Shown one piece after another: positions 1-64,000 of a DNA stretch of 64,000 nucleotides. This stretch comes from a virus, in the IMG/VR virus record IMGVR_UViG_3300021964_000018, positions 77,039-141,038 of that record. One strand, written 5' to 3'. Every line of letters starts with the position of its first letter. Positions within the stretch are counted from its first letter, which is position 1. The translations under genes were made by a program, and so were the position numbers. The notes beneath the pieces were generated by a model, which saw nothing but the letters and a program-made list of their open reading frames with translations, was not told the origin of the DNA and did not search any database.

Positions 1-576
1 GCAGAAATTAATGAAAAGAAATGGGAGCAACAACCTGTTGTTATTGTTGACTTAGATGATGTGGTAGTAGATTTTAGGGTTTGTTTTGCCAATTGGCTTG
101 AAGATAATTATGGTCTTAAAATAGACGTGGAATCTGAAGAATATTATTTTATTTCAGCATTGTCATCTATTGATGTTAATCCAGAAGCTGTATTTGAAAA
201 ATTTATGAACCAAGGTGGGTTTTCTCGACCAGACATTAATTCTGGTGTGTATCGCTATCTTTGGGATTTAAAAAATCAAGGTTTCTGGATTCAATATTTA
301 ACAGCAAGGCCTGGCGATAACCTTCGATGCGTTTATGATACGTATGATTGGATTGCAAAACATAGCTTACCTTACGACGGTATTGATTTTTCAACAGAAA
401 AATTTAGATGGTGTGCAAGATCTCGTTACTATAAACATATTAAATTTGCAATTGATGATTCACCAAAGCATGCCTTAGAATATGCAAAGCATGGAATAGA
501 ATGTCATGTTCCTGTTAAATCATATAATAAACAAACAATCGGAATAAATAATATTAAACGGTATAAAATATTTTAA
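1..576 (+). CDS. HAD-family 5'(3')-deoxyribonucleotidase-like protein, 5' end outside window
   Basis: Frame 1 is open from base 1 (AEINEKKWEQQPVVIVDLDDVV), giving HAD motif I DxD; later LTAR and IDDSP motifs. Confidence 0.75.
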   Translation, partial: AEINEKKWEQQPVVIVDLDDVVVDFRVCFANWLEDNYGLKIDVESEEYYFISALSSIDVNPEAVFEKFMNQGGFSRPDINSGVYRYLWDLKNQGFWIQYLTARPGDNLRCVYDTYDWIAKHSLPYDGIDFSTEKFRWCARSRYYKHIKFAIDDSPKHALEYAKHGIECHVPVKSYNKQTIGINNIKRYKIF

Positions 577-588
577 ACGGAGAGATAT

Positions 589-813
589 ATGCTAATAATA
601 TTATTATCAACACTTTTGCTAGCTGAAGAACCTAAAGTTGTTTATAAAAAAAGGACAGAAATTGATTTTGAAGCAGTTGACGTTGAAGGTACACTTAAAA
701 AACCAAATCAAGCATTAATAATGGAAAACAATAGAGCAATTTTTAATCCTCTTGTTCAAATTAGAAACTCATGGCATGTTGAAATGATTGGCTCTGTTGA
801 AGACATACAATAA
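589..813 (+). CDS. cglF: CglF/GltF-like adventurous gliding motility protein homolog (secreted)
   Basis: Signal peptide, then YKKRTEIDFEAVDVEGTLKKP...FNPLVQIRNSW, matching the myxobacterial CglF pattern as recalled; SD GGAG. Confidence 0.7.
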   Translation: MLIILLSTLLLAEEPKVVYKKRTEIDFEAVDVEGTLKKPNQALIMENNRAIFNPLVQIRNSWHVEMIGSVEDIQ

Positions 814-836
814 GAATAAATAAAAATTTAAATTTT

Positions 837-863
837 AAGAGCTTGTACAAGCTCTTTTTTTTT
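837..863 (+). terminator. Intrinsic terminator-like palindrome overlapping a promoter -35
   Basis: Perfect 20-bp palindrome AAGAGCTTGTACAAGCTCTT plus T run. Confidence 0.6.
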
Positions 864-871
864 GTTAAAAT
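844..871 (+). promoter_or_regulatory. TGTAAA-N16-TATAAT-type promoter of thyX-like gene
   Basis: TGTACA 844-849, 16 nt, TAAAAT 866-871; same spacing at about 9 other sites. Confidence 0.65.
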
Positions 872-891
872 AAAAATAAAAAGGAGAAAAT

Positions 892-1878
892 ATGCCACAA
901 AATAAAAATCTTACACCTGTTAAACTCCCAATGGAACTTAAATTTGGTCAAGAACCAAAAACAAAATTTTATAATAATCTTGAACATCTTAAAGTTGAAT
1001 TAGTTGATGCGCCCACCAGGTCCCAAGCCCTTAATGTTGCATGGCAATATGTAAAAGCAACATGGGCTGATCATCATGACGAAACAAATCCAGCAACTGC
1101 TTCATTACAAGAATTGTCTGCAAACCTTGAAGATGTTCTTAACTTTCGTGCATTGCCAACACCAATGGAATGTTTAGGTTTTACATTTAAGCTGTCCGGA
1201 CTTTCATTTCAAGAAGTTACTCACATTATTCGTCATCGAGCCGGCTCTTTTGCAGCACAATGTACAGGTGATCGCGATCTTCGTGATGATCCAGCCGTTA
1301 TCCCTGAGGCCGTTGAAAACAGTCCAGAGTTTTTGCAACGATATCGAAAAATTGTTCGTGATTCAAAGCAACTTTATGCTGACATGTGTGACTCAAAAGA
1401 CGTCTCTATGATGGATGCTCGAATGATTCTTCCAAAATGTATGACATCTTTTTATCTAATGCGTCTTAACCTTAAAGACCTATTAGGTTTTATTGCACAG
1501 CGTCAAGATATGCAAATTCAACCTGCAGCAGATAATATTCTTGCAGCTTATATGGCACGTGAGCTTTTAAAAGTTTTACCAGAAGCGTCAACACGAATTA
1601 ATTTTAGTAAACCTGACATGCATTACATTAAGACTTTCCGTGTACCAGATGGTAAAGGCGGTGAAACATCACGTGGTACAAATCTTTATTGGCCAGAACC
1701 TAAAAATGATAAGTTTGAATATCACCCAAATGATACAATTTATCAGTCACGTCGAGAAGATATTAATGGAACAAATAACCCAGGAACAAAAACAAAATTT
1801 ACACAACTTTGGGAACAAGCTTTACACGAAATAGCAGGTATACAAATAGCTTATGCACAATTTATGGGTAGAATTTGA
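892..1878 (+). CDS. thyX: FAD-dependent thymidylate synthase (ThyX)-like protein with Cys at the conserved Ser
   Basis: RHRAGSFAAQC (RHRX7S motif with S->C), DARMILP. Confidence 0.8.
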   Translation: MPQNKNLTPVKLPMELKFGQEPKTKFYNNLEHLKVELVDAPTRSQALNVAWQYVKATWADHHDETNPATASLQELSANLEDVLNFRALPTPMECLGFTFKLSGLSFQEVTHIIRHRAGSFAAQCTGDRDLRDDPAVIPEAVENSPEFLQRYRKIVRDSKQLYADMCDSKDVSMMDARMILPKCMTSFYLMRLNLKDLLGFIAQRQDMQIQPAADNILAAYMARELLKVLPEASTRINFSKPDMHYIKTFRVPDGKGGETSRGTNLYWPEPKNDKFEYHPNDTIYQSRREDINGTNNPGTKTKFTQLWEQALHEIAGIQIAYAQFMGRI

Positions 1879-1954
1879 TTTTTTATAGATAAATGCCTAT
1901 TTAATTTCATAATTAATAATGTTTAAAAATATTTCATTAAGGAGAAATTTAATT

Positions 1955-2866
1955 ATGAAATTAAATAGGCATAGTTTAAGAATGTTAATAGAAAGTGTAC
2001 TTCAAGAAGAAGTAGATGTTTCAAAATTCAAAAAAGGTGAATCCACAATAGTAGCGACAAAAGGTGCAGCTGCTGATAATAAAGCAGCTTTTGAAGTTTC
2101 TGATGTTGACACTATAAAGAAAAAACTAGGTATAAAAATATCAGGAAAATATTATGTATGGAAAGGAAGTCAAGCAGAAGCAGGTTATAAATTAGGTTCT
2201 GTTAGATATTCTTCAGGCGACCCTTATACTTACGAAGAATTATCAAATGGGTTTTACAGAGTAATGTCCGGACCAGATAGTAACGAAAAAAGAGATAGTG
2301 GAAAAAGAATAGGTACGTCTCCAATTGGTGCTAAGTTTAAACCTTCTTCTCCTCCAGACGTTGTTGTTGATCCTACAAATGTTCTTTCGAAGTTACGCGA
2401 AACTCCTGATGGAGATAAAAGATCAGGCAATTTCGATAAAGCTGTGAACATATTGGTGGCGTGTGCATCTGACAAAAAACAACTAGGTGACGTTATAAGT
2501 GAATTAGAAAGTCTAGCAAGTAGACCAATTAGAGGAAAAGATCTTCTCGCTCATCCTGCACATTATGTTGCAAGATTGATGATGGGAGGTGTACAACAAG
2601 GAGGCGAAGTTTCAGGAACAGGCGCAGCTGCAAGTAATTCCAAAATTATCAATAAATATTTGTCATTACTGCAGAAGAAGCACGGTATGGGACGTGGTAA
2701 CGTCGATATAAAATTTGACATGCGGATTAGCCAAGATCGCGCAGATAAATCTAATTTTGGAGATTCAGTTAAGTCTGGTGCGAAAACTGGTGGAGGTCAA
2801 GCTGAAAAAATGGATGAATCTTTATCACGCGGATCTTTACTAAGAAGACGTTATAGAAGATACTAG
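1955..2866 (+). CDS. Hypothetical protein with shared N-terminal leader (MKLNRHSLRMLIESVLQEE)
   Basis: SD AAGGAG before ATG 1955; leader motif. Confidence 0.75.
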   Translation: MKLNRHSLRMLIESVLQEEVDVSKFKKGESTIVATKGAAADNKAAFEVSDVDTIKKKLGIKISGKYYVWKGSQAEAGYKLGSVRYSSGDPYTYEELSNGFYRVMSGPDSNEKRDSGKRIGTSPIGAKFKPSSPPDVVVDPTNVLSKLRETPDGDKRSGNFDKAVNILVACASDKKQLGDVISELESLASRPIRGKDLLAHPAHYVARLMMGGVQQGGEVSGTGAAASNSKIINKYLSLLQKKHGMGRGNVDIKFDMRISQDRADKSNFGDSVKSGAKTGGGQAEKMDESLSRGSLLRRRYRRY

Positions 2867-2887
2867 AATTAGCAAATTATTAATTTT

Positions 2888-2911
2888 AAAAGCGGCAATG
2901 CCGCTTTTTTT
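2888..2911 (+). terminator. Intrinsic terminator
   Basis: AAAAGCGGC-aat-GCCGCTTTT plus T run after stop codon. Confidence 0.8.
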
Positions 2912-2912
2912 A

Positions 2913-2940
2913 TGTAAAAAAAAAGCTAACTTAATAAAAT
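2913..2940 (+). promoter_or_regulatory. TGTAAA-N16-TAAAAT promoter
   Basis: Exact motif and spacing upstream of the 2961 operon. Confidence 0.65.
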
Positions 2941-2960
2941 AAAAATAAAAAGGAGCAAAT

Positions 2961-3404
2961 ATGAATAAATGTTATATTGCCAGCGGTTGGTTTTCACCTG
3001 AATGGCTAGAAGAATTAGAAACAATTAAATCTGTACTTGATAGTCTAAATTTAAAATACTTTTCACCAAAAGATGAAAATCTTTGCGAGCCGGATTCTGA
3101 CGTTGGTTTTCAAGATCAAGTCTTTAACGGCAATATTAAAGGGATGGAAGAGTGTGATTGGATGATCTGTAATACTCGTAATAAAGATATGGGTAGTATT
3201 TTTGAAGCAGGTTATTTTCATAAGTTAGGAAAACCAATTGTTTACTTTTGCGCCGGTCTTCCTCCTGGTGCGCAATTTAATCTTATGCTAGCTGCATCTG
3301 GTAAGACAGTTTGTACATCAATTAAACAACTCAAAGGCTATCTTATCGATTGCCAGGCAACAGGTGAAATTATTACTCGTCGTTATGAAGGAGATATTGA
3401 GTAA
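2961..3404 (+). CDS. Nucleoside 2-deoxyribosyltransferase / nucleotide N-hydrolase family
   Basis: YIASGWFS N-terminus, DMGSIFEAGY motif with catalytic Glu, GKPIV, FNLML. Confidence 0.8.
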   Translation: MNKCYIASGWFSPEWLEELETIKSVLDSLNLKYFSPKDENLCEPDSDVGFQDQVFNGNIKGMEECDWMICNTRNKDMGSIFEAGYFHKLGKPIVYFCAGLPPGAQFNLMLAASGKTVCTSIKQLKGYLIDCQATGEIITRRYEGDIE

Positions 3405-4399
3405 TGAATATTTTTATTACTGGTGAAAAAGGTTTAATTGCACAAAATATTATTAAAGAAGCAAAAGAAAACTTTCCTGATGTAAATATTATTACAGGAG
3501 CTGTTGATTATCTTAATATGCATCAAGAAGGTGAACCTTGTGTTTATAAAAATTCAATTGATCAATGGAAATTCTTTTTTGATTTAAATCAAATTGATGT
3601 AATTATTCACAATGCAGCTGTTGTTAATACAGAAGTTGTTGGCATGAATCTTGAGCGCGCAACACGAACCAACGACGAAGGTACATATAAGATTTGCATG
3701 GCAGCACAAAAATGTGACATTCCTGTTTGTTATATGGGAACGACTGTTATCTATGATGCATTTAAATATCAAAACGAGAAAATAACAGAAGAATCATCAC
3801 GTGGACCACATACACTTTACGGCTGTCAAAAGCTAGCAGCAGAATATATTGTTAAGTCTCATGCACCGAAATGGATGATTATTCGACCTCTATTTGCATA
3901 TGGCGGAGAAGGTGATATGAATTCACTAATTGCAAAGTCAATTTATGCATGTCTTAACGGAAAGCAAGTTGATATGCGCCTAGATCCAACAAAATACAAA
4001 GATTATATGCACGTTTCAGATTATGCTAATGCAGTCTTAACAGGAATTACACAGCACCTTTGGAATGACGAATGGAACATCGCGGCAGAAACACCTCATG
4101 TAACAGAAAACATTATCAAAATGATTGAAAAGATTTGTGGTTTAGACATGTCAAATACAATCAATTGGAAATCTACTTCAGACTATACAGGTAATCATAG
4201 GTTGGATTCTAGTAAGTTTAGAAATGCTACCGGCTGGTCTCCTAAAGTTATACTAACCAAAGGAATTAGAATGTCTTATGAAACAATTCTGAATTCGGAA
4301 GGTTATAATCCATTAACACACCTTGAAGAAGCAGAAAAAAGAAACATCGACGTGGGAGAATACTTTAATGAAGCAAGAATTGCAAGAAAGTCTATTTAA
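3404..4399 (+). CDS. NAD-dependent epimerase/dehydratase (extended SDR)
   Basis: ITGEKGLIA, HNAA, YGCQK (YxxxK), DYMHVSD. Confidence 0.85.
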   Translation: MNIFITGEKGLIAQNIIKEAKENFPDVNIITGAVDYLNMHQEGEPCVYKNSIDQWKFFFDLNQIDVIIHNAAVVNTEVVGMNLERATRTNDEGTYKICMAAQKCDIPVCYMGTTVIYDAFKYQNEKITEESSRGPHTLYGCQKLAAEYIVKSHAPKWMIIRPLFAYGGEGDMNSLIAKSIYACLNGKQVDMRLDPTKYKDYMHVSDYANAVLTGITQHLWNDEWNIAAETPHVTENIIKMIEKICGLDMSNTINWKSTSDYTGNHRLDSSKFRNATGWSPKVILTKGIRMSYETILNSEGYNPLTHLEEAEKRNIDVGEYFNEARIARKSI

Positions 4400-4670
4400 T
4401 GCATACCCAAAGATTTTTGCGCGAAGACATATGCCAAAAGAATACACAGCGATGTGTTATGGAATTCAATGTCCAGATAGTTGGTATGATTTAATTGATA
4501 CACTTTGCGGAAGAATTCAATCTTATTCTGACCAAAAAGGAATAATATGTGAAGCAAATCAAGTAAAATCAAAATTTGGTGGTTTAAGATTTTACGTAAC
4601 TTATTCAGATCCCTATATTAAAGGATTGTTATCAATGGCAGAAATGATGTCGCTTAAAATAAAGGAGTAA
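4368..4670 (+). CDS. Conserved phage hypothetical protein
   Basis: ORF with WYDLI and QVKSKFGGLRFY motifs; SD GGGAG before ATG 4368. Confidence 0.65.
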   Translation: MKQELQESLFNAYPKIFARRHMPKEYTAMCYGIQCPDSWYDLIDTLCGRIQSYSDQKGIICEANQVKSKFGGLRFYVTYSDPYIKGLLSMAEMMSLKIKE

Positions 4671-4672
4671 TA

Positions 4673-5419
4673 ATGTCACATTCACAATATAAATGTCAAG
4701 TTCAAGGAAAAGAAAGTTATATTGATAATCAATTTGTTATCTTTTCTCAATCTTACTTAATGAATCAGGTTCATATCTACAATAAAGAAAAAGGTCACAC
4801 AACAAAAAATCGAGTTAAATTATTAGAATTGGGATGTTATAACGGTCGTGTTATGCACTTTATGACGCAACAAATGTTATTTGTTGATTATACAGGTGTT
4901 GATGTTACTCATCAGTATCTTGCACATTCACCGGTCGCAAATCGAAAAGACGTAACCTTGCTTTGCGAAGACGTAACAAAAGGATTGTCATTGGCTGACG
5001 GTTCTCAAGATATGATTATCAGCTCAGAAGTGTTAGAGCATATCAATCCAGAAGATTTACCAGGCGTAATGAGAACACTTTATAACAAGCTTAAAGTAGG
5101 TGGGCGATGTTGTGTTGCGTTTCCGATGAATACACGTGACACAATGTTTCACAATCTTGAAAAAGAACAAGGTTTAGGTCACGTTAATTTTCCTGTCTAT
5201 GAAGACTTTATTGAACTTTGTGAAAACATCGGATTTACCTTACATCATTATGATAGTGGGTTTTCGCTTAAATCAAGTTTTAGAACACCTCGTTATGGAA
5301 AAGATCCGCTATATGACAAGTTAAGAGATCGACTAGGTTCACCTGCTGCTCGAGCTGTTTGGATGACAATAACTGATGATCATACTGGTGGAGGATATTT
5401 TACTTTTGATAAGTTGTAA
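4673..5419 (+). CDS. Class I SAM-dependent methyltransferase
   Basis: LLELGCYNG, YTGVD, SSEVLEHI, LKVGG motifs. Confidence 0.85.
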   Translation: MSHSQYKCQVQGKESYIDNQFVIFSQSYLMNQVHIYNKEKGHTTKNRVKLLELGCYNGRVMHFMTQQMLFVDYTGVDVTHQYLAHSPVANRKDVTLLCEDVTKGLSLADGSQDMIISSEVLEHINPEDLPGVMRTLYNKLKVGGRCCVAFPMNTRDTMFHNLEKEQGLGHVNFPVYEDFIELCENIGFTLHHYDSGFSLKSSFRTPRYGKDPLYDKLRDRLGSPAARAVWMTITDDHTGGGYFTFDKL

Positions 5420-5464
5420 TTATTGCGAATAATTAATTATTGATTTATACTTTGTTAAAAAGGT

Positions 5465-7276
5465 GTGCAAATGATTATAAATGAAAAATTAATTAAAAAA
5501 CTCATTAAGGAGTCTATTAACAAGTTAATAGTTGAAAAAGCTAAGTTTACAAAAGCAGAAAATTTTTTAAAAGATACTGAAAATCATTATGAAATTTTTG
5601 AAAATATAAAATATTCCTATAATATTGTCATGTTAAAAGATTTTGAAAATGACCTAGAAGTAAAAGAAGAAGCAAAGAAAAATATAGAAAACGTCTTTGC
5701 TGCTTTTTTACACTCTAGCCCCAAAACAGAAAAAGGAAAGGTATGGTTTTTAGATAAGTCTATTAACAGATACGTTACAGACTTAAGCAATATTCCAGAA
5801 TTTGGCAGTAATCCTTTTTATGATAGTCCAATTTTACTTAAAAGAATAAAGGAAAAAAATAATTTTTCCGACCAAGAAGCAAAGAAAAACCTACTAGATA
5901 GAATTAAACGTTTCACGAAAGATATATCTAGAGAATTAATAGAACTAGTAAAGAAATCAGTAACACATGATTTGCAAAGAAAACTTAAGTCAAATTTTAT
6001 GGAAAAAAATAAAGACATATTAGAAAGTTTAAACTTTGTTCATTATCCTTATGCGTTTAGAGAATATTCAGAAACAGACACAACAGGGATCGGCGCAGTC
6101 TTAGAAGTCCTAGGAAAGCCCTTGGAATTTTTAAAAGGAACTGTAGTTAATAGTCCTGACGAATTAGCTGGGATTGGTTATCCTAAAGGGGAGGAATTAA
6201 GAGATTCAATTGGTATGGGTAGCGAGTTAGGAGGAAAAATCGCGTTTCCATATATTGGTTTTCTTATAACGGGAAAGATTACTTATTTTGATGAAAAAGA
6301 TGCTCAATCATCAACTTATCGAAGTAGCTTTGTTGGCGGTCAAAGAGACAGCAGCGGTTTTGTAAGATACCCAAAAGACATTCAAGGTTCAATGTCCAAC
6401 CAGATACCAGGCGCGTACAAGACAAAGGAGGAATTAGAAAATTATCTTTCTAATTTTGATAAAAGATTTGGCGCGTTAACAACAGCTGAAAGAAGCGAAT
6501 CTGAGATAAAAACTGGTTTTAAAAAACATAATTATGGTGAAGCTTTTATTGACAATTGGACAGCAGTTGGTATGATTGCGCAATGGGATTTAATTGTTAA
6601 AAAGTTTAGAGAAAAGCTTTTAGCAACTATAACAGGTTTAGAATTAGATCCTCAAAAAGAATTTAAGCAATACCTTTATAAAAATAAAGGTTATTCTCCT
6701 TTTAATGATATTCAATTGACACATAGCTTAAGAACAGCTAAAAAAAATCTAGATATCGTTGCCTTAGGCGAACCTAAAATAGAAGACTTGTCGGTAAATA
6801 AAAACCGATACAAGACGGCAAAAGATAATTTAAGTTTTGAATATGGTGGTGACTCAATTCCATACTTATCGAAAAAACTAGGTATTCAAAAAGAAGCAGT
6901 ACCTTCTTTTATTGAAGACTTTATAAAAAATATTGATCCTGTTTTAGAACAACTTAAAACAGGCGAAATATTATATAGTGAGTTAAATAATCCTAAAGTA
7001 GAAGAATTCATAGATAAATATTATGAAGGTGATATAGCTTCAGATTTGCAAAAACAACAACGCAAAATAAAAAACTTGATTAAAAAAACAGGCTCAGCAT
7101 CAATAATTTCAACTTTAACAATCGGTCTAGAAAAGATTAATGATGATTTAAGCAAATTTGAAGATATTAAACTAAAATCATATGATAAAAATTTCAATGA
7201 ATATGATGTTAAAATATTTACAAATAATATGAGGCAAATAATAGCAGAAGCAATTGCGCAATTAAAAAAACGTTAA
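5465..7276 (+). CDS. Large hypothetical protein with leader; paralog of 41821..43425
   Basis: INEKLIKKLIKESIN leader; blocks shared with the 41821 protein (HY..AF, S.DE.AG..Y, GQR..SGF.RY, E.FIDNW, DKNFNE). Confidence 0.75.
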   Translation: MQMIINEKLIKKLIKESINKLIVEKAKFTKAENFLKDTENHYEIFENIKYSYNIVMLKDFENDLEVKEEAKKNIENVFAAFLHSSPKTEKGKVWFLDKSINRYVTDLSNIPEFGSNPFYDSPILLKRIKEKNNFSDQEAKKNLLDRIKRFTKDISRELIELVKKSVTHDLQRKLKSNFMEKNKDILESLNFVHYPYAFREYSETDTTGIGAVLEVLGKPLEFLKGTVVNSPDELAGIGYPKGEELRDSIGMGSELGGKIAFPYIGFLITGKITYFDEKDAQSSTYRSSFVGGQRDSSGFVRYPKDIQGSMSNQIPGAYKTKEELENYLSNFDKRFGALTTAERSESEIKTGFKKHNYGEAFIDNWTAVGMIAQWDLIVKKFREKLLATITGLELDPQKEFKQYLYKNKGYSPFNDIQLTHSLRTAKKNLDIVALGEPKIEDLSVNKNRYKTAKDNLSFEYGGDSIPYLSKKLGIQKEAVPSFIEDFIKNIDPVLEQLKTGEILYSELNNPKVEEFIDKYYEGDIASDLQKQQRKIKNLIKKTGSASIISTLTIGLEKINDDLSKFEDIKLKSYDKNFNEYDVKIFTNNMRQIIAEAIAQLKKR

Positions 7277-7346
7277 TAATAATTAATAGTTATTACTAGC
7301 ATTATGAGGTACAAATATTATAAATTAAACTAAGTTTTGCACCACG

Positions 7347-7374
7347 TGTAAATGTGCCACATACAAATTATAAT
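7347..7374 (+). promoter_or_regulatory. dnaE promoter TGTAAA-N16-TATAAT
   Basis: TGTAAA 7347-7352, TATAAT 7369-7374. Confidence 0.7.
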
Positions 7375-7384
7375 TTGTATGTGG
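7357..7384. repeat. Perfect 28-bp palindrome over the dnaE -10 box
   Basis: CCACATACAAATTA|TAATTTGTATGTGG. Confidence 0.9.
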
Positions 7385-7409
7385 TTTTATTGTATTTAAA
7401 AGGAGTATT

Positions 7410-10400
7410 ATGCCAGTTCTTATCCCCCCACCGACCAAATTCGTCGGGCTTCATTGTCACTCAGGATTTAGCGTTTATGATGGTCTAGGTTATCCTGCTG
7501 ATCATATTGATTTTGTGCTTGAAAATGGCATGGATGCCTGGGCTTTAACCGACCATGGAAACGGTTCCGGTCTCGCACACGCACATAAACATGCCGAAAA
7601 ACTCAGAAAGAAAGGTGTCAAGTATCGACAAATTTATGGTTGTGAATTTTATTTTGTGCCGTCGCTAAAACAATGGCGCGGTGATTATGAACAAGCAAAA
7701 ATTGACCGTGCTGCTGCAAAACAAAAAGCAATCAAAGAAGAAGAGGAAGGTGGTCATATTATTGAAAACGAAGAAGAAACCAAAACCTTTAAACTATCGA
7801 ATGATGAATGGAAACGACGTTATCACTTGGTGATCACTGCGCAAAACGCCGAAGGTTTATCCAATCTCTTTACTCTGATTAAACGCGCCTATACAGATGG
7901 TTTCTACAGATATCCTCGAATTGATTTTGATCTTCTTAAAAAATATGGACGCGGTTTAAATGTGTCGACAGCTTGTCTTGGCGGCATATATTCAAATCGT
8001 ATTATGCGTGGCAATGCGCTCAAATTATCAGACGAACAAATTCAATCTGAACTGTTGCAGCTATCTGATCGTTTTGTTGATGCTGTCGGCGAAGATAATT
8101 TTTATCTTGAAGTTCAATTTAATCGACTTAAACAACAACACCTGGTAAATCATCATCTACTTCGACATGCTGATCAAACTGGTATTCCTCTTTTAGCAAC
8201 AGCTGATTCTCATTACTATAGCCCGGATAAGTGGGAGGCGCGCGAATTGTATAAAAAACTTGGTTGGATGGGTGCTGATCCTAGTCCGCTACCTGAGTTT
8301 GAAGATTTAAAATGCGAACTATACCCTAAGAACGCAGAACAAATGTGGGGTGAGTTTACAAGACATTATGATGAATACGAAGATACATACAAAGGTTATG
8401 AAGAAAAAATTAAAGGTGCCATTGAAAGATCGTATGAAATTGCCTGGGATAAATGCGAAGACTGTTGGATTGATACTTCTGTTAAGCTTCCCGATTTTAA
8501 CTCTCCTGAGTCGTCAGCTTTTCAAAAGCTGGGAAAAAAGGTCAAAGAGGCGCTTGTCAAAGAAGAATTGCACAAAAAACCAGAATATGTCGCCCGAGCA
8601 AAGGCAGAATTAGAAGATATCAAATACTTAGGATTTGAAAACTATTTCTTGGTGATGAATGAGGTATTTCATAAGGCGGCTGACCATACGCTGTTTGGTC
8701 CTGCCCGTGGTTCTGGTGGCGGTTCTTTGGTTAATTATTTGTTGGGAATTACTCAGGTTGACCCGCTTAAATACGACCTTCTTTGGGAGCGGTTTCTCGG
8801 AAGACATCGAACATCTTGGCCTGACATTGATTCTGACGCTGGCGATCGCGATGCTCTTATAAATGCAGCCCGAGAACTCTACGGTAATGAAGCTGTTATT
8901 CCTGTTTCAAACTTTAACACTCTTAAGCTTAAATCGCTAGTAAAAGATATTGCCAAGTTCTATGGCATTGATTTTGGCGAAGTAAATAAAATGACCGGTC
9001 CATTACAAAGTGAAGTAATGGCTCAAGCACGCGATGAAAACACAGAAAAATCTGTGTTTGTCCTTAAACATGCGGATTGCATGAAATATTCAAAAGGCTA
9101 TCGTGAGTTTATGGAAAAATATCCAAAAGTCAAAGATCACCTTGAAGCCTTATTCATGCAGAACAGATCGGTTGGGCGTCATGCTGGCGGTGTTATTATT
9201 GGTCCACCCGAAGACCTTGAAAGGTCAATGCCTATTATCGGTGTTCGTGGTGAATTACAAACTCCTTGGACGGAAGGTATGAACTTCAGAAATCTTGAGG
9301 ATAATGGTTTTATTAAGTTTGACTTTCTTGGTTTGACGCTATTAAAAGACGTAGAAAACTGTATTAGTCGAATTATTACTCGTGAAACAGGTAAGAAACC
9401 AACATTTCTCGAAATACGTGATTGGTTTGATAAACATCTAAATTGTCGTTATGTCACACAAGATGATGAAAAGGTTTGGAAACATGTTTATCATCAACGA
9501 AGAAAAACAGGTGTCTTTCAATTTACTGCTGAAGGTGCTCGTAAGTTCTGTGAAAATGCCAAACCAACTACAATTGAAGAATTAGCAGCATTAACAGCAA
9601 TCTATCGTCCCGGTCCTCTTCGTGCTAATGTTCATAAAAAATATGTAAAGGATAAAGCCAATGCGGAAAACATTGAATATGCACATCCTATTATTAAAGA
9701 AATCCTAGGCACGACTTTTGGTCATGTTACGTTTCAAGAACAGTTCATGCTTCTTGCACAGAAGCTAGGTGGATTCTCTCCGGCTGAATCTGATAAACTT
9801 AGAAAGACGTTAGTTAAAAAGTCATTGGATACTATGGGTAAGAAAGGTGATGAACGTGAAGCTGCTCGAATTAAATTCGTAACCGGTGCCAAAGAAATCA
9901 ATGGTGTTCCGGAGCATGTATCACAAGAGTTATGGGAACGTATTGAATTCTTCTCGGTTTATGGTTTCAATAAGTCTCATGCTATTGCCTATGCTTTGGA
10001 TTCTTATTATGCAGCATGGTTGCATACTTATTATGAAACTGACTGGCTAGGTACTATTCTGGAATCCGAGAATAACAATCCTGATGCTTTGGCAAAGGCG
10101 ATTAGTGAAATTAAGGCTATGGGCTTTGAAGTATCTACACCGGACATTAATGAATCAGGAATTGCATGGACATGGTCCGAAAATAAAAAGGCGTTTATTC
10201 CACCCTTAACTTCGATTAAAGGTCTTGGTAAAAATGCTGTGAAAGAAATATTTGAAAATCGACCTTACGAGTCAATTGATCAAATGTTATTTAATGAAGA
10301 AGGCAAATGGTATCACTCTAAACTTAACAAAACTGGATTTGCTGCATTGTGCAAGGTTGAGGCATTACATTCACTAAAAGAAATGTGGGATGGAACGATT

Positions 10401-10922
10401 AAAAATCACCGTCAGCTGCATGAAATTATTATTGAAAATTATGTTCTGCTTAAAAAATCTCGATGGGGTATGACAATTCGTCAGGCCCAAAAGAAAGATG
10501 CACCTGACTTTTTCTTGCAATTAATTGATGATACAGCTGAAATTGAAGATTGGAATCGATTAGAAAAACTACAAATGTATCAGGATTTATGTTCAGCGAC
10601 TCGTGATGACCTCGCATTTCCTGAAGAAATGTTAACTAAAATTCAATCATCAGGCGTCAAATCAGTTTTACAGTTCGCGCCTGGTGAAAAATCAATTGGT
10701 TGGTTTTGTGTGATTGAATGGATTAAAAAGACAACCAAGAATAAGAAAACCTTTTATCGAATTAAGATAACTGATAATCAAAATAATACAGGTTGGCTTC
10801 GAATGTGGGGTAATAAGCCTAGTTCAATGACTCCTTATTCTATCTGGCTGACTAAGGCGCATAATGATCCGAATTGGGGTGCTTCAACAAGTGTCGCAAA
10901 AGTAAGACCTTTAATTGTGTAA
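7410..10922 (+). CDS. dnaE: DNA polymerase III alpha subunit (family C)
   Basis: PHP domain LHCHSGFSVYDG/TDHG; RGSGGGSLV, PDIDSD, GRHAGG, KFDFLGL, YGFNKSH. Confidence 0.97.
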   Translation: MPVLIPPPTKFVGLHCHSGFSVYDGLGYPADHIDFVLENGMDAWALTDHGNGSGLAHAHKHAEKLRKKGVKYRQIYGCEFYFVPSLKQWRGDYEQAKIDRAAAKQKAIKEEEEGGHIIENEEETKTFKLSNDEWKRRYHLVITAQNAEGLSNLFTLIKRAYTDGFYRYPRIDFDLLKKYGRGLNVSTACLGGIYSNRIMRGNALKLSDEQIQSELLQLSDRFVDAVGEDNFYLEVQFNRLKQQHLVNHHLLRHADQTGIPLLATADSHYYSPDKWEARELYKKLGWMGADPSPLPEFEDLKCELYPKNAEQMWGEFTRHYDEYEDTYKGYEEKIKGAIERSYEIAWDKCEDCWIDTSVKLPDFNSPESSAFQKLGKKVKEALVKEELHKKPEYVARAKAELEDIKYLGFENYFLVMNEVFHKAADHTLFGPARGSGGGSLVNYLLGITQVDPLKYDLLWERFLGRHRTSWPDIDSDAGDRDALINAARELYGNEAVIPVSNFNTLKLKSLVKDIAKFYGIDFGEVNKMTGPLQSEVMAQARDENTEKSVFVLKHADCMKYSKGYREFMEKYPKVKDHLEALFMQNRSVGRHAGGVIIGPPEDLERSMPIIGVRGELQTPWTEGMNFRNLEDNGFIKFDFLGLTLLKDVENCISRIITRETGKKPTFLEIRDWFDKHLNCRYVTQDDEKVWKHVYHQRRKTGVFQFTAEGARKFCENAKPTTIEELAALTAIYRPGPLRANVHKKYVKDKANAENIEYAHPIIKEILGTTFGHVTFQEQFMLLAQKLGGFSPAESDKLRKTLVKKSLDTMGKKGDEREAARIKFVTGAKEINGVPEHVSQELWERIEFFSVYGFNKSHAIAYALDSYYAAWLHTYYETDWLGTILESENNNPDALAKAISEIKAMGFEVSTPDINESGIAWTWSENKKAFIPPLTSIKGLGKNAVKEIFENRPYESIDQMLFNEEGKWYHSKLNKTGFAALCKVEALHSLKEMWDGTIKNHRQLHEIIIENYVLLKKSRWGMTIRQAQKKDAPDFFLQLIDDTAEIEDWNRLEKLQMYQDLCSATRDDLAFPEEMLTKIQSSGVKSVLQFAPGEKSIGWFCVIEWIKKTTKNKKTFYRIKITDNQNNTGWLRMWGNKPSSMTPYSIWLTKAHNDPNWGASTSVAKVRPLIV

Positions 10923-10945
10923 ATTAAAAATATTTTAATTAAAAT
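10918..10945 (+). promoter_or_regulatory. TGTAAA-N16-TAAAAT promoter
   Basis: Exact motif and spacing upstream of 10966. Confidence 0.65.
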
Positions 10946-10965
10946 AATACTAAAAGGAGTTTTTA

Positions 10966-11862
10966 ATGGTTAAGTTTCCTATTGAAAAAATTATAATTGA
11001 AGGTCCAGATTTAGCTGGAAAAACAACATTGCTTAATAAAATGCATGATATATCAAAATTCCGCTGGAATATACAAGATCGTTCTGCATTATCAATGCTA
11101 ATTTATGCAAAAATGTATAATCGAGATACGTTTCACTTAGTTGAAAATCTTAAAAAAGAACTGTTTAATCTTAACAATCAAATTGTTTTATTACTACCAC
11201 CTTTTGAAGTTTTATCAAAAAGGTTTCAAAAACGTGGTGATCCAATACAAAATTTAATATCATTGCGAAAGCTTCATAAGCTATTTTCAGAATTTGAAGA
11301 AGAATATGGATCTTTACCAAACGTAACAGTTGTTAAAAAAGAAATTAGTGATCATGATTATAAATCAATTGTAGGTCGTTATCTTGCAATGGAACAACAT
11401 GCTACAATACATCAATTTCCTGCTATGTGTGTTAATGCTGCTAATACACAGGATAACAAAGAAGTCGTTGGCCTTAGGTTTACTTATTTTGATGATGGCC
11501 AATTCACAGATGTTATTCCAGAACTTATGGAGTATAAAGGGGAAAAAGAATATTATCTTAAAATTAGAGAAAAGTTGCATTATAAAATGATGCAAAATCA
11601 TACTGACAGCCAAGATGTTTCTTCTAGAAGAATAATTTATAGCGATGATAGTTGTATTTCTTTGGCACATTTTTTAATACGTGAACAAATGTTTGATGCT
11701 AAGTTTTTTCTGCGATCATCAAATGTAAAAGATACTTTGAAATATGATATTAATTTTATTCATTTTCTAACTAGTCATGTATATCAATCTTATCATTGCA
11801 ATCAGCCTGTGAAAATAGAACTGACGTTAAACTCGGCACATATTTGTGATAGAATAGATTAG
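10966..11862 (+). CDS. dNMP kinase fused to a minimal ThyA-family (dCMP-modifying-like) domain
   Basis: P-loop EGPDLAGKTT and QDRS; C-terminal SRR..SCIS..HF..LRSSNV..KYD..NSAHI. Confidence 0.7.
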   Translation: MVKFPIEKIIIEGPDLAGKTTLLNKMHDISKFRWNIQDRSALSMLIYAKMYNRDTFHLVENLKKELFNLNNQIVLLLPPFEVLSKRFQKRGDPIQNLISLRKLHKLFSEFEEEYGSLPNVTVVKKEISDHDYKSIVGRYLAMEQHATIHQFPAMCVNAANTQDNKEVVGLRFTYFDDGQFTDVIPELMEYKGEKEYYLKIREKLHYKMMQNHTDSQDVSSRRIIYSDDSCISLAHFLIREQMFDAKFFLRSSNVKDTLKYDINFIHFLTSHVYQSYHCNQPVKIELTLNSAHICDRID

Positions 11863-11864
11863 TT

Positions 11865-12023
11865 ATGAAAAATGATAAGCTTTGGTTATTAATTGATGGC
11901 GTACTAAAAAAACTGCATCATGCAAAATTTTGGGCTACTTCTATTGATCCTCACAAAGAAGATATAATAAAAGCAATAGAAGCTTTAGAATCTGCAAGAA
12001 AGAAAATTGAGGAAGAAAAATGA
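11865..12023 (+). CDS. Small hypothetical protein (52 aa; not in ORF track)
   Basis: MKNDKLWLLIDG...KIEEEK; fills the gap and overlaps dut start as ATGA. Confidence 0.55.
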   Translation: MKNDKLWLLIDGVLKKLHHAKFWATSIDPHKEDIIKAIEALESARKKIEEEK

Positions 12024-12430
12024 AAATTAATATTAAAAAACTGCATCCAAATGCAGTGATCCCTGCATATGCAAAACAAGGTGATGCAGGTATGGATTTA
12101 ACAGCAATCGGAATAAAAGAAACCGGTTCTCACATCACATATCATACAGGTTTGGCAATAGAAATCCCAAGAGGTTATGTGGGTTTATTGTTTCCTAGAA
12201 GCTCAATCTATAAAACAGATCAGACACTAACAAATTCAGTAGGCGTTATTGATAGCGGGTATCGAGGTGAAATTATGATGAAATTTACTCGAGGAATTAA
12301 TCATTATTGTATTGGTGATAGAATTGGTCAAATTATGATTTTACCTTATCCGCAAATTGAATTTGAAGAAGTTGATCAACTTTCAACTTCAGAAAGAGGG
12401 GCTAATGGCTATGGAAGCACAGGAGCCTAA
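12020..12430 (+). CDS. dut: Trimeric dUTPase
   Basis: AGMDL, PRSS, GVIDSGYRGEI, RIGQ, RGANGYGSTG. Confidence 0.95.
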   Translation: MKINIKKLHPNAVIPAYAKQGDAGMDLTAIGIKETGSHITYHTGLAIEIPRGYVGLLFPRSSIYKTDQTLTNSVGVIDSGYRGEIMMKFTRGINHYCIGDRIGQIMILPYPQIEFEEVDQLSTSERGANGYGSTGA

Positions 12431-12644
12431 TCTAAATTCAGAAGCATATGAATATATTATTTATGAGAATAATAAACTAATAGTTTTTCCTTCACCTTCT
12501 GGTATGCACGCAGGAATGAAAAGACATTATTATTTTAAAAAAGTTTTTAATGAATATCATTTGACAATTGTAAATAGGAAATCTTGGGAAAAATTAAAAA
12601 ATCAATATAAAGTAAAAGTTTTAAAAATTAAGGAGAAAGAATGA
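12405..12644 (+). CDS. Hypothetical protein
   Basis: ORF coupled to both neighbours; start uncertain. Confidence 0.5.
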   Translation: MAMEAQEPNLNSEAYEYIIYENNKLIVFPSPSGMHAGMKRHYYFKKVFNEYHLTIVNRKSWEKLKNQYKVKVLKIKEKE

Positions 12645-13672
12645 AAAAAGCACTCGTAACAGGTGGCTGCGGATTTATCGGTAGTAATCTTACAAAAGAA
12701 TTAATAAAACAAGGTTGGCAAGTCGATATTGTTGATGACATGTCTAATGGTCATTTAGAGTTGTTAGGCGGTTTAAAATTTAAAACGCTTCCAAATGCAT
12801 CTTTTGTTTATCATTTTATGAATCAGATGAAAGGAAAAACACAAAGGGCTAAGAATACTGTGCTTGTAATTCAAGATGATTTTGCTGCACCAGCGCTTCT
12901 TGATTATATTGAAACAAATGCTTACGATGTAATATTTCACCAAGCAGCAGTTCCGAGAGTAAGTTATTCAGTTGAGTTTCCTTATGAAACTACAATTAAT
13001 AACATTGCAAAAACTGTATCACTTTTCGATGCTGCTAAAGGTCATGTTAAAAGAATTGTTAATGCATCATCTTCATCAGTTTATGGCGGGGCTGATAAAT
13101 TACCTACTAAGGAAAGTGAAAATCAAAAAAGCCCAAAGTCTCCTTATGCATGGCAAAAAAGTGCGATTGAAGATTATTCAAAAATCTGTGCCGATTTATA
13201 TGATTTAGACATTGTAAATTTAAGATATTTTAATGTTTTCGGCCCAGGTCAATATGGTAATAGTCCTTATTCAACGGCGGTGTCTGCATGGTGTCATGCA
13301 ATTAAAAATGGATTAGAATGTAGATCTGACGGTGATGGAGAGCAAACCCGCGATATGTGTTATATAGACAATATTGTATCAGCTAATATTTTAGCAGCAT
13401 ATGCAACCGGAAAATTTAAAGGTTTGGCATATAATGTTGCATGTGGAGACAGGGTCTCAAACAATGAAATTTTAAATTATCTTAAAAACCAGTTTGGAGA
13501 TCGAGTTAAAGTAAAAAATGCTCCAGAAAGACCAGGTGATGTAAAACATACACAGGCAGATATCAGTTGTGCAACACAAGATTTTGGTTATAAACCTCTT
13601 GTTCAGTTTTGGGAAGGTTTGGAAAGAACAATCGAGTGGTGGGAAATAAAACCTGACGAATCAAATAAATAG
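12641..13672 (+). CDS. NAD-dependent NDP-sugar 4-epimerase (WbpP/GalE-like)
   Basis: TGGCGFIGS, HQAA, SSSSVYG, YAWQK, LRYFNVFGP, RPGDV. Confidence 0.9.
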   Translation: MKKALVTGGCGFIGSNLTKELIKQGWQVDIVDDMSNGHLELLGGLKFKTLPNASFVYHFMNQMKGKTQRAKNTVLVIQDDFAAPALLDYIETNAYDVIFHQAAVPRVSYSVEFPYETTINNIAKTVSLFDAAKGHVKRIVNASSSSVYGGADKLPTKESENQKSPKSPYAWQKSAIEDYSKICADLYDLDIVNLRYFNVFGPGQYGNSPYSTAVSAWCHAIKNGLECRSDGDGEQTRDMCYIDNIVSANILAAYATGKFKGLAYNVACGDRVSNNEILNYLKNQFGDRVKVKNAPERPGDVKHTQADISCATQDFGYKPLVQFWEGLERTIEWWEIKPDESNK

Positions 13673-13698
13673 TAATAGACTTTATCCCGGAGGATTAA

Positions 13699-14541
13699 AT
13701 GAAACTTGAACCATCACTTGTTGATTGTGTAATTTATCACGCAAATTGTACAGATGGTTTCGGTGCTGCATACTCAGCATGGAAGCTTTTAGGAAATCGT
13801 GCTGAGTATCATGCATGTGTGCATGGCCAAAAGCCACCTGACGTCAAAGGAAAGAATGTTGTTATACTTGATTTCTCCTTTGACAATAAAACAACTAAAA
13901 AATTAATTGAAAAAGCAGAAAACCTTTTAATTATCGATCATCACAAATCTGCAATGGTTGAATTACACGATATCAGCAATACACATTTTGACATGACAAA
14001 GTCAGGAGCAATGTTATCATGGGAATGGTTTCACCCAGGAAAAGAGCCACCTAAGTTTATTCAATATATCATGGATAGAGACTTATGGAAATGGGAATTG
14101 CCATACTCGAAAGAATTTTCAGCTGCGTTTGATATGGTACCTTATGAATTTGAAGAATTTGAAAAGTTTGAAGATGATTCAGTTTTTGATGATGCAGTTA
14201 AGCGAGGAAGTTTTATTCTTGCATATTCAAAAACTGTAATTAAAAAAGTTTGTGATAAAGCTGTGCCTAAAAAATTAGACAATAGTAATGTCATGGTCGT
14301 TAACAGTTCTCATTGGATGTCAGAAATTGGTGCAAGATTAGCTCCTGACTGTGATTATGCACTTATTTGGTATTATGATCATGCAGTTCAAGAATGTCGG
14401 GTAAGCCTTCGCGCATTTCATGATAATGTCGATGTTTCAGAAGTAGCCAAAAAGTTTGGAGGCGGTGGCCACAAGAAGGCTGCTGGTTTTACGTTAAAAG
14501 GAAAAATGGTAATTGATGATATTTTTGACAAGGAAAAATAA
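13699..14541 (+). CDS. DHH/DHHA1 phosphoesterase
   Basis: HANCTDG, IDHH, DRDLW, GGGGHKKAAG. Confidence 0.9.
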   Translation: MKLEPSLVDCVIYHANCTDGFGAAYSAWKLLGNRAEYHACVHGQKPPDVKGKNVVILDFSFDNKTTKKLIEKAENLLIIDHHKSAMVELHDISNTHFDMTKSGAMLSWEWFHPGKEPPKFIQYIMDRDLWKWELPYSKEFSAAFDMVPYEFEEFEKFEDDSVFDDAVKRGSFILAYSKTVIKKVCDKAVPKKLDNSNVMVVNSSHWMSEIGARLAPDCDYALIWYYDHAVQECRVSLRAFHDNVDVSEVAKKFGGGGHKKAAGFTLKGKMVIDDIFDKEK

Positions 14542-15150
14542 ATGTTAACGGCAATGGGCGACGTTATGCGAAAAGCACACGAAAAAGGATGGATTACAAC
14601 AAGAGATGGTAATGTATCTGTTAAAATGACAGGAAAAGATATCCTATATATAACACCTTCTGGTTGGCGAAAGACAATATTGCATCCTGAACATATTATT
14701 AAAGTTAAATTTACCCCTGCAGGTTTAAACGTTCCAGAAGGAACAACACCTTCTGGGGAATTGCATATGCATTCAAAGCTTCAACGGTTTGCAAAATATA
14801 CGAGATCGGTTGTTCACCTTCACCCCACAAATATTATTGCAGCAATGTATGCCGGCTGGAATTTGCAATCGTTGGCAGCAGAATTTCCTGAGGTATCACG
14901 TTATACAAGGGTTGGACCAACTGTTCCAGTTCTTCCTGTCACGTCGAATATACTTGCTGAAGAAACATTTGAGGCTTTTACTGATTTTGAAGGTACCGGA
15001 TCTAATAAACTTAAGTTTGATATTGTTGGTCAAAAAAATCATGGAGTTTGTGCAGTAGGCGCAAATCCATGGGATGCTTATGAACATATTGAAAGGTTAG
15101 AACACATTTGTGAAATAGCCTTAAAAAGTGGAAGAAGACCTAATGAATAG
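14542..15150 (+). CDS. Class II aldolase/adducin family protein
   Basis: DGNVS, TPSG, SGELHMH, HLHP, NHG. Confidence 0.9.
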   Translation: MLTAMGDVMRKAHEKGWITTRDGNVSVKMTGKDILYITPSGWRKTILHPEHIIKVKFTPAGLNVPEGTTPSGELHMHSKLQRFAKYTRSVVHLHPTNIIAAMYAGWNLQSLAAEFPEVSRYTRVGPTVPVLPVTSNILAEETFEAFTDFEGTGSNKLKFDIVGQKNHGVCAVGANPWDAYEHIERLEHICEIALKSGRRPNE

Positions 15151-15553
15151 ACCAGAATGGGATGATATATGGATGGGTTTTGCTCAAAGTATTGCTAAGA
15201 GATCTTGTGATTCAAAATATCAAGTTGGTGCCGTCGTTGTAAATTCAGAAAACACACAAGTTCTTTCAATAGGATATAATGGTGATCAAAAAGGTGGGTC
15301 AAATCAAAGGGACTCTACTGAAACCGGTCAATCAGGATTTATTCATGCAGAAATCAATGCATTAATTAAGATGGACTATAATAACCCATGTAAGAAAAAA
15401 ATGTATTTGACTCTTTCGCCTTGTGAAGTCTGTGCAAAAGCAATCGTCAATGCAGGAATAACAGCAGTCGTTTATTCTAAAGAATATGAGCACGGAAAAA
15501 AAGGAATATCTATTTTAAATGATGCAGGAATAGTGGTAAGAAACATTAAATGA
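15143..15553 (+). CDS. dCMP deaminase
   Basis: VGAV, GYNG, HAEINA, SPCEVC. Confidence 0.9.
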   Translation: MNRPEWDDIWMGFAQSIAKRSCDSKYQVGAVVVNSENTQVLSIGYNGDQKGGSNQRDSTETGQSGFIHAEINALIKMDYNNPCKKKMYLTLSPCEVCAKAIVNAGITAVVYSKEYEHGKKGISILNDAGIVVRNIK

Positions 15554-15581
15554 TGATAATTAACTAATATAAGGTTGTGAT

Positions 15582-15848
15582 ATGAGTTATTTAAAAAAAC
15601 ATTTAGAAGAAAATTTGATCAAGATGGGAGGGAAAAAAATAAAAGATTCAATTTCTTTTATTAAGCCTTCTCTCTTGATTAAACATAAAGAAGCAGGTGT
15701 AAAGTATACAATTCAAAAGATATATTTTGATAAAAATCATAACCCTTTTGTTGTGTGTTATCGATATTATACACCTACAGAAAAATTTCAAAAAAAGGTC
15801 TTTGTTGTGTTAGATAAAGACGAGTTTAAAAATTATGAACCGGTATAA
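15582..15848 (+). CDS. Hypothetical protein
   Basis: ORF track; SD AAGG. Confidence 0.6.
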   Translation: MSYLKKHLEENLIKMGGKKIKDSISFIKPSLLIKHKEAGVKYTIQKIYFDKNHNPFVVCYRYYTPTEKFQKKVFVVLDKDEFKNYEPV

Positions 15849-15850
15849 AT

Positions 15851-16552
15851 ATGGACATGTTATTTAATCAAAAGGCAAAGCAAATCATTAAAGATACTCT
15901 TAAAACTAGTGAACAAGGATTAAATGAATCTTTTGTTTCGCAGGAAAAGCAATTTGATATCAATACAGACTTTCTATCAGAAAAAAATATTAATAATCAT
16001 AAAGAATTATATAAGAGTTATATTGAAAATTTCAATAAAGTCAGTGCAAAACTAGATTCAGCAGATAGGTCTAGTGCAGACAAAAATCATTCTGAGTTTC
16101 GTTCACTTAAACTTGACGAAACTTTTAATATGAACGGTGCTTATCTTCATGAATTATATTTTGCCAACATTGCAGATGCTAATTCTCAAATCAATATGGA
16201 TTCTTTATCTTTTATGCGGATCAATAGAGACTTTGGCTCTTTCGATGCATGGCAAAAAGATTTGATCGCATGTGGTAAAAGTGCAAGAAATGGATGGGTT
16301 ATTACATATTTGAACATGTATACACAATCTTATATGAATTGTTTTATTGACCTTCATTCTAAAAACGTACCGGTTGGAATGTATCCTGTTATTGTAATAG
16401 ATATGTGGGATCATTCTTATTACAAAGATTATCTTAAAGACTCAAAAACATATTTGATTGCGATGATGAAGCAATTAAAATGGAATGTTATTGAAGAAAG
16501 AATTAAAAAAGCAGATAAATTATTACAAGTTTTGAGAGGCCATGATGTATAG
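15851..16552 (+). CDS. Fe/Mn superoxide dismutase-like protein
   Basis: H..LY..Y, NGAYLHELYF, FGSFDAW, DMWDHSYY. Confidence 0.8.
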   Translation: MDMLFNQKAKQIIKDTLKTSEQGLNESFVSQEKQFDINTDFLSEKNINNHKELYKSYIENFNKVSAKLDSADRSSADKNHSEFRSLKLDETFNMNGAYLHELYFANIADANSQINMDSLSFMRINRDFGSFDAWQKDLIACGKSARNGWVITYLNMYTQSYMNCFIDLHSKNVPVGMYPVIVIDMWDHSYYKDYLKDSKTYLIAMMKQLKWNVIEERIKKADKLLQVLRGHDV

Positions 16553-17162
16553 AAAAAGATATTTATTCGAACAAGAAGAAAAACCTCGAGGGGCCCCAGA
16601 AAAAGATATATATGTAAAGGATACTGAAATCAAGGCAAGGAAATCAAAGCATTCAGTCGACGATCAAATTGATGCTTTGATTTTAAGATACGAAGCTAGT
16701 TCTTTGCAAGAAAAAGATAAAGAATTAAGTTTAATGGAAAGTTTATCAAAAAGGTCTTTAAAGTTTTTATTAGAACAAGAAGAAGAAGAAGAAGCCGCTG
16801 CTGAAGAAGAACCAGCTGAAGAAGCAGGAACTGAGCCGACAGGATCTGAAGAAATGAAAGCTTCGAAGCCAGGAAAACAAATTATTCCTGATCTGGATAT
16901 CGATGCATTTGCTAGTCGAACCGTTCGTTTAATTAATAATCCAGAAGCTTTACTTGATATTAAAACTGCGATCGTCAATAGAATTAAAAACTTTTTAGAT
17001 GAAAACTATGGTGATCAATTCGTAACCAGATATCTCAGTATTTTGGAAGAAGAATTTGGAATAGAATCAACAGAATTTGATGATCAAGAAATGGAGCAAA
17101 CTTCTGATGATACATTTGCTGTTGGCGCGAATCCTGCTGGAGCAGGAATGAGTGGAGGATAA
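16542..17162 (+). CDS. Acidic hypothetical protein
   Basis: ORF track; Glu-rich linker. Confidence 0.7.
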   Translation: MMYRKRYLFEQEEKPRGAPEKDIYVKDTEIKARKSKHSVDDQIDALILRYEASSLQEKDKELSLMESLSKRSLKFLLEQEEEEEAAAEEEPAEEAGTEPTGSEEMKASKPGKQIIPDLDIDAFASRTVRLINNPEALLDIKTAIVNRIKNFLDENYGDQFVTRYLSILEEEFGIESTEFDDQEMEQTSDDTFAVGANPAGAGMSGG

Positions 17163-17168
17163 GAAAAT

Positions 17169-17447
17169 ATGAAGCTTAAAAAATCACTTCATATTAACAT
17201 GTCAAAAGACGTGCATTCAGAATTTAAGATTCAATGTATGCGCCGTGATCTTTCAATGCAAGAAGTAATCGAAGCTTTTGCATCACGTGTAGCAGATGAG
17301 TCAAATGATATGATGAGATTGCTCGAGCAAATAAAGAAAGATAAGCAAATTAAAGATGTTAAGCGTTATACAAAATCTGATGCCGATTCTTTATTTGCCA
17401 TTTTAGAGTCAAATAACCCGTTTGGAGAAGAAGATGAGCGAGAATGA
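17169..17447 (+). CDS. Putative ribbon-helix-helix DNA-binding protein
   Basis: KSLHINMSKDVHSEFKIQC...LSMQEVIE strand-helix-helix pattern. Confidence 0.5.
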   Translation: MKLKKSLHINMSKDVHSEFKIQCMRRDLSMQEVIEAFASRVADESNDMMRLLEQIKKDKQIKDVKRYTKSDADSLFAILESNNPFGEEDERE

Positions 17448-17718
17448 AATAATAAAAGGTATTAAAGGCCTTGATGAAGAAAAAAGAAAAGAATTAGGAA
17501 AAAAAGTTGTTGATCAACTTTATCTTGATGACAAAGAAAAAGGTATTTTAGATGCGTTGCAAGAAAAAGCAGTTAGTCGAAAATTACTTGTTTTTATTGT
17601 AGCAACATGTTTATTGGTATGGTCAACACTTGACCCGTCTGATTGGTCATTGATTGCTTTAATTTACATTGGTGGACAATCTGCAGTTGATATTGCCAAA
17701 GTTTGGAAAGGATTATAA
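17434..17718 (+). CDS. Small two-TM membrane protein (holin-like)
   Basis: SRKLLVFIVATCLLVW and WSLIALIYIGGQ hydrophobic segments. Confidence 0.55.
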   Translation: MSENEIIKGIKGLDEEKRKELGKKVVDQLYLDDKEKGILDALQEKAVSRKLLVFIVATCLLVWSTLDPSDWSLIALIYIGGQSAVDIAKVWKGL

Positions 17719-17719
17719 A

Positions 17720-18058
17720 ATGAAATTGAATAGAAGAGAATTAAGAAAATTAATTCACGAATCGATTAATGAAGCAATGTCGCATGAAAGAAATTTTAGA
17801 AAAGCGCAACTTGCTCATGATAATATGCAACAGCCTGATTTTTATGAAGGTGATCCATCAAGTTTTTATGCCTCGGATGAAGAAATATTTGATTTCGCTG
17901 TTGAAAATTTAATTGATTTACTAATTGATCGTGCAGTTGATGAAGGTATTTTAACTGATGAACAAGTTGAAAACATGTCCGATGAAGAATTAATTCCAAT
18001 ATTAAGACAGAATTTTAAAAGTGATCTTTATAAAGATGAATATGATCAGTATAATTAA
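17720..18058 (+). CDS. Hypothetical protein with leader (MKLNRRELRKLIHESINE)
   Basis: Leader motif; ATG right after upstream stop. Confidence 0.75.
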   Translation: MKLNRRELRKLIHESINEAMSHERNFRKAQLAHDNMQQPDFYEGDPSSFYASDEEIFDFAVENLIDLLIDRAVDEGILTDEQVENMSDEELIPILRQNFKSDLYKDEYDQYN

Positions 18059-18086
18059 TATATATAAAAATTAACAGGAGTAAAAA

Positions 18087-18464
18087 ATGAAAATTACAAG
18101 AAAACAATTAAGAAGCTTAATCATGGAAGCAGCTGCTGACGTCGAACAAGGTGTGCGAGACTATTTGTCTAGACCAGGGCGAGGAGATCAAGCACATTAT
18201 AATCCATACCGGGATCCCAATACTGGCCGAGCAAGAGGATTCGGGACAGCAGCAGATTATGATTTAACTGGCGAAGAAATAAGAGATCATGCTTTTGGAA
18301 TGGATTCAGATATGTACGGTGAAGAAGATATTGAACGTGATCAATTTGATTCCGAAGTTCAGGCAGCATTAGATAAGCTTGTTGATGAAGGAATCTTAGA
18401 ATTAACTTATGATGGTTATATCATGCTCGACCCGAAGCCTTTAAACAATAAAGGAATTTCTTAA
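18087..18464 (+). CDS. Hypothetical protein with leader (MKITRKQLRSLIME)
   Basis: Leader motif; SD AGGAG. Confidence 0.75.
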   Translation: MKITRKQLRSLIMEAAADVEQGVRDYLSRPGRGDQAHYNPYRDPNTGRARGFGTAADYDLTGEEIRDHAFGMDSDMYGEEDIERDQFDSEVQAALDKLVDEGILELTYDGYIMLDPKPLNNKGIS

Positions 18465-18836
18465 ATGTTTTTCTTAAGAAAAGCTTGGGATTGGTGTGTT
18501 AAACACTGGAAGCTTTTATTGGTTTCCGTTGGTGGTTTTATAGCTTTTCTTATAGGGTATCAGCGTGCATCAAGAAATACACGGCGTGTTAAATTAGAAT
18601 TAGACCTGACAAATAAAGACAAAGATCTTCTTGAAGAAAACAATGAAGCATTTCATAATGCGACAATTAAACAGATTAAAGAATACGAAGTTGCAAAAGA
18701 AGATCTTCATCAAAAGAATATTAAGTCTTTGGCAGATATCGAGTTAAAAAAAGAAGAAGATAAAAAAGATATCCTAAATTCTGATGAAAAACTTGATAAA
18801 ATACTTAAAGACAAATGGGGCTTAAAAAAAGAATAG
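18465..18836 (+). CDS. Membrane-anchored coiled-coil protein (spanin-like?)
   Basis: N-terminal TM segment followed by charged helical region. Confidence 0.55.
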   Translation: MFFLRKAWDWCVKHWKLLLVSVGGFIAFLIGYQRASRNTRRVKLELDLTNKDKDLLEENNEAFHNATIKQIKEYEVAKEDLHQKNIKSLADIELKKEEDKKDILNSDEKLDKILKDKWGLKKE

Positions 18837-18852
18837 CCCGAGGAGAAACACA

Positions 18853-19263
18853 GTGTTAATGTTATTATTGGGCCTATTAAAACCATTGCAAGCTGAAGAA
18901 AAGTATACAGAATTAAAACAGGGAGAACCGGCGCCATATGCCGGTATTTTATTGACAAAAGAAGCAATTGCTAAAATATATGCTGATCAAGAGGCAGAAA
19001 TTTCAAAATTAAAAGTCGAACATGAATATCAATTAAATAGTAGCAAATTATCTGCTGATACTAAATACAATTTACTTGACACGCGTTATAAATTAGATGT
19101 AGAAATGTATCAAGCAATGATAAAAAATAGAGATGACGCAATTAAAAAGCTACCTATATATTCACAAAGTTATAAATCTGACTTAAGTATGATTGGAGGA
19201 TTTGTCTTTGGCGCAATAACTACTGTCGGAATTGTGTATTCAGTTAATAAAATCACAGAGTAA
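18853..19263 (+). CDS. Secreted/membrane coiled-coil protein
   Basis: Signal-like N-terminus, GEPAPYAGILLT, C-terminal TM; SD GAGGAG. Confidence 0.6.
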   Translation: MLMLLLGLLKPLQAEEKYTELKQGEPAPYAGILLTKEAIAKIYADQEAEISKLKVEHEYQLNSSKLSADTKYNLLDTRYKLDVEMYQAMIKNRDDAIKKLPIYSQSYKSDLSMIGGFVFGAITTVGIVYSVNKITE

Positions 19264-19291
19264 TAAATAATTATTTCTGTTGGAGATAAAA

Positions 19292-22234
19292 ATGAAAATA
19301 CAAATTAACAAACATGTTTTAGAAGCTTTTAAAAAAAGACTACAAGAAAATAAATCGTCTCGAGGGGATATGGATTTTAATAGGACAACTGGTTTTTATG
19401 GAAATCACGGTTCTGTTAAATCTTTTACAGCGGGAGAAGATGACAGTGAAGAATTGCCTTTAGAGCCTAGCGCACACATGGCAACTCAATTATCATCCGA
19501 AGAACCGCCTGTAGATGATCCTGATTATGTTCCTGCTACAAATAAAGAGTTAGCATTAGCTTTGAGTAGAATTGCAAGGGAAGTTCCATTTGATCAAATT
19601 GAAAAATATTATAGAAAATCTCATAATACGTTAGATGATGTTTTAGATGCGCATGATGCCAATCTATTTGAGGCAATTGATTATGAGAAAATTCATCCAA
19701 TGCACCATAAGGCAATTAAAGATTTAATTAATCAGTATGTTAAAGGTAATTATTCTCCAGAAGATGCAGCTAAAATTATCAAAAACAATAGAAATGTTTC
19801 AAGATATCCAGGCGTAACACTCGATGACATTGTCGATGAATTAAATACAATAGCTAATGAACTCGATCCACAAGAAAAAGACACAGCGCCTCTTGAGCCC
19901 TCTGATCCTTTTGTTAATCCTCCTGCTGAATTAAAAGACTTAAGCCCGGCTAAAGAAAAAAAGAAAATTGCAAAGGGTGTTGTAATTGACTATGACAAAG
20001 AAAACGCAAAAGTTAAAAAATCAAAAGCTAAGAAACGCCATAGAAAGTTAAAAGACATCGAGCCGCCCTCAGAAGAAGCAATGGATAAACGTGCTGAAGA
20101 TGAAATGTTAGATATGCTAGCATCTGCATATTCAGAATTTACTGAGATGGATGAATATGCAGCAACATGGGACTGGAGCAATTATGAAAACGATGCTCCC
20201 TACTTGAAGGTCTTGTTTGATATTATTAAAGTATTGCATCAATTATCTTATAGGGTATTGCAAGCAAATTATATTAATAAGTATGGTGGTTATGTTTATG
20301 ACCCGGACGCTGATGTGGGAGGAAACAAAAAAGGCGGTTTTGTTTTATTGCAACAAGGTCCTACTTCGAGGCCTGAAGCGCAAGCAATGATAAGAAGAAT
20401 ATATGCAGATTTTGGATTAACATATGAAAATATGATGAGGCAGCAAAATATACTCAAAATGAGTATTGAAGATTTGTCCGCTGTAATTGAACGTGCTATG
20501 ATTGGAATATTTCAAAGAGTACCACAATTATATGCTCAATATTTAAAAGCAACGCCTGTTCACATGAAAAACGTTGGAATTGAAGGAGATCCTCAAGATG
20601 TCGCAAATGAAAACATTGGTTTTTTTGCAACAGTCTTGGCACATAAGTACAAAGGTGAATCTGAAATTTTAGATAGAGATCTGGTTAATGTTGCAATTGC
20701 AGGAATATTCAAAAGATGTTTGTTAGATTTGCCCACAGAGTTAGGAATTCAGACTTCTGTTAATCTATCCATTGACACTTTAACTAAAAAGAAAAAACAA
20801 AAAACAGATAAAACGTTTGGTTTTAATTTAGCAGGTGCAACTCGAAGATTTGAAAAGTTAAGAAAAGATCCTAAAATTGCAAAGGTTATAAAAAAATTAA
20901 TGCCTAAATTAATTTTAGGCAAAATTGAAGAAACAAAAACAGCAAAAGTCAGCAAAAAAGGCGGCAAATATAATTTTGAAGATAAGTCAACAGGATTAGG
21001 TTATGAATTAAGTGTAAAAGAACTTAAAAACAAAATTCAAATATATGTTGATGAAAGATTAAAAGGAAAGCAACCAACTTTTGATGAAGAAGAAGCAGAA
21101 AGAGAAGTAGATCTAGATCCGGAATATGATGCAGAAGCTGAAGAAAAAGAAATAAAAGGCAAACTTTCAAAAGATGATTATGAAGTCAGAAAAGCTGTGC
21201 AGGAAATGGAAAAAATGATAGCGTCAGGTGATTGGATGCATATAGCACCACTTTTTGGATTTTCTGGAGCACCAGGTGTAAGACAATGGTATTTAAGATA
21301 TCCGGAAAGAAAATTCATGATTATGACAGCTGCAAGATCTGACAATGCACCGGCCGGTGCTAAACGTTATTTAGATGTATTTAGAGAAATGAGAGAAAAC
21401 TTAGGTAATAGTTTAATAACTTTAAACCAAAATACTCCTGGTGTATTAGACCTCATGATTGATGAAATCGCCAACAAGGGCAGCTTAACAACATCAGATC
21501 AAGCAATGATTGAACTTTTAGAAGAAATGAGAGGAAACATTGAAGAATTATTAGTATTATATGAAGACTATGATTCGTATGAAGAATTAGAAGAACAAAA
21601 CCCAGAAGAACTTAAACGGCTATCAAATACACCTGGAGGATCACTTTTAAGATTTGGTATTGGAGCAGTCTTTGATAAAATCATCAAAGACATGGATACA
21701 GAATGGCATTCTGAAATGAAAGCTTATCTTGAAACTAAAAATGGTTTAAAAGAAAAAGATGCACGTGATTTAGCATATTATTTTACCGGTCTTAAAAATA
21801 AGCCTAGTAAAGGAGACTTTTCCGAAGACAAAGATAAATTATCAAAAGCTGCTCAGGCCTTTGTTGACGTCGGAATGGAAGCTGAGGAGTTTTTTGAGGC
21901 ATTAAGATATTCACAAGGATGGTTCTTTTCTACATTAGACAGGGAGCTTAGAAAAGGTGTAGAAGGAGACAATTATTATAATATGGTAAGAGATTTAACT
22001 AGTCAACCACTTTACAAAAAAGATAAAAAAGGTGTTATAAAACTTGATAAAAAAGTGTATAACATATTTAAAAAGATGATTGAAGGCAAAAACGGTGCAA
22101 TATCTGCTTATTTAGACAATTTAGCAATTGAAGAGTTTCAACAGGCAACTCAAAAAAAGATTGAAAAAATAAAGTCAGAAAAGCCTGAAATATTTATGGA
22201 AAATTTAAAAAATATTATTAGAAGGTTGATTTAG
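19292..22234 (+). CDS. Large hypothetical protein (possibly virion-associated)
   Basis: About 980-aa ORF; SD GGAG; ends MENLKNIIRRLI. Confidence 0.75.
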   Translation: MKIQINKHVLEAFKKRLQENKSSRGDMDFNRTTGFYGNHGSVKSFTAGEDDSEELPLEPSAHMATQLSSEEPPVDDPDYVPATNKELALALSRIAREVPFDQIEKYYRKSHNTLDDVLDAHDANLFEAIDYEKIHPMHHKAIKDLINQYVKGNYSPEDAAKIIKNNRNVSRYPGVTLDDIVDELNTIANELDPQEKDTAPLEPSDPFVNPPAELKDLSPAKEKKKIAKGVVIDYDKENAKVKKSKAKKRHRKLKDIEPPSEEAMDKRAEDEMLDMLASAYSEFTEMDEYAATWDWSNYENDAPYLKVLFDIIKVLHQLSYRVLQANYINKYGGYVYDPDADVGGNKKGGFVLLQQGPTSRPEAQAMIRRIYADFGLTYENMMRQQNILKMSIEDLSAVIERAMIGIFQRVPQLYAQYLKATPVHMKNVGIEGDPQDVANENIGFFATVLAHKYKGESEILDRDLVNVAIAGIFKRCLLDLPTELGIQTSVNLSIDTLTKKKKQKTDKTFGFNLAGATRRFEKLRKDPKIAKVIKKLMPKLILGKIEETKTAKVSKKGGKYNFEDKSTGLGYELSVKELKNKIQIYVDERLKGKQPTFDEEEAEREVDLDPEYDAEAEEKEIKGKLSKDDYEVRKAVQEMEKMIASGDWMHIAPLFGFSGAPGVRQWYLRYPERKFMIMTAARSDNAPAGAKRYLDVFREMRENLGNSLITLNQNTPGVLDLMIDEIANKGSLTTSDQAMIELLEEMRGNIEELLVLYEDYDSYEELEEQNPEELKRLSNTPGGSLLRFGIGAVFDKIIKDMDTEWHSEMKAYLETKNGLKEKDARDLAYYFTGLKNKPSKGDFSEDKDKLSKAAQAFVDVGMEAEEFFEALRYSQGWFFSTLDRELRKGVEGDNYYNMVRDLTSQPLYKKDKKGVIKLDKKVYNIFKKMIEGKNGAISAYLDNLAIEEFQQATQKKIEKIKSEKPEIFMENLKNIIRRLI

Positions 22235-22644
22235 TGTCTCGGTTATTAGAAAATATAATAAATAAAAGTATGTCTATTGATTTTGACATGAGTAAAAGTT
22301 ATAGTGAAAATATTAATAACAAAAACATATCAAAACTTACTAGCTCATTTAATGATGTACCAATTGACCCAATTGAATCAACTTGGCAAGAAGTTAAATA
22401 TGACAATAAATTATATTTCGAAAAAATTTATACTTTTAATGATACTAAACACATAAAATATTTTTTAAGCGAATATTTTGATGTGTATAAAAAACTAGGA
22501 TATGAACCTGAATTATTTATAAAAGGCAGAAAAGTTAAAGTTTATTTAGGGAATCCAGTCTTTGGAGATGTTTCAGAGTTAGACATTCAATTTTCAAAAT
22601 TCTTAGACGAAGTGTATGAAGATATATTTTATGTAAGAGATTGA
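22234..22644 (+). CDS. Degenerate pterin-4a-carbinolamine dehydratase-like protein
   Basis: W....KIYTFND..YF...GYEPEL..VKVYL..VSELDIQFSKFLDE pattern; catalytic His residues absent. Confidence 0.45.
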   Translation: MSRLLENIINKSMSIDFDMSKSYSENINNKNISKLTSSFNDVPIDPIESTWQEVKYDNKLYFEKIYTFNDTKHIKYFLSEYFDVYKKLGYEPELFIKGRKVKVYLGNPVFGDVSELDIQFSKFLDEVYEDIFYVRD

Positions 22645-22647
22645 TAC

Positions 22648-22974
22648 ATGTCTTTCTTTATAAGTGATGAGTTAAAAGATCAAATTAATATTAAAGATTC
22701 TGCTAAAGAAGAACAACCTGCAGCATCTTCTTTTTATTTCAAAATAAAAGAAACAAATTATTATTTTGATTTAATTTCAATAAAAAGAAAAAACAGTATT
22801 TTAACAATGTTTGTCAAGGTCTCATCATACGATCCTATGTTTTTAGTAAAGCCTGATAGTGATATTGAAGTATATGACAAAAATGAAATGTTAGGTTTTA
22901 TGATATATAATGATATTTTTATTGAAAAAAAGAAATCTCATTACAAAATAAAGTTTAAAGTATCAGTTTGCTGA
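22648..22974 (+). CDS. Hypothetical protein
   Basis: ORF track. Confidence 0.6.
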   Translation: MSFFISDELKDQINIKDSAKEEQPAASSFYFKIKETNYYFDLISIKRKNSILTMFVKVSSYDPMFLVKPDSDIEVYDKNEMLGFMIYNDIFIEKKKSHYKIKFKVSVC

Positions 22975-23004
22975 AATAAATATTAAAAGAATTAGGAGAA
23001 AGTT

Positions 23005-23775
23005 ATGATTAAAATTAACACCGAGCAAGAATTAATTCAGTTTTTAAAATTAATTTCTGAAGAAGCTGTTACGAAGTCTCAACAGGTTTTAGATAAAGAT
23101 CCTTATATCCAACAATTTAAAATCGAAAATGAAAAAAATAACAAGATATATGAGCAAGAGGAAGAGGAAGCAGCAGAAGAAGAGGAACCTGCCGAAGAAG
23201 AGGAAGCTCCAGCTGAAGAAACTCCTGAGGATTCTGGTGAAGAAGAAGCAGAGGAAGAAGGCGGAGAAGATGTTGAAGAGGAAGATGACTTAAATCCTGC
23301 AGCAAAAAAAGCATTAGAACTTCCTGATTATAAATCAGGAGATGAAGTAACGATCGATCAAGTATTAACAGCAATTAATCTTGTTCGTGCTGGTAGTTCA
23401 ACTAAAGATAAAAAGACAAAAACAGAAATTTCCGATTATTTTGATAGATTAGACAAAGAAGAAAAAGGAGTTTTATTAATCTTTTTAAAAGAGCTAGCAA
23501 AAATTATGACCGGAGCTACTGAAGGTGATGATGCTCAAGATCCTAGCGAGCCAAAAGCTTTCTTTGATATTATTACTACTAAAGATGAAGAAAAAGAAGA
23601 AAAACCCTCTCAAGATTCTGAAAAGTCTGCAGATGCTGGTTTAAAATCTAAAGAGCAAATTCAACCTGATAATCAGTCTAGGGGTGAAGAAGACACAACA
23701 CCTCCAATTAGAGTCAATGAAGTACAAGATATGACAGCTCTTCGAAATAAAGTAAGAATGTTAATGAATGGATAA
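23005..23775 (+). CDS. Acidic hypothetical protein
   Basis: ORF track; SD AGGAG; Glu-rich. Confidence 0.7.
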   Translation: MIKINTEQELIQFLKLISEEAVTKSQQVLDKDPYIQQFKIENEKNNKIYEQEEEEAAEEEEPAEEEEAPAEETPEDSGEEEAEEEGGEDVEEEDDLNPAAKKALELPDYKSGDEVTIDQVLTAINLVRAGSSTKDKKTKTEISDYFDRLDKEEKGVLLIFLKELAKIMTGATEGDDAQDPSEPKAFFDIITTKDEEKEEKPSQDSEKSADAGLKSKEQIQPDNQSRGEEDTTPPIRVNEVQDMTALRNKVRMLMNG

Positions 23776-23778
23776 AAA

Positions 23779-24903
23779 ATGAAAATCAAAAGAAGCGACT
23801 TAGAAAAATTAATCCAAACTAATCTTATGAATGAAATTGTGTCATTATCTACTGGTGGTACAAATTATGAAACTGTAGATTATGAAAAGTGTGATATTAA
23901 AATACCACAAATTTTTAAAGATGTTTTTTTAAATACATTTTATGACGGTATAACGCCAAGAGAAGTTCGTTCTGCAATGTCCCAACATTTTGAAGAAAGC
24001 AATCCTAGATCAAATAAGGAAAAAGCAGCAAGAATAGCTGCTGTATTTAATGATGATGTTATTAATAATATCACAAGTTTATTAACATCTTTTGCAAACA
24101 TAGCAGGTGTTCCCGCTGTTGTTTGTAATTTTTTACAACTTGCAATAAATGAATTTGAAGATCTTTTTAAGACATATGTTGATTTAGACAAAGATGAAGA
24201 TAATAAGCTAGGTGATAATGTTTTACCTTTTGCTATTAAAAATTTAAAAGATGCATTGACAATTGCAATGAGTAGGATTGAAACAGACTCGAATGGTATT
24301 AACACCGATATAATATTTATAGATCCTGCCGTTCCAATGCAAAACAACCCAGAATATAATTCTATATTACTTTTAATCTGCGGAGGTGAATTATTTGAAA
24401 CACTTCCTCCAAAAGCAGGGGCCATGAAGCTTCAGGATGACGATAGGGAGTTTTTTGCTAAGCTAAAACAAATTGACAATACATTTATGGATTTTCAAGA
24501 TGAAATGAATAGGCTTTATTCTAGATTAGATAAAAACTCTACATATATACGCATCGCCTCAGATATGACGTCCATTATAAGCGAAAACTTAATTTCAAAT
24601 AATTTATCTTCGGAACAGTCTAGTGTCGAAAGTGCTATCCAAAATGCATTGACAGATACTAAGCTTATTGAATCTTTAGAAAAAAATGATGCCGAAGCTT
24701 CAGAAGAAAAGGCGGTGGTTAATAAGAAAAAATATGTTAAAAGTTGTATTCAATTATTTGAATATATATATTCAATGTGTTATTATCATTTAATAAATGT
24801 AATACCTAGAAGGTCAGGAACAAACGATATTCAAATATATTATGAAAATAATCCAAACTTTTATACACTTCTTCGACAATTAGCACCAAAATATTTAAGG
24901 TAA
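23779..24903 (+). CDS. Hypothetical protein with leader (MKIKRSDLEKLIQTNLMNE)
   Basis: Leader-like N-terminus. Confidence 0.7.
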   Translation: MKIKRSDLEKLIQTNLMNEIVSLSTGGTNYETVDYEKCDIKIPQIFKDVFLNTFYDGITPREVRSAMSQHFEESNPRSNKEKAARIAAVFNDDVINNITSLLTSFANIAGVPAVVCNFLQLAINEFEDLFKTYVDLDKDEDNKLGDNVLPFAIKNLKDALTIAMSRIETDSNGINTDIIFIDPAVPMQNNPEYNSILLLICGGELFETLPPKAGAMKLQDDDREFFAKLKQIDNTFMDFQDEMNRLYSRLDKNSTYIRIASDMTSIISENLISNNLSSEQSSVESAIQNALTDTKLIESLEKNDAEASEEKAVVNKKKYVKSCIQLFEYIYSMCYYHLINVIPRRSGTNDIQIYYENNPNFYTLLRQLAPKYLR

Positions 24904-24969
24904 AATTTTTATATTTTAGATTTTCTCATTAATATTCCTTAATAAGTTTAACGTTATTAAGGAGAAGAC

Positions 24970-25323
24970 ATGCGTGACACAAAAAATTGGGTACCAGAAA
25001 TCATGTACGAAGATGCTGAAGATGGTTTAACTTCTAAAATTCCTTTTATTATGGTTCCAAAAGAAGAAGAAATGCCAAAACTTTTATTTATGTTTGAAAG
25101 TAGAGAAACAGGTGAATATGAACCCGGGCCTGAGGGTGAGCAATTACCTATTATTGACATGGAATTACATCAATATGCTGACATGGTTTATTTGAAGCAG
25201 GGATTAACACCTGAATTATATGACCAAGTAAGACTATGTCTAGGATTAAAGCCTCTGTCTACAGCTGTGGTTGAAGGTAAAGAAATAACTGATCGTATCA
25301 GAGAAAAAATTACTAATCAATAG
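24970..25323 (+). CDS. Hypothetical protein
   Basis: ORF track; SD AAGGAG. Confidence 0.7.
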   Translation: MRDTKNWVPEIMYEDAEDGLTSKIPFIMVPKEEEMPKLLFMFESRETGEYEPGPEGEQLPIIDMELHQYADMVYLKQGLTPELYDQVRLCLGLKPLSTAVVEGKEITDRIREKITNQ

Positions 25324-25404
25324 GAATATTTAATTGCAACGTTATATGTATAACAAGTAAAGTTAAGTCGTAATTTTATTTAATAATAAAGGAGAAATTA
25401 AAAG

Positions 25405-25869
25405 ATGCGCTTAGATATGGATAGAATCTGTCAATTAGCAGGTATAAAAGGAACTAGTTCACACAGACGTACAGCAGGAATGCTTCGTGAAAGTGCTCAT
25501 GATCAAGAAGAAGGTATGCATTACGAAGAAAAAGAAGCTGAAGAAGGTATGCATTACGAATCATTAGATAAAGAAGAAGGCGAAGAAGGCGAAGGAGCAA
25601 ACGAGATGGTAGAGATTGATGAAGTTATGTTAGTTCAAGAACTTCGTCGAGCTAAAAGATTAATGAATGAGTCTAGAAAGAGAAAAGCCGCTAAGCGTCA
25701 ACAACTTCAAGAAATGCAGCTTAAAGCTGTTATTGATCAAGAAGTTAAAAATGTTATCAAGGACATGCAATTAAATTCTGGATGGGTTTACGGAGATAGA
25801 AAGCCAACTAGATCACGCAATGGTTTTACTCATCAAGGATCCTACCTTAAAGGTATTGGATTTAAGTAG
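25405..25869 (+). CDS. Hypothetical protein (scaffold/core-like acidic-basic composition)
   Basis: ORF track; EEGMHYE repeated twice. Confidence 0.65.
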   Translation: MRLDMDRICQLAGIKGTSSHRRTAGMLRESAHDQEEGMHYEEKEAEEGMHYESLDKEEGEEGEGANEMVEIDEVMLVQELRRAKRLMNESRKRKAAKRQQLQEMQLKAVIDQEVKNVIKDMQLNSGWVYGDRKPTRSRNGFTHQGSYLKGIGFK

Positions 25870-25951
25870 GATATAATAATCTTACGACAATTTTATTTAT
25901 AAATTTGTCCTATTTGACTGTATTATTACCTAGAATTAATTTGGAGGTAGT

Positions 25952-26398
25952 ATGGAGTATCAAGTAGGACAAATTTTGTATTTGTGTAATGAAAAGAAAA
26001 TGAATATATTCCCAATACAAGTTGTTGAAGAAGTAATAAGAACAACTTTGGATGGAAAAGAAAAGACATATATTGTGATGTTGCCAGATAAAGAAAAAAC
26101 TCAATTTAGTATTGATAAAGTCAAAGATGATTTATTTTTATCTTTGGAAGAAGTTAAAAATCATATGATAAAAAATGCGACAACTGCAATAAACAATATG
26201 GCAAAATCAGCAAAAGATCTAGAAAGATTAGCATTTAATATCAAGCAAGAAAAAGAACAACAGCCTGTTTTAAAAGAAGTTCAAAATAATAATGACGTGC
26301 AAGTAGATACCAATGATGATATAATAACAGTGGACCTTGGCGGTGGCGTTAAGGCAAAAATGAATACAAAAAATCTAAACAAGGTAGCAAATCAGTGA
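25952..26398 (+). CDS. Hypothetical protein
   Basis: ORF track; SD GGAGG. Confidence 0.7.
   Translation: MEYQVGQILYLCNEKKMNIFPIQVVEEVIRTTLDGKEKTYIVMLPDKEKTQFSIDKVKDDLFLSLEEVKNHMIKNATTAINNMAKSAKDLERLAFNIKQEKEQQPVLKEVQNNNDVQVDTNDDIITVDLGGGVKAKMNTKNLNKVANQ
26298..26325 (+). promoter_or_regulatory. TGCAAG-N16-TATAAT promoter (intragenic, upstream of exonuclease)
   Basis: Variant -35 with identical spacing. Confidence 0.5.
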
Positions 26399-27195
26399 AA
26401 GTTTTATTTTTAGACGCATATAATTTAATTTACAGAGCACGTAGCGGTTTCACACAAGGGGAGTATGCTGTTGTATATAACTTCTTCAGAGGTGTCAGGC
26501 CTTTAGTTGAAAAATTTTCACCTGATAAGGTGTACTTTGTATTGGAAGGCAATCCTAAATTTAGAAAACAACTTAGCGAAGGAAATTACAAAGGTAATAG
26601 AGAATCTGCAGGTGATGATTTTCATCGACAAAAAGCAGCAATTATTAATATTGTAGGTGAACTGTTTCCATTTGAGTCTGTGAGACACCCAGAATTAGAA
26701 TGTGATGATACAATTGCAACATTAGCAATGCAGCATGCAGCAGATGGAGATGAAATAACAATTATTAGTTCAGATTCTGATTTTATTCAGTTGTTAAATA
26801 TTGACAGGTACGATATTCAAATTTATAATCCTGTTAAAAAGAAATATTTTGAAACACCAGAGTATGATTACGTTACATGGAAGGCATTACGTGGAGATGC
26901 AACTGATAATATACCTGGTATTCCAGGTATTGGTGATAAAACTGCAACTAAAATCGTATCAGATCCTCAAAAAATGAAAACGCTTCTTGAAAATAAAGAA
27001 AAAAGAGAAATATTTGAAAGAAATGTAAATTTAATTAGACTAGTTGATTTTTCTAACGACATGTCAAAATTAGAAAGTAGAACCGGTTCTGGCGATTGGG
27101 ATATGATCGAACAAACATTTGAAGATTTAGGTTTTGAATCAATGCTAAAAGAAAAGACATGGAACAAATACGTAAAAACATTTGAGGGGTTATAA
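26395..27195 (+). CDS. 5'-3' exonuclease / flap endonuclease (T4 RNase H or PolI N-domain-like)
   Basis: LDAYNLIYR, YKGNR, ECDDTIATL, SSDSDFIQL, GDATDNIPGIPGIGDKTA. Confidence 0.93.
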   Translation: MKVLFLDAYNLIYRARSGFTQGEYAVVYNFFRGVRPLVEKFSPDKVYFVLEGNPKFRKQLSEGNYKGNRESAGDDFHRQKAAIINIVGELFPFESVRHPELECDDTIATLAMQHAADGDEITIISSDSDFIQLLNIDRYDIQIYNPVKKKYFETPEYDYVTWKALRGDATDNIPGIPGIGDKTATKIVSDPQKMKTLLENKEKREIFERNVNLIRLVDFSNDMSKLESRTGSGDWDMIEQTFEDLGFESMLKEKTWNKYVKTFEGL

Positions 27196-27196
27196 A

Positions 27197-27403
27197 ATGT
27201 ATTTAAGTGATGACGTACAAAAGACATTAAGAGGGTTAGGAAAAATATCCGAACAAGAGGTTGTAAAAAAAGAAGGCGACATATACGTTGCATTTAACGT
27301 TTTAACCAGCGAAAGTAGAATATTAACATCAGATCACCAACTGATTGAATCATTGTCATCAAACAGAGGAGGTCGACCAAATCAACAAATTTTAAAGGGT
27401 TAA
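27197..27403 (+). CDS. Hypothetical protein
   Basis: ORF track; SD GAGG. Confidence 0.6.
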   Translation: MYLSDDVQKTLRGLGKISEQEVVKKEGDIYVAFNVLTSESRILTSDHQLIESLSSNRGGRPNQQILKG

Positions 27404-27404
27404 T

Positions 27405-29024
27405 ATGGAAATCAAAAGAGAAGTAATTTTTAAAGATAGTTTTGAAAGTAAAATAAAAAAAGGAATTGACACACTTTCAAATGCAGTTAAAACAACAATG
27501 GGGCCTAAAGGAAAATTAGTTCTTATTCAGAGAGAAGGACAACACCCAATCGTAACAAAAGATGGCGTAACAGTTGCTAATTCTATCAATCTAGTGGATG
27601 AAGTAGAAAATTTAGGCGTTAAAGTTTTAAAAGAAGCAGCATCTAGAACTGCTGATGAAGCGGGTGACGGAACAACTACCTCAACTGTTTTAGCACAAGC
27701 CATTTTTAACGAAGGCTTAAAAATGAAGTCTGCAGGATTTCAAATTGATTTAATTAAAAGAGGTATTGATTCTTCACTTAAATTAATTAAAGATTATTTA
27801 CTTGAAGCAAAAAAAGATGTAACGAGTAATGAAGAATTAAAGCAAGTTGCAATGATATCTGCAAACGGTGAAGAAGAAATTGCTAATCTTATTGTCGACG
27901 CAATTCAGGCAGCTGGACCTGATGGGTCAGTCATTGTTGAAGAAGCAAAAGGATTTAAATCAGAGCTTAATGTTGTTGATGGTTTTCGATTAGAGCGCGG
28001 ATATTTGTCGCCTTATTTTGTAACAGATAAAAATAAAATGACATGTGAATTTGAACGCCCTTTAATCCTAATTGCCGACAGAGAATTCAATACAATACAC
28101 GACCTTATGAAACCATTGGAAACGGCTTTGGATTCATCCAGGCCTATTCTGATCATCGGAAATGATATCCAAGGTGATGCTCTTCAAGGAATGGTATTAA
28201 ATAAAGTAAAAGGATCGTTGCGGGTTTGTGCAATTAAGTCTCCGGGTTTTGGCGGGTCTAGACATGATATGTTGGTAGATTTGCAGTCAGTTATAGGAGG
28301 TGAAGTAATTACATCTTCGTTTAATATGAGCGAATTTAAAATGGAGCATTTTGGAACGTGTGAAAAATGTATTATTCATAAAAACATGACAATGATTATT
28401 TCAAAAGACACGAAGCAAAAAAATAAAAAGATTGAGGAACGAATCGATTCAATTCGAAGCCGCCTGCTAGAAAGATATTCATTGCAAGATGGTGAAGAAA
28501 ACATTTTAAAGTATCGTTTACAACAATTGTCGGGAGGTATTGCAATATTACGAGTTGGAGCTGCTACAGAATCTGAATTGATTGAGAGGTATGATCGTGT
28601 TGATGACGCATTGCATGCAACGAGGGCAGCTTTGCAAGAAGGAATCTTACCAGGTGGAGGAGTTGCATTAGCAAGAAGTTCAAAAAAGCTTAAGGAATTA
28701 TCGACAACAATTGATAATCCTGATATAAAAGCTGGAGTTGAAATAATGTTAAGAGCTGTTACGTCGCCTTTTAAGCAAATCATAAAAAATGGCAATAAGT
28801 CAGATCAAACGTTATTAGATGCTGTGATTGAAAAAGATAATAATACAGGTTATGATTCTAGAAATAATAAGTTTGGTGATATGTATTCTTTGGGAATTGT
28901 GGATCCACATAAAGTTGTTAGATGTGCAATTGAAAATGCAACGTCTGCAGCAACAATGTTGTTGAGTGTTGAATGTTGTCTTATAAGTTTGAAACAAGAA
29001 AATTCAGAAGATAATTATAATTAA
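27405..29024 (+). CDS. groEL: Group I chaperonin GroEL (divergent, no GGM tail)
   Basis: TMGPKG, TKDGVTVA, GDGTTT, RGYLSPYF, GGGVAL. Confidence 0.95.
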   Translation: MEIKREVIFKDSFESKIKKGIDTLSNAVKTTMGPKGKLVLIQREGQHPIVTKDGVTVANSINLVDEVENLGVKVLKEAASRTADEAGDGTTTSTVLAQAIFNEGLKMKSAGFQIDLIKRGIDSSLKLIKDYLLEAKKDVTSNEELKQVAMISANGEEEIANLIVDAIQAAGPDGSVIVEEAKGFKSELNVVDGFRLERGYLSPYFVTDKNKMTCEFERPLILIADREFNTIHDLMKPLETALDSSRPILIIGNDIQGDALQGMVLNKVKGSLRVCAIKSPGFGGSRHDMLVDLQSVIGGEVITSSFNMSEFKMEHFGTCEKCIIHKNMTMIISKDTKQKNKKIEERIDSIRSRLLERYSLQDGEENILKYRLQQLSGGIAILRVGAATESELIERYDRVDDALHATRAALQEGILPGGGVALARSSKKLKELSTTIDNPDIKAGVEIMLRAVTSPFKQIIKNGNKSDQTLLDAVIEKDNNTGYDSRNNKFGDMYSLGIVDPHKVVRCAIENATSAATMLLSVECCLISLKQENSEDNYN

Positions 29025-29048
29025 ACATTATATTGTCGGAGATGCAAC

Positions 29049-29432
29049 ATGAGCAATAAAAAAGTTATATTAAAAGAATTAGATAAAATAGAGATGATTG
29101 CTGAATCTTTATATAAAATGGATAGAAAATTATCTTCAACTACATTAACTTTAAAATTAGAAAGAGATACTCATGTTCCAGATTTAATGACACGTATTAG
29201 AATATTACCGGGTGTAGCTGTAGTTGCACAAAAAGATAAGGTTGCTAGATTTTTTGATGGTGATGCACAGTTAATGATAAATATTAAATTTTTGCCAAAA
29301 TCTAATGCAATTTTAAAATCAATTAAACATTTAGCGAAAATGATTCGCAATTTACCAGGAGTTAAGTCGATAGCAGTTGAAACGTATGATAAAAGAAAAA
29401 TATCAATGCACGGAAAAAAATTAATTTTATAA
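29049..29432 (+). CDS. Hypothetical protein
   Basis: ORF track; SD GGAG. Confidence 0.65.
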   Translation: MSNKKVILKELDKIEMIAESLYKMDRKLSSTTLTLKLERDTHVPDLMTRIRILPGVAVVAQKDKVARFFDGDAQLMINIKFLPKSNAILKSIKHLAKMIRNLPGVKSIAVETYDKRKISMHGKKLIL

Positions 29433-29433
29433 T

Positions 29434-29646
29434 GTGAGGTGTTTTATGGAAAAACAAAACAATATTATTCCAAATAAAGAATTAACATATAACGAGCTGA
29501 TGTCATTATCAGAAGATCAATTAAGAGAATTATTTCTTTTAACTCGATCAAAAATCATTACCGGTCAAAAGTTTAAAAAAGATACTACAGAAATTGAAAT
29601 TTATAATTGCTATATTACTAAAGCAATTGAAGATAAAGCCAGATAA
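29434..29646 (+). CDS. Hypothetical protein
   Basis: ORF track; true start probably the ATG following SD GAGG. Confidence 0.55.
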   Translation: MRCFMEKQNNIIPNKELTYNELMSLSEDQLRELFLLTRSKIITGQKFKKDTTEIEIYNCYITKAIEDKAR

Positions 29647-29671
29647 CTAAAAATTAAATTTGTAAATTTTT

Positions 29672-29700
29672 AAGCTAACTTGTGTAAGTTAGCTTTTTTT
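29672..29700 (+). terminator. Terminator hairpin overlapping the sigma promoter -35
   Basis: AAGCTAACTT-gtgt-AAGTTAGCTT plus T run. Confidence 0.7.
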
Positions 29701-29710
29701 ATGTTATAAT
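29683..29710 (+). promoter_or_regulatory. TGTAAG-N16-TATAAT promoter of sigma gene
   Basis: Motif and spacing. Confidence 0.65.
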
Positions 29711-29737
29711 AATATTGTAAAAACCAAAGGAGAAAAA

Positions 29738-30484
29738 TTGAGTTATAATACAGCAATTAATAATTATTTTAAAAGTATAAGAAACATTCCTTTACTTACA
29801 AAACAACAAGAAATAGAGCTCGCAAAAAAGATTGAGCAAGGAGACATAAAAGCAAAAAAGAAAATGGTTGAATCAAACTTAAGGCTAGCAATATCAGTTG
29901 CTAAAAAATATGCCAAATACGGATCTAGTTTAGAAGATTTAATTCAAGAATCCAATATTGGTTTAATTAAGGCAGTTGAAAAGTTTGATTGGCGGAAAGG
30001 TTATAAATTTTCAACATATGCAACTTGGTGGATTAAACAAGCAGCAACACGTCATTTAACAGCAAATAATACTTTATTAAAAGTTCCATCTCATACAATT
30101 GCAAATGCAAGTAAAGTTTGGAAACTGATTCAGTCTTATCAAGAAGAATTTAATACAGAGCCTACAATTGAAGAAATTTCCGAGATTCTTAACATACCAG
30201 AAAAACACGTTAAGCAGGCAATTGAATCTTTAAAAACGCGTCATTTAAAATCAATCGACAAACCTGTTAGTGATGAAAACAACAGGACTTTAGGAGATAT
30301 TCTTCCAGATAATGCACCAAGCATTGAAACATTAATGGATCAAGAAATTATCAGACAACAAATAGTTACTGCATTTAAATCTTTATCTAAACGAGAAGAA
30401 ATTGTTTTAAGATTAAGATTTGGAATAACTGATATTGATACTAATAATAATGAAATACATGAAATTAATAACGAGGAGGAATAA
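29738..30484 (+). CDS. RpoD-like sigma-70 factor, regions 1.2-4.1 (lacks 4.2 HTH)
   Basis: [61 protein letters not shown] then stop. Confidence 0.9.
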
Positions 30485-30487
30485 GAT

Positions 30488-30796
30488 ATGTCAATGCCAA
30501 AAGGATATAAAAAAGAAACAGGTTATGGAACAACAAAAGCATTAGGAGGTTTATCTTATCATGCAATTGCTAATGAAATGAATGAAAGAAACTATAAAAT
30601 GAACCATTCGACTGCAAGAAATTTATTTGTAAACGCATTGATGAAAATCGCAGAAAACATATGTAATGTTTATAATCAAAAGTTTGATCAAGAAAAAATT
30701 AAAAAGATTGCAATCGATCCAAGATTTCAAGAATCAGTTGCAGAATACATGAGAGAAATTGAATATGAAGCTGAATCACGAGATACTAATAAATAA
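30488..30796 (+). CDS. Sigma region 4.2-like HTH protein
   Basis: LSYHAIANEM...NHSTARNLFVNALMKI resembles TLEEIG...TRERIRQIE.KAL.KL; own SD GAGGAGG. Confidence 0.6.
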   Translation: MSMPKGYKKETGYGTTKALGGLSYHAIANEMNERNYKMNHSTARNLFVNALMKIAENICNVYNQKFDQEKIKKIAIDPRFQESVAEYMREIEYEAESRDTNK

Positions 30797-31034
30797 TATT
30801 GCCAAAGAAACAGAACTTTTAGAGTCATTAGAATGGGATTATGAAGTTTTAGATGAATTATATAAATATTTAGATATTCACTTTTCAGGTGATAGTATTA
30901 TTACACCTGATTTAATTCTTCAAGAAGTCAAAGAAAAGTTTGGTGAAGAGTGCGAAAAAGTTTTACGTAAATTATTTGTTGAGGTATCTATAACAAATGG
31001 ATTACACATATATGACCCAGACATTGAAAATTAA
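30759..31034 (+). CDS. Hypothetical protein
   Basis: ORF track. Confidence 0.6.
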   Translation: MNMKLNHEILINNIAKETELLESLEWDYEVLDELYKYLDIHFSGDSIITPDLILQEVKEKFGEECEKVLRKLFVEVSITNGLHIYDPDIEN

Positions 31035-31188
31035 ACCAGGCGATTTAGTTAAAAATATAACAATCAAAAAGAAAGAAAAAAGAGTTGGCGTTTTATTATC
31101 AAATTATTTTAAAGAGACTGACTGGTTTTATGTTCTTTGTGATGGCAAAAAAGAACGCTGGCATATAAGTAATATAGTTTTAGTATAA
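30997..31188 (+). CDS. Small SH3/KOW-like hypothetical protein
   Basis: IKPGDLVK...GVLL...YVL pattern; start uncertain. Confidence 0.5.
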   Translation: MDYTYMTQTLKIKPGDLVKNITIKKKEKRVGVLLSNYFKETDWFYVLCDGKKERWHISNIVLV

Positions 31189-31205
31189 TATTTTGGAGAT
31201 AAATT

Positions 31206-31541
31206 ATGGGAACACATTGGCCGAAACCAGGGTTAAATAGTGTAGCTGAATATCAAGCTTCTGGCTACGCTTTGCCATTAACAGGATCAACAAACATTAG
31301 GTACCTTAAATATGTTGCCAGTTCAATAACATTCACAGAAGCAACCGGATCTTTTACAGTGTATGATTCGGCAGGTAATGCTTCAGAAGCAGCAACAATT
31401 ACATCAGCTTGTACTTTTAAAGGAAAGTTTTTAACTTTCATATCAACAAAAGATTGTATTGTTGAATTGACAAATATCCCGTCAGCATCGTACGGTGAGC
31501 ATAATCATATTTCTGCATCTTTTAGCGATGCTCCTTTCTAA
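31206..31541 (+). CDS. Putative virion protein; paralog of 38244..38648
   Basis: PGLNSVAEYQASG vs RGLGHVPSYQSSA; LTNI vs LTDI near C-terminus. Confidence 0.6.
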   Translation: MGTHWPKPGLNSVAEYQASGYALPLTGSTNIRYLKYVASSITFTEATGSFTVYDSAGNASEAATITSACTFKGKFLTFISTKDCIVELTNIPSASYGEHNHISASFSDAPF

Positions 31542-31558
31542 TAATAACAGAGGTTAAG

Positions 31559-31843
31559 ATATTTCCCCTAAAATTATTTCCAGGCGACTTAGTTGAAATA
31601 GAAAAAGCATCATTTATATTGTGTTGTACTAGGCAAGCTGTATCACATGATTGGATTGGGAGGGCGTTAGATCGCCCTTTGCTTTTTGGTTTGATTTTAG
31701 AAAAAGGGGAAAAGTCTTTTATGAAAGTTGTCTATGACGACGAATGGATGTCAACTGATAAAGAACAAAAAATTATGTACAAAGTTTATGTTCTTGGTAA
31801 AATAGTAAAATTAGATGAACGCTCTTTTGGAGAAAAATTGTGA
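31559..31843 (+). CDS. Small SH3/KOW-like hypothetical protein, possible ATA start
   Basis: Frame extends upstream of TTG 31619 through LKLFPGDLVEI to ATA 31559 after SD GAGG. Confidence 0.45.
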   Translation: MFPLKLFPGDLVEIEKASFILCCTRQAVSHDWIGRALDRPLLFGLILEKGEKSFMKVVYDDEWMSTDKEQKIMYKVYVLGKIVKLDERSFGEKL

Positions 31844-32295
31844 GTAAAAAGAAAAAGAAAATAGTTGCAGTATCTGGTGGTTTCGATCCAATTCATATCG
31901 GGCATGTTAGAATGATACAGGATGCAAGAAAATTAGGGAACGTTATTGTATTCTTAAACACAGACGAATGGCTTAAAAGAAAAAAAGGTTATGTTTTTAT
32001 GCCTTGGGAAGAAAGAGCAGAAATACTTTTAGGTATTAAAGGTGTAAAAGAAGTCTATTCAGCAATGGATGATGATGATACTGTTTGTGAAGCTCTCAAG
32101 TTTTATAAACCGGAGGTGTTTGCAAACGGTGGGGATAGAAAACCTGGTCATGTACCAGAATATCAAATATGTGAAGAGTTAGGAATTGAAATGGCATTTT
32201 CAGTGGGAGGTGATGATAAACCTCAATCTTCTTCATGGTTAGTTGACAAAGCAAAATATGCTAAAATCGATCATGGCGATGGGATTGTATTTTAA
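31840..32295 (+). CDS. Cytidylyltransferase/adenylyltransferase (HIGH family, TagD/RfaE-like)
   Basis: SGGFDPIHIGH, ERAEIL, FANGGDR, QSSS. Confidence 0.9.
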   Translation: MSKKKKKIVAVSGGFDPIHIGHVRMIQDARKLGNVIVFLNTDEWLKRKKGYVFMPWEERAEILLGIKGVKEVYSAMDDDDTVCEALKFYKPEVFANGGDRKPGHVPEYQICEELGIEMAFSVGGDDKPQSSSWLVDKAKYAKIDHGDGIVF

Positions 32296-33077
32296 TGAAT
32301 AAATTATTTTTATTTGACATGGACGGAACCTTAACACCGGCCAGAAAGAAAATGAATCACAGCGTATTGACTGCATTGGAAGCATTACAAATGTCAGGTT
32401 GGGATATAGGAATAATTAGCGGTTCAGATTATGAATACATAGAACAACAGTGTAGTTTATTATTTGATCTTACGCCTATTGACGTTACAAAAATACATTT
32501 TCTACCTTGCAACGGAACAAAATATTACTATAGCTTCAAAAAAGTTTGGGAATATGATATGCGTTCAAAGTTAGGTTCTAGTTTCATGAATAACATATAT
32601 CGTAAATTATTAGAATATCAAAATACAATTGTTTCTTTATATAATCAAGATATTCCTTTAACAGGTAATTTTTTTCAAATGAGAGGTTCTGTTTTAAACT
32701 GGTGTCCGATTGGTCGTAATGCATTACCTGAAGACAGAGAAAAATGGGTTGAAATAGACAGAAAAAAAGGAATTAGGGAATTATTCATATCAATTTTTAA
32801 TAAAGTATATGATCCTAATTTAATTACGATTAAACTTGGCGGAGAAACTAGTTTTGACATCTACCCAAAAGGATGGAATAAAACATTTCCGCTAGACAAA
32901 GAACCTTTTTTAAATTATCAAAAAATATATTTTGCAGGAGATAGATGTTTTAAATCAGGTAATGATGAAGAATTGTATAGATGTTTAAAAGCAAAAAAGA
33001 ATTGCAATGCATTTCAGGTAAATAAACCAGAAGACACAATAGAATTAATAGAAAAAGTAATTCGGGAGAAAAATTGA
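32295..33077 (+). CDS. Eukaryotic-type phosphomannomutase (HAD-IIB)
   Basis: LFDMDGTLTPAR, LNWCPIGRNA, GGETSFDIYPKGWNKT, GDRCFKSGND. Confidence 0.85.
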   Translation: MNKLFLFDMDGTLTPARKKMNHSVLTALEALQMSGWDIGIISGSDYEYIEQQCSLLFDLTPIDVTKIHFLPCNGTKYYYSFKKVWEYDMRSKLGSSFMNNIYRKLLEYQNTIVSLYNQDIPLTGNFFQMRGSVLNWCPIGRNALPEDREKWVEIDRKKGIRELFISIFNKVYDPNLITIKLGGETSFDIYPKGWNKTFPLDKEPFLNYQKIYFAGDRCFKSGNDEELYRCLKAKKNCNAFQVNKPEDTIELIEKVIREKN

Positions 33078-33268
33078 AAAAAGAAGAAGTAGAAAAGTTA
33101 GTTAGTTTACGTCAATTATTAGTTGAAAAATTTTCAAAATTAAGAGATTATAAAAGTAATACAAATGCAATCATGAAAGAATTTGATCATGCACAAGTAT
33201 TACACAAGACAATCGTAGAAATAGATGGACTTTTAAAAGATTATGTAAGTTTTTCAGATAAAAAATAA
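33074..33268 (+). CDS. Hypothetical protein
   Basis: ORF track; SD GGGAG. Confidence 0.6.
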   Translation: MKKEEVEKLVSLRQLLVEKFSKLRDYKSNTNAIMKEFDHAQVLHKTIVEIDGLLKDYVSFSDKK

Positions 33269-33290
33269 AAACTTATTACAAGATTGTTTC

Positions 33291-33325
33291 AACCCCTCAT
33301 ATGTAAAAATATGGGGGGTTTTTTT
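33291..33325 (+). terminator. Hairpin plus T run directly before the lipoprotein start codon
   Basis: AACCCCTCATAT-gtaaaa-ATATGGGGGGTT-TTTTT; 3' arm contains the G-rich SD. Confidence 0.55.
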
Positions 33326-34900
33326 ATGTTGTTTTCTTTTTTAATGCTATACTTGGGTTGTAATGATTCTACATTAATGAAAGTCGTAGAACAAAAAACT
33401 GACATTATTGTACATCCTCAAGAATTATTCTTTGGACATATCGAATCCGGACAAGAATCCGGGGAAGAAATGTTTTCAATCATGAATACAGGAAACGCTG
33501 TACTTTATGTTGAGCCGGTCTTAATGGACGGAAGTACGAGATATATCATTCCTGAATTTGAAAATGAACAGCTTATAATACAACCAGGGGAAATATTAGA
33601 TGTTCCTGTCGCTTATCTGCCAATCACCTACGAACATAATGGTGCAGTAGTTAAGGTATTGTCAAATGACGAAGATAACCCGGAAATATTTGTCAGATTA
33701 GAAGGATATGGTGATGCACCAAAAATAGAGGTCAATCCGGAATATGTTGATTATGGAGATATTTCAATTGGCTGTGATAATGAATATCGTGTGACGATTA
33801 AAAATATCGGTAATTTAGAACTAGAAATTGAAGATGTTATACAAATGACAACATTGCCTAATGATATTAATATTGATTACGGCAGTCTACCTGAACCTCC
33901 TTGGGAGTTGTCACAAAATGAAGAGATAGACCTTTTAATAAAATATACTCCAAATGATATTGGTCTAGACGAAAGTATTGTTAAAATTAATAGCAATGAT
34001 CCAATTAATGAAAGCTTAGAAATAGTACAGGAAGGAAATGGGGATGTTGAGCACTGGATAATTCAAGAATGGATTCAAGAAGAAGAAATGATTTATGATA
34101 TTCTTTGGATTATTGACAATAGCGGATCGATGAATACATTTCAAACCCGCCTATCAGCAAACATGGCAAATTTTATGTCATATATAAATGCATCTGGTAA
34201 TGTAAATTTTAGAATGGGTTTCATAACAACAGATCAATATCAATTAGTTGCAGCTTATATTGACAATAATACCCCTAATGTTAATGTTGCAGCTGCTAAT
34301 ATCGTTGACAGTATAGGAATTCACGGATCAGGTACTGAGAAGGGTTTAGAAAAAGCAGCATTAGCACTGGAATATTTTACTTTGACAGGTACATTTTTAA
34401 GAGAAGATGCTAACTTAATTATGATATTTGTTTCTGACGAATATGACTATTCTCCGCATGGAACTGCTGTTTATATTAATGATTATTTATCTTATAAATC
34501 TTCAGATAAAATAAAGGCATATGCAGTTATTGGTGATCCTCCAACTGGATGTCAAACTTCAAACGGTACTTGGAGCGTAAATGCACACTTTGGTGTTGAA
34601 TATTATGATGTTGCAATGGCTTTGGGAGGGAGTTGGTATTCGATATGTGAATATGATTGGTCAAATAATATGACAAATTTGGCACAAGATATTACAATTA
34701 AATCTTCATTTGGATTAGAAGAACCTGATCCGATTGTTGATACAATTGAAGTTTATGTTAATGGACAACTAGTAACGTCAGGATGGAGTTATGACCCGGC
34801 AGAAAATTGGATACGTTTTGATCAAAATAATATTCCTGCAGGAGGTCAAACAATAAGAATTGAATATGCAACTTATGGTTGCGGAGAAATTGAACAATGA
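33326..34900 (+). CDS. Lipoprotein with tandem Ig-like (choice-of-anchor D-like) domains and a vWA domain
   Basis: Lipobox YLGC; two Ig-like repeats (N.G...L.I..SND); MIDAS DNSGS; FVSDE. Confidence 0.8.
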   Translation: MLFSFLMLYLGCNDSTLMKVVEQKTDIIVHPQELFFGHIESGQESGEEMFSIMNTGNAVLYVEPVLMDGSTRYIIPEFENEQLIIQPGEILDVPVAYLPITYEHNGAVVKVLSNDEDNPEIFVRLEGYGDAPKIEVNPEYVDYGDISIGCDNEYRVTIKNIGNLELEIEDVIQMTTLPNDINIDYGSLPEPPWELSQNEEIDLLIKYTPNDIGLDESIVKINSNDPINESLEIVQEGNGDVEHWIIQEWIQEEEMIYDILWIIDNSGSMNTFQTRLSANMANFMSYINASGNVNFRMGFITTDQYQLVAAYIDNNTPNVNVAAANIVDSIGIHGSGTEKGLEKAALALEYFTLTGTFLREDANLIMIFVSDEYDYSPHGTAVYINDYLSYKSSDKIKAYAVIGDPPTGCQTSNGTWSVNAHFGVEYYDVAMALGGSWYSICEYDWSNNMTNLAQDITIKSSFGLEEPDPIVDTIEVYVNGQLVTSGWSYDPAENWIRFDQNNIPAGGQTIRIEYATYGCGEIEQ

Positions 34901-35385
34901 AAGCTATTGCGAGTTTTCTTTTCTTTTTATCTGTCGCATGTGTATTTTCAGTAGGAAAACATGCAAAAACATTACCGGCTTATATTTGGGATATGCCTCC
35001 GTCAATTGTGAATTGTATCGACAAAGAAGATATGAACCCAAAATTATTTGATGATGCTGTTAAATTTTGGGAATCATATGGTCATGAATTCTTGTTCAAG
35101 GAAAACAATAAAAGTGACATATGTGAATCAGATTACCCTTATGGTTTTATTATTGTAAAAGTATCATATGATTTAGAATATTATATTTTAGGGCAAACAG
35201 AAAAAATATATAGAAAACCAACAAATAAAATGAAGGGTTCGATAATTTATTTAAATTATTATTATATCGACGATGGTTTAATCCTTGCTCATGAAATTGG
35301 GCATGCTTTAGGATATAAACATGTAGATCAGATAGGACATATTATGAATCCAATGAGGCCTAACGCCGATTATTACTTTTATTAA
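34897..35385 (+). CDS. Matrixin-family zinc metalloprotease
   Basis: HEIGHALGYKH plus Met-turn IMNP; signal peptide. Confidence 0.85.
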   Translation: MKAIASFLFFLSVACVFSVGKHAKTLPAYIWDMPPSIVNCIDKEDMNPKLFDDAVKFWESYGHEFLFKENNKSDICESDYPYGFIIVKVSYDLEYYILGQTEKIYRKPTNKMKGSIIYLNYYYIDDGLILAHEIGHALGYKHVDQIGHIMNPMRPNADYYFY

Positions 35386-35945
35386 ATATGATATCCGTTA
35401 TCTGTTCCAGCATCGTAAAAATAAAAACCTGCTCCATTTGATTGCCATGTTCCAGCATCCCTTCTAAACTCAACTGTGCAAGTTCCTGGGCCAGTGTTGT
35501 TGGCAGCAAAAATACAGATAGGATAATAAATTCCTGCATTTAGCGTAATGTTTCCACTGGTTCTAGTTTGAGGGAGGTGCACCCCGCCATTATCGACAGT
35601 AGCATCAGCATTCACCATGTTTGCATTTGTTTGCTGTGCAGCATTTCTTGGTTCTCCGGTGTCTTCCCTATTAATCCAAAGAAATGATGCATCATCAGAA
35701 TTAGTTCTAAATTGCCAAGTAGTGGAGTCTTGATCGGGAAGAAAATAACCACGCCATATAACTGCATCAGTTGTAGATATTGTAAAAGAATTTATGGAAG
35801 TACTTACACTTTCTGCATCCGGGTCTCCTCCTGAAGCTGCAATTGCAGCTGGATCTGCATAATACGCATCGTGCCAAGCTTGATAATACAAACCGGCTGT
35901 ATAAACTCTTATCTGTCCAGGATTTTGTATTTGATTAATAATCAT
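35382..35945 (-). CDS. PA14/GLEYA-like carbohydrate-binding protein
   Basis: WRGYF, FRTNSDDASFLWI, DNGGVH, ITLNAGIYYPI. Confidence 0.75.
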   Translation of the reverse strand: MIINQIQNPGQIRVYTAGLYYQAWHDAYYADPAAIAASGGDPDAESVSTSINSFTISTTDAVIWRGYFLPDQDSTTWQFRTNSDDASFLWINREDTGEPRNAAQQTNANMVNADATVDNGGVHLPQTRTSGNITLNAGIYYPICIFAANNTGPGTCTVEFRRDAGTWQSNGAGFYFYDAGTDNGYHI

Positions 35946-38179
35946 AAAGATCTCCTGTAATATAATATTACTTTTAATCCTCTGGCTCCGGTTCCTGCGG
36001 TATCAACATCAATTGTTATTTGATCATCATCGTTAATTGTAGTTGTTGTAAGTGCAGCTGCTGTTGTTGCCGATGTTGAAGTTCCTTCATCAGCATCGAT
36101 AGTGAGCTTATTTGTAGTCATGATCGTTGTTCCGTCAACATTAATGTCTACAGTTGTCCCGCTTGTGCCATTTGTTGACAAACTGGCACGAGGTATTTGA
36201 TAGAGTTCCATTCCGAAAGGAGCACGAAGTGTAACTAAACCTGTACCTGTTTGTAAATCTGTGTTATCTGCTGAAACTGTGATCATCATAAAATCTTGAA
36301 TGCTAGCTGTTTGTTCAACTTGTAGGCTACCGCTGATTAACATAGCGCCACCAAAAACAGACATGTCTTGACCGGTTCCTATAGAACCTGACACGTAAAA
36401 ATTAGTATCACTCGGTAGGTCAGTCGCTGATGCATTACCATCTGATTGTCCTACTTCAAATTTTACCTTTCCGTCATCAAAAACTCGAAAAGGAAAAGTA
36501 TAAGGATCCTCACCTACATTTGTTCTTTGTTGAAGATAAAAATCAGCGCCTCTACCTGGAGAAATATAAATATGCTCTGCTTGCTGGTATGCAAAATATG
36601 CGTTATATGATGTTCCGTCATCAGCATTTTTAAACTGAATAAAGCTAATTTCTGATTCTCCTTTTTGAAAGATTAAATCAGAACCATTGTCTATTTTAAC
36701 ATTGCCACTAACTACTAAATCTCCACCAAACAATGACGTACCGGAAGTACCTGTACCACCTATTGATCCGGATACGTAAAAGAAAACATCAGCTCCCGGA
36801 TCAGCAATGTTGGAATGCATATCATTAATTTGTATTTGTTCTCCAGCAAGAAAAGTATTGTTTTCACCACTTAAAAATAAGTCTAACGTACTCATTCCTA
36901 ATTGATCATCTTTACCTGTTACAGTTCCTGACAGAACAAGATTTCCTCCGGAATCTAAATCCATCAATTTAGTGCCAGTAGTGTTTAAATTTCCCATTCC
37001 ATTTGCGTTATAATAAGGAATATTGTTTTTCCATTCAAATCCAGCTGTATTATATTGAGAAAAGAATACTATTTTTTGGTCATTGTCTGTCACAGTTCCG
37101 TTAAGTGCCATTCCTCCAAAATGTGAGCCAGTTTTATGTAATGTAAACATAACATTTTCTATAGCTGAATTATTCGAGATATAAGTTAAACCTTCACCAC
37201 TAGTATAATTTCCTAAAATAGGATTGTCTTTATTAATCGCAATCCCAAAACCACCCTGATCATAAATTGGGTGTGTTCCTCCTAATTGTAATGATTCGAA
37301 TGCTTTTAGATTATTTCCTTGAATATTCTCAAATCGATAGTTAGAACCACCTAAAGAAGCACCACCATCTGTAATTGGAATAATACCAGCAGAACCAACA
37401 ACCAATTGATCCTGAACAGTCACTTGGTTGTTATAACATTCAATTGCAATATTATCAATATCCCCTTCTTTTGTTACGTAAAATCTTAATCTTCCATCTC
37501 CATCGCTATCTGTTGTTGTATAAATCATTGCGGATCTTTTAAGTGTTGATGAACCTGTGTGAGCAAAGAATTGGATTCTTGCAATCTCATCATTTGTGTT
37601 GACACCGGTTGGAGAACTTGGTGTTCCTCTGGCTTTCGCGAAACTCCAATATGCACCACCAACAGAATCCGCAGCGGAGTCTATAGAGAAGCTTGCCGCG
37701 TCTGTTGCATCTCCAACTACATGAAACTTATGCTCAGGACCAGTTATAGAAACCCACTGATCACTTGCGTTTCTACCTCCGCCTAAGTCAGTTCCAACTC
37801 CTATAGCTTCTTTTGAGATAAGTGATCCGGAAACCTTTAGATTAAAACTTGAATCAATAAGAATTCCGTTATTTCCTGCAAAAGATCCATCATCATTAAA
37901 TTGAACATGTCTGTCTAAACCGCCTGGTGTAACTGCACCTGATCCTGTTTGGGCTGTTTGGAATGTAAGATTGCCTGCGCCATCTGTTGTAAGCACTTGA
38001 TTTGCATTTCCGTCTGTTGATGGAAAAGTATATGCATCTTCAATGCTTAATGAACCTTGTTTAATTGCAACTGATCCTGTTACGACTAAGGACGGAGTAT
38101 CTGTTCCAGCTGAACCGGTTACAATAACACCTTCTCCGAAACGCATAGTTGCAGTTCCCATATTTTTTATTTTTGCCAT
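35942..38179 (-). CDS. Tail fibre / receptor-binding-like protein
   Basis: G/S/T-rich; DGNANQVLTTDGAGNLTF, VQFNDDGSFAG; repeated FYVSGSIG...FGG....SG. Confidence 0.7.
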   Translation of the reverse strand: MAKIKNMGTATMRFGEGVIVTGSAGTDTPSLVVTGSVAIKQGSLSIEDAYTFPSTDGNANQVLTTDGAGNLTFQTAQTGSGAVTPGGLDRHVQFNDDGSFAGNNGILIDSSFNLKVSGSLISKEAIGVGTDLGGGRNASDQWVSITGPEHKFHVVGDATDAASFSIDSAADSVGGAYWSFAKARGTPSSPTGVNTNDEIARIQFFAHTGSSTLKRSAMIYTTTDSDGDGRLRFYVTKEGDIDNIAIECYNNQVTVQDQLVVGSAGIIPITDGGASLGGSNYRFENIQGNNLKAFESLQLGGTHPIYDQGGFGIAINKDNPILGNYTSGEGLTYISNNSAIENVMFTLHKTGSHFGGMALNGTVTDNDQKIVFFSQYNTAGFEWKNNIPYYNANGMGNLNTTGTKLMDLDSGGNLVLSGTVTGKDDQLGMSTLDLFLSGENNTFLAGEQIQINDMHSNIADPGADVFFYVSGSIGGTGTSGTSLFGGDLVVSGNVKIDNGSDLIFQKGESEISFIQFKNADDGTSYNAYFAYQQAEHIYISPGRGADFYLQQRTNVGEDPYTFPFRVFDDGKVKFEVGQSDGNASATDLPSDTNFYVSGSIGTGQDMSVFGGAMLISGSLQVEQTASIQDFMMITVSADNTDLQTGTGLVTLRAPFGMELYQIPRASLSTNGTSGTTVDINVDGTTIMTTNKLTIDADEGTSTSATTAAALTTTTINDDDQITIDVDTAGTGARGLKVILYYRRSL

Positions 38180-38243
38180 TTTAACTCCACTTTAAGTATA
38201 ATTATTATTTAAGAATTATAAATTAATTAAAATGAGTTAGAAG

Positions 38244-38648
38244 ATGTATTTAAATATGCCTCGCGGGCTAGGACATGTTCCTTCCTATCAGTCATCCGCT
38301 GTTCCTTATCTTACGAGTTCTTTAATTGTTCCCGGGACAAATAATGAACCAATAGAAGTATCTTTTCCAAACGTAACTAGATTTATAATCATAACAAATA
38401 CTTACGATGGTGATCAAAATATTCCCTTAAGGTTTGGGTTTAGCGCTAACGGAATTAAAGGCGTTGAAAATAATAATTACGCAATACTAAACAATGGAGA
38501 AAGCTTTGAAGCAGATTTTAGAGTTTCAAAAGTTTTTTTGTTGAGCGATTCAGTTTTTTCTACATCCGGATCTATTGTAGCCGGATTAACTGACATTAAA
38601 GAAAATTTATTACCCAATAATTGGACAGGTTCTGCCGGGATAGGATAA
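38244..38648 (+). CDS. Putative virion protein; paralog of 31206..31541
   Basis: GLGHVPSYQSSAVPYLTSS N-terminal motif. Confidence 0.65.
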   Translation: MYLNMPRGLGHVPSYQSSAVPYLTSSLIVPGTNNEPIEVSFPNVTRFIIITNTYDGDQNIPLRFGFSANGIKGVENNNYAILNNGESFEADFRVSKVFLLSDSVFSTSGSIVAGLTDIKENLLPNNWTGSAGIG

Positions 38649-40189
38649 TGGGATTTACAGATTTAAATAATAAAAACAACAATACAACATCAACAAAAGG
38701 TAATTCAAACATTGGGTTTGGAGGTTTAGAAATAACGCAGCTGCATCCTGTTGCGCAAGGTGATTTTGTTTACGGCATACAAACACCTCAGACTTTTGTC
38801 ACTGCATCTTTTGTAGGCTCTTCTGTTACAGCAGCAGACGGGATGGCAGTATTAAATTGTGGTACTGGTGTATCCGGATCAGCTGTTTTGAATTTAAGAA
38901 GAGGTATAAAATATAGACCGGGACAAGGTTCGATTATGAGAGCGACGGCTCTTTTTGATACACCTGTGGAAGATAATCTTCAATTACTCGGTCTAGCAAA
39001 TAACGAAACCGGTTATTCATTTGGCTATCAAGGAACAAATTTTGGAATATTACACAGAGAAACAGGTCAGCTAGAAATAAGAAAACTAACCATAACAACC
39101 GGTGCAGCAAACGGAGATACGATTACGGTTACTTTAGACGGTGACGCATTTACTTTTGATATTACTATTGACGGCACTACTTCAACCACACAAACAGCTT
39201 ATAAGTTATCTTTGCAAGATTATACTCAACTTGGAAAAACAGGATTTTTGGTTGATGTTGTGGGTTCTGATGTATATTTTATTTCCGGAAGATGTAATCC
39301 TAATTTAACAGGAACGTATTCTATTTCAGGAGGCTCAGTCGTCGGAAATTTTACACGCATACTAGCGGGTACGGACTATACAGAAACTTTTATTCCAACA
39401 GGATCTTTTAATATTGATAAGTTAGATGGTACTGGAACTTCAGAGATGATTATTAATCCTCAAAGAGGAAACGTATATGAAATCGATTTTCAGTATCTTG
39501 GGTTTGGTAACGCAAGATTTGCCGTTGAAGATCCCAATACAGGAAGGTTTGCTAATTGTCATATGATTAAAAATGCAAACAATCGAACCACTCCTGTACT
39601 TAAAAACCCAAACGTTCAAATTAGATTAGAATCATCAAATAACGGAAACACCAGTGGGGTTTCGGTTAGGTCTGCTTCTATGGCAGGTTTTATTACTGGT
39701 GAAGTAGTAAAATTAGATCCAAAATTTGCTCAAAGTTTTGCTTTTGAGAATCTCAATAAAACAACTTATCACCCGCTAGCAATGATTAAAGCAAATAGAA
39801 TTCATAAAAATCAATCTTGTTTTGGAGAGTTTGATATATTAAGGTTGGCAGGTTCAAATGAAGTAAGTTCTAAAACTTTAATTATTGGTTTCTTTTTAGG
39901 CGCAGAAATAACAGGAGATGTTAATTACGAATATGTTGATGATGAAAACAGTATTGTTTCAATAGCAACTTTAGACCCAACAACAAACTCACCTGCGAAT
40001 ACAATTAGTAATTTAAGTGATATTGTTCCTTTCCATGAAATTGTTGTAGGTCCTTTGGCGGGTGTATCTGAAGATTTGGACAAGCTTGAATTTATATTCC
40101 CGCCGGGTATTCCGCTTTTAATTGCTGTTAAAGCTACAAATACCGGTGTTAATGGCTCAGTTTCTATTAATTGGTTTGAGCAACAATAA
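38648..40189 (+). CDS. Putative virion structural protein (beta-rich)
   Basis: G/T/S-rich; KYRPGQG, FNIDKLDGTG.S, FQYLGFG motifs. Confidence 0.65.
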   Translation: MGFTDLNNKNNNTTSTKGNSNIGFGGLEITQLHPVAQGDFVYGIQTPQTFVTASFVGSSVTAADGMAVLNCGTGVSGSAVLNLRRGIKYRPGQGSIMRATALFDTPVEDNLQLLGLANNETGYSFGYQGTNFGILHRETGQLEIRKLTITTGAANGDTITVTLDGDAFTFDITIDGTTSTTQTAYKLSLQDYTQLGKTGFLVDVVGSDVYFISGRCNPNLTGTYSISGGSVVGNFTRILAGTDYTETFIPTGSFNIDKLDGTGTSEMIINPQRGNVYEIDFQYLGFGNARFAVEDPNTGRFANCHMIKNANNRTTPVLKNPNVQIRLESSNNGNTSGVSVRSASMAGFITGEVVKLDPKFAQSFAFENLNKTTYHPLAMIKANRIHKNQSCFGEFDILRLAGSNEVSSKTLIIGFFLGAEITGDVNYEYVDDENSIVSIATLDPTTNSPANTISNLSDIVPFHEIVVGPLAGVSEDLDKLEFIFPPGIPLLIAVKATNTGVNGSVSINWFEQQ

Positions 40190-40200
40190 TTAAAATAATT

Positions 40201-40227
40201 TGTAAAAACTTTAAAAATTAGTATAAT
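40201..40227 (+). promoter_or_regulatory. tmRNA promoter (TGTAAA-N15-TATAAT)
   Basis: Same boxes with spacer 1 nt shorter. Confidence 0.5.
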
Positions 40228-40246
40228 AAATAAGTATTTATATTTT

Positions 40247-40614
40247 GGGCCCGCAAAGGTTTCGACGGGGTAGGAGTAAGTGTTGTGGTGCATGTAGGTA
40301 AGAATCAGCCTTAATTGTTCAAAAATTTTATAAATGCCAATAATAATAAGCATTTCGCTCTTGCAGCTTAACAGCCTTTAGCGACGTCTGAATAGAATAT
40401 GTATGGGTATCTATTTGGGCGTGTAAGACCATACTAATCCTGAGAGTCGTTTTAATGGTGGCGGCTTAGGGGATAATAAAGGAACCAGGTAAAATCCATT
40501 ACGTGTTATTCTAGGGTTCTCTCTTCCAATTTAATACGTATAATTGAGAGTAAACATGTAGGACCACTATTTATTTTATGCCGGACGGGGGTTCGACTCC
40601 CCCCGGGTCCACCA
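40247..40614 (+). ncRNA. ssrA: tmRNA, tag peptide ANNNKHFALAA
   Basis: 5' GGGCCCG..GGTTTCGAC; 3' GGGGGTTCGACTCCCCC CGGGTCCACCA with G3:U pair; tag ORF 40336-40371 ending ALAA-stop. Confidence 0.95.
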
Positions 40615-40625
40615 CTTAAAAATGT

Positions 40626-40653
40626 TGTACAAATAAAAAAGACAACGTATAAT
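40626..40653 (+). promoter_or_regulatory. TGTACA-N16-TATAAT promoter of Hsp20 gene
   Basis: Motif and spacing. Confidence 0.65.
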
Positions 40654-40718
40654 TATTATTGCAACGCCATAATGGGTTGTATACATAAGTCAAAACTTGC
40701 TTACATAAGGAGGATAAT

Positions 40719-41153
40719 ATGACAAGGTTTGCATTAACTCACGTACCCGCATTGTTAGGAAACGGTGCAATTGACAGGCTTTTTGAGGAATTTTTTCAAA
40801 ACCCGGAGCCCTATGTCAAACAAACAACAAACGGATATCCACTAACAGATATCTACAAAGAAGAAGACGGCAGTCAAGTGATCGAAATGGCACTGGCTGG
40901 ATTTTCTAAAGAAGACATCCTTATTAATACTGAGGCGAATAAAATTACTATCAGCGCTGACGGTTCTAAATTAAAGGGTCAACTAGCAGAAAATCGACGT
41001 CGAATTGCAAAGCGAGCATTTAAGAAATCATTTGTTGACTACCACAATACACTTGATTTTGGAAACTCAAATGCAACATTTGAAAACGGTTTGTTAAGAA
41101 TTCAAATTCCTTTGCGGGATGAAGTTAAACCACGTCAAATTACTATTAAGTAA
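40719..41153 (+). CDS. Small heat-shock protein Hsp20 (IbpA-like)
   Basis: YPLTDI, IEMALAGFSKEDI, IAKRAF, ATFENGLLRI. Confidence 0.92.
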   Translation: MTRFALTHVPALLGNGAIDRLFEEFFQNPEPYVKQTTNGYPLTDIYKEEDGSQVIEMALAGFSKEDILINTEANKITISADGSKLKGQLAENRRRIAKRAFKKSFVDYHNTLDFGNSNATFENGLLRIQIPLRDEVKPRQITIK

Positions 41154-41173
41154 ATAATTTTATATAAATCTTT

Positions 41174-41214
41174 AATATCTCTAACTTTAACAAATAGTTA
41201 TTGTTAGAGATATT
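41174..41214 (+). promoter_or_regulatory. Hairpin with AAATA loop and ATAGTTA putative late-promoter motif
   Basis: AATATCTCTAAC-tt-TAAC-aaata-GTTA-tt-GTTAGAGATATT. Confidence 0.6.
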
Positions 41215-41231
41215 TTTTAATTGGAGAAAAA

Positions 41232-41741
41232 ATGAAACTTAATAGAAAAAACTTAAGAAAATTAATTAACGAAGTTCTCACTGAATCTAAAGTTAATAGA
41301 AACCCTATTTACGCTAGAAACCCTGCATTTCTTTATCAGAACATTGCAAAGCCTGGACCTGGTAACGTGGAACTATATCAAAATATGGCCAAACCATCAC
41401 AGTTTAAAGTAGACGGTCCTGATTTAGAAAGTGCATTAAGAGCTATGAAAAAAGAAAACAATGTAAAGAATTTAGAAGGGCGCTACGAAGTTATTCTTCA
41501 ACACTTAGTAGATTCTCGTTATTATACACCAGCTAATAAATCTTTCTTAATGGATGAATTTAGATTAATATTAAGAGATATGGAAAATTATATGACACAC
41601 GAATTAGACGCTAATACCTTAGCACGAATTACCAGCGCAGGAAAAGATGATGATGATCCTTTGAGCCCAAGAAAAATTATTTATGACTTTTTCAAGTTTG
41701 GTAAGGGAAACTTAGAACATGATGGATTTGCAGGATTTTAA
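41232..41741 (+). CDS. Hypothetical protein with leader (MKLNRKNLRKLINEVLTE)
   Basis: Leader; short internal repeat LYQN.AKP. Confidence 0.75.
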   Translation: MKLNRKNLRKLINEVLTESKVNRNPIYARNPAFLYQNIAKPGPGNVELYQNMAKPSQFKVDGPDLESALRAMKKENNVKNLEGRYEVILQHLVDSRYYTPANKSFLMDEFRLILRDMENYMTHELDANTLARITSAGKDDDDPLSPRKIIYDFFKFGKGNLEHDGFAGF

Positions 41742-41773
41742 TTAATTGTATAAAAGCTAAAAAGCTAAAATCT

Positions 41774-41815
41774 TTATAAACCTCTGTTTGTAGCAAATAG
41801 TTATAAACGGAGGTT
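41774..41815 (+). repeat. 33-bp direct repeat copy 1 / RBS-sequestering hairpin
   Basis: TTATAAACCTCTGTTTGTAGCAAATAGTTATAA (41774-41806) identical to 43443-43475; 16-bp stem covers GGAGG. Confidence 0.9.
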
Positions 41816-41820
41816 GTTTT

Positions 41821-43425
41821 ATGTTTATAAATGAAAATAGAATTAATGAAATTATACGACATGTAATTTTAGAAAACATGGCACAGATGGGCCGAGCTTT
41901 TTTTGATAGTAAAGAAAGGAAAGCACAAGTTGAAAAAGAGCATCAAAGAAAAAGTAAAATTGCATATAAAAATCTAATACAAAACATGCATGCATTTATT
42001 AAAAACGAAGATTTGAATTCTATTATTTCATTCATTGTAAATAAGTCAGACACATATCTATTAGGTCCAGCTTATAATTATTACTTTAAAGGAAAGATTA
42101 ATTATGTGCCATCTGGTACATCAGGTTATGCAGGATCAGACGCACTTAAAAAAGAATTTTTTGATTATATGTCTGAAAACGGGAAGGAAAAGTTATCAAA
42201 ATTTTTAAATAGCTTGATCAAAAAAATAGGTCCCGGTTTAGAAAATGTCAAGCCAGGTTCCGGAACTAGTTCTGCAGATGAACAATTTTTAAGAGTGTTG
42301 GAGGATTACAAAAGACAGTTTTATAGTGCAATTGAATCTAACAAAAAAGATTTGGAAAAAATAATTTCGCTTAATGAAAAGTCTATTAACTACATAGAAA
42401 ACTTTAAAAACAAATATGACAAGCAAGGTTTTGATTTTGATGCACCAGGTGATTTTGAAAAAAGAGCGACTAAAAAAGAGTTTGATAATGTTGAAAAGGC
42501 AGAAGAATATAAGAAATTAACATTTGAAAAGTTTGAAGAAAAAATAATTTCAATAACTAAAAACGAATATATAAGTTATAATTTAATTGCAGTTTTACAA
42601 CAGATTTTAAAAAAACACATAAGTGATTTAAAAATTTCAAAGTCTGATAATATTATTGCACAAGCAAGAGTTGATAAGCGAAACTATTCAGAAGTAATAA
42701 AAAACAACCCCGGTTGGTTTATTGTACATTATATTAATGCATTTACTGAGCAAGACTATCAGGACGTTTTTCCTGGCGTATTATCTTGGGTCAACTATTT
42801 TGGAGGTAAAAGATCAAAAGATGAATTTGCAGGTGTTGCTTATCACAAAGATAATAAATACTTAGGAGATAATATTGGAAGAGGGACAGGAACAAGAGAC
42901 AAATTACCAAGAGTAGGCGCTATACTGCAGGGATATGTTACTGCTATTTATGATGGCGATGTTGGGTCAACTACTTTTTCTCAAAGTAACCCTTATGGCG
43001 GTCAAAGAGAAGAAAGCGGATTTACAAGATACGCAGGTGATATGGGTGATTATTCTAGTCAAAGTAAAAGATTAATTATCGATTTAGAAAAATATAAAGA
43101 AAGTGTACAGGGAAAGGATTTTCTTTACAATGAAGGTTTTATAGACAATTGGCAGCCAACAGGAATAATAGCTGATTGGGAAGAAATTAAAAAAGTTTAT
43201 ATTAATAATGCAAATTCATTTTATCCAGAGTTAAGCGGGAAAGAAAAACCAGAAATTGTTAAAGCGTTATCAAACATTCTTTTGAGGATACCGCTAGCTT
43301 GCCAAGAAAAAGGCATGAAAATATTTGATAAAAACTTTAATGAAATTAACGCAAAAGATTTTATAAAAATACTTAAAGATATGATAGATAACATATCTAA
43401 TGTTTTATCTAGTCCTGGAAAATAA
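41821..43425 (+). CDS. Hypothetical protein with leader-like N-terminus; paralog of 5465..7276
   Basis: Shared motif blocks with the 5465 protein. Confidence 0.75.
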   Translation: MFINENRINEIIRHVILENMAQMGRAFFDSKERKAQVEKEHQRKSKIAYKNLIQNMHAFIKNEDLNSIISFIVNKSDTYLLGPAYNYYFKGKINYVPSGTSGYAGSDALKKEFFDYMSENGKEKLSKFLNSLIKKIGPGLENVKPGSGTSSADEQFLRVLEDYKRQFYSAIESNKKDLEKIISLNEKSINYIENFKNKYDKQGFDFDAPGDFEKRATKKEFDNVEKAEEYKKLTFEKFEEKIISITKNEYISYNLIAVLQQILKKHISDLKISKSDNIIAQARVDKRNYSEVIKNNPGWFIVHYINAFTEQDYQDVFPGVLSWVNYFGGKRSKDEFAGVAYHKDNKYLGDNIGRGTGTRDKLPRVGAILQGYVTAIYDGDVGSTTFSQSNPYGGQREESGFTRYAGDMGDYSSQSKRLIIDLEKYKESVQGKDFLYNEGFIDNWQPTGIIADWEEIKKVYINNANSFYPELSGKEKPEIVKALSNILLRIPLACQEKGMKIFDKNFNEINAKDFIKILKDMIDNISNVLSSPGK

Positions 43426-43442
43426 AATATTTTATCATAATC

Positions 43443-43483
43443 TTATAAACCTCTGTTTGTAGCAAATAGTTATAAGCAGAGGT
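43443..43483 (+). repeat. 33-bp direct repeat copy 2 / RBS-sequestering hairpin
   Basis: Identical 33-mer; 15-bp stem covers AGAGGT. Confidence 0.9.
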
Positions 43484-43489
43484 ATTTTT

Positions 43490-44524
43490 ATGCAAGCAAG
43501 AAAAGGTGAATGGTTTTCTTTATCATGGGATATTATAGGTACTCATGATGAAAAAGCATATAGTCATTTTTATAATGCTCCTAAATTTTTGTATGCAGAA
43601 GAAGACAGCAAACAAATTGAAGCTGAAGTCATTAATGAATTTTATCGATTACGGCTGGCCAGAATATTTATCACATCAGTTTTCGTAACTGATACAGAAG
43701 GAAATAAAGTCCCTACACATTATCGAATTGGTGAATTTATGCCAGGAGATAATAAATCTTATGACAAATGGTTGGCAAGGTACCATAAGATTAATTTTGA
43801 AGTTACGGAATATGTTCGTGCTAAAGAAGCACTAAATCAAAAAAATGTATATCTTGAACATTCGGCTAAAATTATTCGTCATGATATGCATAGCGGAATT
43901 AATACTTACATTCCACGAGGATTTAAAAGTTTAATTCGTAGATTACCAGAAAACATAATTAAAGAAAACCGTTTAGAAACTGCGCTTAAGCTATTAAAAG
44001 AAGGTATTGATCACGCCCAGAGAGTTTATAGTGGAGTTTATGCATTCACAAACTTGGTAAAAGAAGATAGCGTTTTAGAACAAGAAATATGCGATTTGAG
44101 AGAAGTAATTAAAGATTATCTCAGAGGAACAGCATATTCAGACCAAGTTATTGTTGAAGAATTAATTGAATTAGAGGTTAATAGTTCTTTATTTTGCACA
44201 GCAATCGACAACTTAATAAGAAACGGTTTAAAATATAATGACAGTCCAACCAAATTTGTTCGTATATATATGGAAGATGAAGAAACAATCTGTGTCCAAG
44301 ATAATGGTAGGGGATTGTCCCGAAGAGACTTTTTATATTTTTGCAAACCTTATGTAAGAAAAAGAGGTCAAGCTGAGTCTGGCTCAGGTTTAGGGCTTAA
44401 CATCGCAGCTGCTATATTTACAGAGCACGGTTTTTCAATTGACCCAGAAAAGTTAGAAAATGGCACAATTATGAGGATAAAATTAAATGCAGGTGATAAA
44501 AAGTATATTATTAGTGGACGATGA
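43490..44524 (+). CDS. Sensor histidine kinase (cytoplasmic)
   Basis: H box IRHDMH, N box NLIRNGLKYN, G1 DNGRG, G2 GSGLGLNI. Confidence 0.9.
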   Translation: MQARKGEWFSLSWDIIGTHDEKAYSHFYNAPKFLYAEEDSKQIEAEVINEFYRLRLARIFITSVFVTDTEGNKVPTHYRIGEFMPGDNKSYDKWLARYHKINFEVTEYVRAKEALNQKNVYLEHSAKIIRHDMHSGINTYIPRGFKSLIRRLPENIIKENRLETALKLLKEGIDHAQRVYSGVYAFTNLVKEDSVLEQEICDLREVIKDYLRGTAYSDQVIVEELIELEVNSSLFCTAIDNLIRNGLKYNDSPTKFVRIYMEDEETICVQDNGRGLSRRDFLYFCKPYVRKRGQAESGSGLGLNIAAAIFTEHGFSIDPEKLENGTIMRIKLNAGDKKYIISGR

Positions 44525-44924
44525 AACTCTATTTCATCTTGTTTTTGATGACGCATGCAACATCTTAGACATCTCTTTAAATCTTGAAACTGTATCTTCT
44601 TCAGACACAGCTGAAAATATGTTTAAAGGGTTTCAAACAAATCAAGATGATAAGCCTGAATGTGTTTTTGTTGACCTAAACATTATTGGGTCATCATTTG
44701 ATGGGATAGAATTGGTTCGTAGAATTAATTATCAATACGGAAATGGTGTTGTAATAGGGATTATTTCAAGTTCATCAGATCCTATTGAGATTGATAAGGC
44801 AAAAGGTGCAGGTGCGCAGTTTTGGATTGTAAAATCAGATGATATTGAGCCTCGCTTGGAACAATTTAAAGCTGATTATCCTAATTATAAAAACAGGACA
44901 GGTGCTTTTAAGGTGTACAAATGA
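44487..44924 (+). CDS. Single-domain response regulator
   Basis: LLVDDE, FVDLN (phospho-Asp), DGIEL, ISSS, IVKS. Confidence 0.9.
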   Translation: MQVIKSILLVDDETLFHLVFDDACNILDISLNLETVSSSDTAENMFKGFQTNQDDKPECVFVDLNIIGSSFDGIELVRRINYQYGNGVVIGIISSSSDPIEIDKAKGAGAQFWIVKSDDIEPRLEQFKADYPNYKNRTGAFKVYK

Positions 44925-45484
44925 TTAAAATCTTAGATGAAGATAAAGCAGCTTTTATAAGGCTCGCTTTAGAAAATAAAATATATTTAGAAGGTCCTGT
45001 TTTAAAAATGATCGACACAGAGGATGATCAAGCATTTAAGATTTATCTTGCTGAAGCGATTGAAAATGATCAAAGTAATAGAAAAAAAAGATTAGCAATT
45101 ACAAAGCAAATCCAGGCGCAAAATGCAGAGCTCCAGAAAAAAGCAGAAGAAAATGATAGTTTAATGGACGAGTTAAAAGATGCAGTGCAAAAAGCTGAAG
45201 ACGCAAAAAAAGCTGCAATTAATGATTTAGATTTAGTTCAGAAGAAAACTCAGTTTGAATTAATTGGTAATATTGTCAATGTTGCTTTATACACAATTAT
45301 GGGCGTAGGTATTATTACAACTGGACTATACGCCGCGGCATTGTTTTGGGGGAATACTCAAGATACAACGTTATTAGGAAATACCTGGAGTAATCTTTTT
45401 GGTATTTTGTTAACAAACTCTTTTAGTATTATTGGCACAATTATGGGTGTCAAATATGCCAGCGAAAAAGGTGAAGGAAAATGA
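44921..45484 (+). CDS. Coiled-coil protein with two C-terminal TM helices
   Basis: Overlaps the response-regulator stop; hydrophobic segments. Confidence 0.7.
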   Translation: MIKILDEDKAAFIRLALENKIYLEGPVLKMIDTEDDQAFKIYLAEAIENDQSNRKKRLAITKQIQAQNAELQKKAEENDSLMDELKDAVQKAEDAKKAAINDLDLVQKKTQFELIGNIVNVALYTIMGVGIITTGLYAAALFWGNTQDTTLLGNTWSNLFGILLTNSFSIIGTIMGVKYASEKGEGK

Positions 45485-45669
45485 AAAAGCATTTAAAAGA
45501 AATTAACATGTCTTATTTTCAGCATATGAAATGCGCATTAGGCTATGCTAAAGAAAGTGGAAAAGCAATGATATATTTTTTTATTCACGCTTTCTTACCT
45601 GATATTTGGGTTGTAAAAGGCTCAAAAAAACTTAAAGAAATAAATAAGTCAATTGAGGATAGAAAATGA
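45481..45669 (+). CDS. Small conserved protein (DUF6356-like)
   Basis: HLKEINMSYFQHM...IHAFLP pattern. Confidence 0.6.
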   Translation: MKKHLKEINMSYFQHMKCALGYAKESGKAMIYFFIHAFLPDIWVVKGSKKLKEINKSIEDRK

Positions 45670-46103
45670 AATTAACAAGAAACGGATTAAGAAGATTGAT
45701 TTTAAAAGAATTTAAAGATGTAGCAGGTGGTAGCAACTATCGAATTGGAGGTGGCGGCTTTGGTTTGCCACCTGACGAACCTGACGACGGTGAAGGACCA
45801 GGAAAACCATTGACACCTTGTGAAAATTTTGACTCTAAATCACATAAAAAATCTCTTGAAATAGTTCAATCATTATTTCAACAAGCATATGAATTAAGAG
45901 GTGAGTCAGATATATTTTTAAATCAATCTGGTTTTTTTAGCGAAGATCAGTTATTTTCAATTGACAAAGACGCAGAAATTTATTTGGAGTCTGATTTGGC
46001 TACGGAATTGTGTAAGGCTGGAAATACTTTAGAAAAAAGAATGGAAATACTAATTAGACTGACTGATCCTAAAGCTTTATTTAGTATGCTTAACGACTAT
46101 TAA
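45666..46103 (+). CDS. Hypothetical protein with leader (MKLTRNGLRRLILKE); related to 48880..49380
   Basis: Leader; GF..PP....DGEG..CENF, LTDPKAL. Confidence 0.7.
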   Translation: MKLTRNGLRRLILKEFKDVAGGSNYRIGGGGFGLPPDEPDDGEGPGKPLTPCENFDSKSHKKSLEIVQSLFQQAYELRGESDIFLNQSGFFSEDQLFSIDKDAEIYLESDLATELCKAGNTLEKRMEILIRLTDPKALFSMLNDY

Positions 46104-46149
46104 AAGTTTTAATTTTTATAGATATAATTAAAAACAAACAGGAGTTTAT

Positions 46150-47103
46150 ATGTTAGAAGAGTTGCGCCAAAAAATCAAAGACAAGGGCGGTTTTGTCAAT
46201 GCCCATTCCCATTTAGATCGAGCCAATACGGCTCGTTTTTTTTCGAAAGAAGAACAGTATAAGTTCTTAGAAGAAAAATGGAAATTGGTAGATCGAATTA
46301 AAAAAGACAGCAATTACTGGTCTTACTATTCCCGTATCGATCAAGTCGTTTCTGATCAAATTGAAAAAGGTGTATCAACTATTTGTACATTCGTTGATGT
46401 TGATCCTATTACAACAAATAAGGCATATATTGCGGCACATGAAGTTGCAAGGGCTAGAAAATTCGATGTTAATCTTTTGACTGCAATGCAAACACTAAAA
46501 GGTGTATTAGATCCAAGTTTAAAATCAATAGTTGACAATGCTGCTTTTTCTGTTAATATTATAGGTTCTTTACCCGGTGCTGATCGAGGTAGAGAAGATG
46601 AACATATTGATTGGGTTATGAATGCAGCAAAGAAGTATGGAAAACGTGTACATGTGCATGTCGATCAATTAAACACTCCAAAAGAAAAAGAAACAGAATG
46701 GTTAGCAAGAAAAACAATTGAGCATGGACTAGAAGGACGGGTAACGGCAGTTCATTCAATTTCATTAGCATGTCATCCAATTGCATACAGAAAAGAAGTC
46801 TATAAAATCTGTCAGGATGCAGGATTAAGTTTTATTACTTGCCCCGGGGCTTGGATCGACCACCAAAGAAGAGAAGACCTGGCACCGATTCATAATGCAA
46901 TTACACCTGTTGATGAATTGCTTGAACATGATTTAGTAGTTGCTATTGGATCTGATAACATCTATGACGTTTATAAACCATTCGCTGACGGTGATATGAT
47001 GTTTGAGTTACGATTGCTTCTTGAAGCTTGCAAAATTTACGACGTTAATGAGTTGGTTAAAATTGCTACAATAAACGGAAAAAAAGTCCTAGGATTAAGA
47101 TAA
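46150..47103 (+). CDS. Amidohydrolase, cytosine deaminase (CodA)-like
   Basis: FVNAHSHLD, HVHVD, AVHSISL, GSDN. Confidence 0.85.
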   Translation: MLEELRQKIKDKGGFVNAHSHLDRANTARFFSKEEQYKFLEEKWKLVDRIKKDSNYWSYYSRIDQVVSDQIEKGVSTICTFVDVDPITTNKAYIAAHEVARARKFDVNLLTAMQTLKGVLDPSLKSIVDNAAFSVNIIGSLPGADRGREDEHIDWVMNAAKKYGKRVHVHVDQLNTPKEKETEWLARKTIEHGLEGRVTAVHSISLACHPIAYRKEVYKICQDAGLSFITCPGAWIDHQRREDLAPIHNAITPVDELLEHDLVVAIGSDNIYDVYKPFADGDMMFELRLLLEACKIYDVNELVKIATINGKKVLGLR

Positions 47104-47124
47104 TTATCCTAGAGGGATAATTTT

Positions 47125-47604
47125 GTGAAGTTAACCAAGAAACATTTAAAGCGCCTGATTAAAGAAGCATATCAACAGCATGCTTTTATTGATGCATTAC
47201 ACGATAAGTTCTCAGTAGAAGATGTAACTCCTGCTGAAGAAGCACCATATCGAGGTTATTATAAAATAACCAAACAGTTTAGAATATGCAAGGTTATTTT
47301 ATTTTTTACGCAATATGATGACGGTCACATTTATATATCAGATCTTTCAACAGTAGATGTTTTTGGCAGACCTAACGAAAATTGCTTTAGAAAAGGATAT
47401 GCGAAACATGTATTACAAGATTTTGTAAGTTTGGCCGATCAGTTTGATATTGACATGTCTTTAACTGCTGCATCACTGGACAAAGAAAGATTTCCAAATC
47501 CTGAACTGATTAAGTTTTATGAAAAGCACGGGTTCGGAGGTGGAAATCCAAATTCAGACTGGGTTGAAATGATAAGAGATAGAAAAAGTGAGAGATCTAT
47601 ATGA
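47125..47604 (+). CDS. GNAT acetyltransferase with leader (MKLTKKHLKRLIKE)
   Basis: RKGYAK motif A, LIKFYEKHGF motif B. Confidence 0.75.
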   Translation: MKLTKKHLKRLIKEAYQQHAFIDALHDKFSVEDVTPAEEAPYRGYYKITKQFRICKVILFFTQYDDGHIYISDLSTVDVFGRPNENCFRKGYAKHVLQDFVSLADQFDIDMSLTAASLDKERFPNPELIKFYEKHGFGGGNPNSDWVEMIRDRKSERSI

Positions 47605-48494
47605 AACTAACCAGAACACATTTACAAAACTTACTTATTGAACAAGTCCTATTCTCTGAGGGACTACGTTATCATATAGAGAACTCTATTCCTCTTTATG
47701 ATTGTATATATAGGCCTGGCTCAAAAGGTTTCTTCAGCCTTATTTCTGAATCACGCAAGATGTACAATAGTGGCCTGTTGCGTGTGGATGAAGATGAATT
47801 AGATATGTTAAATTCTGACATGGGGAGATTTGCAAACTACGGAAACAGAGAGGTTGCATTAGATTTTCCAATCAGTCAAGAAGCCGATGATATGATGATG
47901 TTAAATAGCCAAGGTTTTCATAAATCAGAAGAGATGATGACTCGAGTTTTTAATAATGAGTTTGGAAATGAAATTGAAGTTGAAGTTCGAGGCTCTCATT
48001 ATAATGACTTTATGGACGGTGAAAAACCCTATGAAGGAGTTTTTATTAGAATAACCGGGCCAGATAGTGAATCAAGTCAAGTTATAACAAGAATGGAAGC
48101 AGAAACGCTATTAGAGCTTTTAAGCAACTATTTCAATGAAGAACCAGAAAGACTTGATGAAAAGAAAAGACGCAAAAGAAAGAAATCAAAAGCAAAGAAA
48201 TCGGGAAGCTACTATAAAGGACGCAAAGTAAAATTAAATAAACCAAAGCGTAATTCAGGTTCAGGTGGTAAATTTGTTGTTTATGTTAGAAATCAAAAAA
48301 CAGGAAATATAAAGCGGATTACATTTGGTGCCCGTGGTATGACAACCGGATTAAGAAATCCTGCGCGTCGTAAATCATTTGCTGCTCGTCATCGATGTGC
48401 ACAGAAAAAAGATAAACTTGCACCAGGCTATTGGGCATGTCGAATAGGTCGATACCCAGCTGTTTCTGGCGCTCCTTATACAACATGGTGGTAG
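47601..48494 (+). CDS. Leader-bearing protein with basic C-terminal domain
   Basis: MKLTRTHLQNLLIE; KFVVYV..KTGNIKRITFG..RRKSFAARHRC..GYWAC. Confidence 0.7.
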   Translation: MKLTRTHLQNLLIEQVLFSEGLRYHIENSIPLYDCIYRPGSKGFFSLISESRKMYNSGLLRVDEDELDMLNSDMGRFANYGNREVALDFPISQEADDMMMLNSQGFHKSEEMMTRVFNNEFGNEIEVEVRGSHYNDFMDGEKPYEGVFIRITGPDSESSQVITRMEAETLLELLSNYFNEEPERLDEKKRRKRKKSKAKKSGSYYKGRKVKLNKPKRNSGSGGKFVVYVRNQKTGNIKRITFGARGMTTGLRNPARRKSFAARHRCAQKKDKLAPGYWACRIGRYPAVSGAPYTTWW

Positions 48495-48495
48495 T

Positions 48496-48867
48496 ATGAA
48501 AATAACAAAAAAACAATTAAGAAAAATAATACTTTTAGAAATGCAAAATGACAACCTAAATGATCATAGTCGTCATTACCCAATAATAGCTCAGTTTTTA
48601 CTTAGCCCTGATCATGAAACGTTTAAGCATGGGATTCTCCTAGGAGAATCATTAGAGTTGCTCGTAATAAGTGATGACCACCCAGGATACTATCATGATA
48701 GATCGTCTAGACATGTATACGAGCTTAGGATATGGTCTTCAGATTTTGCCCAATATCTTCAGCAAAACCATCCAGACGGTCCACAGCAGTCTGGTACTCA
48801 ATACATTAATTATAAATTTCGTCCTGATATTAATTATTATAGCATGACAGTAAATATAGACACATAA
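48496..48867 (+). CDS. Hypothetical protein with leader (MKITKKQLRKIILLE)
   Basis: Leader motif. Confidence 0.7.
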   Translation: MKITKKQLRKIILLEMQNDNLNDHSRHYPIIAQFLLSPDHETFKHGILLGESLELLVISDDHPGYYHDRSSRHVYELRIWSSDFAQYLQQNHPDGPQQSGTQYINYKFRPDINYYSMTVNIDT

Positions 48868-48879
48868 TTTAGAAAAACA

Positions 48880-49380
48880 ATGAAATTAACAAGAAAAGCA
48901 TTAAGAAAAATTATAAGTGAGTTTAGATTACCAGAAAAGATGTATACACCTAATATTACTTCTGGTGATGGGTTTCCTCCTCCAGTTGACAATCCTGGAA
49001 ACGGTGATGGTCAAAATAAATGTCAAAACTTTGAAGAAGTTCATGACGCAATATCTTATTTGCATGGTGAATTAACAGAATATTTTATCAATATGCCTAT
49101 TGCTGATTATGAACACCTTAACGTTTATGAATTTACAGATATACCTTTTGACATAGCAGCTAGAAATCACGGTATACAAGTTGCTAAAGAATTAATTGCT
49201 AAATGTGGTAGATATAATTCTAGTGTTATGGTATTAATGACAAATCCGAAAGTACTTTTAGGCGACGATCCAATACGTTCTTATAATCAAAACTTTCAAA
49301 ACATGTCGAGGCAAGGAATTGAAAGAAATGAATTAAAACATACAATTTTAATACTTCGTCAAGCGATACGGATGGTATAA
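48880..49380 (+). CDS. Hypothetical protein with leader (MKLTRKALRKIISE)
   Basis: Leader; similarity to the 45666 protein. Confidence 0.7.
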   Translation: MKLTRKALRKIISEFRLPEKMYTPNITSGDGFPPPVDNPGNGDGQNKCQNFEEVHDAISYLHGELTEYFINMPIADYEHLNVYEFTDIPFDIAARNHGIQVAKELIAKCGRYNSSVMVLMTNPKVLLGDDPIRSYNQNFQNMSRQGIERNELKHTILILRQAIRMV

Positions 49381-49381
49381 A

Positions 49382-50194
49382 ATGAAGTTAACAAGAAGAC
49401 AACTTAGATATTTAATTAGCGAAGCGGTTTTTAAAGAATCAGCCGGTGCATCTCCACCTGTTGATTTCATGTATGATATGATTGATGTAGGATCACCAAT
49501 GGTTAAGCAACTATTTAAATATGTTTTTCCTCACAAGAATAAATTAAGTTTTAAAATCGAACAAGATGATTTCAATGTTAAAGTTTTTATGTATTATAAC
49601 AATATACAAATAGGGTCGGTGAAATCTCGTCTTGCTAATCCAAGACACGGAAGACAAGATCCTAAATTCAACCCTAGAAAAGAAAAAATAAATTTATTTG
49701 AAATTAAATCAGCTTTTCTAAGTTTAGGAAAAGATGTTCCTGAATTATTTAAAGAAAAAGGTTTTGGTCCCATTTTGTATGAACTTTGTTTAGAAGTAGT
49801 TTCTGCGAAAGGTAAAGATTATTATTTAACTTGCGACAGATATTCACTTCAACCAGACGCATATAATGTCTGGGCTTTTTATTATCACAATAGAAGAAAC
49901 GATGTAGAGCAAAAACAACTAGACAATTCTTTTCTTCCAAGTCAATATAGCATAACAGACAATCCTAATTTAAGATATCCTGGTTTTACCTCAGAAGATT
50001 TTTATGATGCATTCACAGAAAAAACAATTTTCCCACAAGGAGCTGACGAGGACGAGGACGAAACAATTGGAGATTATATGGAGTATGCAAAAAAGAAAGA
50101 TCCGTTAATGAAAGCATATCGAAAAGATGACGCGCCGTTTTTGACTATGCTAAAACTATATGGTGTCAAAGTAGAAGAAATTAATTTAACATGA
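49382..50194 (+). CDS. Leader-bearing GNAT-like protein (MKLTRRQLRYLISE)
   Basis: KGFGPILYE motif-A-like, DAYNVWAFY. Confidence 0.6.
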   Translation: MKLTRRQLRYLISEAVFKESAGASPPVDFMYDMIDVGSPMVKQLFKYVFPHKNKLSFKIEQDDFNVKVFMYYNNIQIGSVKSRLANPRHGRQDPKFNPRKEKINLFEIKSAFLSLGKDVPELFKEKGFGPILYELCLEVVSAKGKDYYLTCDRYSLQPDAYNVWAFYYHNRRNDVEQKQLDNSFLPSQYSITDNPNLRYPGFTSEDFYDAFTEKTIFPQGADEDEDETIGDYMEYAKKKDPLMKAYRKDDAPFLTMLKLYGVKVEEINLT

Positions 50195-50451
50195 ACCCGT
50201 ACAAAGAAATACAGCAAGGTGAAATAACAATTCGAACATTTAAAAAAGATGTGGAAGATAATGAGTTAGTGTGGCATAGAGACAGAGAAGATCGAGAAGT
50301 TAAAGTAGTTAAAGGTAGTGGGTGGCAATTTCAAAGAGAGGATCACTTGCCTATTTTACTTAAAGAAGGCGATGTTATACAAATAAAAAAAGAAGAATGG
50401 CATCGAATAATTAAAGGAAGAACAGATTTGATTGTAGAGGTAAGAGAATGA
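50191..50451 (+). CDS. Cupin-like small protein
   Basis: WHRDREDR...WHRIIKG. Confidence 0.65.
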   Translation: MNPYKEIQQGEITIRTFKKDVEDNELVWHRDREDREVKVVKGSGWQFQREDHLPILLKEGDVIQIKKEEWHRIIKGRTDLIVEVRE

Positions 50452-51680
50452 AAATTACAAATAAAAAAATTAAAAAATTAATTAAAGAATCGATCGAAAA
50501 TATTTTATTTGAAGAATACAAAGGAATAATCGGAGGGGAGCTTAAAAAAGATCCGGAAACAGGAAAGTGGATTAGCGACAGAGATGAAGATGAATCAGGT
50601 GAACCAATAGTTTTTGATTCAGATGAAAGAAATCAGTTGTCTGCAGCATTTAGTGATGAAGAATTTGTATCAAAAATACCTGATGAAAGAACTAGAAAGG
50701 CTATCGGGCCCGTACCTAAAGCCCCCGCTGCTAAGCAGAAAAAAACAGGTGCCAGACTATTTAAAGGAAAAAAGTTTAAAGATGCAAGATGGATGTGGGG
50801 TGAAAAAGCATTCCCAGGATCCAACGTATATTTAATTCCAGTTTTAGGTGGATCAAGAGAAGCAGCAAAATTAATGTTCGGAACAGATCCAAGTAAAAGA
50901 ATAGGAGCTGATTCAATTGAATTTAGTAGGGCTGATCTAGTATATTCTGATAGTGAAAATAAAGAATTTTATGAAAGAAACAAGATTAAACGCCATCAAA
51001 TGTCAGGAGAAGAAACAGCTTTGTTTCGAAACAGAATGGTTGATTTTCAAACAAGAAGACATTTAATTTTTGATTTAGAGGCTGAAGGAATTCAGTTGAT
51101 GACTAATTTAGGGATCAATATAGGTGAAATTTCTTCAATGAGTTTAGACGAAGACGTCGTTTTTGTTCCTTTAGTTACCGGTACAGCTAAGAATTTCTTA
51201 GCATCTCCTCATATGATATTACATGCATTGTTTGACACTACGGGTGAATCAGGAGCGACTGAGATTGATAAAATTGTTAATCCCATTCAAGAGCGCCTAG
51301 CAGATACCATATCTAGATTAGGTATTAATCCAGGGGCTCTTGCCCAAAGAAAAACATCTGAAGAAAAGAATTATGCTCCGATTTTCCAAAAGCTAGGAAC
51401 AACATCAGCACTTCGTAGAGGAATACCATTTACTTCTAATGACTTAGTATCAGAATTTATGACACAGGAAATTTCACAACAAAAGCCTGCAGGTATGTCA
51501 CCTGGTTTATTGTATCCTCCGGAGGCAAAAAAAGGAATGAGCTATAATGTTAGAATGTATAGGGAATTACCCTTTGATACTCAAGAAGAATTAATGGCCA
51601 TTAGAGAAATGATACTTAAAGCAGTTGTTGATATTAGAAAATTACTCAAAGGAAAAATTGTAATAATTAATGTAGTGTAA
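50448..51680 (+). CDS. Hypothetical protein with leader (MKITNKKIKKLIKESIE)
   Basis: Leader motif. Confidence 0.7.
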   Translation: MKITNKKIKKLIKESIENILFEEYKGIIGGELKKDPETGKWISDRDEDESGEPIVFDSDERNQLSAAFSDEEFVSKIPDERTRKAIGPVPKAPAAKQKKTGARLFKGKKFKDARWMWGEKAFPGSNVYLIPVLGGSREAAKLMFGTDPSKRIGADSIEFSRADLVYSDSENKEFYERNKIKRHQMSGEETALFRNRMVDFQTRRHLIFDLEAEGIQLMTNLGINIGEISSMSLDEDVVFVPLVTGTAKNFLASPHMILHALFDTTGESGATEIDKIVNPIQERLADTISRLGINPGALAQRKTSEEKNYAPIFQKLGTTSALRRGIPFTSNDLVSEFMTQEISQQKPAGMSPGLLYPPEAKKGMSYNVRMYRELPFDTQEELMAIREMILKAVVDIRKLLKGKIVIINVV

Positions 51681-51703
51681 AATTTAATTATGGAGATAAG
51701 AAA

Positions 51704-52651
51704 ATGGAAATTAATGGAAAACAAGTAATTGTAATTTATGCAGGTAGGTTTCAGCCTATGGGTAAACATCATAAAATGACTTATGATTGGTGTGTTCAAA
51801 ATTTTGGTACTGAAAATGTTTTTATAGTTTCTTCTGATAAAGTTGAAATGCCAAAATCACCACTTAATTTTATTGAAAAACAAGCTGTTGCATCTGCCCA
51901 TGGGGTTCCTGTTGACAAATTTGTAAATGAAAAAGTCCCTTATGCTTTAAGAACTTGGAAAAATATTCCCAATGCTTTGTCTAATAGAAACTTAGATTAT
52001 AATAATGTTATATTAGCCTTTGTAGTTGGAAAAAAAGATATGGAAGGCTCTCCAAGATTTAGAGTAGGCATGACAAAAAAAGGTACGCCAACTTATTTCC
52101 AACATTTCGATCCTAACATCGCAATGCGTCCTGGCATTGAACATGGATATCTTTTAGTAGCACCGCATATGGAATATCTATTACCAAATGGAATGGAAAG
52201 TTCTGGTACTAATTTAAGAGAATTCCTAGCTAATGCAAGTCCCAATGAGTTTGAACTGGCTTTAGGTTTTTGGGATGAAGATTTAGATAACTTATTTAAA
52301 GAAAAGTTTGTGTCTGGAATGTTATCTGAAGGTATTGAAAGAAGAAATAGAAATGATAAAGGGTACAGTTCTTATCTAGAAGAAATTATGAATGAACTCC
52401 AGCACATTAAAAAAGAATACGGTTCTAGAACAAAAGAAGGGAAGCAGTATAGAAAAGAAGCAAGTAAGATACAAGATGCTTATTCTGAAATTAGACGATT
52501 AAAAAGAAAACACGAAAGACAGTTCTCAGATGAAGCAATGTTATCTGAACGTGTTATTAAGCGAGCAACAGGTCATGATGATTATGAAGATGATAGCAAC
52601 AAGCCTTTTAATAGAGACGCAATTAGAGAATTTTTTAATAAATTTAAATAA
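51704..52651 (+). CDS. HIGH-superfamily nucleotidyltransferase-like protein
   Basis: IYAGRFQPMGKHH, SPLNF.EK, VVGKKD, SGTNLR. Confidence 0.75.
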   Translation: MEINGKQVIVIYAGRFQPMGKHHKMTYDWCVQNFGTENVFIVSSDKVEMPKSPLNFIEKQAVASAHGVPVDKFVNEKVPYALRTWKNIPNALSNRNLDYNNVILAFVVGKKDMEGSPRFRVGMTKKGTPTYFQHFDPNIAMRPGIEHGYLLVAPHMEYLLPNGMESSGTNLREFLANASPNEFELALGFWDEDLDNLFKEKFVSGMLSEGIERRNRNDKGYSSYLEEIMNELQHIKKEYGSRTKEGKQYRKEASKIQDAYSEIRRLKRKHERQFSDEAMLSERVIKRATGHDDYEDDSNKPFNRDAIREFFNKFK

Positions 52652-52696
52652 TTTTTGTAAATTATCATAAATCAAGTAAGAATATTCTTAAAGGAG

Positions 52697-52927
52697 TTGG
52701 TTATGGAAAAAACAGATAAAGATATTCTTACTGATATTATTTTAGATCATCATGATGAAGAATTTAGAATACTGGAAAAAGGCGACGATTCCGGTCATCA
52801 TTTTAGTGTTTACTTACCAATTGGTTCTAAAACAAAGTTAATACAACAATTAGTTTTAGAAAAAGTAAAAACAAGAACTATTATAATTACAACACCAACT
52901 GGTTATATAGGCACTATATTAAGATAA
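52697..52927 (+). CDS. Hypothetical protein
   Basis: ORF track; SD AAGGAG. Confidence 0.55.
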   Translation: MVMEKTDKDILTDIILDHHDEEFRILEKGDDSGHHFSVYLPIGSKTKLIQQLVLEKVKTRTIIITTPTGYIGTILR

Positions 52928-52966
52928 AATAAAAGAAAGAAAATAAATAAATAAAGGGCCGTTAAT

Positions 52967-53440
52967 ATGAAATATGATTCGAAAAACTTATGGAATAACG
53001 GCGACAATAAACTGACAACGCAAGAAGTATTCGAATCGATAAAAGATTATGTTGATAAAGGTGGCACCATATATGTAGGTACTGATTCTATGTTGCGACA
53101 TGATCATTGTAGGTTTGCTTCGGTTATTGCAATTCATTCAAATGATTTAAATATAGCAAATTATTTTTTCAAAAAAAAGAATGTCGATGCAAATCAATAT
53201 AAGTCTCTTCAAAATAAAATATTTGAAGAAGTCGATTGCTCTATAGAAATAGCAAAAGAATGTGCAAAAAGATTCCCAAATGCTAAAATAGAAGTTCATG
53301 TTGATGTAGGAAAAACAAATAGATCAAAAACAAGAATATATGTTGATATGTTAAAAGGATGGGTCACAGGAATGGGTTACGTTTTTAAATCAAAACCTAA
53401 TTCTTGGGCATCTTATGTAGCAGATTGGCATTCAAAATAG
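52967..53440 (+). CDS. RNase H-like YkuK (DUF458) family protein
   Basis: YVGTDS, EVDCSIEIA, EVHVDVG, KPNSWAS.VAD. Confidence 0.85.
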   Translation: MKYDSKNLWNNGDNKLTTQEVFESIKDYVDKGGTIYVGTDSMLRHDHCRFASVIAIHSNDLNIANYFFKKKNVDANQYKSLQNKIFEEVDCSIEIAKECAKRFPNAKIEVHVDVGKTNRSKTRIYVDMLKGWVTGMGYVFKSKPNSWASYVADWHSK

Positions 53441-53448
53441 GAGAAAAT

Positions 53449-53841
53449 ATGGCAATAATATTTAAGAAAAAATCAAAATCAGTCTTTGCAAATCCTTCCT
53501 ATATCAAAGATGGTAGCCTTAATAATAAAATAGATAAGATTATCAATGAAACAATCAAAGATAAGTTGTTTAATACTTTAGGAATTGATAAAAAAATCTA
53601 CATTAGATTGGTTGAATATTTTCCTGTATATACTTTGTGCAAACAAACTAAAGAAAAAGCTGTTAACGTATATATGATGAGAATTAAAACTGATATTAAC
53701 CCAAGATATATTAAGCTTCCTGCTCGAGAAATAGAAATTTCTGGAGTAAATTTAACTGAATTTGAAAGCTTTTTAGACGAAAATGGTGCAGTTGTAATAT
53801 CAGATCAATCAAAAATAGAGTTTATATTAACGCAAATTTAA
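53449..53841 (+). CDS. Hypothetical protein
   Basis: SD AGGAG before ATG 53449. Confidence 0.6.
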   Translation: MAIIFKKKSKSVFANPSYIKDGSLNNKIDKIINETIKDKLFNTLGIDKKIYIRLVEYFPVYTLCKQTKEKAVNVYMMRIKTDINPRYIKLPAREIEISGVNLTEFESFLDENGAVVISDQSKIEFILTQI

Positions 53842-53843
53842 AA

Positions 53844-53871
53844 TGTAATTTTAATATAAGTTTTGTATAAT
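53844..53871 (+). promoter_or_regulatory. TGTAAT-N16-TATAAT promoter of helicase gene
   Basis: Motif and spacing. Confidence 0.6.
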
Positions 53872-53893
53872 TGTGTTGAATAGGAGAAGTTAA

Positions 53894-55534
53894 ATGAAAC
53901 AACACAATTATACAAATATATTTCCATACCCAAAGGCAAGAAAAGAACAAGAAACTGCTATTGACTTTGGATTAAAAACGCTCATTGACGATAATAAGAA
54001 ATTTGTTATTATTGAAGCCGGAACTGGAGTTGGTAAGTCTGCAATTGGTCTGACTTTAGGGAGATATTTAGATGATTATTATTCTTCTCATTTTAAACCT
54101 GATGATGTTGATTATGCTCAAGGAACATATTTTTTAACTACTCAAAGAATACTGCAAGAACAATATGAAAAAGATTTTGGACGACCACGTGGATCAATGT
54201 GTTCGTTGTATTCAGCATCTAATTATAGCTGTAGTTATAAGAAAGGAAATGATTGTCGAACTTCTCTACAAGAGTTAAAAGGAGAAAAGAAAGGATCTCC
54301 ATTTTTTAAGGCATGTGCAATTGGATGCAAGTACAAAGAAAAGAAAAAGAAATTTTTGGAAAGTAGAGAATCAATTACAAACTTTCCATATTTTATTTTA
54401 GAATCGACGTATTCAGGTAAAATAACTCCAAGAAATGTTTTAGTAATTGATGAAGCACACAATACTGAATCTGTTCTTTCAACATTTGTAGAAATGGGAA
54501 TAAGTCAATATTTTGCTGAGAAAATTATAAAAGTTCAATGGCCGGCCAAAGTTACGCCGGTCAATTTTGTTAAATGGCTATTGACTGAATATTATCCTAA
54601 ACTTCAATCTCAAATTCTTCACATGCAAGAAAAAATTGAACAGTTAGGAATTGGTGGTAAAATAAAAGAATTGAAAACAATTGCAATGCGATATGACATG
54701 ATGACCGGTCATGCATCAAAGCTTGAGGTTTTCCTGCAGGAATACACACCTGATAACTGGATTATGGAGCAGCAAGAAACAGAAGCAAGAGGATATACAA
54801 AAGTTATATATCGTGCTGTTGATGTTTCGAAATTTGCCAAAGATTATCTTTTTAAAATGGGAAGAAAAGTGATATTTCTATCAGCTACTATTCTCAATGG
54901 AAAAGCATTTGCTGAATCTTTAGGCCTTAAGGAAGAAGAATACGATTTTATCAGTATTCCTTCTCCTTTCCCGATAGAAAATCGACCTATCTTTACCCAA
55001 GGAATTGGATCGATGTCAGCTAACTCGATAGAAAAATCTTTACCGAACCTTAAGGCAGCAATTGAAGCAATTTTAGATGAACACAATGGAGATAAAGGAA
55101 TTATACACTGTCATACTTATAAAATTGCTAATTATATAAAAAGAAATATTAAGAATTCTCGACTATTAACTCATGATTCTCATAATCGCGATGATATTCT
55201 TAAAAAACATATGACTACAAAAAAACCTACCGTTTTATTAACTCCATCTATGACTGAAGGTGTCGACTTAAAAGGAGACTTATCAAAGTTTCAGGTAATT
55301 TGCAAAATACCTTATCCTTACTTGGGAGACCAGATTGTTAGAAAAAGAATGAATAAATATAAAAACTGGTATGGGTTGCAAACTGCTAAGTCAATTGTTC
55401 AATCTTGTGGTAGAAGCGTAAGATCAGAAACAGATACAGCAATTACTTACATACTTGATAGTGATTGGAATCGTTTTTATCAAAAAAATAAAAACATGTT
55501 TCCGAAAGAGTTTAAAAGTCTAATTGTAAAATAG
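53894..55534 (+). CDS. DinG/XPD-like SF2 DNA helicase
   Basis: EAGTGVGKS, DEAHN, LSAT, EGVD, QSCGRSVRS..D; Cys cluster. Confidence 0.9.
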   Translation: MKQHNYTNIFPYPKARKEQETAIDFGLKTLIDDNKKFVIIEAGTGVGKSAIGLTLGRYLDDYYSSHFKPDDVDYAQGTYFLTTQRILQEQYEKDFGRPRGSMCSLYSASNYSCSYKKGNDCRTSLQELKGEKKGSPFFKACAIGCKYKEKKKKFLESRESITNFPYFILESTYSGKITPRNVLVIDEAHNTESVLSTFVEMGISQYFAEKIIKVQWPAKVTPVNFVKWLLTEYYPKLQSQILHMQEKIEQLGIGGKIKELKTIAMRYDMMTGHASKLEVFLQEYTPDNWIMEQQETEARGYTKVIYRAVDVSKFAKDYLFKMGRKVIFLSATILNGKAFAESLGLKEEEYDFISIPSPFPIENRPIFTQGIGSMSANSIEKSLPNLKAAIEAILDEHNGDKGIIHCHTYKIANYIKRNIKNSRLLTHDSHNRDDILKKHMTTKKPTVLLTPSMTEGVDLKGDLSKFQVICKIPYPYLGDQIVRKRMNKYKNWYGLQTAKSIVQSCGRSVRSETDTAITYILDSDWNRFYQKNKNMFPKEFKSLIVK

Positions 55535-55582
55535 TTACAAGCTAGATTAATACTTGTTATAATAAAAATAAAAGAGGTTAAA

Positions 55583-55792
55583 ATGAATATTAGGGAAGGA
55601 ATGAAAGTAATGGTGACTCATCACATGAGCAACAAAGGAAGAGTAACAAAAGTTTACTATGTTCCCGTTAAACACGGATCGGCAAATGGTACTTTCTCCA
55701 AACAAATGCGCGTTAAATTTATTAGTGAGATAGATGGTGAAGAAAAAGATTTCAGAGCATCAGATCTCATGGTCTTAAGAGATGAAGGATAG
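55583..55792 (+). CDS. Small SH3-like hypothetical protein
   Basis: ORF track; preceded by TACAAG-N16-TATAAT (55536-55563) and SD GAGG. Confidence 0.6.
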   Translation: MNIREGMKVMVTHHMSNKGRVTKVYYVPVKHGSANGTFSKQMRVKFISEIDGEEKDFRASDLMVLRDEG

Positions 55793-55946
55793 TTTAGAAT
55801 TTATATTTTTGATTTTAATGTGGGTTGGTATTATTGGGTGTTTTATAACTTTTATCTGGTATCCCAACCCACTTCTTTTTTTTGCATCGATATTATCTTT
55901 TTTAATATTTAGACATCTTAGTGAAAACACACATTATTTCAAATAA
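55782..55946 (+). CDS. Small membrane protein (54 aa; not in ORF track)
   Basis: MKDSLEFIFLILMWVGIIGCFITFIWYPNPLLFFASILSFLIF... fills the gap. Confidence 0.45.
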   Translation: MKDSLEFIFLILMWVGIIGCFITFIWYPNPLLFFASILSFLIFRHLSENTHYFK

Positions 55947-55969
55947 TTATTTCTAGTAGCGGAGATAAT

Positions 55970-56194
55970 GTGTCAGAAAGTAAAAAAAGAAAGTTAATGT
56001 TAGATAGGCCCACTAATCATGGAGGATGGCCAAATGGAGGAAATAATAGTTGGGTAGGTGATAAGCCTGTTGCTGACATTATTTATGATTATTTGGAATC
56101 AATGGGTTTAACTGCTGACGTACCGCATGCTAAACTTAGTGAAGCAAGAATTAGAAAACTAATTAAAGAAGCATTAGTCCGGAATATAAAATGA
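55970..56194 (+). CDS. Hypothetical protein with C-terminal leader-like helix
   Basis: Ends LSEARIRKLIKEALVRNIK. Confidence 0.65.
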   Translation: MSESKKRKLMLDRPTNHGGWPNGGNNSWVGDKPVADIIYDYLESMGLTADVPHAKLSEARIRKLIKEALVRNIK

Positions 56195-56604
56195 ATCAAG
56201 TATCAGCAGCAGGTGTAATTGTATATAAAAGTTTAGGATCCGGGCGCATCCTTTTTTTAGGTTTACACGCCTTACCACAATTCCAAACTAAGAATAATGG
56301 TTTTTATGATATCCCAAAAGGCAGAATTGACCCGGGTGAAAATGCACTACAAACTGCCAGACGTGAAGCATATGAAGAAGCATCACTTACAATAACAAAC
56401 TTTGAAGAAGGTCCTTTTATACATGATAAATTAACAGTTTGGTTAACAGAATGTCATCAAGAACCTCAAATAGGTGTTAACCCAACAACAGGAATTCAAG
56501 AACATCTAGGATACTCCTGGATCAAACCTGCTGTATTAGAAGCACAATGTTTAGATTATTTAAAGCCGCATGTTCGTTGGGCACGAAGATTAATTGAGGG
56601 ATAA
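56191..56604 (+). CDS. NUDIX hydrolase
   Basis: PKGRIDPGENALQTARREAYEEASL Nudix box. Confidence 0.9.
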   Translation: MNQVSAAGVIVYKSLGSGRILFLGLHALPQFQTKNNGFYDIPKGRIDPGENALQTARREAYEEASLTITNFEEGPFIHDKLTVWLTECHQEPQIGVNPTTGIQEHLGYSWIKPAVLEAQCLDYLKPHVRWARRLIEG

Positions 56605-56606
56605 AA

Positions 56607-56840
56607 ATGAATGCTACTAAAATTCAAGAACGTTTTGCTAATTTATATAAGTTAAGAAATCAATTGTGTAAAGATCAGCAAAGCAAAATGGAGTTGGACG
56701 AAATCAAAAAATGGATTACAGATCAACTTAAATATTTAAGAACGCTTACAAAAAATAAAAATGTTGATCGTTCTGAAATATGTATGCGTATAGATGATGT
56801 TTTGTGTGCTTTAGACGTTGAGGAGGGTGATCATGAGTAA
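56607..56840 (+). CDS. Hypothetical protein
   Basis: ORF track. Confidence 0.6.
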   Translation: MNATKIQERFANLYKLRNQLCKDQQSKMELDEIKKWITDQLKYLRTLTKNKNVDRSEICMRIDDVLCALDVEEGDHE

Positions 56841-57156
56841 TGAAGACGGTTGGGCAGAATATTCACGGTTAGTGCTTAAAGAATTAGAAACACTTGCTGT
56901 GGGTATTAAGGAATTAAATGATAATCTTGGTGATGTTAAAAGAGAGATTGCCGAGATTCGTGCAAGAGAAGATAAAGTTCAAGAATTGGTCAAATGGAAA
57001 GAGCGAATTGATGAGGTTGCTTCTCCAACACAAATTAAAGAATTAACAAAGCAAGTTGAAGATTTAAAATTATTCAAAACAAAAGCAATCACTGTTTTTG
57101 CAGTTGTGCAATTCGCCATGGCAGCTATTGTTTTTGCAATGAAGTTTATGGAGTAA
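56833..57156 (+). CDS. Coiled-coil protein with C-terminal TM helix
   Basis: SD GGAGG; hydrophobic C-terminus. Confidence 0.65.
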   Translation: MSNEDGWAEYSRLVLKELETLAVGIKELNDNLGDVKREIAEIRAREDKVQELVKWKERIDEVASPTQIKELTKQVEDLKLFKTKAITVFAVVQFAMAAIVFAMKFME

Positions 57157-57159
57157 AAA

Positions 57160-59964
57160 TTGAAAATTACTAGAAGACAAATACGAAGGCAGTTAAAAAG
57201 ATATTTGCTAAGAGAAATGAAAGCATATAAAGCTGCCAGAGAAGCATTAATTGCCGGCGGAAACCTAAACCCTACCGAAGATCAAGTAAAAAGATTAGCA
57301 AAAACTTATGAAAATAATGCAATGGCCACTTTACTCAAGCTTAAAGATGCTTATTCTTCTTCACATAACGCTACAAAAATTGCACAAGAAAATGACAACA
57401 AGACTGATTTAATAGCATTTTCAAATTTTTTCAATAGTTTTCAAAGACCTGTTAAAGGCCAATGGAACAGTTCCATTTCACAGGCTTTCACGGATTTAGA
57501 GTTAACTAATCATGAAAAAGGTCAAGGATATGGATTTAAAAAAACCGTTCCAGTAAATGATTTGCAACAGAGTAGTCAATTATCACCTGAGGAAAGAAAC
57601 TATCTTAAAGTTATTGATGCTTCAGGAGTATATCCTGATTCAGATAGGGAATTTGCTCGTTGCGCAATAAATTCAGCTGCAGGAGCAATTTCCTCTGATG
57701 CACAACCAATGCCTGATGAACTAGGATCTAAAATAGAGGTAGGGGTGGCAGCAACGTTAGCTTTTTTAGACCCGACAAAAACTTATTATGCTAGAACTGA
57801 TACAGCACCAGGACAAGATCTTTTTAGGACAGGTGATGATATTACATTTGAATGTAAATTTTCAAAAAGCGAAAAAGGAGATATTAACGATCGATTTGGA
57901 GGATCACAACCAAGTTCTATCAAGTTTAATAAATTTTATGTTTTCTTATCAAGTGATCGATCTTACTTTATTAATTCTTCAATTTTGTCAGGGTTAGGCG
58001 CTGTAGGATCAGACGTCATCCCTAGAAATAGTTCAAGAATTGAAAATCAAAAATATAATTCTAAACTTATGGAGCATTTGTTTAATCAGCAAGAGTTAAA
58101 ACAAAAGTTTATAGAAATATTAGCAGAATTTGCTGAAAAAACAACTGTATATTACAAAGAAGGATCAAGAGTTGTTCGTGCACCAAGAACTGGAAACTTA
58201 GAAGATGCAGAAAGTAATATTAGAAAAGCACTTCGAGACAAAAATAAGACTGGCCTCCCACCTGAGGTTGCTTCCTATACACAAGATTCTTTAATTCCTG
58301 ATCCTCCCACAATAAAAAGATTAGCTGGATTAATCATTAATCAAATTAATGCTAGCAATGAAAAAAATAGATATATTGAGTCATTAAGGTATATGGATAT
58401 GATTAATGATTTATTTATTGAAAGATCAATAACAACTGCAATTTCAGGCCCGGTCACGGCTGGCGGAATAAGAATGCCAGGAATGAAAGAAGAAGCAATA
58501 AATCAGCTCAATGCAGGTGGAACTACAAACCCGACTGATGATCAAATTAATGAAAAAGCAATTGAACTTTACAATGGAGAATGGGATTATTTTTTAAGAG
58601 ATTCTAATTCCGGAAACTTAAAGCCTTATGGAGGTTTAGCCTCTCAGGGAAGTATGGGACTAACTGGAAAATGTTTTATATTATTGATTAACTATTTAAT
58701 ATATGCCTGGAACTTAAAAGACGATCCAATGCTAACAAAACTAGGGCAAGATTTTATTCAAACAGCCATTGAAGGTGCTTCCAAAGCTTATGGAAGACAA
58801 CAGGCAGAAACAAAGTCAGGTAAAAATTATGTAGATAAATTAAAAGAAAGTGAACCTGATGGTTCCGCGATGCTTATTATGAATTTAATAAATAATCCTA
58901 CAACTTTTACTGAAGAGCAAAAAAAGATTTTAATTAATCAATTGTATGGTGACAAAGATAATCCTTACCAAATCTCCGACAATTTTGATTTTGATTCTGG
59001 TACACCGACGCTTATTAGTATAACTGAAAAAATTCAAAATAGTGATTTGGCTATGTCTCAATTATTTATTGAATTTATGAGAAGTGAGTCCGGAAGAAAA
59101 AATATAATTAATGATTTTATCACAGTTGAATCATTCGATTTAGTGTTTTCTGACGTAGTTGATGTAATTCAAAATTATTTTGACGAAAAAATGACTGCTT
59201 TTTCAATGCCTCAAATGTCATCTGATGTTGAACTTAAATCTTCTTACAATGAAAAGTTTTCACAATTACAATCATTAATTAATAACTTAAAGTCTGAATT
59301 TGTCAACTCAACAGATAAATACGGAATGATTATTGATGGATTAAGATTGAAAAATATTGAGCTTACAATTAAATCAAATAAATTTTGGACTGCTTTTGAT
59401 CGAGAAGAAATGTGGGGTGAAGGTTCTGACCCAGATTTTGACGAAAAATTGTTTGAATTATTTTTTAAAAAAACAGCATCATCAGATTCTTTAACTGATA
59501 AAACAACTAGTCAATTATCTGAAATTAGTAATAAAATATTTAATTATTTATCTCCTGACTTAATAGCATTTAGAAAATCTTTGATGGATGCAATATTAGC
59601 GATCGCAGATCAAGAAATTAAAAATATATTACCGCAAGCTAAAACTAAAATTAAACAAAATTTATCTCAAGAAAATTTATATAACATTGAAAATCAATAC
59701 AAATTATCATTAAGTAGCGAAGAATTAAATGCTTATAATTCACTAGATAGAGAGCCACAAATTCTTCAAATGTTAAACGCAGATGTAATTGATGAACGTC
59801 AAGCTAAAGTTTTAAGAAGAACTAAAGATCCCTTAAAAGCATTAAAAAGAGCATTTGAAGAAAACCCATACGAAGATGAATTAAATGCTCCTATCAGAGA
59901 AAATAAAAACAATTTAGCAATTTACAATAAGGTTATTAAAGAATTACTTAAATATTCAAAATAA
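57160..59964 (+). CDS. Large leader-bearing protein with possible PD-(D/E)xK nuclease motif
   Basis: MKITRRQIRRQLKRYLLRE; GQDL...TFECKFS; internal repeat L.AGG..NPT.DQ. Confidence 0.65.
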   Translation: MKITRRQIRRQLKRYLLREMKAYKAAREALIAGGNLNPTEDQVKRLAKTYENNAMATLLKLKDAYSSSHNATKIAQENDNKTDLIAFSNFFNSFQRPVKGQWNSSISQAFTDLELTNHEKGQGYGFKKTVPVNDLQQSSQLSPEERNYLKVIDASGVYPDSDREFARCAINSAAGAISSDAQPMPDELGSKIEVGVAATLAFLDPTKTYYARTDTAPGQDLFRTGDDITFECKFSKSEKGDINDRFGGSQPSSIKFNKFYVFLSSDRSYFINSSILSGLGAVGSDVIPRNSSRIENQKYNSKLMEHLFNQQELKQKFIEILAEFAEKTTVYYKEGSRVVRAPRTGNLEDAESNIRKALRDKNKTGLPPEVASYTQDSLIPDPPTIKRLAGLIINQINASNEKNRYIESLRYMDMINDLFIERSITTAISGPVTAGGIRMPGMKEEAINQLNAGGTTNPTDDQINEKAIELYNGEWDYFLRDSNSGNLKPYGGLASQGSMGLTGKCFILLINYLIYAWNLKDDPMLTKLGQDFIQTAIEGASKAYGRQQAETKSGKNYVDKLKESEPDGSAMLIMNLINNPTTFTEEQKKILINQLYGDKDNPYQISDNFDFDSGTPTLISITEKIQNSDLAMSQLFIEFMRSESGRKNIINDFITVESFDLVFSDVVDVIQNYFDEKMTAFSMPQMSSDVELKSSYNEKFSQLQSLINNLKSEFVNSTDKYGMIIDGLRLKNIELTIKSNKFWTAFDREEMWGEGSDPDFDEKLFELFFKKTASSDSLTDKTTSQLSEISNKIFNYLSPDLIAFRKSLMDAILAIADQEIKNILPQAKTKIKQNLSQENLYNIENQYKLSLSSEELNAYNSLDREPQILQMLNADVIDERQAKVLRRTKDPLKALKRAFEENPYEDELNAPIRENKNNLAIYNKVIKELLKYSK

Positions 59965-59972
59965 TCTATACG

Positions 59973-60000
59973 TGTAAATTAGATACAAATTGTATATAAT
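59973..60000 (+). promoter_or_regulatory. TGTAAA-N16-TATAAT promoter
   Basis: Exact motif and spacing. Confidence 0.7.
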
Positions 60001-60012
60001 AAAATTGTAGTT

Positions 60013-60789
60013 ATGCAAAGGAGTTATATGCAATACCTTACATCAAAACTCACTAAAGAAGTTATTGGACGACTTAAGACTTTTGAAAATGATTTATGTG
60101 AAACTTTTCAAAAATACGGATACGATCTTCGTGATAATTTAGGAAGAAGAAATCAGTTAGTATCACAAGCTCAAGAAAAAGAATTTGCACGGTCTTTAAG
60201 AGAAGTTTATAAAGAGGTTATTGAAGACGGTGCACCTGGTAAACCTGATATCTTTATTGTTGATATTAATAAAGAGCTTGAATGCAAATTATCAAGTGGT
60301 AGTGGTAAATCAAAAACTTTTAGTTTGCAAACTGATTGGGCAACTTTAAAAAATAAAGGTAAACTTGATTATCTTTATATGTTAACTACACCTGATTTTG
60401 AAGGTTTTTGTGTACTTTTATTTAGAGACTTAACAACTGATGATTTTTATCCTCCGGCTAGTGGCTCACGTGGGAAGTCAAGAATGAATAAAGTTAATGC
60501 AATGAAAAAATGTCAAGCGCTTCATGGCCGTATAGTCAATAAAAAACAGCTAATGATTCAAAAATATGGTATCAGAAAAGGAATGACAGAGATTGAAAAA
60601 AATAAAAGAATAGCAATGTTAAGGAAAGAACTAGCTATAACAATAAATAATAAAAAGAAAAAGAAGTTAGTTGAAATGATGGTGAATGAAAGTCGTAGAT
60701 ATCATAATAAAATGTCATATTTTCAAAGAAAAATAAATCTTTGGGAGACTAAAGAAGATTCATTTACTTTTAAGTTTGAAGGAATCTAA
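60013..60789 (+). CDS. PD-(D/E)xK restriction-endonuclease-like protein
   Basis: GKPDIFIVDINKELECKLS; basic coiled C-terminus. Confidence 0.6.
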   Translation: MQRSYMQYLTSKLTKEVIGRLKTFENDLCETFQKYGYDLRDNLGRRNQLVSQAQEKEFARSLREVYKEVIEDGAPGKPDIFIVDINKELECKLSSGSGKSKTFSLQTDWATLKNKGKLDYLYMLTTPDFEGFCVLLFRDLTTDDFYPPASGSRGKSRMNKVNAMKKCQALHGRIVNKKQLMIQKYGIRKGMTEIEKNKRIAMLRKELAITINNKKKKKLVEMMVNESRRYHNKMSYFQRKINLWETKEDSFTFKFEGI

Positions 60790-60790
60790 A

Positions 60791-60955
60791 ATGGAAGATG
60801 TAATTGATTACGAAAGAAAAACACCGTATACAATTGAAACTTTTGAAATTATAAACGGCATTAAATATAAAATAATTCATACAGTTAGAAGAGGTGTTGC
60901 GGATTCTAGAATAGTTAATTATGAATTCATAAAAATTGGAGAAGAAATTGACTGA
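60791..60955 (+). CDS. Small hypothetical protein (54 aa; not in ORF track)
   Basis: MEDVIDYERKTPY...GEEID; fills the gap, SD AAGGA. Confidence 0.45.
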   Translation: MEDVIDYERKTPYTIETFEIINGIKYKIIHTVRRGVADSRIVNYEFIKIGEEID

Positions 60956-61340
60956 TGATCTTATTAAAAAAATGAAAGACTTGTTATCAGGAAGCATAAG
61001 TAATGCAAAAGAAAAAGAATTATCAGATAAAAATGATTTCTTAAAAGATGAAGTTGCACAAAGTATCAATGAAGAATTAGTTAATAATTTTATGAATCAA
61101 ATTATGGATGCAGCATGGGTAGAAGAAGATCTTAAGAAAACTGTGGCACCTTCTTATTTTTTAAAAAAGTCAGATAAAGAATATTGGTTAATGAATACTC
61201 AATTAAAAATTTTAACACCGATTAAAGGCGGAGTGGAATTAATACCGATAGAAGAAGGTACTGATTCGACTACTTGTATGATAGGTTTTAGTACTTATTT
61301 AATTCCTAATAAATTAATTGAATGCCCAGGATGGAATTAA
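60936..61340 (+). CDS. Hypothetical protein
   Basis: ORF track; start uncertain. Confidence 0.6.
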   Translation: MEKKLTDDLIKKMKDLLSGSISNAKEKELSDKNDFLKDEVAQSINEELVNNFMNQIMDAAWVEEDLKKTVAPSYFLKKSDKEYWLMNTQLKILTPIKGGVELIPIEEGTDSTTCMIGFSTYLIPNKLIECPGWN

Positions 61341-61341
61341 G

Positions 61342-61677
61342 ATGACATTTGATCACGTTGCTTTAATTTCCAAAGATATTAAACGTGCAATTGATTGGTA
61401 TGTTAATCGATGGAATGCAGAAATTTTATATCAAGATGAAACATGGGGTCTAATAAAGGTAGGAGAATCAAAAATAGCATTTGTATCTCCACACCAACAT
61501 CCTGCACATATTTGTTTTGAAATAGACGAGAAATTTATATCTGAACAATTACCAGGTGAAACATTTAAAGGACATCGCGACGGTTCTTCTTCTTGTTATA
61601 TTAGGGATCCGGATGGTAATTTTCTAGAATTTTTATTTTGGCCACCAAAGAATGATCAAGAGGAAAAAGATGGATGA
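61342..61677 (+). CDS. VOC/glyoxalase family protein
   Basis: FDHVAL, HICF, YIRDPDGNFLEF. Confidence 0.85.
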   Translation: MTFDHVALISKDIKRAIDWYVNRWNAEILYQDETWGLIKVGESKIAFVSPHQHPAHICFEIDEKFISEQLPGETFKGHRDGSSSCYIRDPDGNFLEFLFWPPKNDQEEKDG

Positions 61678-61894
61678 GTTAAAAGAAATTATAAGGATGC
61701 TGCTAAAAGAAATTGAAGCAAAAGACAATATCTTGAATATTAGCGGAGGTCGAGGCTATGGAACAGGAAAAGCAAGAGTTAAAGACCCATTTCCAGTTTC
61801 TCATGGTCTAGGAAATGAAGAAGGCGAAGATCAAGAAAACTATGAAAAAAAACCAGTAAAAATTAGTAAAGCGTTTAAAAGGAGAAAAGCGTGA
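61670..61894 (+). CDS. Hypothetical protein with leader-like N-terminus (MDELKEIIRMLLKE)
   Basis: SD GAGG before ATG 61670. Confidence 0.6.
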   Translation: MDELKEIIRMLLKEIEAKDNILNISGGRGYGTGKARVKDPFPVSHGLGNEEGEDQENYEKKPVKISKAFKRRKA

Positions 61895-62118
61895 TATCAG
61901 ATTATTCAACTGAACAAAAAATTGTGAAATATGCAAAAAAGAATTCATATACAATTATCGGAGATGTTGGCGGAGCATTAGAATATTTTAAACTTAACAA
62001 TGAAAATAAAAGAGTCTTTTTAAAATGGCCTAAAGGTACACATCATGTTATTTTAACAAAAGATGGCGTTTCTAAAAAAATTGATATTGTAAATTTAGAA
62101 AGAGAAATAAATGAGTAG
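61891..62118 (+). CDS. Hypothetical protein
   Basis: ORF track; SD AAGGAG. Confidence 0.55.
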   Translation: MISDYSTEQKIVKYAKKNSYTIIGDVGGALEYFKLNNENKRVFLKWPKGTHHVILTKDGVSKKIDIVNLEREINE

Positions 62119-62647
62119 TGAGTTTCAGAGTCGCCTAATATACAAACAAGAATCAACAGCAGTTATCAACGAAGAAGAACCGGTATCTGTTTCTAGTACA
62201 ATTTATGCTATTAGATTTCTATATCCTGGAGCACAACAGCATACAACAGGAAGATTAAGAATTACTTGTACTTATCGTGATTCAGATCAATTTGAAGCAC
62301 ACGCTGGGGTGATTGAAAGATGGACTGATAAAGGTTGGATACTTTTAGATGATTATACAGATAGTGTAATTGCTTTTAATTCAGAAGAAGAATTTAGAAA
62401 AAGGATGCTTAATTATGCACATTCTTTTATTTTGGGTATACCATTGTCTATAGTAGATACACATTATAATACTGGTTTTGCATTAGGAGGACCACCTGCT
62501 AAAAAACCATCGCCAAAAAGATATTTTGATGCTGAAAAAAAATCTTTAAATATACCAAAAAGCAATAAAAAAGAAGAAAAAAAAGATATTTATGATAAAA
62601 GTTCATCAAAAAAAGATGATGATGACGATGATTTAGACTGGTTATAG
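62111..62647 (+). CDS. Hypothetical protein with acidic C-terminal tail
   Basis: ORF track; ends DDDDDDLDWL. Confidence 0.65.
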   Translation: MSSEFQSRLIYKQESTAVINEEEPVSVSSTIYAIRFLYPGAQQHTTGRLRITCTYRDSDQFEAHAGVIERWTDKGWILLDDYTDSVIAFNSEEEFRKRMLNYAHSFILGIPLSIVDTHYNTGFALGGPPAKKPSPKRYFDAEKKSLNIPKSNKKEEKKDIYDKSSSKKDDDDDDLDWL

Positions 62648-62656
62648 GAGTTAAAA

Positions 62657-63937
62657 ATGGGCGGACTAGGTGGCCATATGGCGCATCTCCATGAAGATAT
62701 TGATTTAACTTTTGGAGAAATTAAAGATATTTTATCAACTGTTGCATCTGCAAACATCGAAGTAACAGAAAAAGTTGACGGATACAATCTTTTTCTAACT
62801 GTATTACCAACAGGAGAAATTAGAACTTTTCGAAATGCAGGAGATGTTAAACGAGGAGGAATGACACCACAAGAATATGCTGACAAATGGAAAGGACATC
62901 CTGCTGAAGTTGGTTTTATGAGAGGGTTTTCTGCAATTTCTCAAGCAATTAAAAGATTAGGGGCACAAGTTAAGCCTATCTTTAAAGATGGATCCAGATA
63001 CCTTAATATGGAAATCATGCACTATAATTCTGAAACTGGTCGTGATTCTAATATTATAAATTATGGTGCATCTTATGTTGTCCTTCATGGATTTTCTACA
63101 TTTAATGACGAAGACCTAGAAGTTGATGAAGGTTTTGAACAGCTCGTGTCTGCCTTAAACGAAACAGAAGTTGAAATTGATCAAGGACTATGGCAAATTT
63201 ATGGTCCTCAAATCATTCCTTTGATTAATATTGCGAATGGAAAAGCGCATCAAATCTTAAACCAAAAAATTGATCAAGTTGCAGCAAAATATGGAGGTGA
63301 TTCCGGAACTTTATCAGACTATGTTGCAGATAAACTATCAATTAAAATGTCAGAAGCAGGATTAGCTGAAGATGTGATTCAACATATAATACAAAGAGCA
63401 ATCTATACAGGTGACCCAAAGACTTATGAGGGATTATCTGTTAATGACATTAAAAAAATTGATAAAAAAAATGCTGCTATTATTTCATCTTTTGCAACAT
63501 CAACAAACATTAAAAAACAAGTCAGTAATGTATTAAGGCCGATTGAAAGAATTATAAGTGATTTTGCTATTGAAGTCTTAAGGGGGATTGAATCATTTTT
63601 TGCAATTGATCATGACAAGGCAGTTCAAAAAATGAGATTGCAAGTAGAAGATTCAGTTGTTCAAATTAGACAGGCGATTGAATCAGGTGCACCAAACTTA
63701 GGGGAAATGGTCGATCGACAGTTAGAAAAGCTAGGAGACATAGAAAACATTGCTGCATCTTTAGAGGGTATTGTTTTTCGATACAATAACAAAACATATA
63801 AATTGACAGGCGCTTTTGCCATGGTTAATCAAATTATTGGAAGGGCAATGAGATTACCAAAAAAAGAATCTGCGCAAATAACAGAGACTTATTTGCGCAG
63901 ATTAATTAGAAAAGCGTTAATAAAAGTTTTAAGATAG
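62657..63937 (+). CDS. Ligase-like nucleotidyltransferase-fold protein with C-terminal leader-like helix
   Basis: TEKVDG (KxDG), EGIVF, YKL motifs; ends ITETYLRRLIRKAL. Confidence 0.6.
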   Translation: MGGLGGHMAHLHEDIDLTFGEIKDILSTVASANIEVTEKVDGYNLFLTVLPTGEIRTFRNAGDVKRGGMTPQEYADKWKGHPAEVGFMRGFSAISQAIKRLGAQVKPIFKDGSRYLNMEIMHYNSETGRDSNIINYGASYVVLHGFSTFNDEDLEVDEGFEQLVSALNETEVEIDQGLWQIYGPQIIPLINIANGKAHQILNQKIDQVAAKYGGDSGTLSDYVADKLSIKMSEAGLAEDVIQHIIQRAIYTGDPKTYEGLSVNDIKKIDKKNAAIISSFATSTNIKKQVSNVLRPIERIISDFAIEVLRGIESFFAIDHDKAVQKMRLQVEDSVVQIRQAIESGAPNLGEMVDRQLEKLGDIENIAASLEGIVFRYNNKTYKLTGAFAMVNQIIGRAMRLPKKESAQITETYLRRLIRKALIKVLR

Positions 63938-64000
63938 TTTTCTTTCTACTTTTTTTCCTTTAGCTACATTTGCTTTAAACTGAGATTCTAGACGATTAAT
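63929..64000 (-). CDS. Possible 3' end of a convergent minus-strand gene
   Basis: Open frame from the window edge INRLESQFKANVAKGKKVERKLS-stop. Confidence 0.35.
   Translation of the reverse strand: MNRLESQFKANVAKGKKVERKLS

What the first reader, a model, noticed from the sequence alone, without database searches (positions are those of the whole stretch)
589..813. Phage-encoded CglF/GltF gliding-motility homolog
Seen: signal peptide plus KKRTEIDFEAVDVEGTLKKP..F..LVQIR. Known: this pattern characterises CglF/GltF, an exported component of the myxobacterial Agl-Glt gliding machinery. Inference: the phage may alter host motility or predation, or mask an envelope receptor (superinfection exclusion).
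Basis: partly seen in the sequence, partly recalled or inferred. Interest (0 to 1): 0.7.

Follow-up and report, generated by a model that had tools for sequence, protein, structure and literature searches.

The report
Phage copy of gliding linker GltF
A large uncultured T4-like phage carries an intact, exported copy of GltF/CglF, the small periplasmic linker of the myxobacterial gliding-type envelope machine. This points to Myxococcota as its hosts and suggests the phage puts its own part into that machine.

Summary
The 74-codon ORF at 589-813 is real. It has a GGAG ribosome site before it and a hairpin-plus-T terminator after it.

**Homology.** It is a true GltF/CglF homolog. NCBIfam NF033764 gives E 3e-11 and 43 bits, below the 90-bit equivalog cut-off. 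Only 3 of 201 sampled Myxococcota genomes pass that cut-off, although 151 have a match. The phage protein aligns without gaps to above-cut-off CglF proteins (41% identity, E 5e-14).

**Context.**
- Bacterial homologs sit between gltE and gltG.
- At least 99 viral contigs carry an orphan copy, and none of the 80 viral loci fetched has another glt gene.
- The record is a genuine myovirus (terminase, portal, capsid, sheath).
- Viral copies keep the family's conserved columns. They are under purifying selection (median dN/dS 0.13).

**Host.** The phage's own tmRNA encodes the tag ANNNKHFALAA. The same tag occurs in two bacterial MAGs among the five GltF-bearing genomes examined, and in only 4 of 401 sampled Myxococcota genomes.

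**Unresolved.** Whether the phage sustains or jams the host machine is untested. This window's copy is a divergent allele (G41Q, R47N, D61S; 12-residue signal peptide).

**Earlier reports.** This scan has already reported phage GltF on at least eight other phage genomes, with the same reading. I found no mention of it in the literature I could search.

The parts
501..528 (+). sigma-70-like promoter candidate (ATGTCA-16-TATAAT) inside the 3' end of the upstream gene
   Evidence: 10 of 12 matches. The number of such sites in the region is no higher than in shuffles, so this is weak.
579..584 (+). ribosome-binding site GGAGAG, 4 nt before the ATG
   Evidence: read directly from the sequence
589..813 (+). 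gltF/cglF-like gene, 74 codons plus stop
589..624 (+). predicted Sec signal peptide (residues 1-12), cleavage after the invariant Ala12
   Evidence: A12 is 100% conserved in viral and bacterial copies; AF2 helix 2-7. Export is inferred.
649..702 (+). most conserved core (residues 21-38, KRTEIDFE..V.VEG..KK). It corresponds to the GltF strand predicted to pair with the TonB-like C-terminal domain of GltG.
   Evidence: invariant T23-E28, G34, K38, P39. The mapping onto PMC11761067 goes through the profile offset and is an inference.
772..807 (+). C-terminal amphipathic helix (residues 62-73). It corresponds to the GltF helix predicted to sit in the GltC crevice.
   Evidence: AF2 helix 62-73; conserved W/F62, E65, M66, S69; PMC11761067
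837..865 (+). intrinsic terminator: 8-bp perfect hairpin followed by a T run
   Evidence: (-8.6 kcal/mol, z -2.6)
40247..40614 (+). phage-encoded tmRNA, tag ANNNKHFALAA. Not part of the gene; it is the host clue that bears on the gene's function.
   Evidence: RF00023, 126.6 bits; same tag in G001 and G004; 4 of 401 Myxococcota genomes

Best explanation
The gene encodes a phage version of GltF (= CglF). GltF is the small, largely unstructured periplasmic linker of the Agl-Glt (gliding/Nfs-type) envelope machine of Myxococcota. The phage most likely captured it from such bacteria and has kept it as a single-gene cassette.

After infection of a Myxococcota host, the protein would be exported by its short signal peptide. 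In the periplasm it would dock where host GltF docks. Its conserved TEIDFE..G..KP strand would pair with the TonB-like C-terminal domain of GltG. Its C-terminal helix would sit in the TPR protein GltC.

The viral copies as a group (this allele deviates at three mid-segment columns) keep both docking elements and every family-invariant residue. I therefore favour a working replacement for a labile host part: it would keep the motor-to-outer-membrane coupling running, or tune it, once host gene expression is shut off. This is analogous to phage psbA.

Shown: homology, phage location, orphan status, purifying selection. Inferred: export, the binding partners, the host, and the direction of the effect.
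For: - Profile match NF033764: E 3.2e-11, protein residues 12-73 on profile positions 27-88.
- Gap-free alignment to CglF proteins above the cut-off: 41% identity, E 5e-14.
- Bacterial relatives in gltD-gltE-gltF-gltG order score only 47.7-59.6 bits themselves.
- 151 of 201 sampled Myxococcota genomes have a match; 3 of 201 exceed the cut-off.
- The contig is a myovirus: TerL, portal, major head protein, two sheath proteins.
- 99 viral contigs carry a relative. None of the 80 viral loci has GltD/E/G neighbours, whereas 49 of 56 bacterial loci do.
- There are no other glt genes in the 141-kb record.
- Viral and bacterial copies conserve the same columns.
- Viral median dN/dS is 0.127.
- The AF2 monomer is non-globular with a C-terminal helix, as described for M. 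xanthus GltF (PMC11761067).
- The gene occupies the same slot next to the ThyX paralogue in five related phages.
- Host clue: the phage tmRNA tag ANNNKHFALAA is identical in G001 and G004 and rare in the phylum, 4 of 401 genomes.
- GltF is needed for gliding and localises to focal adhesions (PMC3169522).
Against: - The score is below the 90-bit equivalog cut-off.
- The signal peptide is unusually short (12 residues, no basic residue).
- This window's allele differs at three nearly invariant columns (G41Q, R47N, D61S) and sits on a long branch. It may bind differently from the other copies.
- No complex prediction or experiment supports the partners. The interface map comes from an AlphaFold model in a paper, transferred by an offset that I inferred.
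- Phage GC is 33%, against 46-72% in GltF-bearing bacteria.
- No CRISPR-spacer-like match was found between 100 kb of the phage and eight candidate host genomes.
- Conservation of both docking elements cannot strictly separate supplying the machine from jamming it.
Confidence: 0.5

Rival explanations
1. Jamming or exclusion. The phage floods the periplasm with the linker. GltG and GltC are then each occupied by separate molecules (an adaptor 'hook effect'), or one partner is simply blocked. This would uncouple the outer-membrane platform from the proton-driven motor. The cell would stop gliding, or a Glt- or TonB-like-energised entry route used by competing phages would be closed (superinfection exclusion).
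For: The gene is a small exported protein on its own promoter-RBS-terminator cassette in a T4-like phage. By general knowledge, small periplasmic or membrane proteins of lytic phages often serve exclusion (T4 Imm and Sp, T5 Llp, Cor). This window's sub-clade has changed three near-invariant mid-segment residues while keeping both docking elements, which would fit a copy that binds without transmitting.
Against: A blocker needs only one docking site, yet the viral copies keep both and all family-invariant residues under strong purifying selection. Nothing shows that any phage uses the Glt machine for entry.
Confidence: 0.25
2. Different target or different host. The conserved strand is a generic peptide that binds TonB-type C-terminal domains. 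The phage would use it against a TonB/TolA-like protein of a host that has no gliding machine.
For: The same core motif is embedded in unrelated larger proteins, including the MuiA family TIGR02231. The phage's 33% GC is far from most GltF-bearing bacteria. Host assignment rests on one tmRNA tag and on gene similarity.
Against: The whole mature protein, including the C-terminal helix, is collinear with GltF from glt clusters. The tmRNA tag matches that of bacterial MAGs which carry a GltF homolog. The CglF profile rang in none of the 14 control genomes at E <= 0.01; at E <= 1 it rang weakly in three archaeal controls.
Confidence: 0.12
3. Passenger gene. A recently picked-up host fragment with no role in infection.
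For: It is small, and the copy has no annotated phage family.
Against: It is present in at least 99 viral contigs. It holds a conserved genomic slot across phages whose copies are only 43-54% identical, and the median dN/dS is 0.13.
Confidence: 0.05

Closest known systems
GltF = CglF of Myxococcus xanthus (MXAN_4868; NCBIfam NF033764)
   Same: Small exported protein. It has the same collinear core (YK..T..DFE..G..KP ... L.IR..F..EM..S...I), a non-globular prediction with a C-terminal helix, and homology at E 3e-11.
   Different: It scores 43 bits against the 90-bit cut-off. It is encoded by a phage as an orphan, not between gltE and gltG. It has a shorter signal peptide and acidic linker, and it differs at G41, R47 and D61.
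GltF orthologs in glt clusters of uncultured aquatic Myxococcota MAGs (e.g. L088, L108, L084, L135)
   Same: 42-49% identical over the alignment. Same length class and same AxA site. They too score below the equivalog cut-off (47.7-59.6 bits for L084 and L135).
   Different: They are always flanked by GltE- and GltG-like genes, and their DNA is 46-72% GC against 33% here.
Phage auxiliary copies of labile host machine parts (cyanophage psbA/D1)
   Same: In concept only: a lytic phage carries one small, high-turnover component of a large host complex. The copy is under purifying selection and is widespread in a marine T4-like lineage.
   Different: Here it is an envelope motility or coupling machine, not metabolism. 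No expression or turnover data exist for this gene.
Periplasmic or membrane superinfection-exclusion proteins of lytic phages (T4 Imm/Sp, T5 Llp, Cor)
   Same: A small exported phage protein that would act on the host envelope.
   Different: No sequence relation. Those are not copies of a host machine component.

Membership tests
CglF/GltF equivalog (NCBIfam NF033764) | Whole-protein score at or above the curated 90-bit cut-off | tested here: not met
   43.1 bits. Only 3 of 201 sampled Myxococcota genomes meet it, and cluster-embedded orthologs score 47.7-59.6 bits.
GltF family in the broad sense | Significant, collinear homology over the mature protein to bona fide CglF | tested here: met
   E 3.2e-11 against profile positions 27-88 of 88. 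Gap-free 41% identity, E 5e-14, to a 91-bit CglF.
GltF family in the broad sense | Small protein with an N-terminal Sec signal peptide (PMC3169522, Table 1) | tested here: inconclusive
   Hydrophobic residues 1-12 end at the invariant AxA alanine. The peptide is only 12 residues with no basic residue, and no signal-peptide predictor was available.
GltF family in the broad sense | Non-globular linker with a C-terminal helix (PMC11761067) | tested here: met
   AF2: pTM 0.21, helices 41-48 and 62-73, the rest extended.
Agl-Glt gliding machinery component | Encoded in the G1 cluster between gltE and gltG | tested here: not met
   Flanked by an NT5C-like nucleotidase and a ThyX paralogue. There are no glt neighbours in any of 80 viral loci and none in the 141-kb record.
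Agl-Glt gliding machinery component | Binds the GltG TonB-like domain and GltC; needed for gliding; localises to focal adhesions | not testable with these tools
The only evidence is that residues in the corresponding segments are conserved.

The most novel reading that the evidence does not exclude
A globally distributed lineage of large T4-like phages infects uncultured aquatic Myxococcota. It uses its own GltF to take over the proton-driven Agl-Glt envelope machine. The purpose would be either to keep infected predatory cells moving and feeding, or to switch the machine off as an entry route. That would be the first case of a virus encoding a structural part of a bacterial gliding motor.
Probability: 0.35. 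Interest if true: 0.75.

Novelty: new variant of a known kind. Interest (0 to 1): 0.55.

Why it matters
- **New kind of phage cargo.** GltF belongs to a machine that only Myxococcota and Bdellovibrionota were reported to possess in full (PMC3169522). A phage copy would mean that viruses manipulate surface motility or envelope force transmission, not just metabolism.
- **Host marker.** It gives a simple marker, GltF plus the tmRNA tag, for assigning hosts to a large group of otherwise hostless big aquatic phages.
- **Test of a predicted interface.** It offers a natural minimal GltF (about 60 residues) for probing the predicted GltG and GltC interfaces.
- **Literature.** The papers I could search, including a 2026 survey of myxophages, do not mention Glt or Cgl genes in phages.
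- **Not new to this scan.** Several follow-ups on other phage genomes reached the same reading.

Tried and rejected
- Pfam and PHROGs give nothing for the protein. A PDB sequence search with the family profile gives only noise, E > 0.2.
- tblastn against 50,697 GenBank phage records gives no match at E <= 1, so no cultured phage carries it.
- The phage record has no partner genes: no TonB_C, no AgmX/PglI tail domain, no GltD/E/G.
- I rejected the claim of several independent transfers. The tree interleaves viral and bacterial rows with at least 5 label changes. However, the alignment has only 62 columns, the window sits on a long branch, and an AU test does not reject a single viral clade (p 0.297). 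Synteny also fits vertical descent within this phage lineage.
- L082, the window's nearest 'bacterial' row, has no recognisable glt neighbour and may be a mis-binned contig. I do not rest the host link on it.
- A spacer hunt compared 100 kb of the phage with eight candidate host genomes. It gave only 69-86% matches in conserved genes (gltF itself, the GroEL and sigma-factor regions, tmRNA) and nothing spacer-like. The remaining 41 kb was not searched.
- The promoter class could not be assigned. The enriched GTATAAT motif is not upstream of this gene.
- A Rosetta-stone check of fused forms found MuiA-family and unannotated large proteins, not GltG or GltC.
- Spanin function was rejected: there is no lipobox cysteine.

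Full report
**Observation.**
The window holds an ORF at 589-813 (+) of 74 codons. An in-frame TAA at 574-576 fixes the start at ATG 589. GGAGAG lies at 579-584. An 8-bp perfect hairpin with a T run follows at 837-865 (-8.6 kcal/mol, z -2.6).

**What the protein is.**
- NCBIfam NF033764 (gliding_CglF) matches at E 3.2e-11 and 43.1 bits, with residues 12-73 on profile positions 27-88 of 88. The curated cut-off is 90 bits.
- Pfam and PHROGs give nothing.
- The cut-off is narrow. Of 201 evenly sampled Myxococcota genomes, 151 have a match at E <= 1e-3 but only 3 exceed 90 bits.
- Two orthologs that lie inside glt clusters, L084 and L135, score 47.7 and 59.6 bits.
- Against proteins that do pass the cut-off, the window protein aligns without gaps over its whole mature part. 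These are L152 (41% identity, E 5e-14) and L150 (30% identity, E 2e-10).
- Homology to GltF/CglF is therefore solid. Equivalog status is not met.

**Bacterial context.**
- A pattern-seeded scan of species-representative genomes returned 56 contigs. Nearly all are 60-72% GC and labelled Myxococcota or Deltaproteobacteria. Several carry implausible record titles such as Klebsiella or Rickettsiales.
- In these contigs the small gene sits in a conserved order: a TPR protein of about 1,070 aa, then a GltE-like TPR lipoprotein, often a second TonB-tail protein, then GltF, then GltG.
- BLAST with the L135 neighbours found GltE-like genes in 44 loci, GltD-like in 41 and GltG-like in 38, out of 56. Only 7 loci had none, mostly short contigs or fused forms.
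- L088 and L108 (46-47% GC) are also GltE-GltF-GltG clusters.

**Viral context.**
- The window is the last 64 kb of a 141,038-bp IMG/VR record that CheckV rates 54% complete.
- The record encodes a large terminase, a portal, a major head protein and two tail-sheath proteins.
- In the window it also encodes a DnaE-type polymerase, GroEL, a helicase and a virion structural protein. Nearly all genes lie on one strand. It is a real myovirus.
- Its nearest cultured relatives by terminase are only about 41% identical: Microcystis phage Mel-JY01 and Flavobacterium phage immuto.
- The gltF-like gene lies between an NT5C-like nucleotidase and a ThyX paralogue.
- In IMG/VR, 99 contigs encode a relative, and 80 were fetched (34-57% GC). 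None of the 80 has a GltD, GltE or GltG neighbour.
- The 141-kb record has no other glt gene and no TonB-type domain.
- No record among 50,697 GenBank phages has a match.
- The slot next to the ThyX paralogue is shared with five related contigs. Between them ThyX is 76-87% identical and GltF 43-54%.

**Conservation.**
- Viral and bacterial proteins are collinear. Each has a signal peptide ending in an invariant alanine of an AxA site, an acidic linker, and a core of about 60 residues.
- Both groups conserve the same columns: Y19, T23-E28, G34, L36, K38, P39, G41, L43, R47, A50, F52-P54, R59, D61, F/W62, E65, M66 and S69.
- Viral pairs have a median dN/dS of 0.127 (154 pairs).
- AlphaFold2 with a 51-sequence alignment gives a non-globular chain (pLDDT 71, pTM 0.21) with helices at 2-7, 41-48 and 62-73.
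- This fits published work. GltF is a signal-peptide protein of the cell envelope found at focal adhesions, and other Glt proteins need it to localise (PMC3169522; PMC4488436).
- An AlphaFold model of the complex shows GltF largely disordered. One strand pairs with the TonB-like C-terminal domain of GltG, and its C-terminal helix lies in a GltC crevice (PMC11761067).
- By the profile offset, those two elements correspond to window residues of about 21-38 and 60-74, the best-conserved parts. This mapping is my inference.

**Peculiarities of this copy.**
- The signal peptide is only 12 residues and has no basic residue. Many other viral copies begin MKY... and are longer.
- The window and its closest relatives differ from nearly invariant residues: G41 to Q, R47 to N, D61 to S. 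The window sits on a long branch.

**Origin.**
The tree interleaves viral and bacterial rows. An AU test does not reject one viral clade (p 0.297), and synteny fits vertical descent. The number and direction of transfers are therefore unresolved.

**Host.**
- The phage carries a tmRNA (40247-40614; RF00023, 126.6 bits) with the tag ANNNKHFALAA.
- I examined five GltF-bearing genomes, mostly those whose GltF is closest to the phage's, and found tmRNAs in three. Two carry the identical tag: G001 (48% GC) and G004 (64% GC, titled Oligoflexia). The third carries ANNNAHFAVAA.
- Two other Myxococcota MAGs have ANNNNHFAARMAA and ANNNNAFAARMAA.
- The exact tag was found in 4 of 401 sampled Myxococcota genomes.
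- I could not census other phyla. A spacer search of 100 kb of phage DNA against eight candidate genomes was negative.
- I put a Myxococcota host at about 70%.

**Mechanism.**
- I favour a working phage GltF that is exported and docks on host GltG and GltC. It would keep or tune motor-to-outer-membrane coupling during infection.
- An unstructured periplasmic linker is plausibly short-lived. All viral copies keep both docking elements, whereas a pure blocker would need only one.
- Jamming by excess adaptor, or exclusion, is the main rival. It fits the altered mid-segment of this allele.

**Prior reports.**
Eight or more earlier follow-ups in this scan reached the same reading on other phage genomes, including the tmRNA-tag host link. 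I saw them after reaching mine. The searchable literature, including a 2026 myxophage survey, does not mention phage glt or cgl genes.

Noticed in passing
window 40247-40614: Phage-encoded full-length tmRNA (RF00023, 126.6 bits) with tag ANNNKHFALAA. The tag is identical to that of two bacterial MAGs that carry a GltF homolog (one titled Myxococcota, one Oligoflexia), and was found in only 4 of 401 sampled Myxococcota genomes.
   Followed up: partly
L132:6849-8867; P0051; L134:5775-8171; P0080; P0086: The GltF core motif also occurs as a module inside much larger bacterial proteins. In L132 and P0051 it sits just before a MuiA-family (TIGR02231) domain. In proteins of 800-1,200 aa it sits near the C-terminus.
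   Followed up: partly
L009, L045, L054, L069, L070 and others (11 viral loci): In one viral clade a GroEL-like gene starts directly after, or slightly overlapping, the gltF-like gene. In this window GroEL is 27 kb away.
   Followed up: no
L086, L096, L097, L110, L112, L115, L122 and others: Contigs of 60-72% GC, most with glt neighbours, have record titles naming Klebsiella pneumoniae, Enterobacterales, Rickettsiales or Alphaproteobacteria. These taxonomic labels look wrong.
   Followed up: no
L082 (G001:C48): The window's nearest 'bacterial' relative is on a 4.4-kb, 48% GC contig. Its neighbouring 589-aa gene matches no NCBIfam family. The gltF core is 78% identical to the window at the DNA level over 81 nt. 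It may be a phage contig binned into the MAG, or a second, non-cluster copy.
   Followed up: partly
G001-G005: Four of the five GltF-bearing bacterial genomes examined hold two CglF-profile matches, which suggests two Glt/Nfs-type systems per genome.
   Followed up: no
window 29935-30034 and 27630-27718: The phage sigma-factor and GroEL regions share 73-76% DNA identity over about 90-100 nt with low-GC Myxococcota MAGs G002 and G003. I had no comparison with other phyla, so this says little about the host.
   Followed up: no

Follow-up and report, generated by a model that had tools for sequence, protein, structure and literature searches.

At least 23 otherwise unrelated proteins encoded by an uncultured marine phage (contig of 141 kb, ~54% complete) share a 14-residue N-terminal peptide, here called the leader. 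The leader genes in the window, by which we mean the whole 64,000-nt stretch that was analysed, are given below with those upstream of it; bit scores are for a leader HMM, and a slash marks the predicted cut site.

1955..2866, + strand: leader gene, 303 aa; 22.1 bits at residue 1; RBS AAGGAG; MKLNRHSLRMLIE/S; orphan cargo (no Pfam or PHROG match)
5471..7276, + strand: diverged leader gene, 601 aa; MIINEKLIKKLIKE/S; Glu at residue 14; clusters de novo with the leader family; no Pfam match
17720..18058, + strand: leader gene, 112 aa; 24.0 bits; MKLNRRELRKLIHE/S
18087..18464, + strand: leader gene, 125 aa; 26.9 bits, the best in the genome; MKITRKQLRSLIME/A
23779..24903, + strand: leader gene, 374 aa; 17.7 bits; MKIKRSDLEKLIQTNLMNE/I; Glu shifted to residue 19
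41232..41741, + strand: leader gene, 169 aa; 23.6 bits; MKLNRKNLRKLINE/V
41821..43425, + strand: doubtful diverged leader, 534 aa; MFINENRINEIIRHVILE; I-L-E at residues 16-18, Glu shifted to 18
45666..46103, + strand: leader gene, 145 aa; 22.6 bits; MKLTRNGLRRLILKE/F, then a Gly/Pro-rich linker
47125..47604, + strand: leader gene, GTG start, 159 aa; 18.6 bits; MKLTKKHLKRLIKE/A; probable GNAT-fold cargo
47601..48494, + strand: leader gene, 297 aa; 19.3 bits; MKLTRTHLQNLLIE/Q; C-terminal Lys/Arg-rich domain (phrog_7595)
48496..48867, + strand: leader gene, 123 aa; 17.9 bits; MKITKKQLRKIILLE/M
48880..49380, + strand: leader gene, 166 aa; 24.3 bits; MKLTRKALRKIISE/F; Gly/Pro-rich linker
49382..50194, + strand: leader gene, 270 aa; 25.6 bits; MKLTRRQLRYLISE/A
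50448..51680, + strand: leader gene, 410 aa; 16.5 bits; MKITNKKIKKLIKE/S; no family or atlas match
57160..59964, + strand: leader gene, putative TTG start, 934 aa; 10.5 bits; (M)KITRRQIRRQLKRYLLRE/M; no family match
61670..61894, + strand: doubtful leader, 74 aa; MDELKEIIRMLLKE/I; L-K-E at residues 12-14 by eye; RBS AGAGGA; under the HMM threshold
Upstream of the window, genome positions 3825, 15191, 15752, 21605, 24314, 24664, 25884, 27014, 28150 and 28821: further leader genes

The sequence-only reading had placed 13 main leaders in the window, and all of them stand: each coordinate is the start of an ORF with a ribosome-binding site (RBS), the start codon being GTG or TTG at 47125 and 57160, and 13/13 open with M-K-[LI]-[TNK]-[RKN]-x-x-[LI]-[RK]-x-[LI]-[IL]-x-E. 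In the 57160 leader, the spacing of GGAGTAAAAA is the same as in gene 18087, and the public gene call begins at Met20, the predicted mature end. Three weaker versions had also been claimed; the one given as 5465 is upheld by de novo clustering, with a likelier start at the ATG at 5471 (RBS AAGGTG), but those at 41821 and 61670 are significant with neither HMM, the former retaining the hydrophobic register by eye. When all six reading frames of the complete 141-kb sequence were translated and scanned with a 16-column leader HMM (cut-off at least 10 bits; noise no higher than 9.1 bits), all 20 matches fell at residues 1-3 of + strand ORFs. With the members upstream of the window, the family is bigger than had been claimed. 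A strict regular expression matches 16 of the 155 genome proteins at residue 1, compared with 1.5e-4 expected from composition, and has a single internal occurrence in 45,253 residues; in 12 proteins an [LIVM][LIV]xE motif closes at residue 14, as against ~1 at each other position.

The leader has a net charge of +4 to +6 and is closed by [LI]-x-E at residues 12-14. The cargo regions of the 23 leader proteins (residue 21 to the end) have no BLAST similarity to each other or to other proteins, and the basic C-terminal domain of the 47601 protein is present, leaderless, in podophages without T4 heads; the leader is therefore modular, and it is found only at the N-terminus. As had been claimed, it is absent from all the replication and metabolic enzymes checked (ThyX, two epimerases, methyltransferase, dNMP kinase, DHH, Cpn60, PMM, FEN, sigma-70, helicase, amidohydrolase, HATPase and DnaE).

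A shared 5' end could be mainly a nucleic-acid feature, such as an initiation or regulatory cassette or a recombination handle, with the encoded peptide being functionless. Initiation should benefit from the A-rich codons after the ATG (AAA ATT ACA AGA AAA) and from a uniform GGAG-N5-ATG spacing, and the tandem arrays suggest cassette exchange; in T4-type genomes, shuffling is mediated by conserved promoter-terminator cassettes (PMC2839356, PMC4122927). We nonetheless consider this explanation extremely improbable, since the DNA upstream is conserved only at the RBS, synonymous codons vary as they do genome-wide and Leu/Ile swaps are free at conserved positions, yet the amino-acid pattern holds as far as residue 14 and at loci whose GC content ranges from 0.33 to 0.71. 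Between orthologues with as little as 51% identity, the x positions drift but the pattern stays. Conservation of the leader is at the protein level, not the DNA level.

A glutamate-specific end to the leader

Of 314 distinct leaders, 284 (90%) have Glu at residue 14 and none has Asp; this Glu count is modestly inflated because the HMM used to collect the leaders somewhat favours Glu at this position; among the 172 leaders that are unbiased by the fetch pattern, 142 have Glu and none has Asp. Conservation collapses past residues 15-16. The Glu is thus fixed in position and specific. The motif it completes, [LI]xE, is selectively avoided in the cargo: it occurs in 337 cargos at 0.97x the shuffle expectation, whereas control motifs in the same cargos occur at 1.21-1.35x and [LI]xE in 1,305 neighbouring proteins occurs at 1.24x, although differences in protein class could contribute to this result.

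These observations bear on the possibility that the leader is recognised by some other partner, such as a RiPP-style modifying enzyme, a chaperone or a host factor, with the [LI]xE being coincidental. The phage does carry its own Cpn60, and i, i+3/4 hydrophobic spacing is common in amphipathic helices. However, residue 14 is Glu and never, to any extent, Asp, Gln or Lys, as a Glu-specific protease would demand and helix amphipathicity would not. Moreover, G003, a relative with a complete genome, carries another class of leader, MNLLREYIRELLSE, of different sequence, in which [LI]xE again lies at residues 12-14, equally far from Met1, and a radical-SAM gene is absent from both the phage genome and G003 and present in only one of five long relatives. 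Given also the depletion of [LI]xE in cargo, we regard recognition by another partner as highly unlikely.

Cargo proteins

At E <= 0.01, Pfam and PHROG give no functional match for any leader protein of the window. For the 47125 protein, Acetyltransf_1 scores E=0.034, under the cut-off, the predicted model has a pTM of 0.74, and GNATs make up nearly all of its top Foldseek matches (E 1e-3 to 1e-2), so its cargo probably has a GNAT fold. The sequence-only reading had described the cargo as GNATs and a nuclease-like protein; what is left of this is the one probable GNAT, with the rest being orphans and no nuclease confirmed. The label "effector arsenal" comes down to that one protein too, and the mature parts are not basic like T4 internal proteins (IPs). 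The cargos are mostly small orphans; with a median pI of 5.5, most mature proteins are acidic or neutral, which counts against the capsid-targeting model proposed below. One leader gene between the head and tail genes encodes a LysM and a lysozyme domain, which would fit an ejected wall-degrading protein.

The leader is kept in six of six homologues of the 47125 protein, but in the model it runs unbroken into the first helix of the fold, which counts against its being a separate propeptide. The predicted model of the 47601 protein, by contrast, places the leader apart from the body of the fold, as a low-confidence helix terminating at the predicted cut site. This protein has 639 homologues; 12 of the 16 that were read keep the leader, two start beyond it and two have changed N-termini. 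In the alignment of 35 members, 32 have Glu at residue 14.

Head genes and relatives

The phage encodes a T4-type head module, with Portal_T4 (gp20; 240 bits), Gp23 (118 bits) and a gp21-type Peptidase_S77 (92.6 bits; cut-off 27). Aligned with T4 gp21 (5JBL, E 2e-14), the S77 protease carries His and Ser in the catalytic columns, and it is apparently active. It shares 41-50% identity with the proteases of four cultured T4-like phages from marine and freshwater sources. A poly-acidic scaffold-like protein is encoded between the protease and capsid genes. Two leader genes lie directly 3' of the protease gene and six lie between the head and tail genes. The majority of leader genes sit among non-structural genes, which counts against a role in the head. 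The ip genes of T4 are likewise dispersed.

In IMG/VR, the leader starts hundreds of ORFs from one uncultured clade. Cellular genomes and four cultured T4-like phages essentially lack it, and the exact leader is in no cultured phage with virion proteomics. Among leader-rich contigs, which were found through the leader alone, S77 is present in 5/5 that are at least 71% complete and in 7/10 overall, the three without it being 27-45% complete. Their S77 proteases form one clade with that of the phage studied here; the leader tracks one S77-bearing clade. A complete 293-kb relative has 29 leader genes plus about 9-14, and G003 has a 21-gene leader array 115 kb from its head genes, a distance that also counts against a role in the head.

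A candidate capsid-targeting propeptide

We propose that the leader, with the consensus M-K-[LI]-[TNS]-[RK]-x-x-L-[RK]-x-[LI]-I-x-E, is probably a lineage-specific, expanded capsid-targeting sequence (CTS) and propeptide of a T4-type head. The basic amphipathic helix would dock the newly made protein on the acidic scaffold or core of the assembling prohead. After the shell closes, the gp21-type protease would, going by the specificity of its family, cut behind Glu14 of [LI]-x-E, so that the mature cargo is set free within the head; on the model of T4 IPs and Alt, at least some cargo would then exit with the DNA at infection. Such a sorting and cleavage signal, loading diverse proteins into the head, had been suggested by the sequence-only reading. 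It is the best-supported explanation, because the phage encodes S77, gp20 and gp23, Glu14 is fixed and never Asp, [LI]xE is depleted in cargo, S77 co-occurs with the leader, and some leader genes lie inside the head module; packaging, cleavage and co-injection themselves are predicted.

An alternative possibility shares the targeting and cutting with this model and differs only in the fate and role of the cargo: the leader would be an address for the prohead core (scaffold) and a cleavage tag, with most tagged proteins disposable, being degraded and expelled at maturation. T4 gp22, gp67 and gp68 are fragmented by gp21, the position directly 3' of the protease gene is where T4-type phages have core genes, and the cargos are mainly small acidic orphans. 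Many relatives' leaders are also followed by a second [LI]xE 6-9 residues further on, as in ...IIKEEKARLLKE. However, cargo selectively avoids [LI]xE past residue 24, as would be expected if the mature parts were to outlast the protease; certain cargos are large or resemble enzymes (the LysM-lysozyme protein, the probable GNAT and proteins of 410-934 aa); and the unrelated cargos in tandem arrays turn over fast, like the arms-race ip loci of T-even phages. We therefore think it unlikely that most cargo is disposable. Nonetheless, under the capsid-targeting model a head would hold 23 to about 40 cargo species, far above the handful in T4, so some may be scaffold-like and degraded rather than delivered.

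Most likely, the leader is the counterpart, on a much larger scale, of the T4 tag by which proteins are loaded into the head and then clipped. Both are short N-terminal peptides on unrelated proteins, starting with Met-Lys and ending in [hydrophobic]-I-x-E; both phages have gp20, gp21, gp22-like and gp23 head proteins, with a gp21-type S77 prohead protease of a family that cuts after L/I-x-E; and T-even ip genes are also partly dispersed and partly in variable arrays. The last-position Glu is a further likeness, since Asp at the P1 position of the T4 CTS blocks processing and Asp is never seen in the leader. Beyond this outline the two are unrelated, the T4 CTS being the 10-residue MKTYQEFIAE and the leader a 14-residue, strongly basic peptide of the MKITRRQLRRIIKE type. 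T4 IPs are basic, whereas the mature cargos here are not basic as a set, and the phage belongs to a marine clade, uncultured and with DnaE as its polymerase, in which the function of the tag is predicted. The sequence-only reading had called this the best candidate for an undescribed system, but it is textbook knowledge that T-even IPs are diverse proteins with only the CTS in common (PMC3012670, PMC9026906). T4 gp21 cleaves after L/I-X-E, and the first 10 residues of IPIII are enough for targeting (PMC9026906). The principle is already known, and the leader differs in scale, with at least 23 genes on a 141-kb contig that is about half complete, as against three in T4 plus a few per T-even ip locus.

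In the giant phages phiKZ, 201phi2-1 and SPN3US, a gp21-related prohead protease removes propeptides of head and inner-body proteins, processing 8-19 or more head-internal or ejection proteins after Glu, and a large internal protein cargo is ejected into the host (PMC5694885, PMC7411985, PMC10052503). The phage studied here differs in reusing one short leader on unrelated proteins. In phiKZ, 201phi2-1 and SPN3US the cut motif is reportedly S/A/G-x-E, and the propeptides are said to be long, with no shared short leader.

The leader and its position in the genome

All 13 genes on which the sequence-only reading had proposed a shared 14-residue N-terminal peptide (the leader) are ORFs that begin, after a Shine-Dalgarno site, with M-K-[LI]-[TNK]-[RKN]-x-x-[LI]-[RK]-x-[LI]-[IL]-x-E. 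Among the three weaker cases in that reading, the gene at 5465 is a genuine diverged member (ATG at 5471, MIINEKLIKKLIKE); 41821 and 61670 retain the hydrophobic register when judged by eye, without reaching significance. The window is the final 64 kb of a single viral contig of 141,038 bp (33% GC; almost every gene lies on the + strand; ~54% complete by CheckV), and the leader HMM that the same reading had suggested as a check (16 columns, run on the six-frame translation of the whole contig) gave 20 matches of at least 10 bits, every one at residues 1-3 of + strand ORFs, with all other scores at or below 9.1 bits. The strict motif stands at residue 1 of 16 of the 155 proteins, against 1.5e-4 expected, and there is one internal occurrence among 45,253 residues; similarly, 12 proteins have a [LIVM][LIV]xE that ends at residue 14, compared with about one for any other position. 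Ten additional leader genes lie upstream of the window, two of them directly after the prohead protease gene and six consecutively between the head and tail genes, with a LysM and a phage lysozyme domain on one of these six. The number of leader genes on this half-complete contig is at least 23, out of ~155.

Beyond residue 20, the 23 leader proteins have no similarity to one another or to other proteins of the genome, a weak Gly/Pro linker match being the sole exception, and this contradicts a plain paralogous family. A purely nucleic-acid explanation of the shared 5' ends is contradicted by the codon data: at conserved leader positions there is synonymous variation in approximately genomic proportions, and Leu and Ile interchange. 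The DNA upstream of the leader genes has only the RBS in common. Judged from these comparisons, selection acts on the leader peptide and the leader is a module.

Homologues of individual leader proteins point the same way. The family of gene 47601 has 639 homologues, and the leader is kept in 12 of the 16 that we read, down to 51% identity; of the other four, two are gene calls that start downstream of the leader and two differ at the N-terminus. In this family the leader drifts at its x positions, while 32 of 35 aligned members have Glu at residue 14. All six homologues of 47125 keep the leader. The Lys/Arg-rich C-terminal domain of 47601 (phrog_7595) also exists as a leaderless stand-alone protein of 79-90 aa in Pelagibacter and Roseobacter podophages, which are without a T4-type head and in which this small protein is widespread (e.g. 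HTVC026P gp24 and CRP-235 gp49). In this lineage, then, the leader has been attached to a domain that already existed.

Two local features of the 5' regions are recorded here. Leader gene 1955 opens with six codons whose reverse complement lies 45 nt further 5', so that the two segments form a perfect 18-bp inverted repeat (1893-1910 and 1955-1972); the corresponding hairpin would hide the start codon and place the RBS in its loop, and may serve translational control. Separately, an element of ~45 nt (TTATAAACCTCTGTTTGTAGCAAATAGTTATAA.C.GAGGT) is repeated 5' of genes 41821 and 43490 (41770-41815 and 43440-43485), with ends that are able to pair across the RBS. As for promoters, TATAAT-like boxes are found 5' of structural and non-structural genes alike and most leader genes are within operons, a pattern that assigns them to neither an early nor a late class.

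The leader as a probable capsid-targeting propeptide

The T4-type morphogenetic module is complete and lies upstream of the window on the same contig.

Head and tail genes on the contig, with supporting matches
Upstream of the window: large terminase
Upstream of the window: Portal_T4 (gp20) portal, 239.6 bits
Upstream of the window, genome 14595-15194: Peptidase_S77 (gp21-type) prohead protease, 199 aa; PF03420 92.6 bits (cut-off 27), phrog_207 E 1e-52
Between the protease and capsid genes, in the scaffold position: poly-acidic helical protein, 493 aa, putative scaffold
Upstream of the window: Gp23-family major capsid protein, 118.5 bits
Upstream of the window: two sheath-like genes

The protease aligns to T4 gp21 (PDB 5JBL, E 2e-14). 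In the deposited chain both presumed catalytic positions are Ala, and the phage protease has His and Ser at those columns, which we take to be H85 and S140 of gp21 (numbering with a 19-residue offset). Elsewhere, the contig encodes a DnaE-type polymerase and many nucleotide and sugar enzymes. It also encodes a Cpn60/GroEL-family chaperonin (window 27405-29024; Pfam Cpn60_TCP1, 236.6 bits), and, at 43490-44924, two successive proteins that may be a phage two-component pair: the first is a HATPase_c (histidine-kinase-like) protein, and the N-terminus of the second is receiver-like (ILLVDDE...).

The capsid-targeting sequence (CTS) of T4, MKTYQEFIAE, is the textbook peptide for loading arbitrary proteins into a capsid, and has already been used to engineer protein-delivering phage particles. 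Compared by eye, the leader resembles it only in beginning with Met-Lys and ending in hydrophobic-I-x-E; it has four more residues and is basic, and no alignment-based similarity can be claimed. The principle of such a propeptide is already known from T4: the prohead protease gp21 cleaves C-terminal to the Glu of L/I-X-E, the first 10 residues of the internal protein IPIII are enough to bring foreign proteins into the T4 head, processing is governed by residues 8 and 10, with Asp at 10 blocking it, and the field's reviewers have already proposed this principle as an evolutionary device (PMC9026906). The internal proteins of T-even phages are diverse, and the CTS alone is conserved (PMC3012670).

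We consider it probable that the 14-residue leader works as a CTS/propeptide, and three independent sequence statistics fit this reading. First, of 314 distinct leaders, 299 have Ile or Leu at residue 12, 284 have Glu at residue 14 and none has Asp there, and among the 172 that are free of the constraint of the fetch pattern, residue 14 is Glu in 142 and again never Asp, counts that are to be read with the mild preference of the leader HMM for Glu in mind; conservation drops sharply after residues 15-16. Second, across 337 cargos (the remainder of each leader protein; 50,307 residues beyond position 24), [LI]xE occurs at 0.97 times the shuffle expectation, as against 1.21-1.35 times for the controls [LI]xD, Ex[LI], [LI]xK and [LI]xQ, and 1.24 times for [LI]xE itself in 1,305 neighbouring proteins. 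This depletion, which is clear only in the IMG/VR set (0.90 versus 1.16 in this genome alone, in the same direction and not significant), is the signature expected of proteins that have to survive an [LI]xE-specific protease. Third, in two unrelated leader classes the cleavage motif is equally far from Met1. In a complete 293-kb relative, G003, the second class, MNLLREYIRELLSE, heads at least nine proteins, which are encoded towards the two ends of that genome (for example at 1951, 2495, 3181, 3789 and 282952-292823); it has [LI]xE at residues 12-14 despite its different sequence. One copy is internal to a long open frame at G003:290156, ~295 residues in, and may mark an internal cleavage site or a fusion. 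Assignment of 41821 and 61670 to this class is by eye alone, because the class-2 HMM gave no match of at least 6 bits at any ORF start of the present genome.

In the predicted structure of 47601, residues 5-13 of the leader form a helix of low confidence that ends at the predicted cut site, with a coil between it and the folded body. The strongly basic character of the leader and the strongly acidic one of the scaffold candidate suggest that the one might dock electrostatically on the other. Complex prediction that paired the S77 protease (from a 21-row alignment) with the first 45 residues of the 47601 family scored 0.01 in a run without controls, and weighs neither for nor against binding. 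We also considered a radical-SAM/SPASM (RiPP-like) recognition tag, and rejected it: neither this genome nor G003 has PF04055, and one of five long relatives has it.

Distribution of the leader and the protease

A degenerate back-translation of the leader matched at least 115 stretches in IMG/VR, where we roughly estimate that fewer than one match would be expected by chance. Among the stretches listed (0.96 Mb), the HMM places the leader at 393 ORF starts, often in tandem arrays of up to ~20 small genes, at loci with a GC content of 0.33 to 0.71. In G003, 21 of the 29 leader genes form one array, 115 kb from the protease gene. The S77 protease has 456 relatives in IMG/VR, the best 80 of which are 66-100% identical to it, and no cultured-phage relative exceeds 51% identity. 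Leader-rich contigs were located through the leader alone; S77 is encoded by all five of those of 184-293 kb (71-100% complete), and by two of five further contigs, the three without it being 27-45% complete. Together with that of the present genome, the proteases of leader-rich contigs form one clade, with 64-83% identity within it and at most 56% to cultured phages.

With two mismatches allowed, the leader pattern has zero matches in the cultured T4-like phages HTVC008M, immuto, Mel-JY01 and S-SM2. De novo clustering was required to reveal a shorter related leader, MKKSQLRQIIKE, on gp095, gp094 and gp080 of Flavobacterium phage immuto (NC_055915.1, 101270-103359 and 113188-113946); immuto gp099, the orthologue of the 47601 cargo, begins MIRLQE, which also ends in L-x-E. 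A scan of bacterial and archaeal genomes (596 Gb) found the pattern in seven stretches, six of them singletons, approximately as expected by chance on a rough estimate. The seventh is a 306-kb contig (L247, NHDW01000006.1, binned as Methylococcaceae bacterium TMED69) with five copies within 5 kb; the leader is also carried by an 8-kb contig labelled 'GVMAG', for giant-virus MAG (L139). Both are probably mis-binned phages of the leader clade. The leader is confined to a large uncultured marine clade, and as text it was not found in the literature searched. What is new here is the specific leader, this confinement, its scale, and the combination of Glu, never Asp, at residue 14 with depletion of the motif in the cargo.

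Cargo and its possible fate

The sequence-only reading described the cargo as an effector arsenal with GNATs and a nuclease-like protein, a label that exceeds the evidence: in the window there is a single probable GNAT fold (47125), the other cargos are orphans, and no nuclease was confirmed. The assignment of 47125 draws on a match to Acetyltransf_1 (E 0.034, 14.9 bits, under the cut-off of 20.7) and on Foldseek of the structural model, for which the top rows are nearly all GNATs (E 1e-3 to 1e-2, TM 0.3-0.4); a regex search found no canonical Q/RxxGxG/A acetyl-CoA motif. Pfam and PHROGs, run over all leader proteins, gave nothing functional in the window, the only match being that of 47601 to phrog_7595, which has no assigned function. 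The basic C-terminal domain of 47601 looks like a nucleic-acid binder, and Foldseek of the 47601 model gave nothing significant, just weak SRP9/14- or dsRBD-like rows. There was no usable protein-atlas match for the 410-aa and 934-aa cargos, and their restriction-endonuclease-like feature matches (0.85-0.87) were rejected as lying in the chance range.

Mature cargos have a median pI of 5.5 and do not show the basic charge expected of IP-like proteins; the internal proteins of T4 are basic. The main live alternative accepts the same targeting and cutting, and holds that most tagged proteins are disposable components of the core rather than delivered effectors. Depletion of [LI]xE in the cargo and the presence of enzyme-like members speak against it for some of the tagged proteins at least, but these arguments do not extend to the many small acidic orphans. 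We are far less confident in injection of the cargo and in its action on the host than in the CTS/propeptide mechanism itself.

A broader proposal, which we lean somewhat against, is that an abundant uncultured marine T4-type clade (130-300 kb) spends ~10-15% of its genes on swappable, protease-matured capsid cargo, with dozens of unrelated proteins per virion under one or two 14-residue address peptides, including a lysozyme and an acetyltransferase injected with the DNA. If this were true, virion-delivered protein arsenals would be a major, so far overlooked layer of oceanic phage-host conflict, and the leader would also provide a packaging tag that is compact and portable.

Apart from this proposal, the leader as found is distinct from the T4 CTS, longer, and reused by one lineage on dozens of unrelated proteins per genome and on hundreds across metagenomes. 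Genes for head-internal cargo may accordingly be much more numerous, and evolve much faster, than T4 suggests, and many 'hypothetical' ORFs of marine phages would gain a testable address inside the virion, from which they would possibly be injected. A natural alignment hundreds of leaders deep should make the rules of targeting (residues 2-12) and cutting (residues 12-14) readable, and in practice supplies a simple sequence rule with which to annotate candidate virion-internal proteins in T4-type metagenomic phages.

The public gene call for the 934-aa protein (5' end at window 57160-57219) begins at Met20, the exact N-terminus predicted for the mature protein after L-R-E19; the TTG start, with GGAGTAAAAA spacing, is likelier to be the true one.

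Follow-up and report, generated by a model that had tools for sequence, protein, structure and literature searches.

A 4.2-less sigma gene and its small downstream neighbor

The stretch of DNA that we analyzed, here called the window, takes up the final 64 kb of an IMG/VR virus record 141 kb long, for which CheckV estimates a completeness of about 54%. Its G+C content is 30–36%. Two adjacent genes, ORF1 and ORF2, lie on the plus strand behind a candidate promoter, and the locus is laid out as follows.

29672–29695, plus strand: terminator-like hairpin after the upstream gene, with a 10-bp stem followed by a T run
29683–29688, plus strand: −35-like box TGTAAG, not TTGACA (GTGTAA at 29682–87)
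29702–29710, plus strand: −10 element TATAAT (29705–10), preceded by a TG (TGTTATAAT) and spaced 16 nt from the box
29728–29732, plus strand: ORF1 ribosome-binding site AGGAG, from the sequence
29738–30484, plus strand: ORF1, 248 aa with a TTG start; RpoD-like sigma with regions 1.2, 2, 3 and 4.1
30473–30479, plus strand: ORF2 Shine-Dalgarno GAGGAGG, within the end of ORF1 and 8 nt before ORF2
30482–30484, plus strand: TAA that ends ORF1; GAT comes next, then the ORF2 start ATG (30488) in the same frame
30488–30796, plus strand: ORF2, 102 aa; the members of its family are about 100 aa long
30557–30670, plus strand: ORF2 residues 24–61, two helices predicted at the place of the sigma 4.2 helix-turn-helix (HTH)
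30671–30793, plus strand: ORF2 residues 62–102, two more helices with a near-invariant IAxDPRFQ motif

ORF1 has most of the parts of an RpoD-type sigma factor. Pfam recognizes region 2 with high significance (PF04542, E = 3.3e-22, 78.5 bits against a cut-off of 24), and regions 1.2 and 3 also score above their cut-offs (PF00140 at 44.4 bits and PF04539 at 37.8 bits). The region 2.3/2.4 motif is conserved and canonical, the REE-VLRLRFG motif of region 4.1 is retained, and the protein matches PHROG 351. Pfam does not find region 4.2 in ORF1; its sole region-4 match (PF04545) falls on the region-3 HTH at residues 139–161. Past the RFGI motif the protein continues for 18 mostly acidic residues and stops at TAA, and it does not hold a complete region 4 in one polypeptide. 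A preliminary description of this DNA had noticed that the RpoD-like ORF ends soon after region 4.1, and coordinates, sequence and Pfam all agree with it. The short tail is itself conserved, as D-x-N-(I/F)-(Y/P)-(E/I)-(I/T) in this clade and as a longer helix, 'FPIT..E...L', in distant clades. The best matches to ORF1 among GenBank phages are at most 42% identical.

ORF2 begins directly after TAA-GAT, in the frame of ORF1 and behind its own Shine-Dalgarno sequence, just as had been described. Its N-terminus is near-invariant (M-x-M-P-K-G-x-K...G-Y), and the protein contains the segment LSYHAIANEM..NHSTARNLFVNALMKI. The most conserved stretch of ORF2 is MNHSTARN.

The gene pair is conserved in marine phages

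Homologues of ORF2 are abundant and stand-alone. We found 248 proteins of about 100 aa at E ≤ 1e-3; the 120 listed are 89–104 aa long, 55–97% identical and of marine metagenomic origin (Tara, for example). When 1.84 billion cluster representatives were searched with a profile, 309 clusters (at 50% identity) fell in the family, almost all of them 85–135 aa. A tblastn search of GenBank phages returned no ORF2 homologue. On the sigma side, the best 120 homologues of ORF1 are all between 212 and 280 aa, and mostly between 240 and 256 aa.

We next turned from proteins to their genomic context. Alignment of ORF1 yielded 80 IMG/VR loci with a relative 38–65% identical to it, on contigs of up to 318 kb; a locus search with ORF2 alone gave no confirmed locus. 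An ORF2-family gene lies directly downstream of a truncated sigma gene in 79 of the 80. More distant ORF2 members (33–39% identical) also follow 4.2-less sigmas that end shortly after RFG(L/I), and in two distant loci a hydrophobic ORF of about 100 aa stands between the sigma and ORF2. The contigs with ORF2 homologues, one of them a 261-kb Tara scaffold, share a gene order that runs from GroEL through two small ORFs, a 240–250-aa sigma and ORF2 to, further on, a CTP-transferase-like gene. The sigma gene and ORF2 are neighbors in the same orientation that are inherited together, and the split is kept both across the IMG/VR loci and in the more distant clades.

The lone locus without ORF2, L091, encodes a 270-aa sigma with a canonical region 4.2, TLEDVGSDFGITRERARQLE (TLEDVGSDFGITRERARQLEKQAL). 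This is the complementary occurrence, a sigma with its own 4.2 and no ORF2, and L091 is its single case. Separately, one protein (P0360), on a 622-bp scaffold that is too short to judge, joins the N-terminus of an omega subunit to an ORF2-like C-terminus.

ORF1 and ORF2 are two genes

Because the two ORFs of the window are in frame with only TAA-GAT between them, they could in principle be one gene, either split by an assembly error or fused by programmed stop read-through or frameshifting. The preliminary description had considered a fused read-through product possible and had named an assembly error as grounds for abandoning the split. We compared 67 distinct junctions, which represent many independent assemblies. 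ORF2 lies in frame 0, +1 or +2 relative to ORF1 in 14, 18 and 35 of these, respectively, so that the common frame reported earlier holds in this window but not across relatives. A stop codon is present at all 67 junctions (TAA at 42, TGA at 21 and TAG at 4). The spacer ranges from −23 to +38 nt, the genes overlap at 29 junctions (ATGA, TAATG and similar), and one junction has an intervening ORF. In every relative examined, ORF2 has its own start.

In-frame junctions (21%) are rarer than chance, which disfavors conserved read-through or frameshifting. An assembly error is disfavored by the variation in frame, stop codon and spacer across relatives, and by the recurrence of the same truncated sigma with ORF2 in nearly every locus. 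Additionally, no sigma–ORF2 fusion occurs among the best 150 of the 309 ORF2 clusters, nor does any fused form among the top 120 homologues of ORF1. Read-through and assembly error are all but ruled out, and we give the idea of a single gene almost no weight. As far as the sequences indicate, such a junction pattern marks two cistrons that are coupled in translation.

The conservation of the pair also bears on the idea that ORF1 is a truncated sigma acting alone, either as a competitor of the host sigma or at −10-only promoters, with ORF2 a functionally unrelated neighbor. Sigma70 fragments without region 4.2 can use extended −10 promoters, and a protein such as ORF1 might do the same. However, this account would leave unexplained why the pair is adjacent and apparently translationally coupled in 79 of 80 loci, at only 38–65% identity, and again in distant clades. 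It also fits poorly with the finding that the only full-length sigma in the set is at the locus without ORF2. We consider it very improbable that ORF1 works by itself.

A promoter family with a conserved non-TTGACA box

The genome carries a promoter family of the form TGTAAA-N16-TAWAAT, one copy of which precedes the sigma operon and another of which lies at position 7347 of the window. This copy reads TGTAAG-N16-TATAAT (29683–29710), which bears out the earlier report of a TGTAAA-type promoter before the sigma gene, and its −35-like box is carried on the loop and 3′ arm of the terminator-like hairpin. Over the full 141 kb of the record, the pattern TG[TC]A[AC]N-N15-17-TA[TA]AAT has 17 sites on the coding plus strand and 1 on the minus strand, where about 3.3 ± 1.7 sites are expected per strand. 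The spacing is exactly 16 nt at 14 of the 17 plus-strand sites, and several of the sites are intergenic, 12–35 nt before the start of a gene. Only the spaced two-box pattern is enriched: plain counts of TTGTAAA and TGNTATAAT in the window are at chance level, and TGnTATAAT shows no enrichment there (5 sites against 6.7 expected).

The box is found in relatives as well. Upstream of the sigma gene, (C)GTG(C/T)AA is followed 17–20 nt on by TAnAAT at 40 of 71 distinct relative loci, compared to 2.4 loci (maximum 9) in shuffled sequences. The relatives that bear it differ widely in G+C and include G+C-rich ones. In several of them (e.g. L014–L020 and L026) the box is again in a hairpin loop, with arms that are different in sequence. 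We also looked for covariation between the variant of the −35 box and the ORF2 recognition helix and found no clean signal, this comparison being confounded by clade.

The −10 element is the RpoD consensus while the box is not TTGACA, a combination that fits the canonical region 2.4 of ORF1. We infer that a factor made of ORF1 and ORF2 could read these promoters, including that of its own operon; the host's sigma could equally well be their reader.

ORF2 compared with sigma region 4 by sequence

The preliminary description took ORF2 to match the missing HTH of ORF1. Sequence statistics do not support this homology. The ORF2 of the window has no Pfam match and reaches the gathering score of neither Sigma70_r4 nor Sigma70_r4_2. 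Sigma70_r4_2 is the Pfam family matched by the largest number of ORF2 members, yet these number 6 of 112, with a best E of 0.0056. PHROGs returned only an unannotated family (E = 0.0037), and the ORF2 family profile, searched against PDB sequences, found designed repeat proteins and noise but no sigma. The ten named ESM-Atlas clusters nearest to ORF2 are all small viral Sigma70_r4 proteins, with scores (0.81–0.87) below the level at which such matches are trustworthy.

Direct alignment gave a similar picture. Compared by hhalign with a sigma-4 profile built from 119 full-length RpoD-type sigmas, ORF2 has a probability of 0.24%, which is not significant. The single segment aligned, itself non-significant, is at the expected place, with ARNLFVNALMKIA on IRQIEAKALRKLR. 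It puts R44-N45 of ORF2 on R588-Q589 of sigma70. The claim that ORF2 lacks the RERxRQ residues is thus correct in that R-E-R is replaced by H-S-T, but this segment would retain a counterpart of the last two positions. By sequence, membership of ORF2 in Sigma70_r4 is not demonstrable.

Predicted structure of a composite domain 4

Modeled alone, ORF2 (pLDDT 78) has a disordered N-terminus and helices at residues 24–33, 40–61, 68–75 and 78–100; a strand of at least three residues is predicted nowhere. Foldseek found no match to this model with E below 2.8. The best structural match is the ribbon-helix-helix (RHH) of TraM (N-terminal domain; Z 5.3, rmsd 2.2, 47 aa), and further matches include the C-terminal halves of sigma-4 domains (Z 3.6–4.6), LysR HTH domains (Z 4–4.6) and antitoxins.

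We also used AlphaFold2 to model residues 190–248 of ORF1 together with ORF2, joined via the natural junction with the TAA read as Q. The alignment for this composite had 146 rows, of which 13 were natural in-frame pairs and the rest unpaired fragments. The model (pLDDT 81, pTM 0.71) is confident in both 4.1 helices and all ORF2 helices, with 45 disordered residues between them. In it, ORF2 helices 24–33 and 40–61 complete a sigma-4/LuxR-type domain with the 4.1 helices of ORF1, and the result is a four-helix domain whose predicted HTH consists of helices 3 and 4. MNHSTARN forms the start of the second of these two ORF2 helices, where the recognition helix begins. The ORF2 N-terminus and the conserved ORF1 tail are unstructured in the model; these two segments and the IAxDPRFQ helices may contact the β-flap, DNA or each other. 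A pairing of the NIYEI tail of ORF1 as a strand with GYxT of ORF2 was considered and dropped, as both are disordered in the composite.

We compared the composite exhaustively with 48,161 PDB representative chains using VIA-align. Almost all of the top 50 matches are sigma-4 or LuxR/GerE-type HTH domains, and the aligned range, approximately residues 1–125, takes in both polypeptides. Matches include AlgU (8z6g_B; Z 8.3, rmsd 2.0, 77 aa), WhiG (7lq4_A; Z 7.9, rmsd 1.3 Å, 70 aa), sigmaE region 4 on −35 DNA (2h27_D; Z 7.8, rmsd 1.6 Å, all 69 residues) and SigC region 4 (Z 6.8, rmsd 1.4 Å, all 61 residues), where a Z near 8 is not decisive for helical domains. Foldseek put the same families first, with target-normalized TM scores of 0.79–0.82 (1ku7, 2h27) but E values of at least 0.17. 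Sigma-4 is a well-known fold, and the composite may in part reflect AlphaFold's memory of it.

Co-folding of ORF1 190–248 and ORF2 as separate chains gave an ipSAE of 0.49, compared to 0.00 for the best of three controls. This counts as weak support on a scale whose mark is passed by 58 of 80 solved complexes and by 2 of 110 mismatched pairs; those that pass it with a score of 0.60 or less comprise only 7 of the 80 solved complexes but both of the mismatches. At least 80% of contacts agree between runs, and the partner pLDDT is at least 65. According to the models taken together, the two pieces could fit each other as a composite sigma-4 domain, whose formation is a prediction. ORF2 by itself clearly resembles no known fold.

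The same ORF2-alone model could instead point to an independent DNA-binding factor, an RHH or small HTH protein that acts near the −35 position as a co-activator of the 4.2-less sigma, much as T4 MotA, and builds no composite domain 4. Besides TraM, several RHH antitoxins are among its matches, LysR-type HTH domains align over residues 18–102, and the N-terminal segment, which is strongly conserved, could serve as the strand of an RHH or as an arm for DNA. The absence of a significant sequence link to region 4 would also be expected of such a protein. However, RHH dimers usually need a palindrome or repeat, and the box is a single asymmetric 6–7-mer at a fixed 16-nt spacing. In addition, the composite fits whole sigma-4 domains (Z 7.8–8.3, rmsd 1.3–2.0) better than ORF2 alone fits anything, and ORF1 would otherwise be left with exposed 4.1 helices in need of a partner. 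We regard an independent factor as unlikely.

A different role for ORF2 would be that of a partner that does not read DNA, whether a β-flap binder or 4.1 cap, like T4 gp33 with gp55, a chaperone or an anti-sigma of ORF1, in which case the promoters would be read through the (extended) −10 element only. Known phage split sigmas offer a precedent, since the flap-binding subunit in T4 (gp33) and in the Tn916 system has no sequence-specific DNA binding (10.64898/2026.10.01.756105; PMC13627669), and the operon's own promoter does have TGnTATAAT. That extended element is not enriched in the window, though, and a −35 box at fixed spacing, in this genome and in relatives, implies a −35 reader. The position of MNHSTARN at the start of the modeled recognition helix, in the most conserved part of the protein, also speaks for DNA reading. 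A non-reading partner therefore appears improbable to us.

A proposed sigma factor in two subunits

In the reading that we favor, ORF1 and ORF2 are translationally coupled genes whose products would together make up one sigma factor. ORF1 would bind the core and recognize the −10 element through regions 1.2, 2 and 3, and would contribute the two 4.1 helices as a scaffold for domain 4. ORF2 would supply in trans the HTH that normally follows 4.1, and this HTH would pack on the 4.1 helices to give a complete sigma-4 domain. Its putative recognition helix is divergent, with (M)NHSTARN in place of (V)TRERIRQ. On the host RNA polymerase core, the assembled factor would read phage promoters of the form GTG(T/C)AA-N16/17-TATAAT. 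The promoter of its own operon would be among these targets, which would make the system autoregulatory.

A two-subunit sigma split inside domain 4 is the best-supported reading, to which we assign a probability of roughly 60%, with binding predicted and DNA reading inferred. The reading draws on the conserved gene pair, on L091 with its own 4.2 and no ORF2, on the composite model and on the conserved non-TTGACA box. The preliminary description had proposed such a two-subunit sigma with a separate −35 reader, and these four observations favor it; against it stand the homology of ORF2 to 4.2, which sequence statistics do not support, the unclear fold of ORF2 alone and a binding step that is a prediction. 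In its broadest form, the proposal is that a widespread lineage of large marine phages moved the RpoD-type −35 helix onto a separate 100-aa subunit, co-translated with the sigma, which fills in domain 4 in trans and defines a phage-specific code, GTG(T/C)AA-N16-TATAAT. We would put even odds on that larger claim.

Sigma domain 4 is usually treated as a single folding and recognition unit, and a conserved split between 4.1 and 4.2 would make the −35 reader detachable. If the reading is right, the pair would be the first case in nature of a sigma that is divided within a domain, a new architecture beside the few known two-subunit sigmas, and it would give a function to several hundred unannotated phage proteins. 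The supply of ORF2 could then be a control point for promoter specificity or timing. The system is conserved and abundant and has its own candidate promoters, which makes it directly testable, and the pair with its candidate promoter set could serve as an orthogonal two-input transcription switch.

Comparison with known systems

Split sigma factors are known from T4 (gp55/gp33), SPO1 (gp33/gp34), B. subtilis (SigO-RsoA) and Tn916 (Sig7-Sig8), and possibly from Francisella (MtvS1/MtvS2). As in the pair described here, each consists of two small proteins, encoded by neighboring genes, that together are thought to perform the promoter recognition of one sigma on the host core; phages or mobile elements are the source of several. 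All of them are cut between domains 2 and 4, and each protein carries one of the two. In the marine phages, by contrast, ORF1 keeps everything from region 1.2 to 4.1 and the break falls inside domain 4, so that the separate part would be only the 4.2 HTH with a 40-residue extension. The profile searches of ORF2 (Pfam, PHROGs and PDB sequences) detected no sequence relation to RsoA, gp33 or Sig8. Compared to canonical group 1–3 sigma70 factors such as RpoD and RpoS, and to RpoD-like sigmas of phages, ORF1 shares regions 1.2, 2 and 3, the 2.3/2.4 motif and 4.1, and differs in having no 4.2.

For group 2 jumbo phages, Iyer et al. (2021, PMC7824862) list RpoD-like sigmas together with 'minimal' single-HTH sigmas and orthologues of gp33, and the text consulted does not mention a 4.2-less RpoD with a separate HTH. 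The minimal sigma-like proteins and the viral Sigma70_r4 proteins of the ESM Atlas resemble ORF2 in being stand-alone phage proteins of 65–130 aa with a sigma-4-type HTH, and they are its nearest neighbors by language-model features. Both kinds have a recognizable Sigma70_r4 signature and, as described, a whole HTH domain, whereas ORF2 is below the Pfam threshold, is predicted to be half of a domain 4, and is paired with a sigma that is missing that half.

The composite also resembles the tetrahelical HTH domains of the LuxR/GerE type (NarL, FixJ, StyR), with which it aligns at Z 6.6–8.7, one further C-terminal helix of ORF2 included. Each of those domains is formed by a single chain, joined to a receiver or ligand-binding domain, and none is related in sequence to the pair. 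Unlike them, the composite has an N-terminal half that is unambiguously sigma region 4.1. We found no description in the literature of a sigma split within region 4. The best-supported explanation of these likenesses and differences is that the pair acts as a two-subunit sigma whose break lies elsewhere than in the known ones.

Promoter-like sequences and the region upstream of the sigma operon

A promoter-like family, TG[TC]A[AC]N-N16-TAWAAT, is concentrated on one strand of the whole 141-kb record. A pattern count gave 17 sites on the plus strand and 1 on the minus strand, with a chance level of about 3.3 per strand. Five sites lie in the part of the record upstream of the window, and those in the window are at:

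844, 2913, 7347, 10918, 26298, 29683, 31776, 40201, 40626, 53263 and 59973

Several of these sites are intergenic, with gene starts 12-35 nt downstream. The site at 29683 precedes ORF1, the truncated RpoD-like sigma, and its -35-like box, TGTAAG (29683-29688), falls within a second element, which follows another group of genes:

27405-29646, 539-aa phage GroEL and small ORFs of 127 and 70 aa
29672-29695, terminator-like hairpin, with the -35-like box in its loop or 3' arm

The order of GroEL, two small ORFs and sigma operon is common to Tara and GenBank metagenome contigs. A hairpin holding the box in its loop or 3' arm also lies upstream of the sigma genes in related loci L014-L020 and L026, where the arms differ in sequence and the pairing is kept. 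Because the box sits inside a terminator-like hairpin, a terminator may overlap the promoter-like sequence; alternatively, the structure may itself be regulatory.

Additional ORFs in the sigma operon

The end of ORF2, the partner protein predicted to supply the region 4.2 helix-turn-helix (HTH), overlaps another reading frame by 38 nt:

30759-31034, 91-aa ORF

A family match was sought for this ORF and none was found. The ORF2 homologues of L002, L005 and L012 end within an ORF of 83-101 aa or directly against it, and in the distant relatives L009 and L010 an ORF in the same size range starts 5-20 nt past the end of the homologue. The ORF overlapping or adjoining the ORF2 end may thus be a third member of the operon. 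The same two distant relatives have an extra ORF separating the truncated sigma from the ORF2 homologue:

L009:2193-2501 and L010:2200-2520, hydrophobic ORF, 102-106 aa

Its product looks membrane-associated.

Exceptional loci and the sigma tail

Two other loci stand out:

L091:1995-2807, sigma of 270 aa containing a canonical 4.2 HTH
L094:130-486, P0360, predicted 118-aa protein with an RNA polymerase omega (Rpb6/RpoZ) N-terminus and an ORF2-like C-terminus

P0360 may reflect a chimeric assembly, as its source is a Tara scaffold of only 622 bp. L091 is the sole ORF1-related IMG/VR locus without ORF2, and its sigma gene has a smaller, different genomic context.

Among distant relatives (L054-L093), the sigma tail past RFG is longer than that of ORF1 (30428-30481) and carries a conserved D-H-x-N-F-P-I-T-x-x-E...L segment ending near a Gly. 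This segment resembles what is left of the first HTH helix. The ORF1 clade retains only N-(I/V)-Y-E-(I/V).
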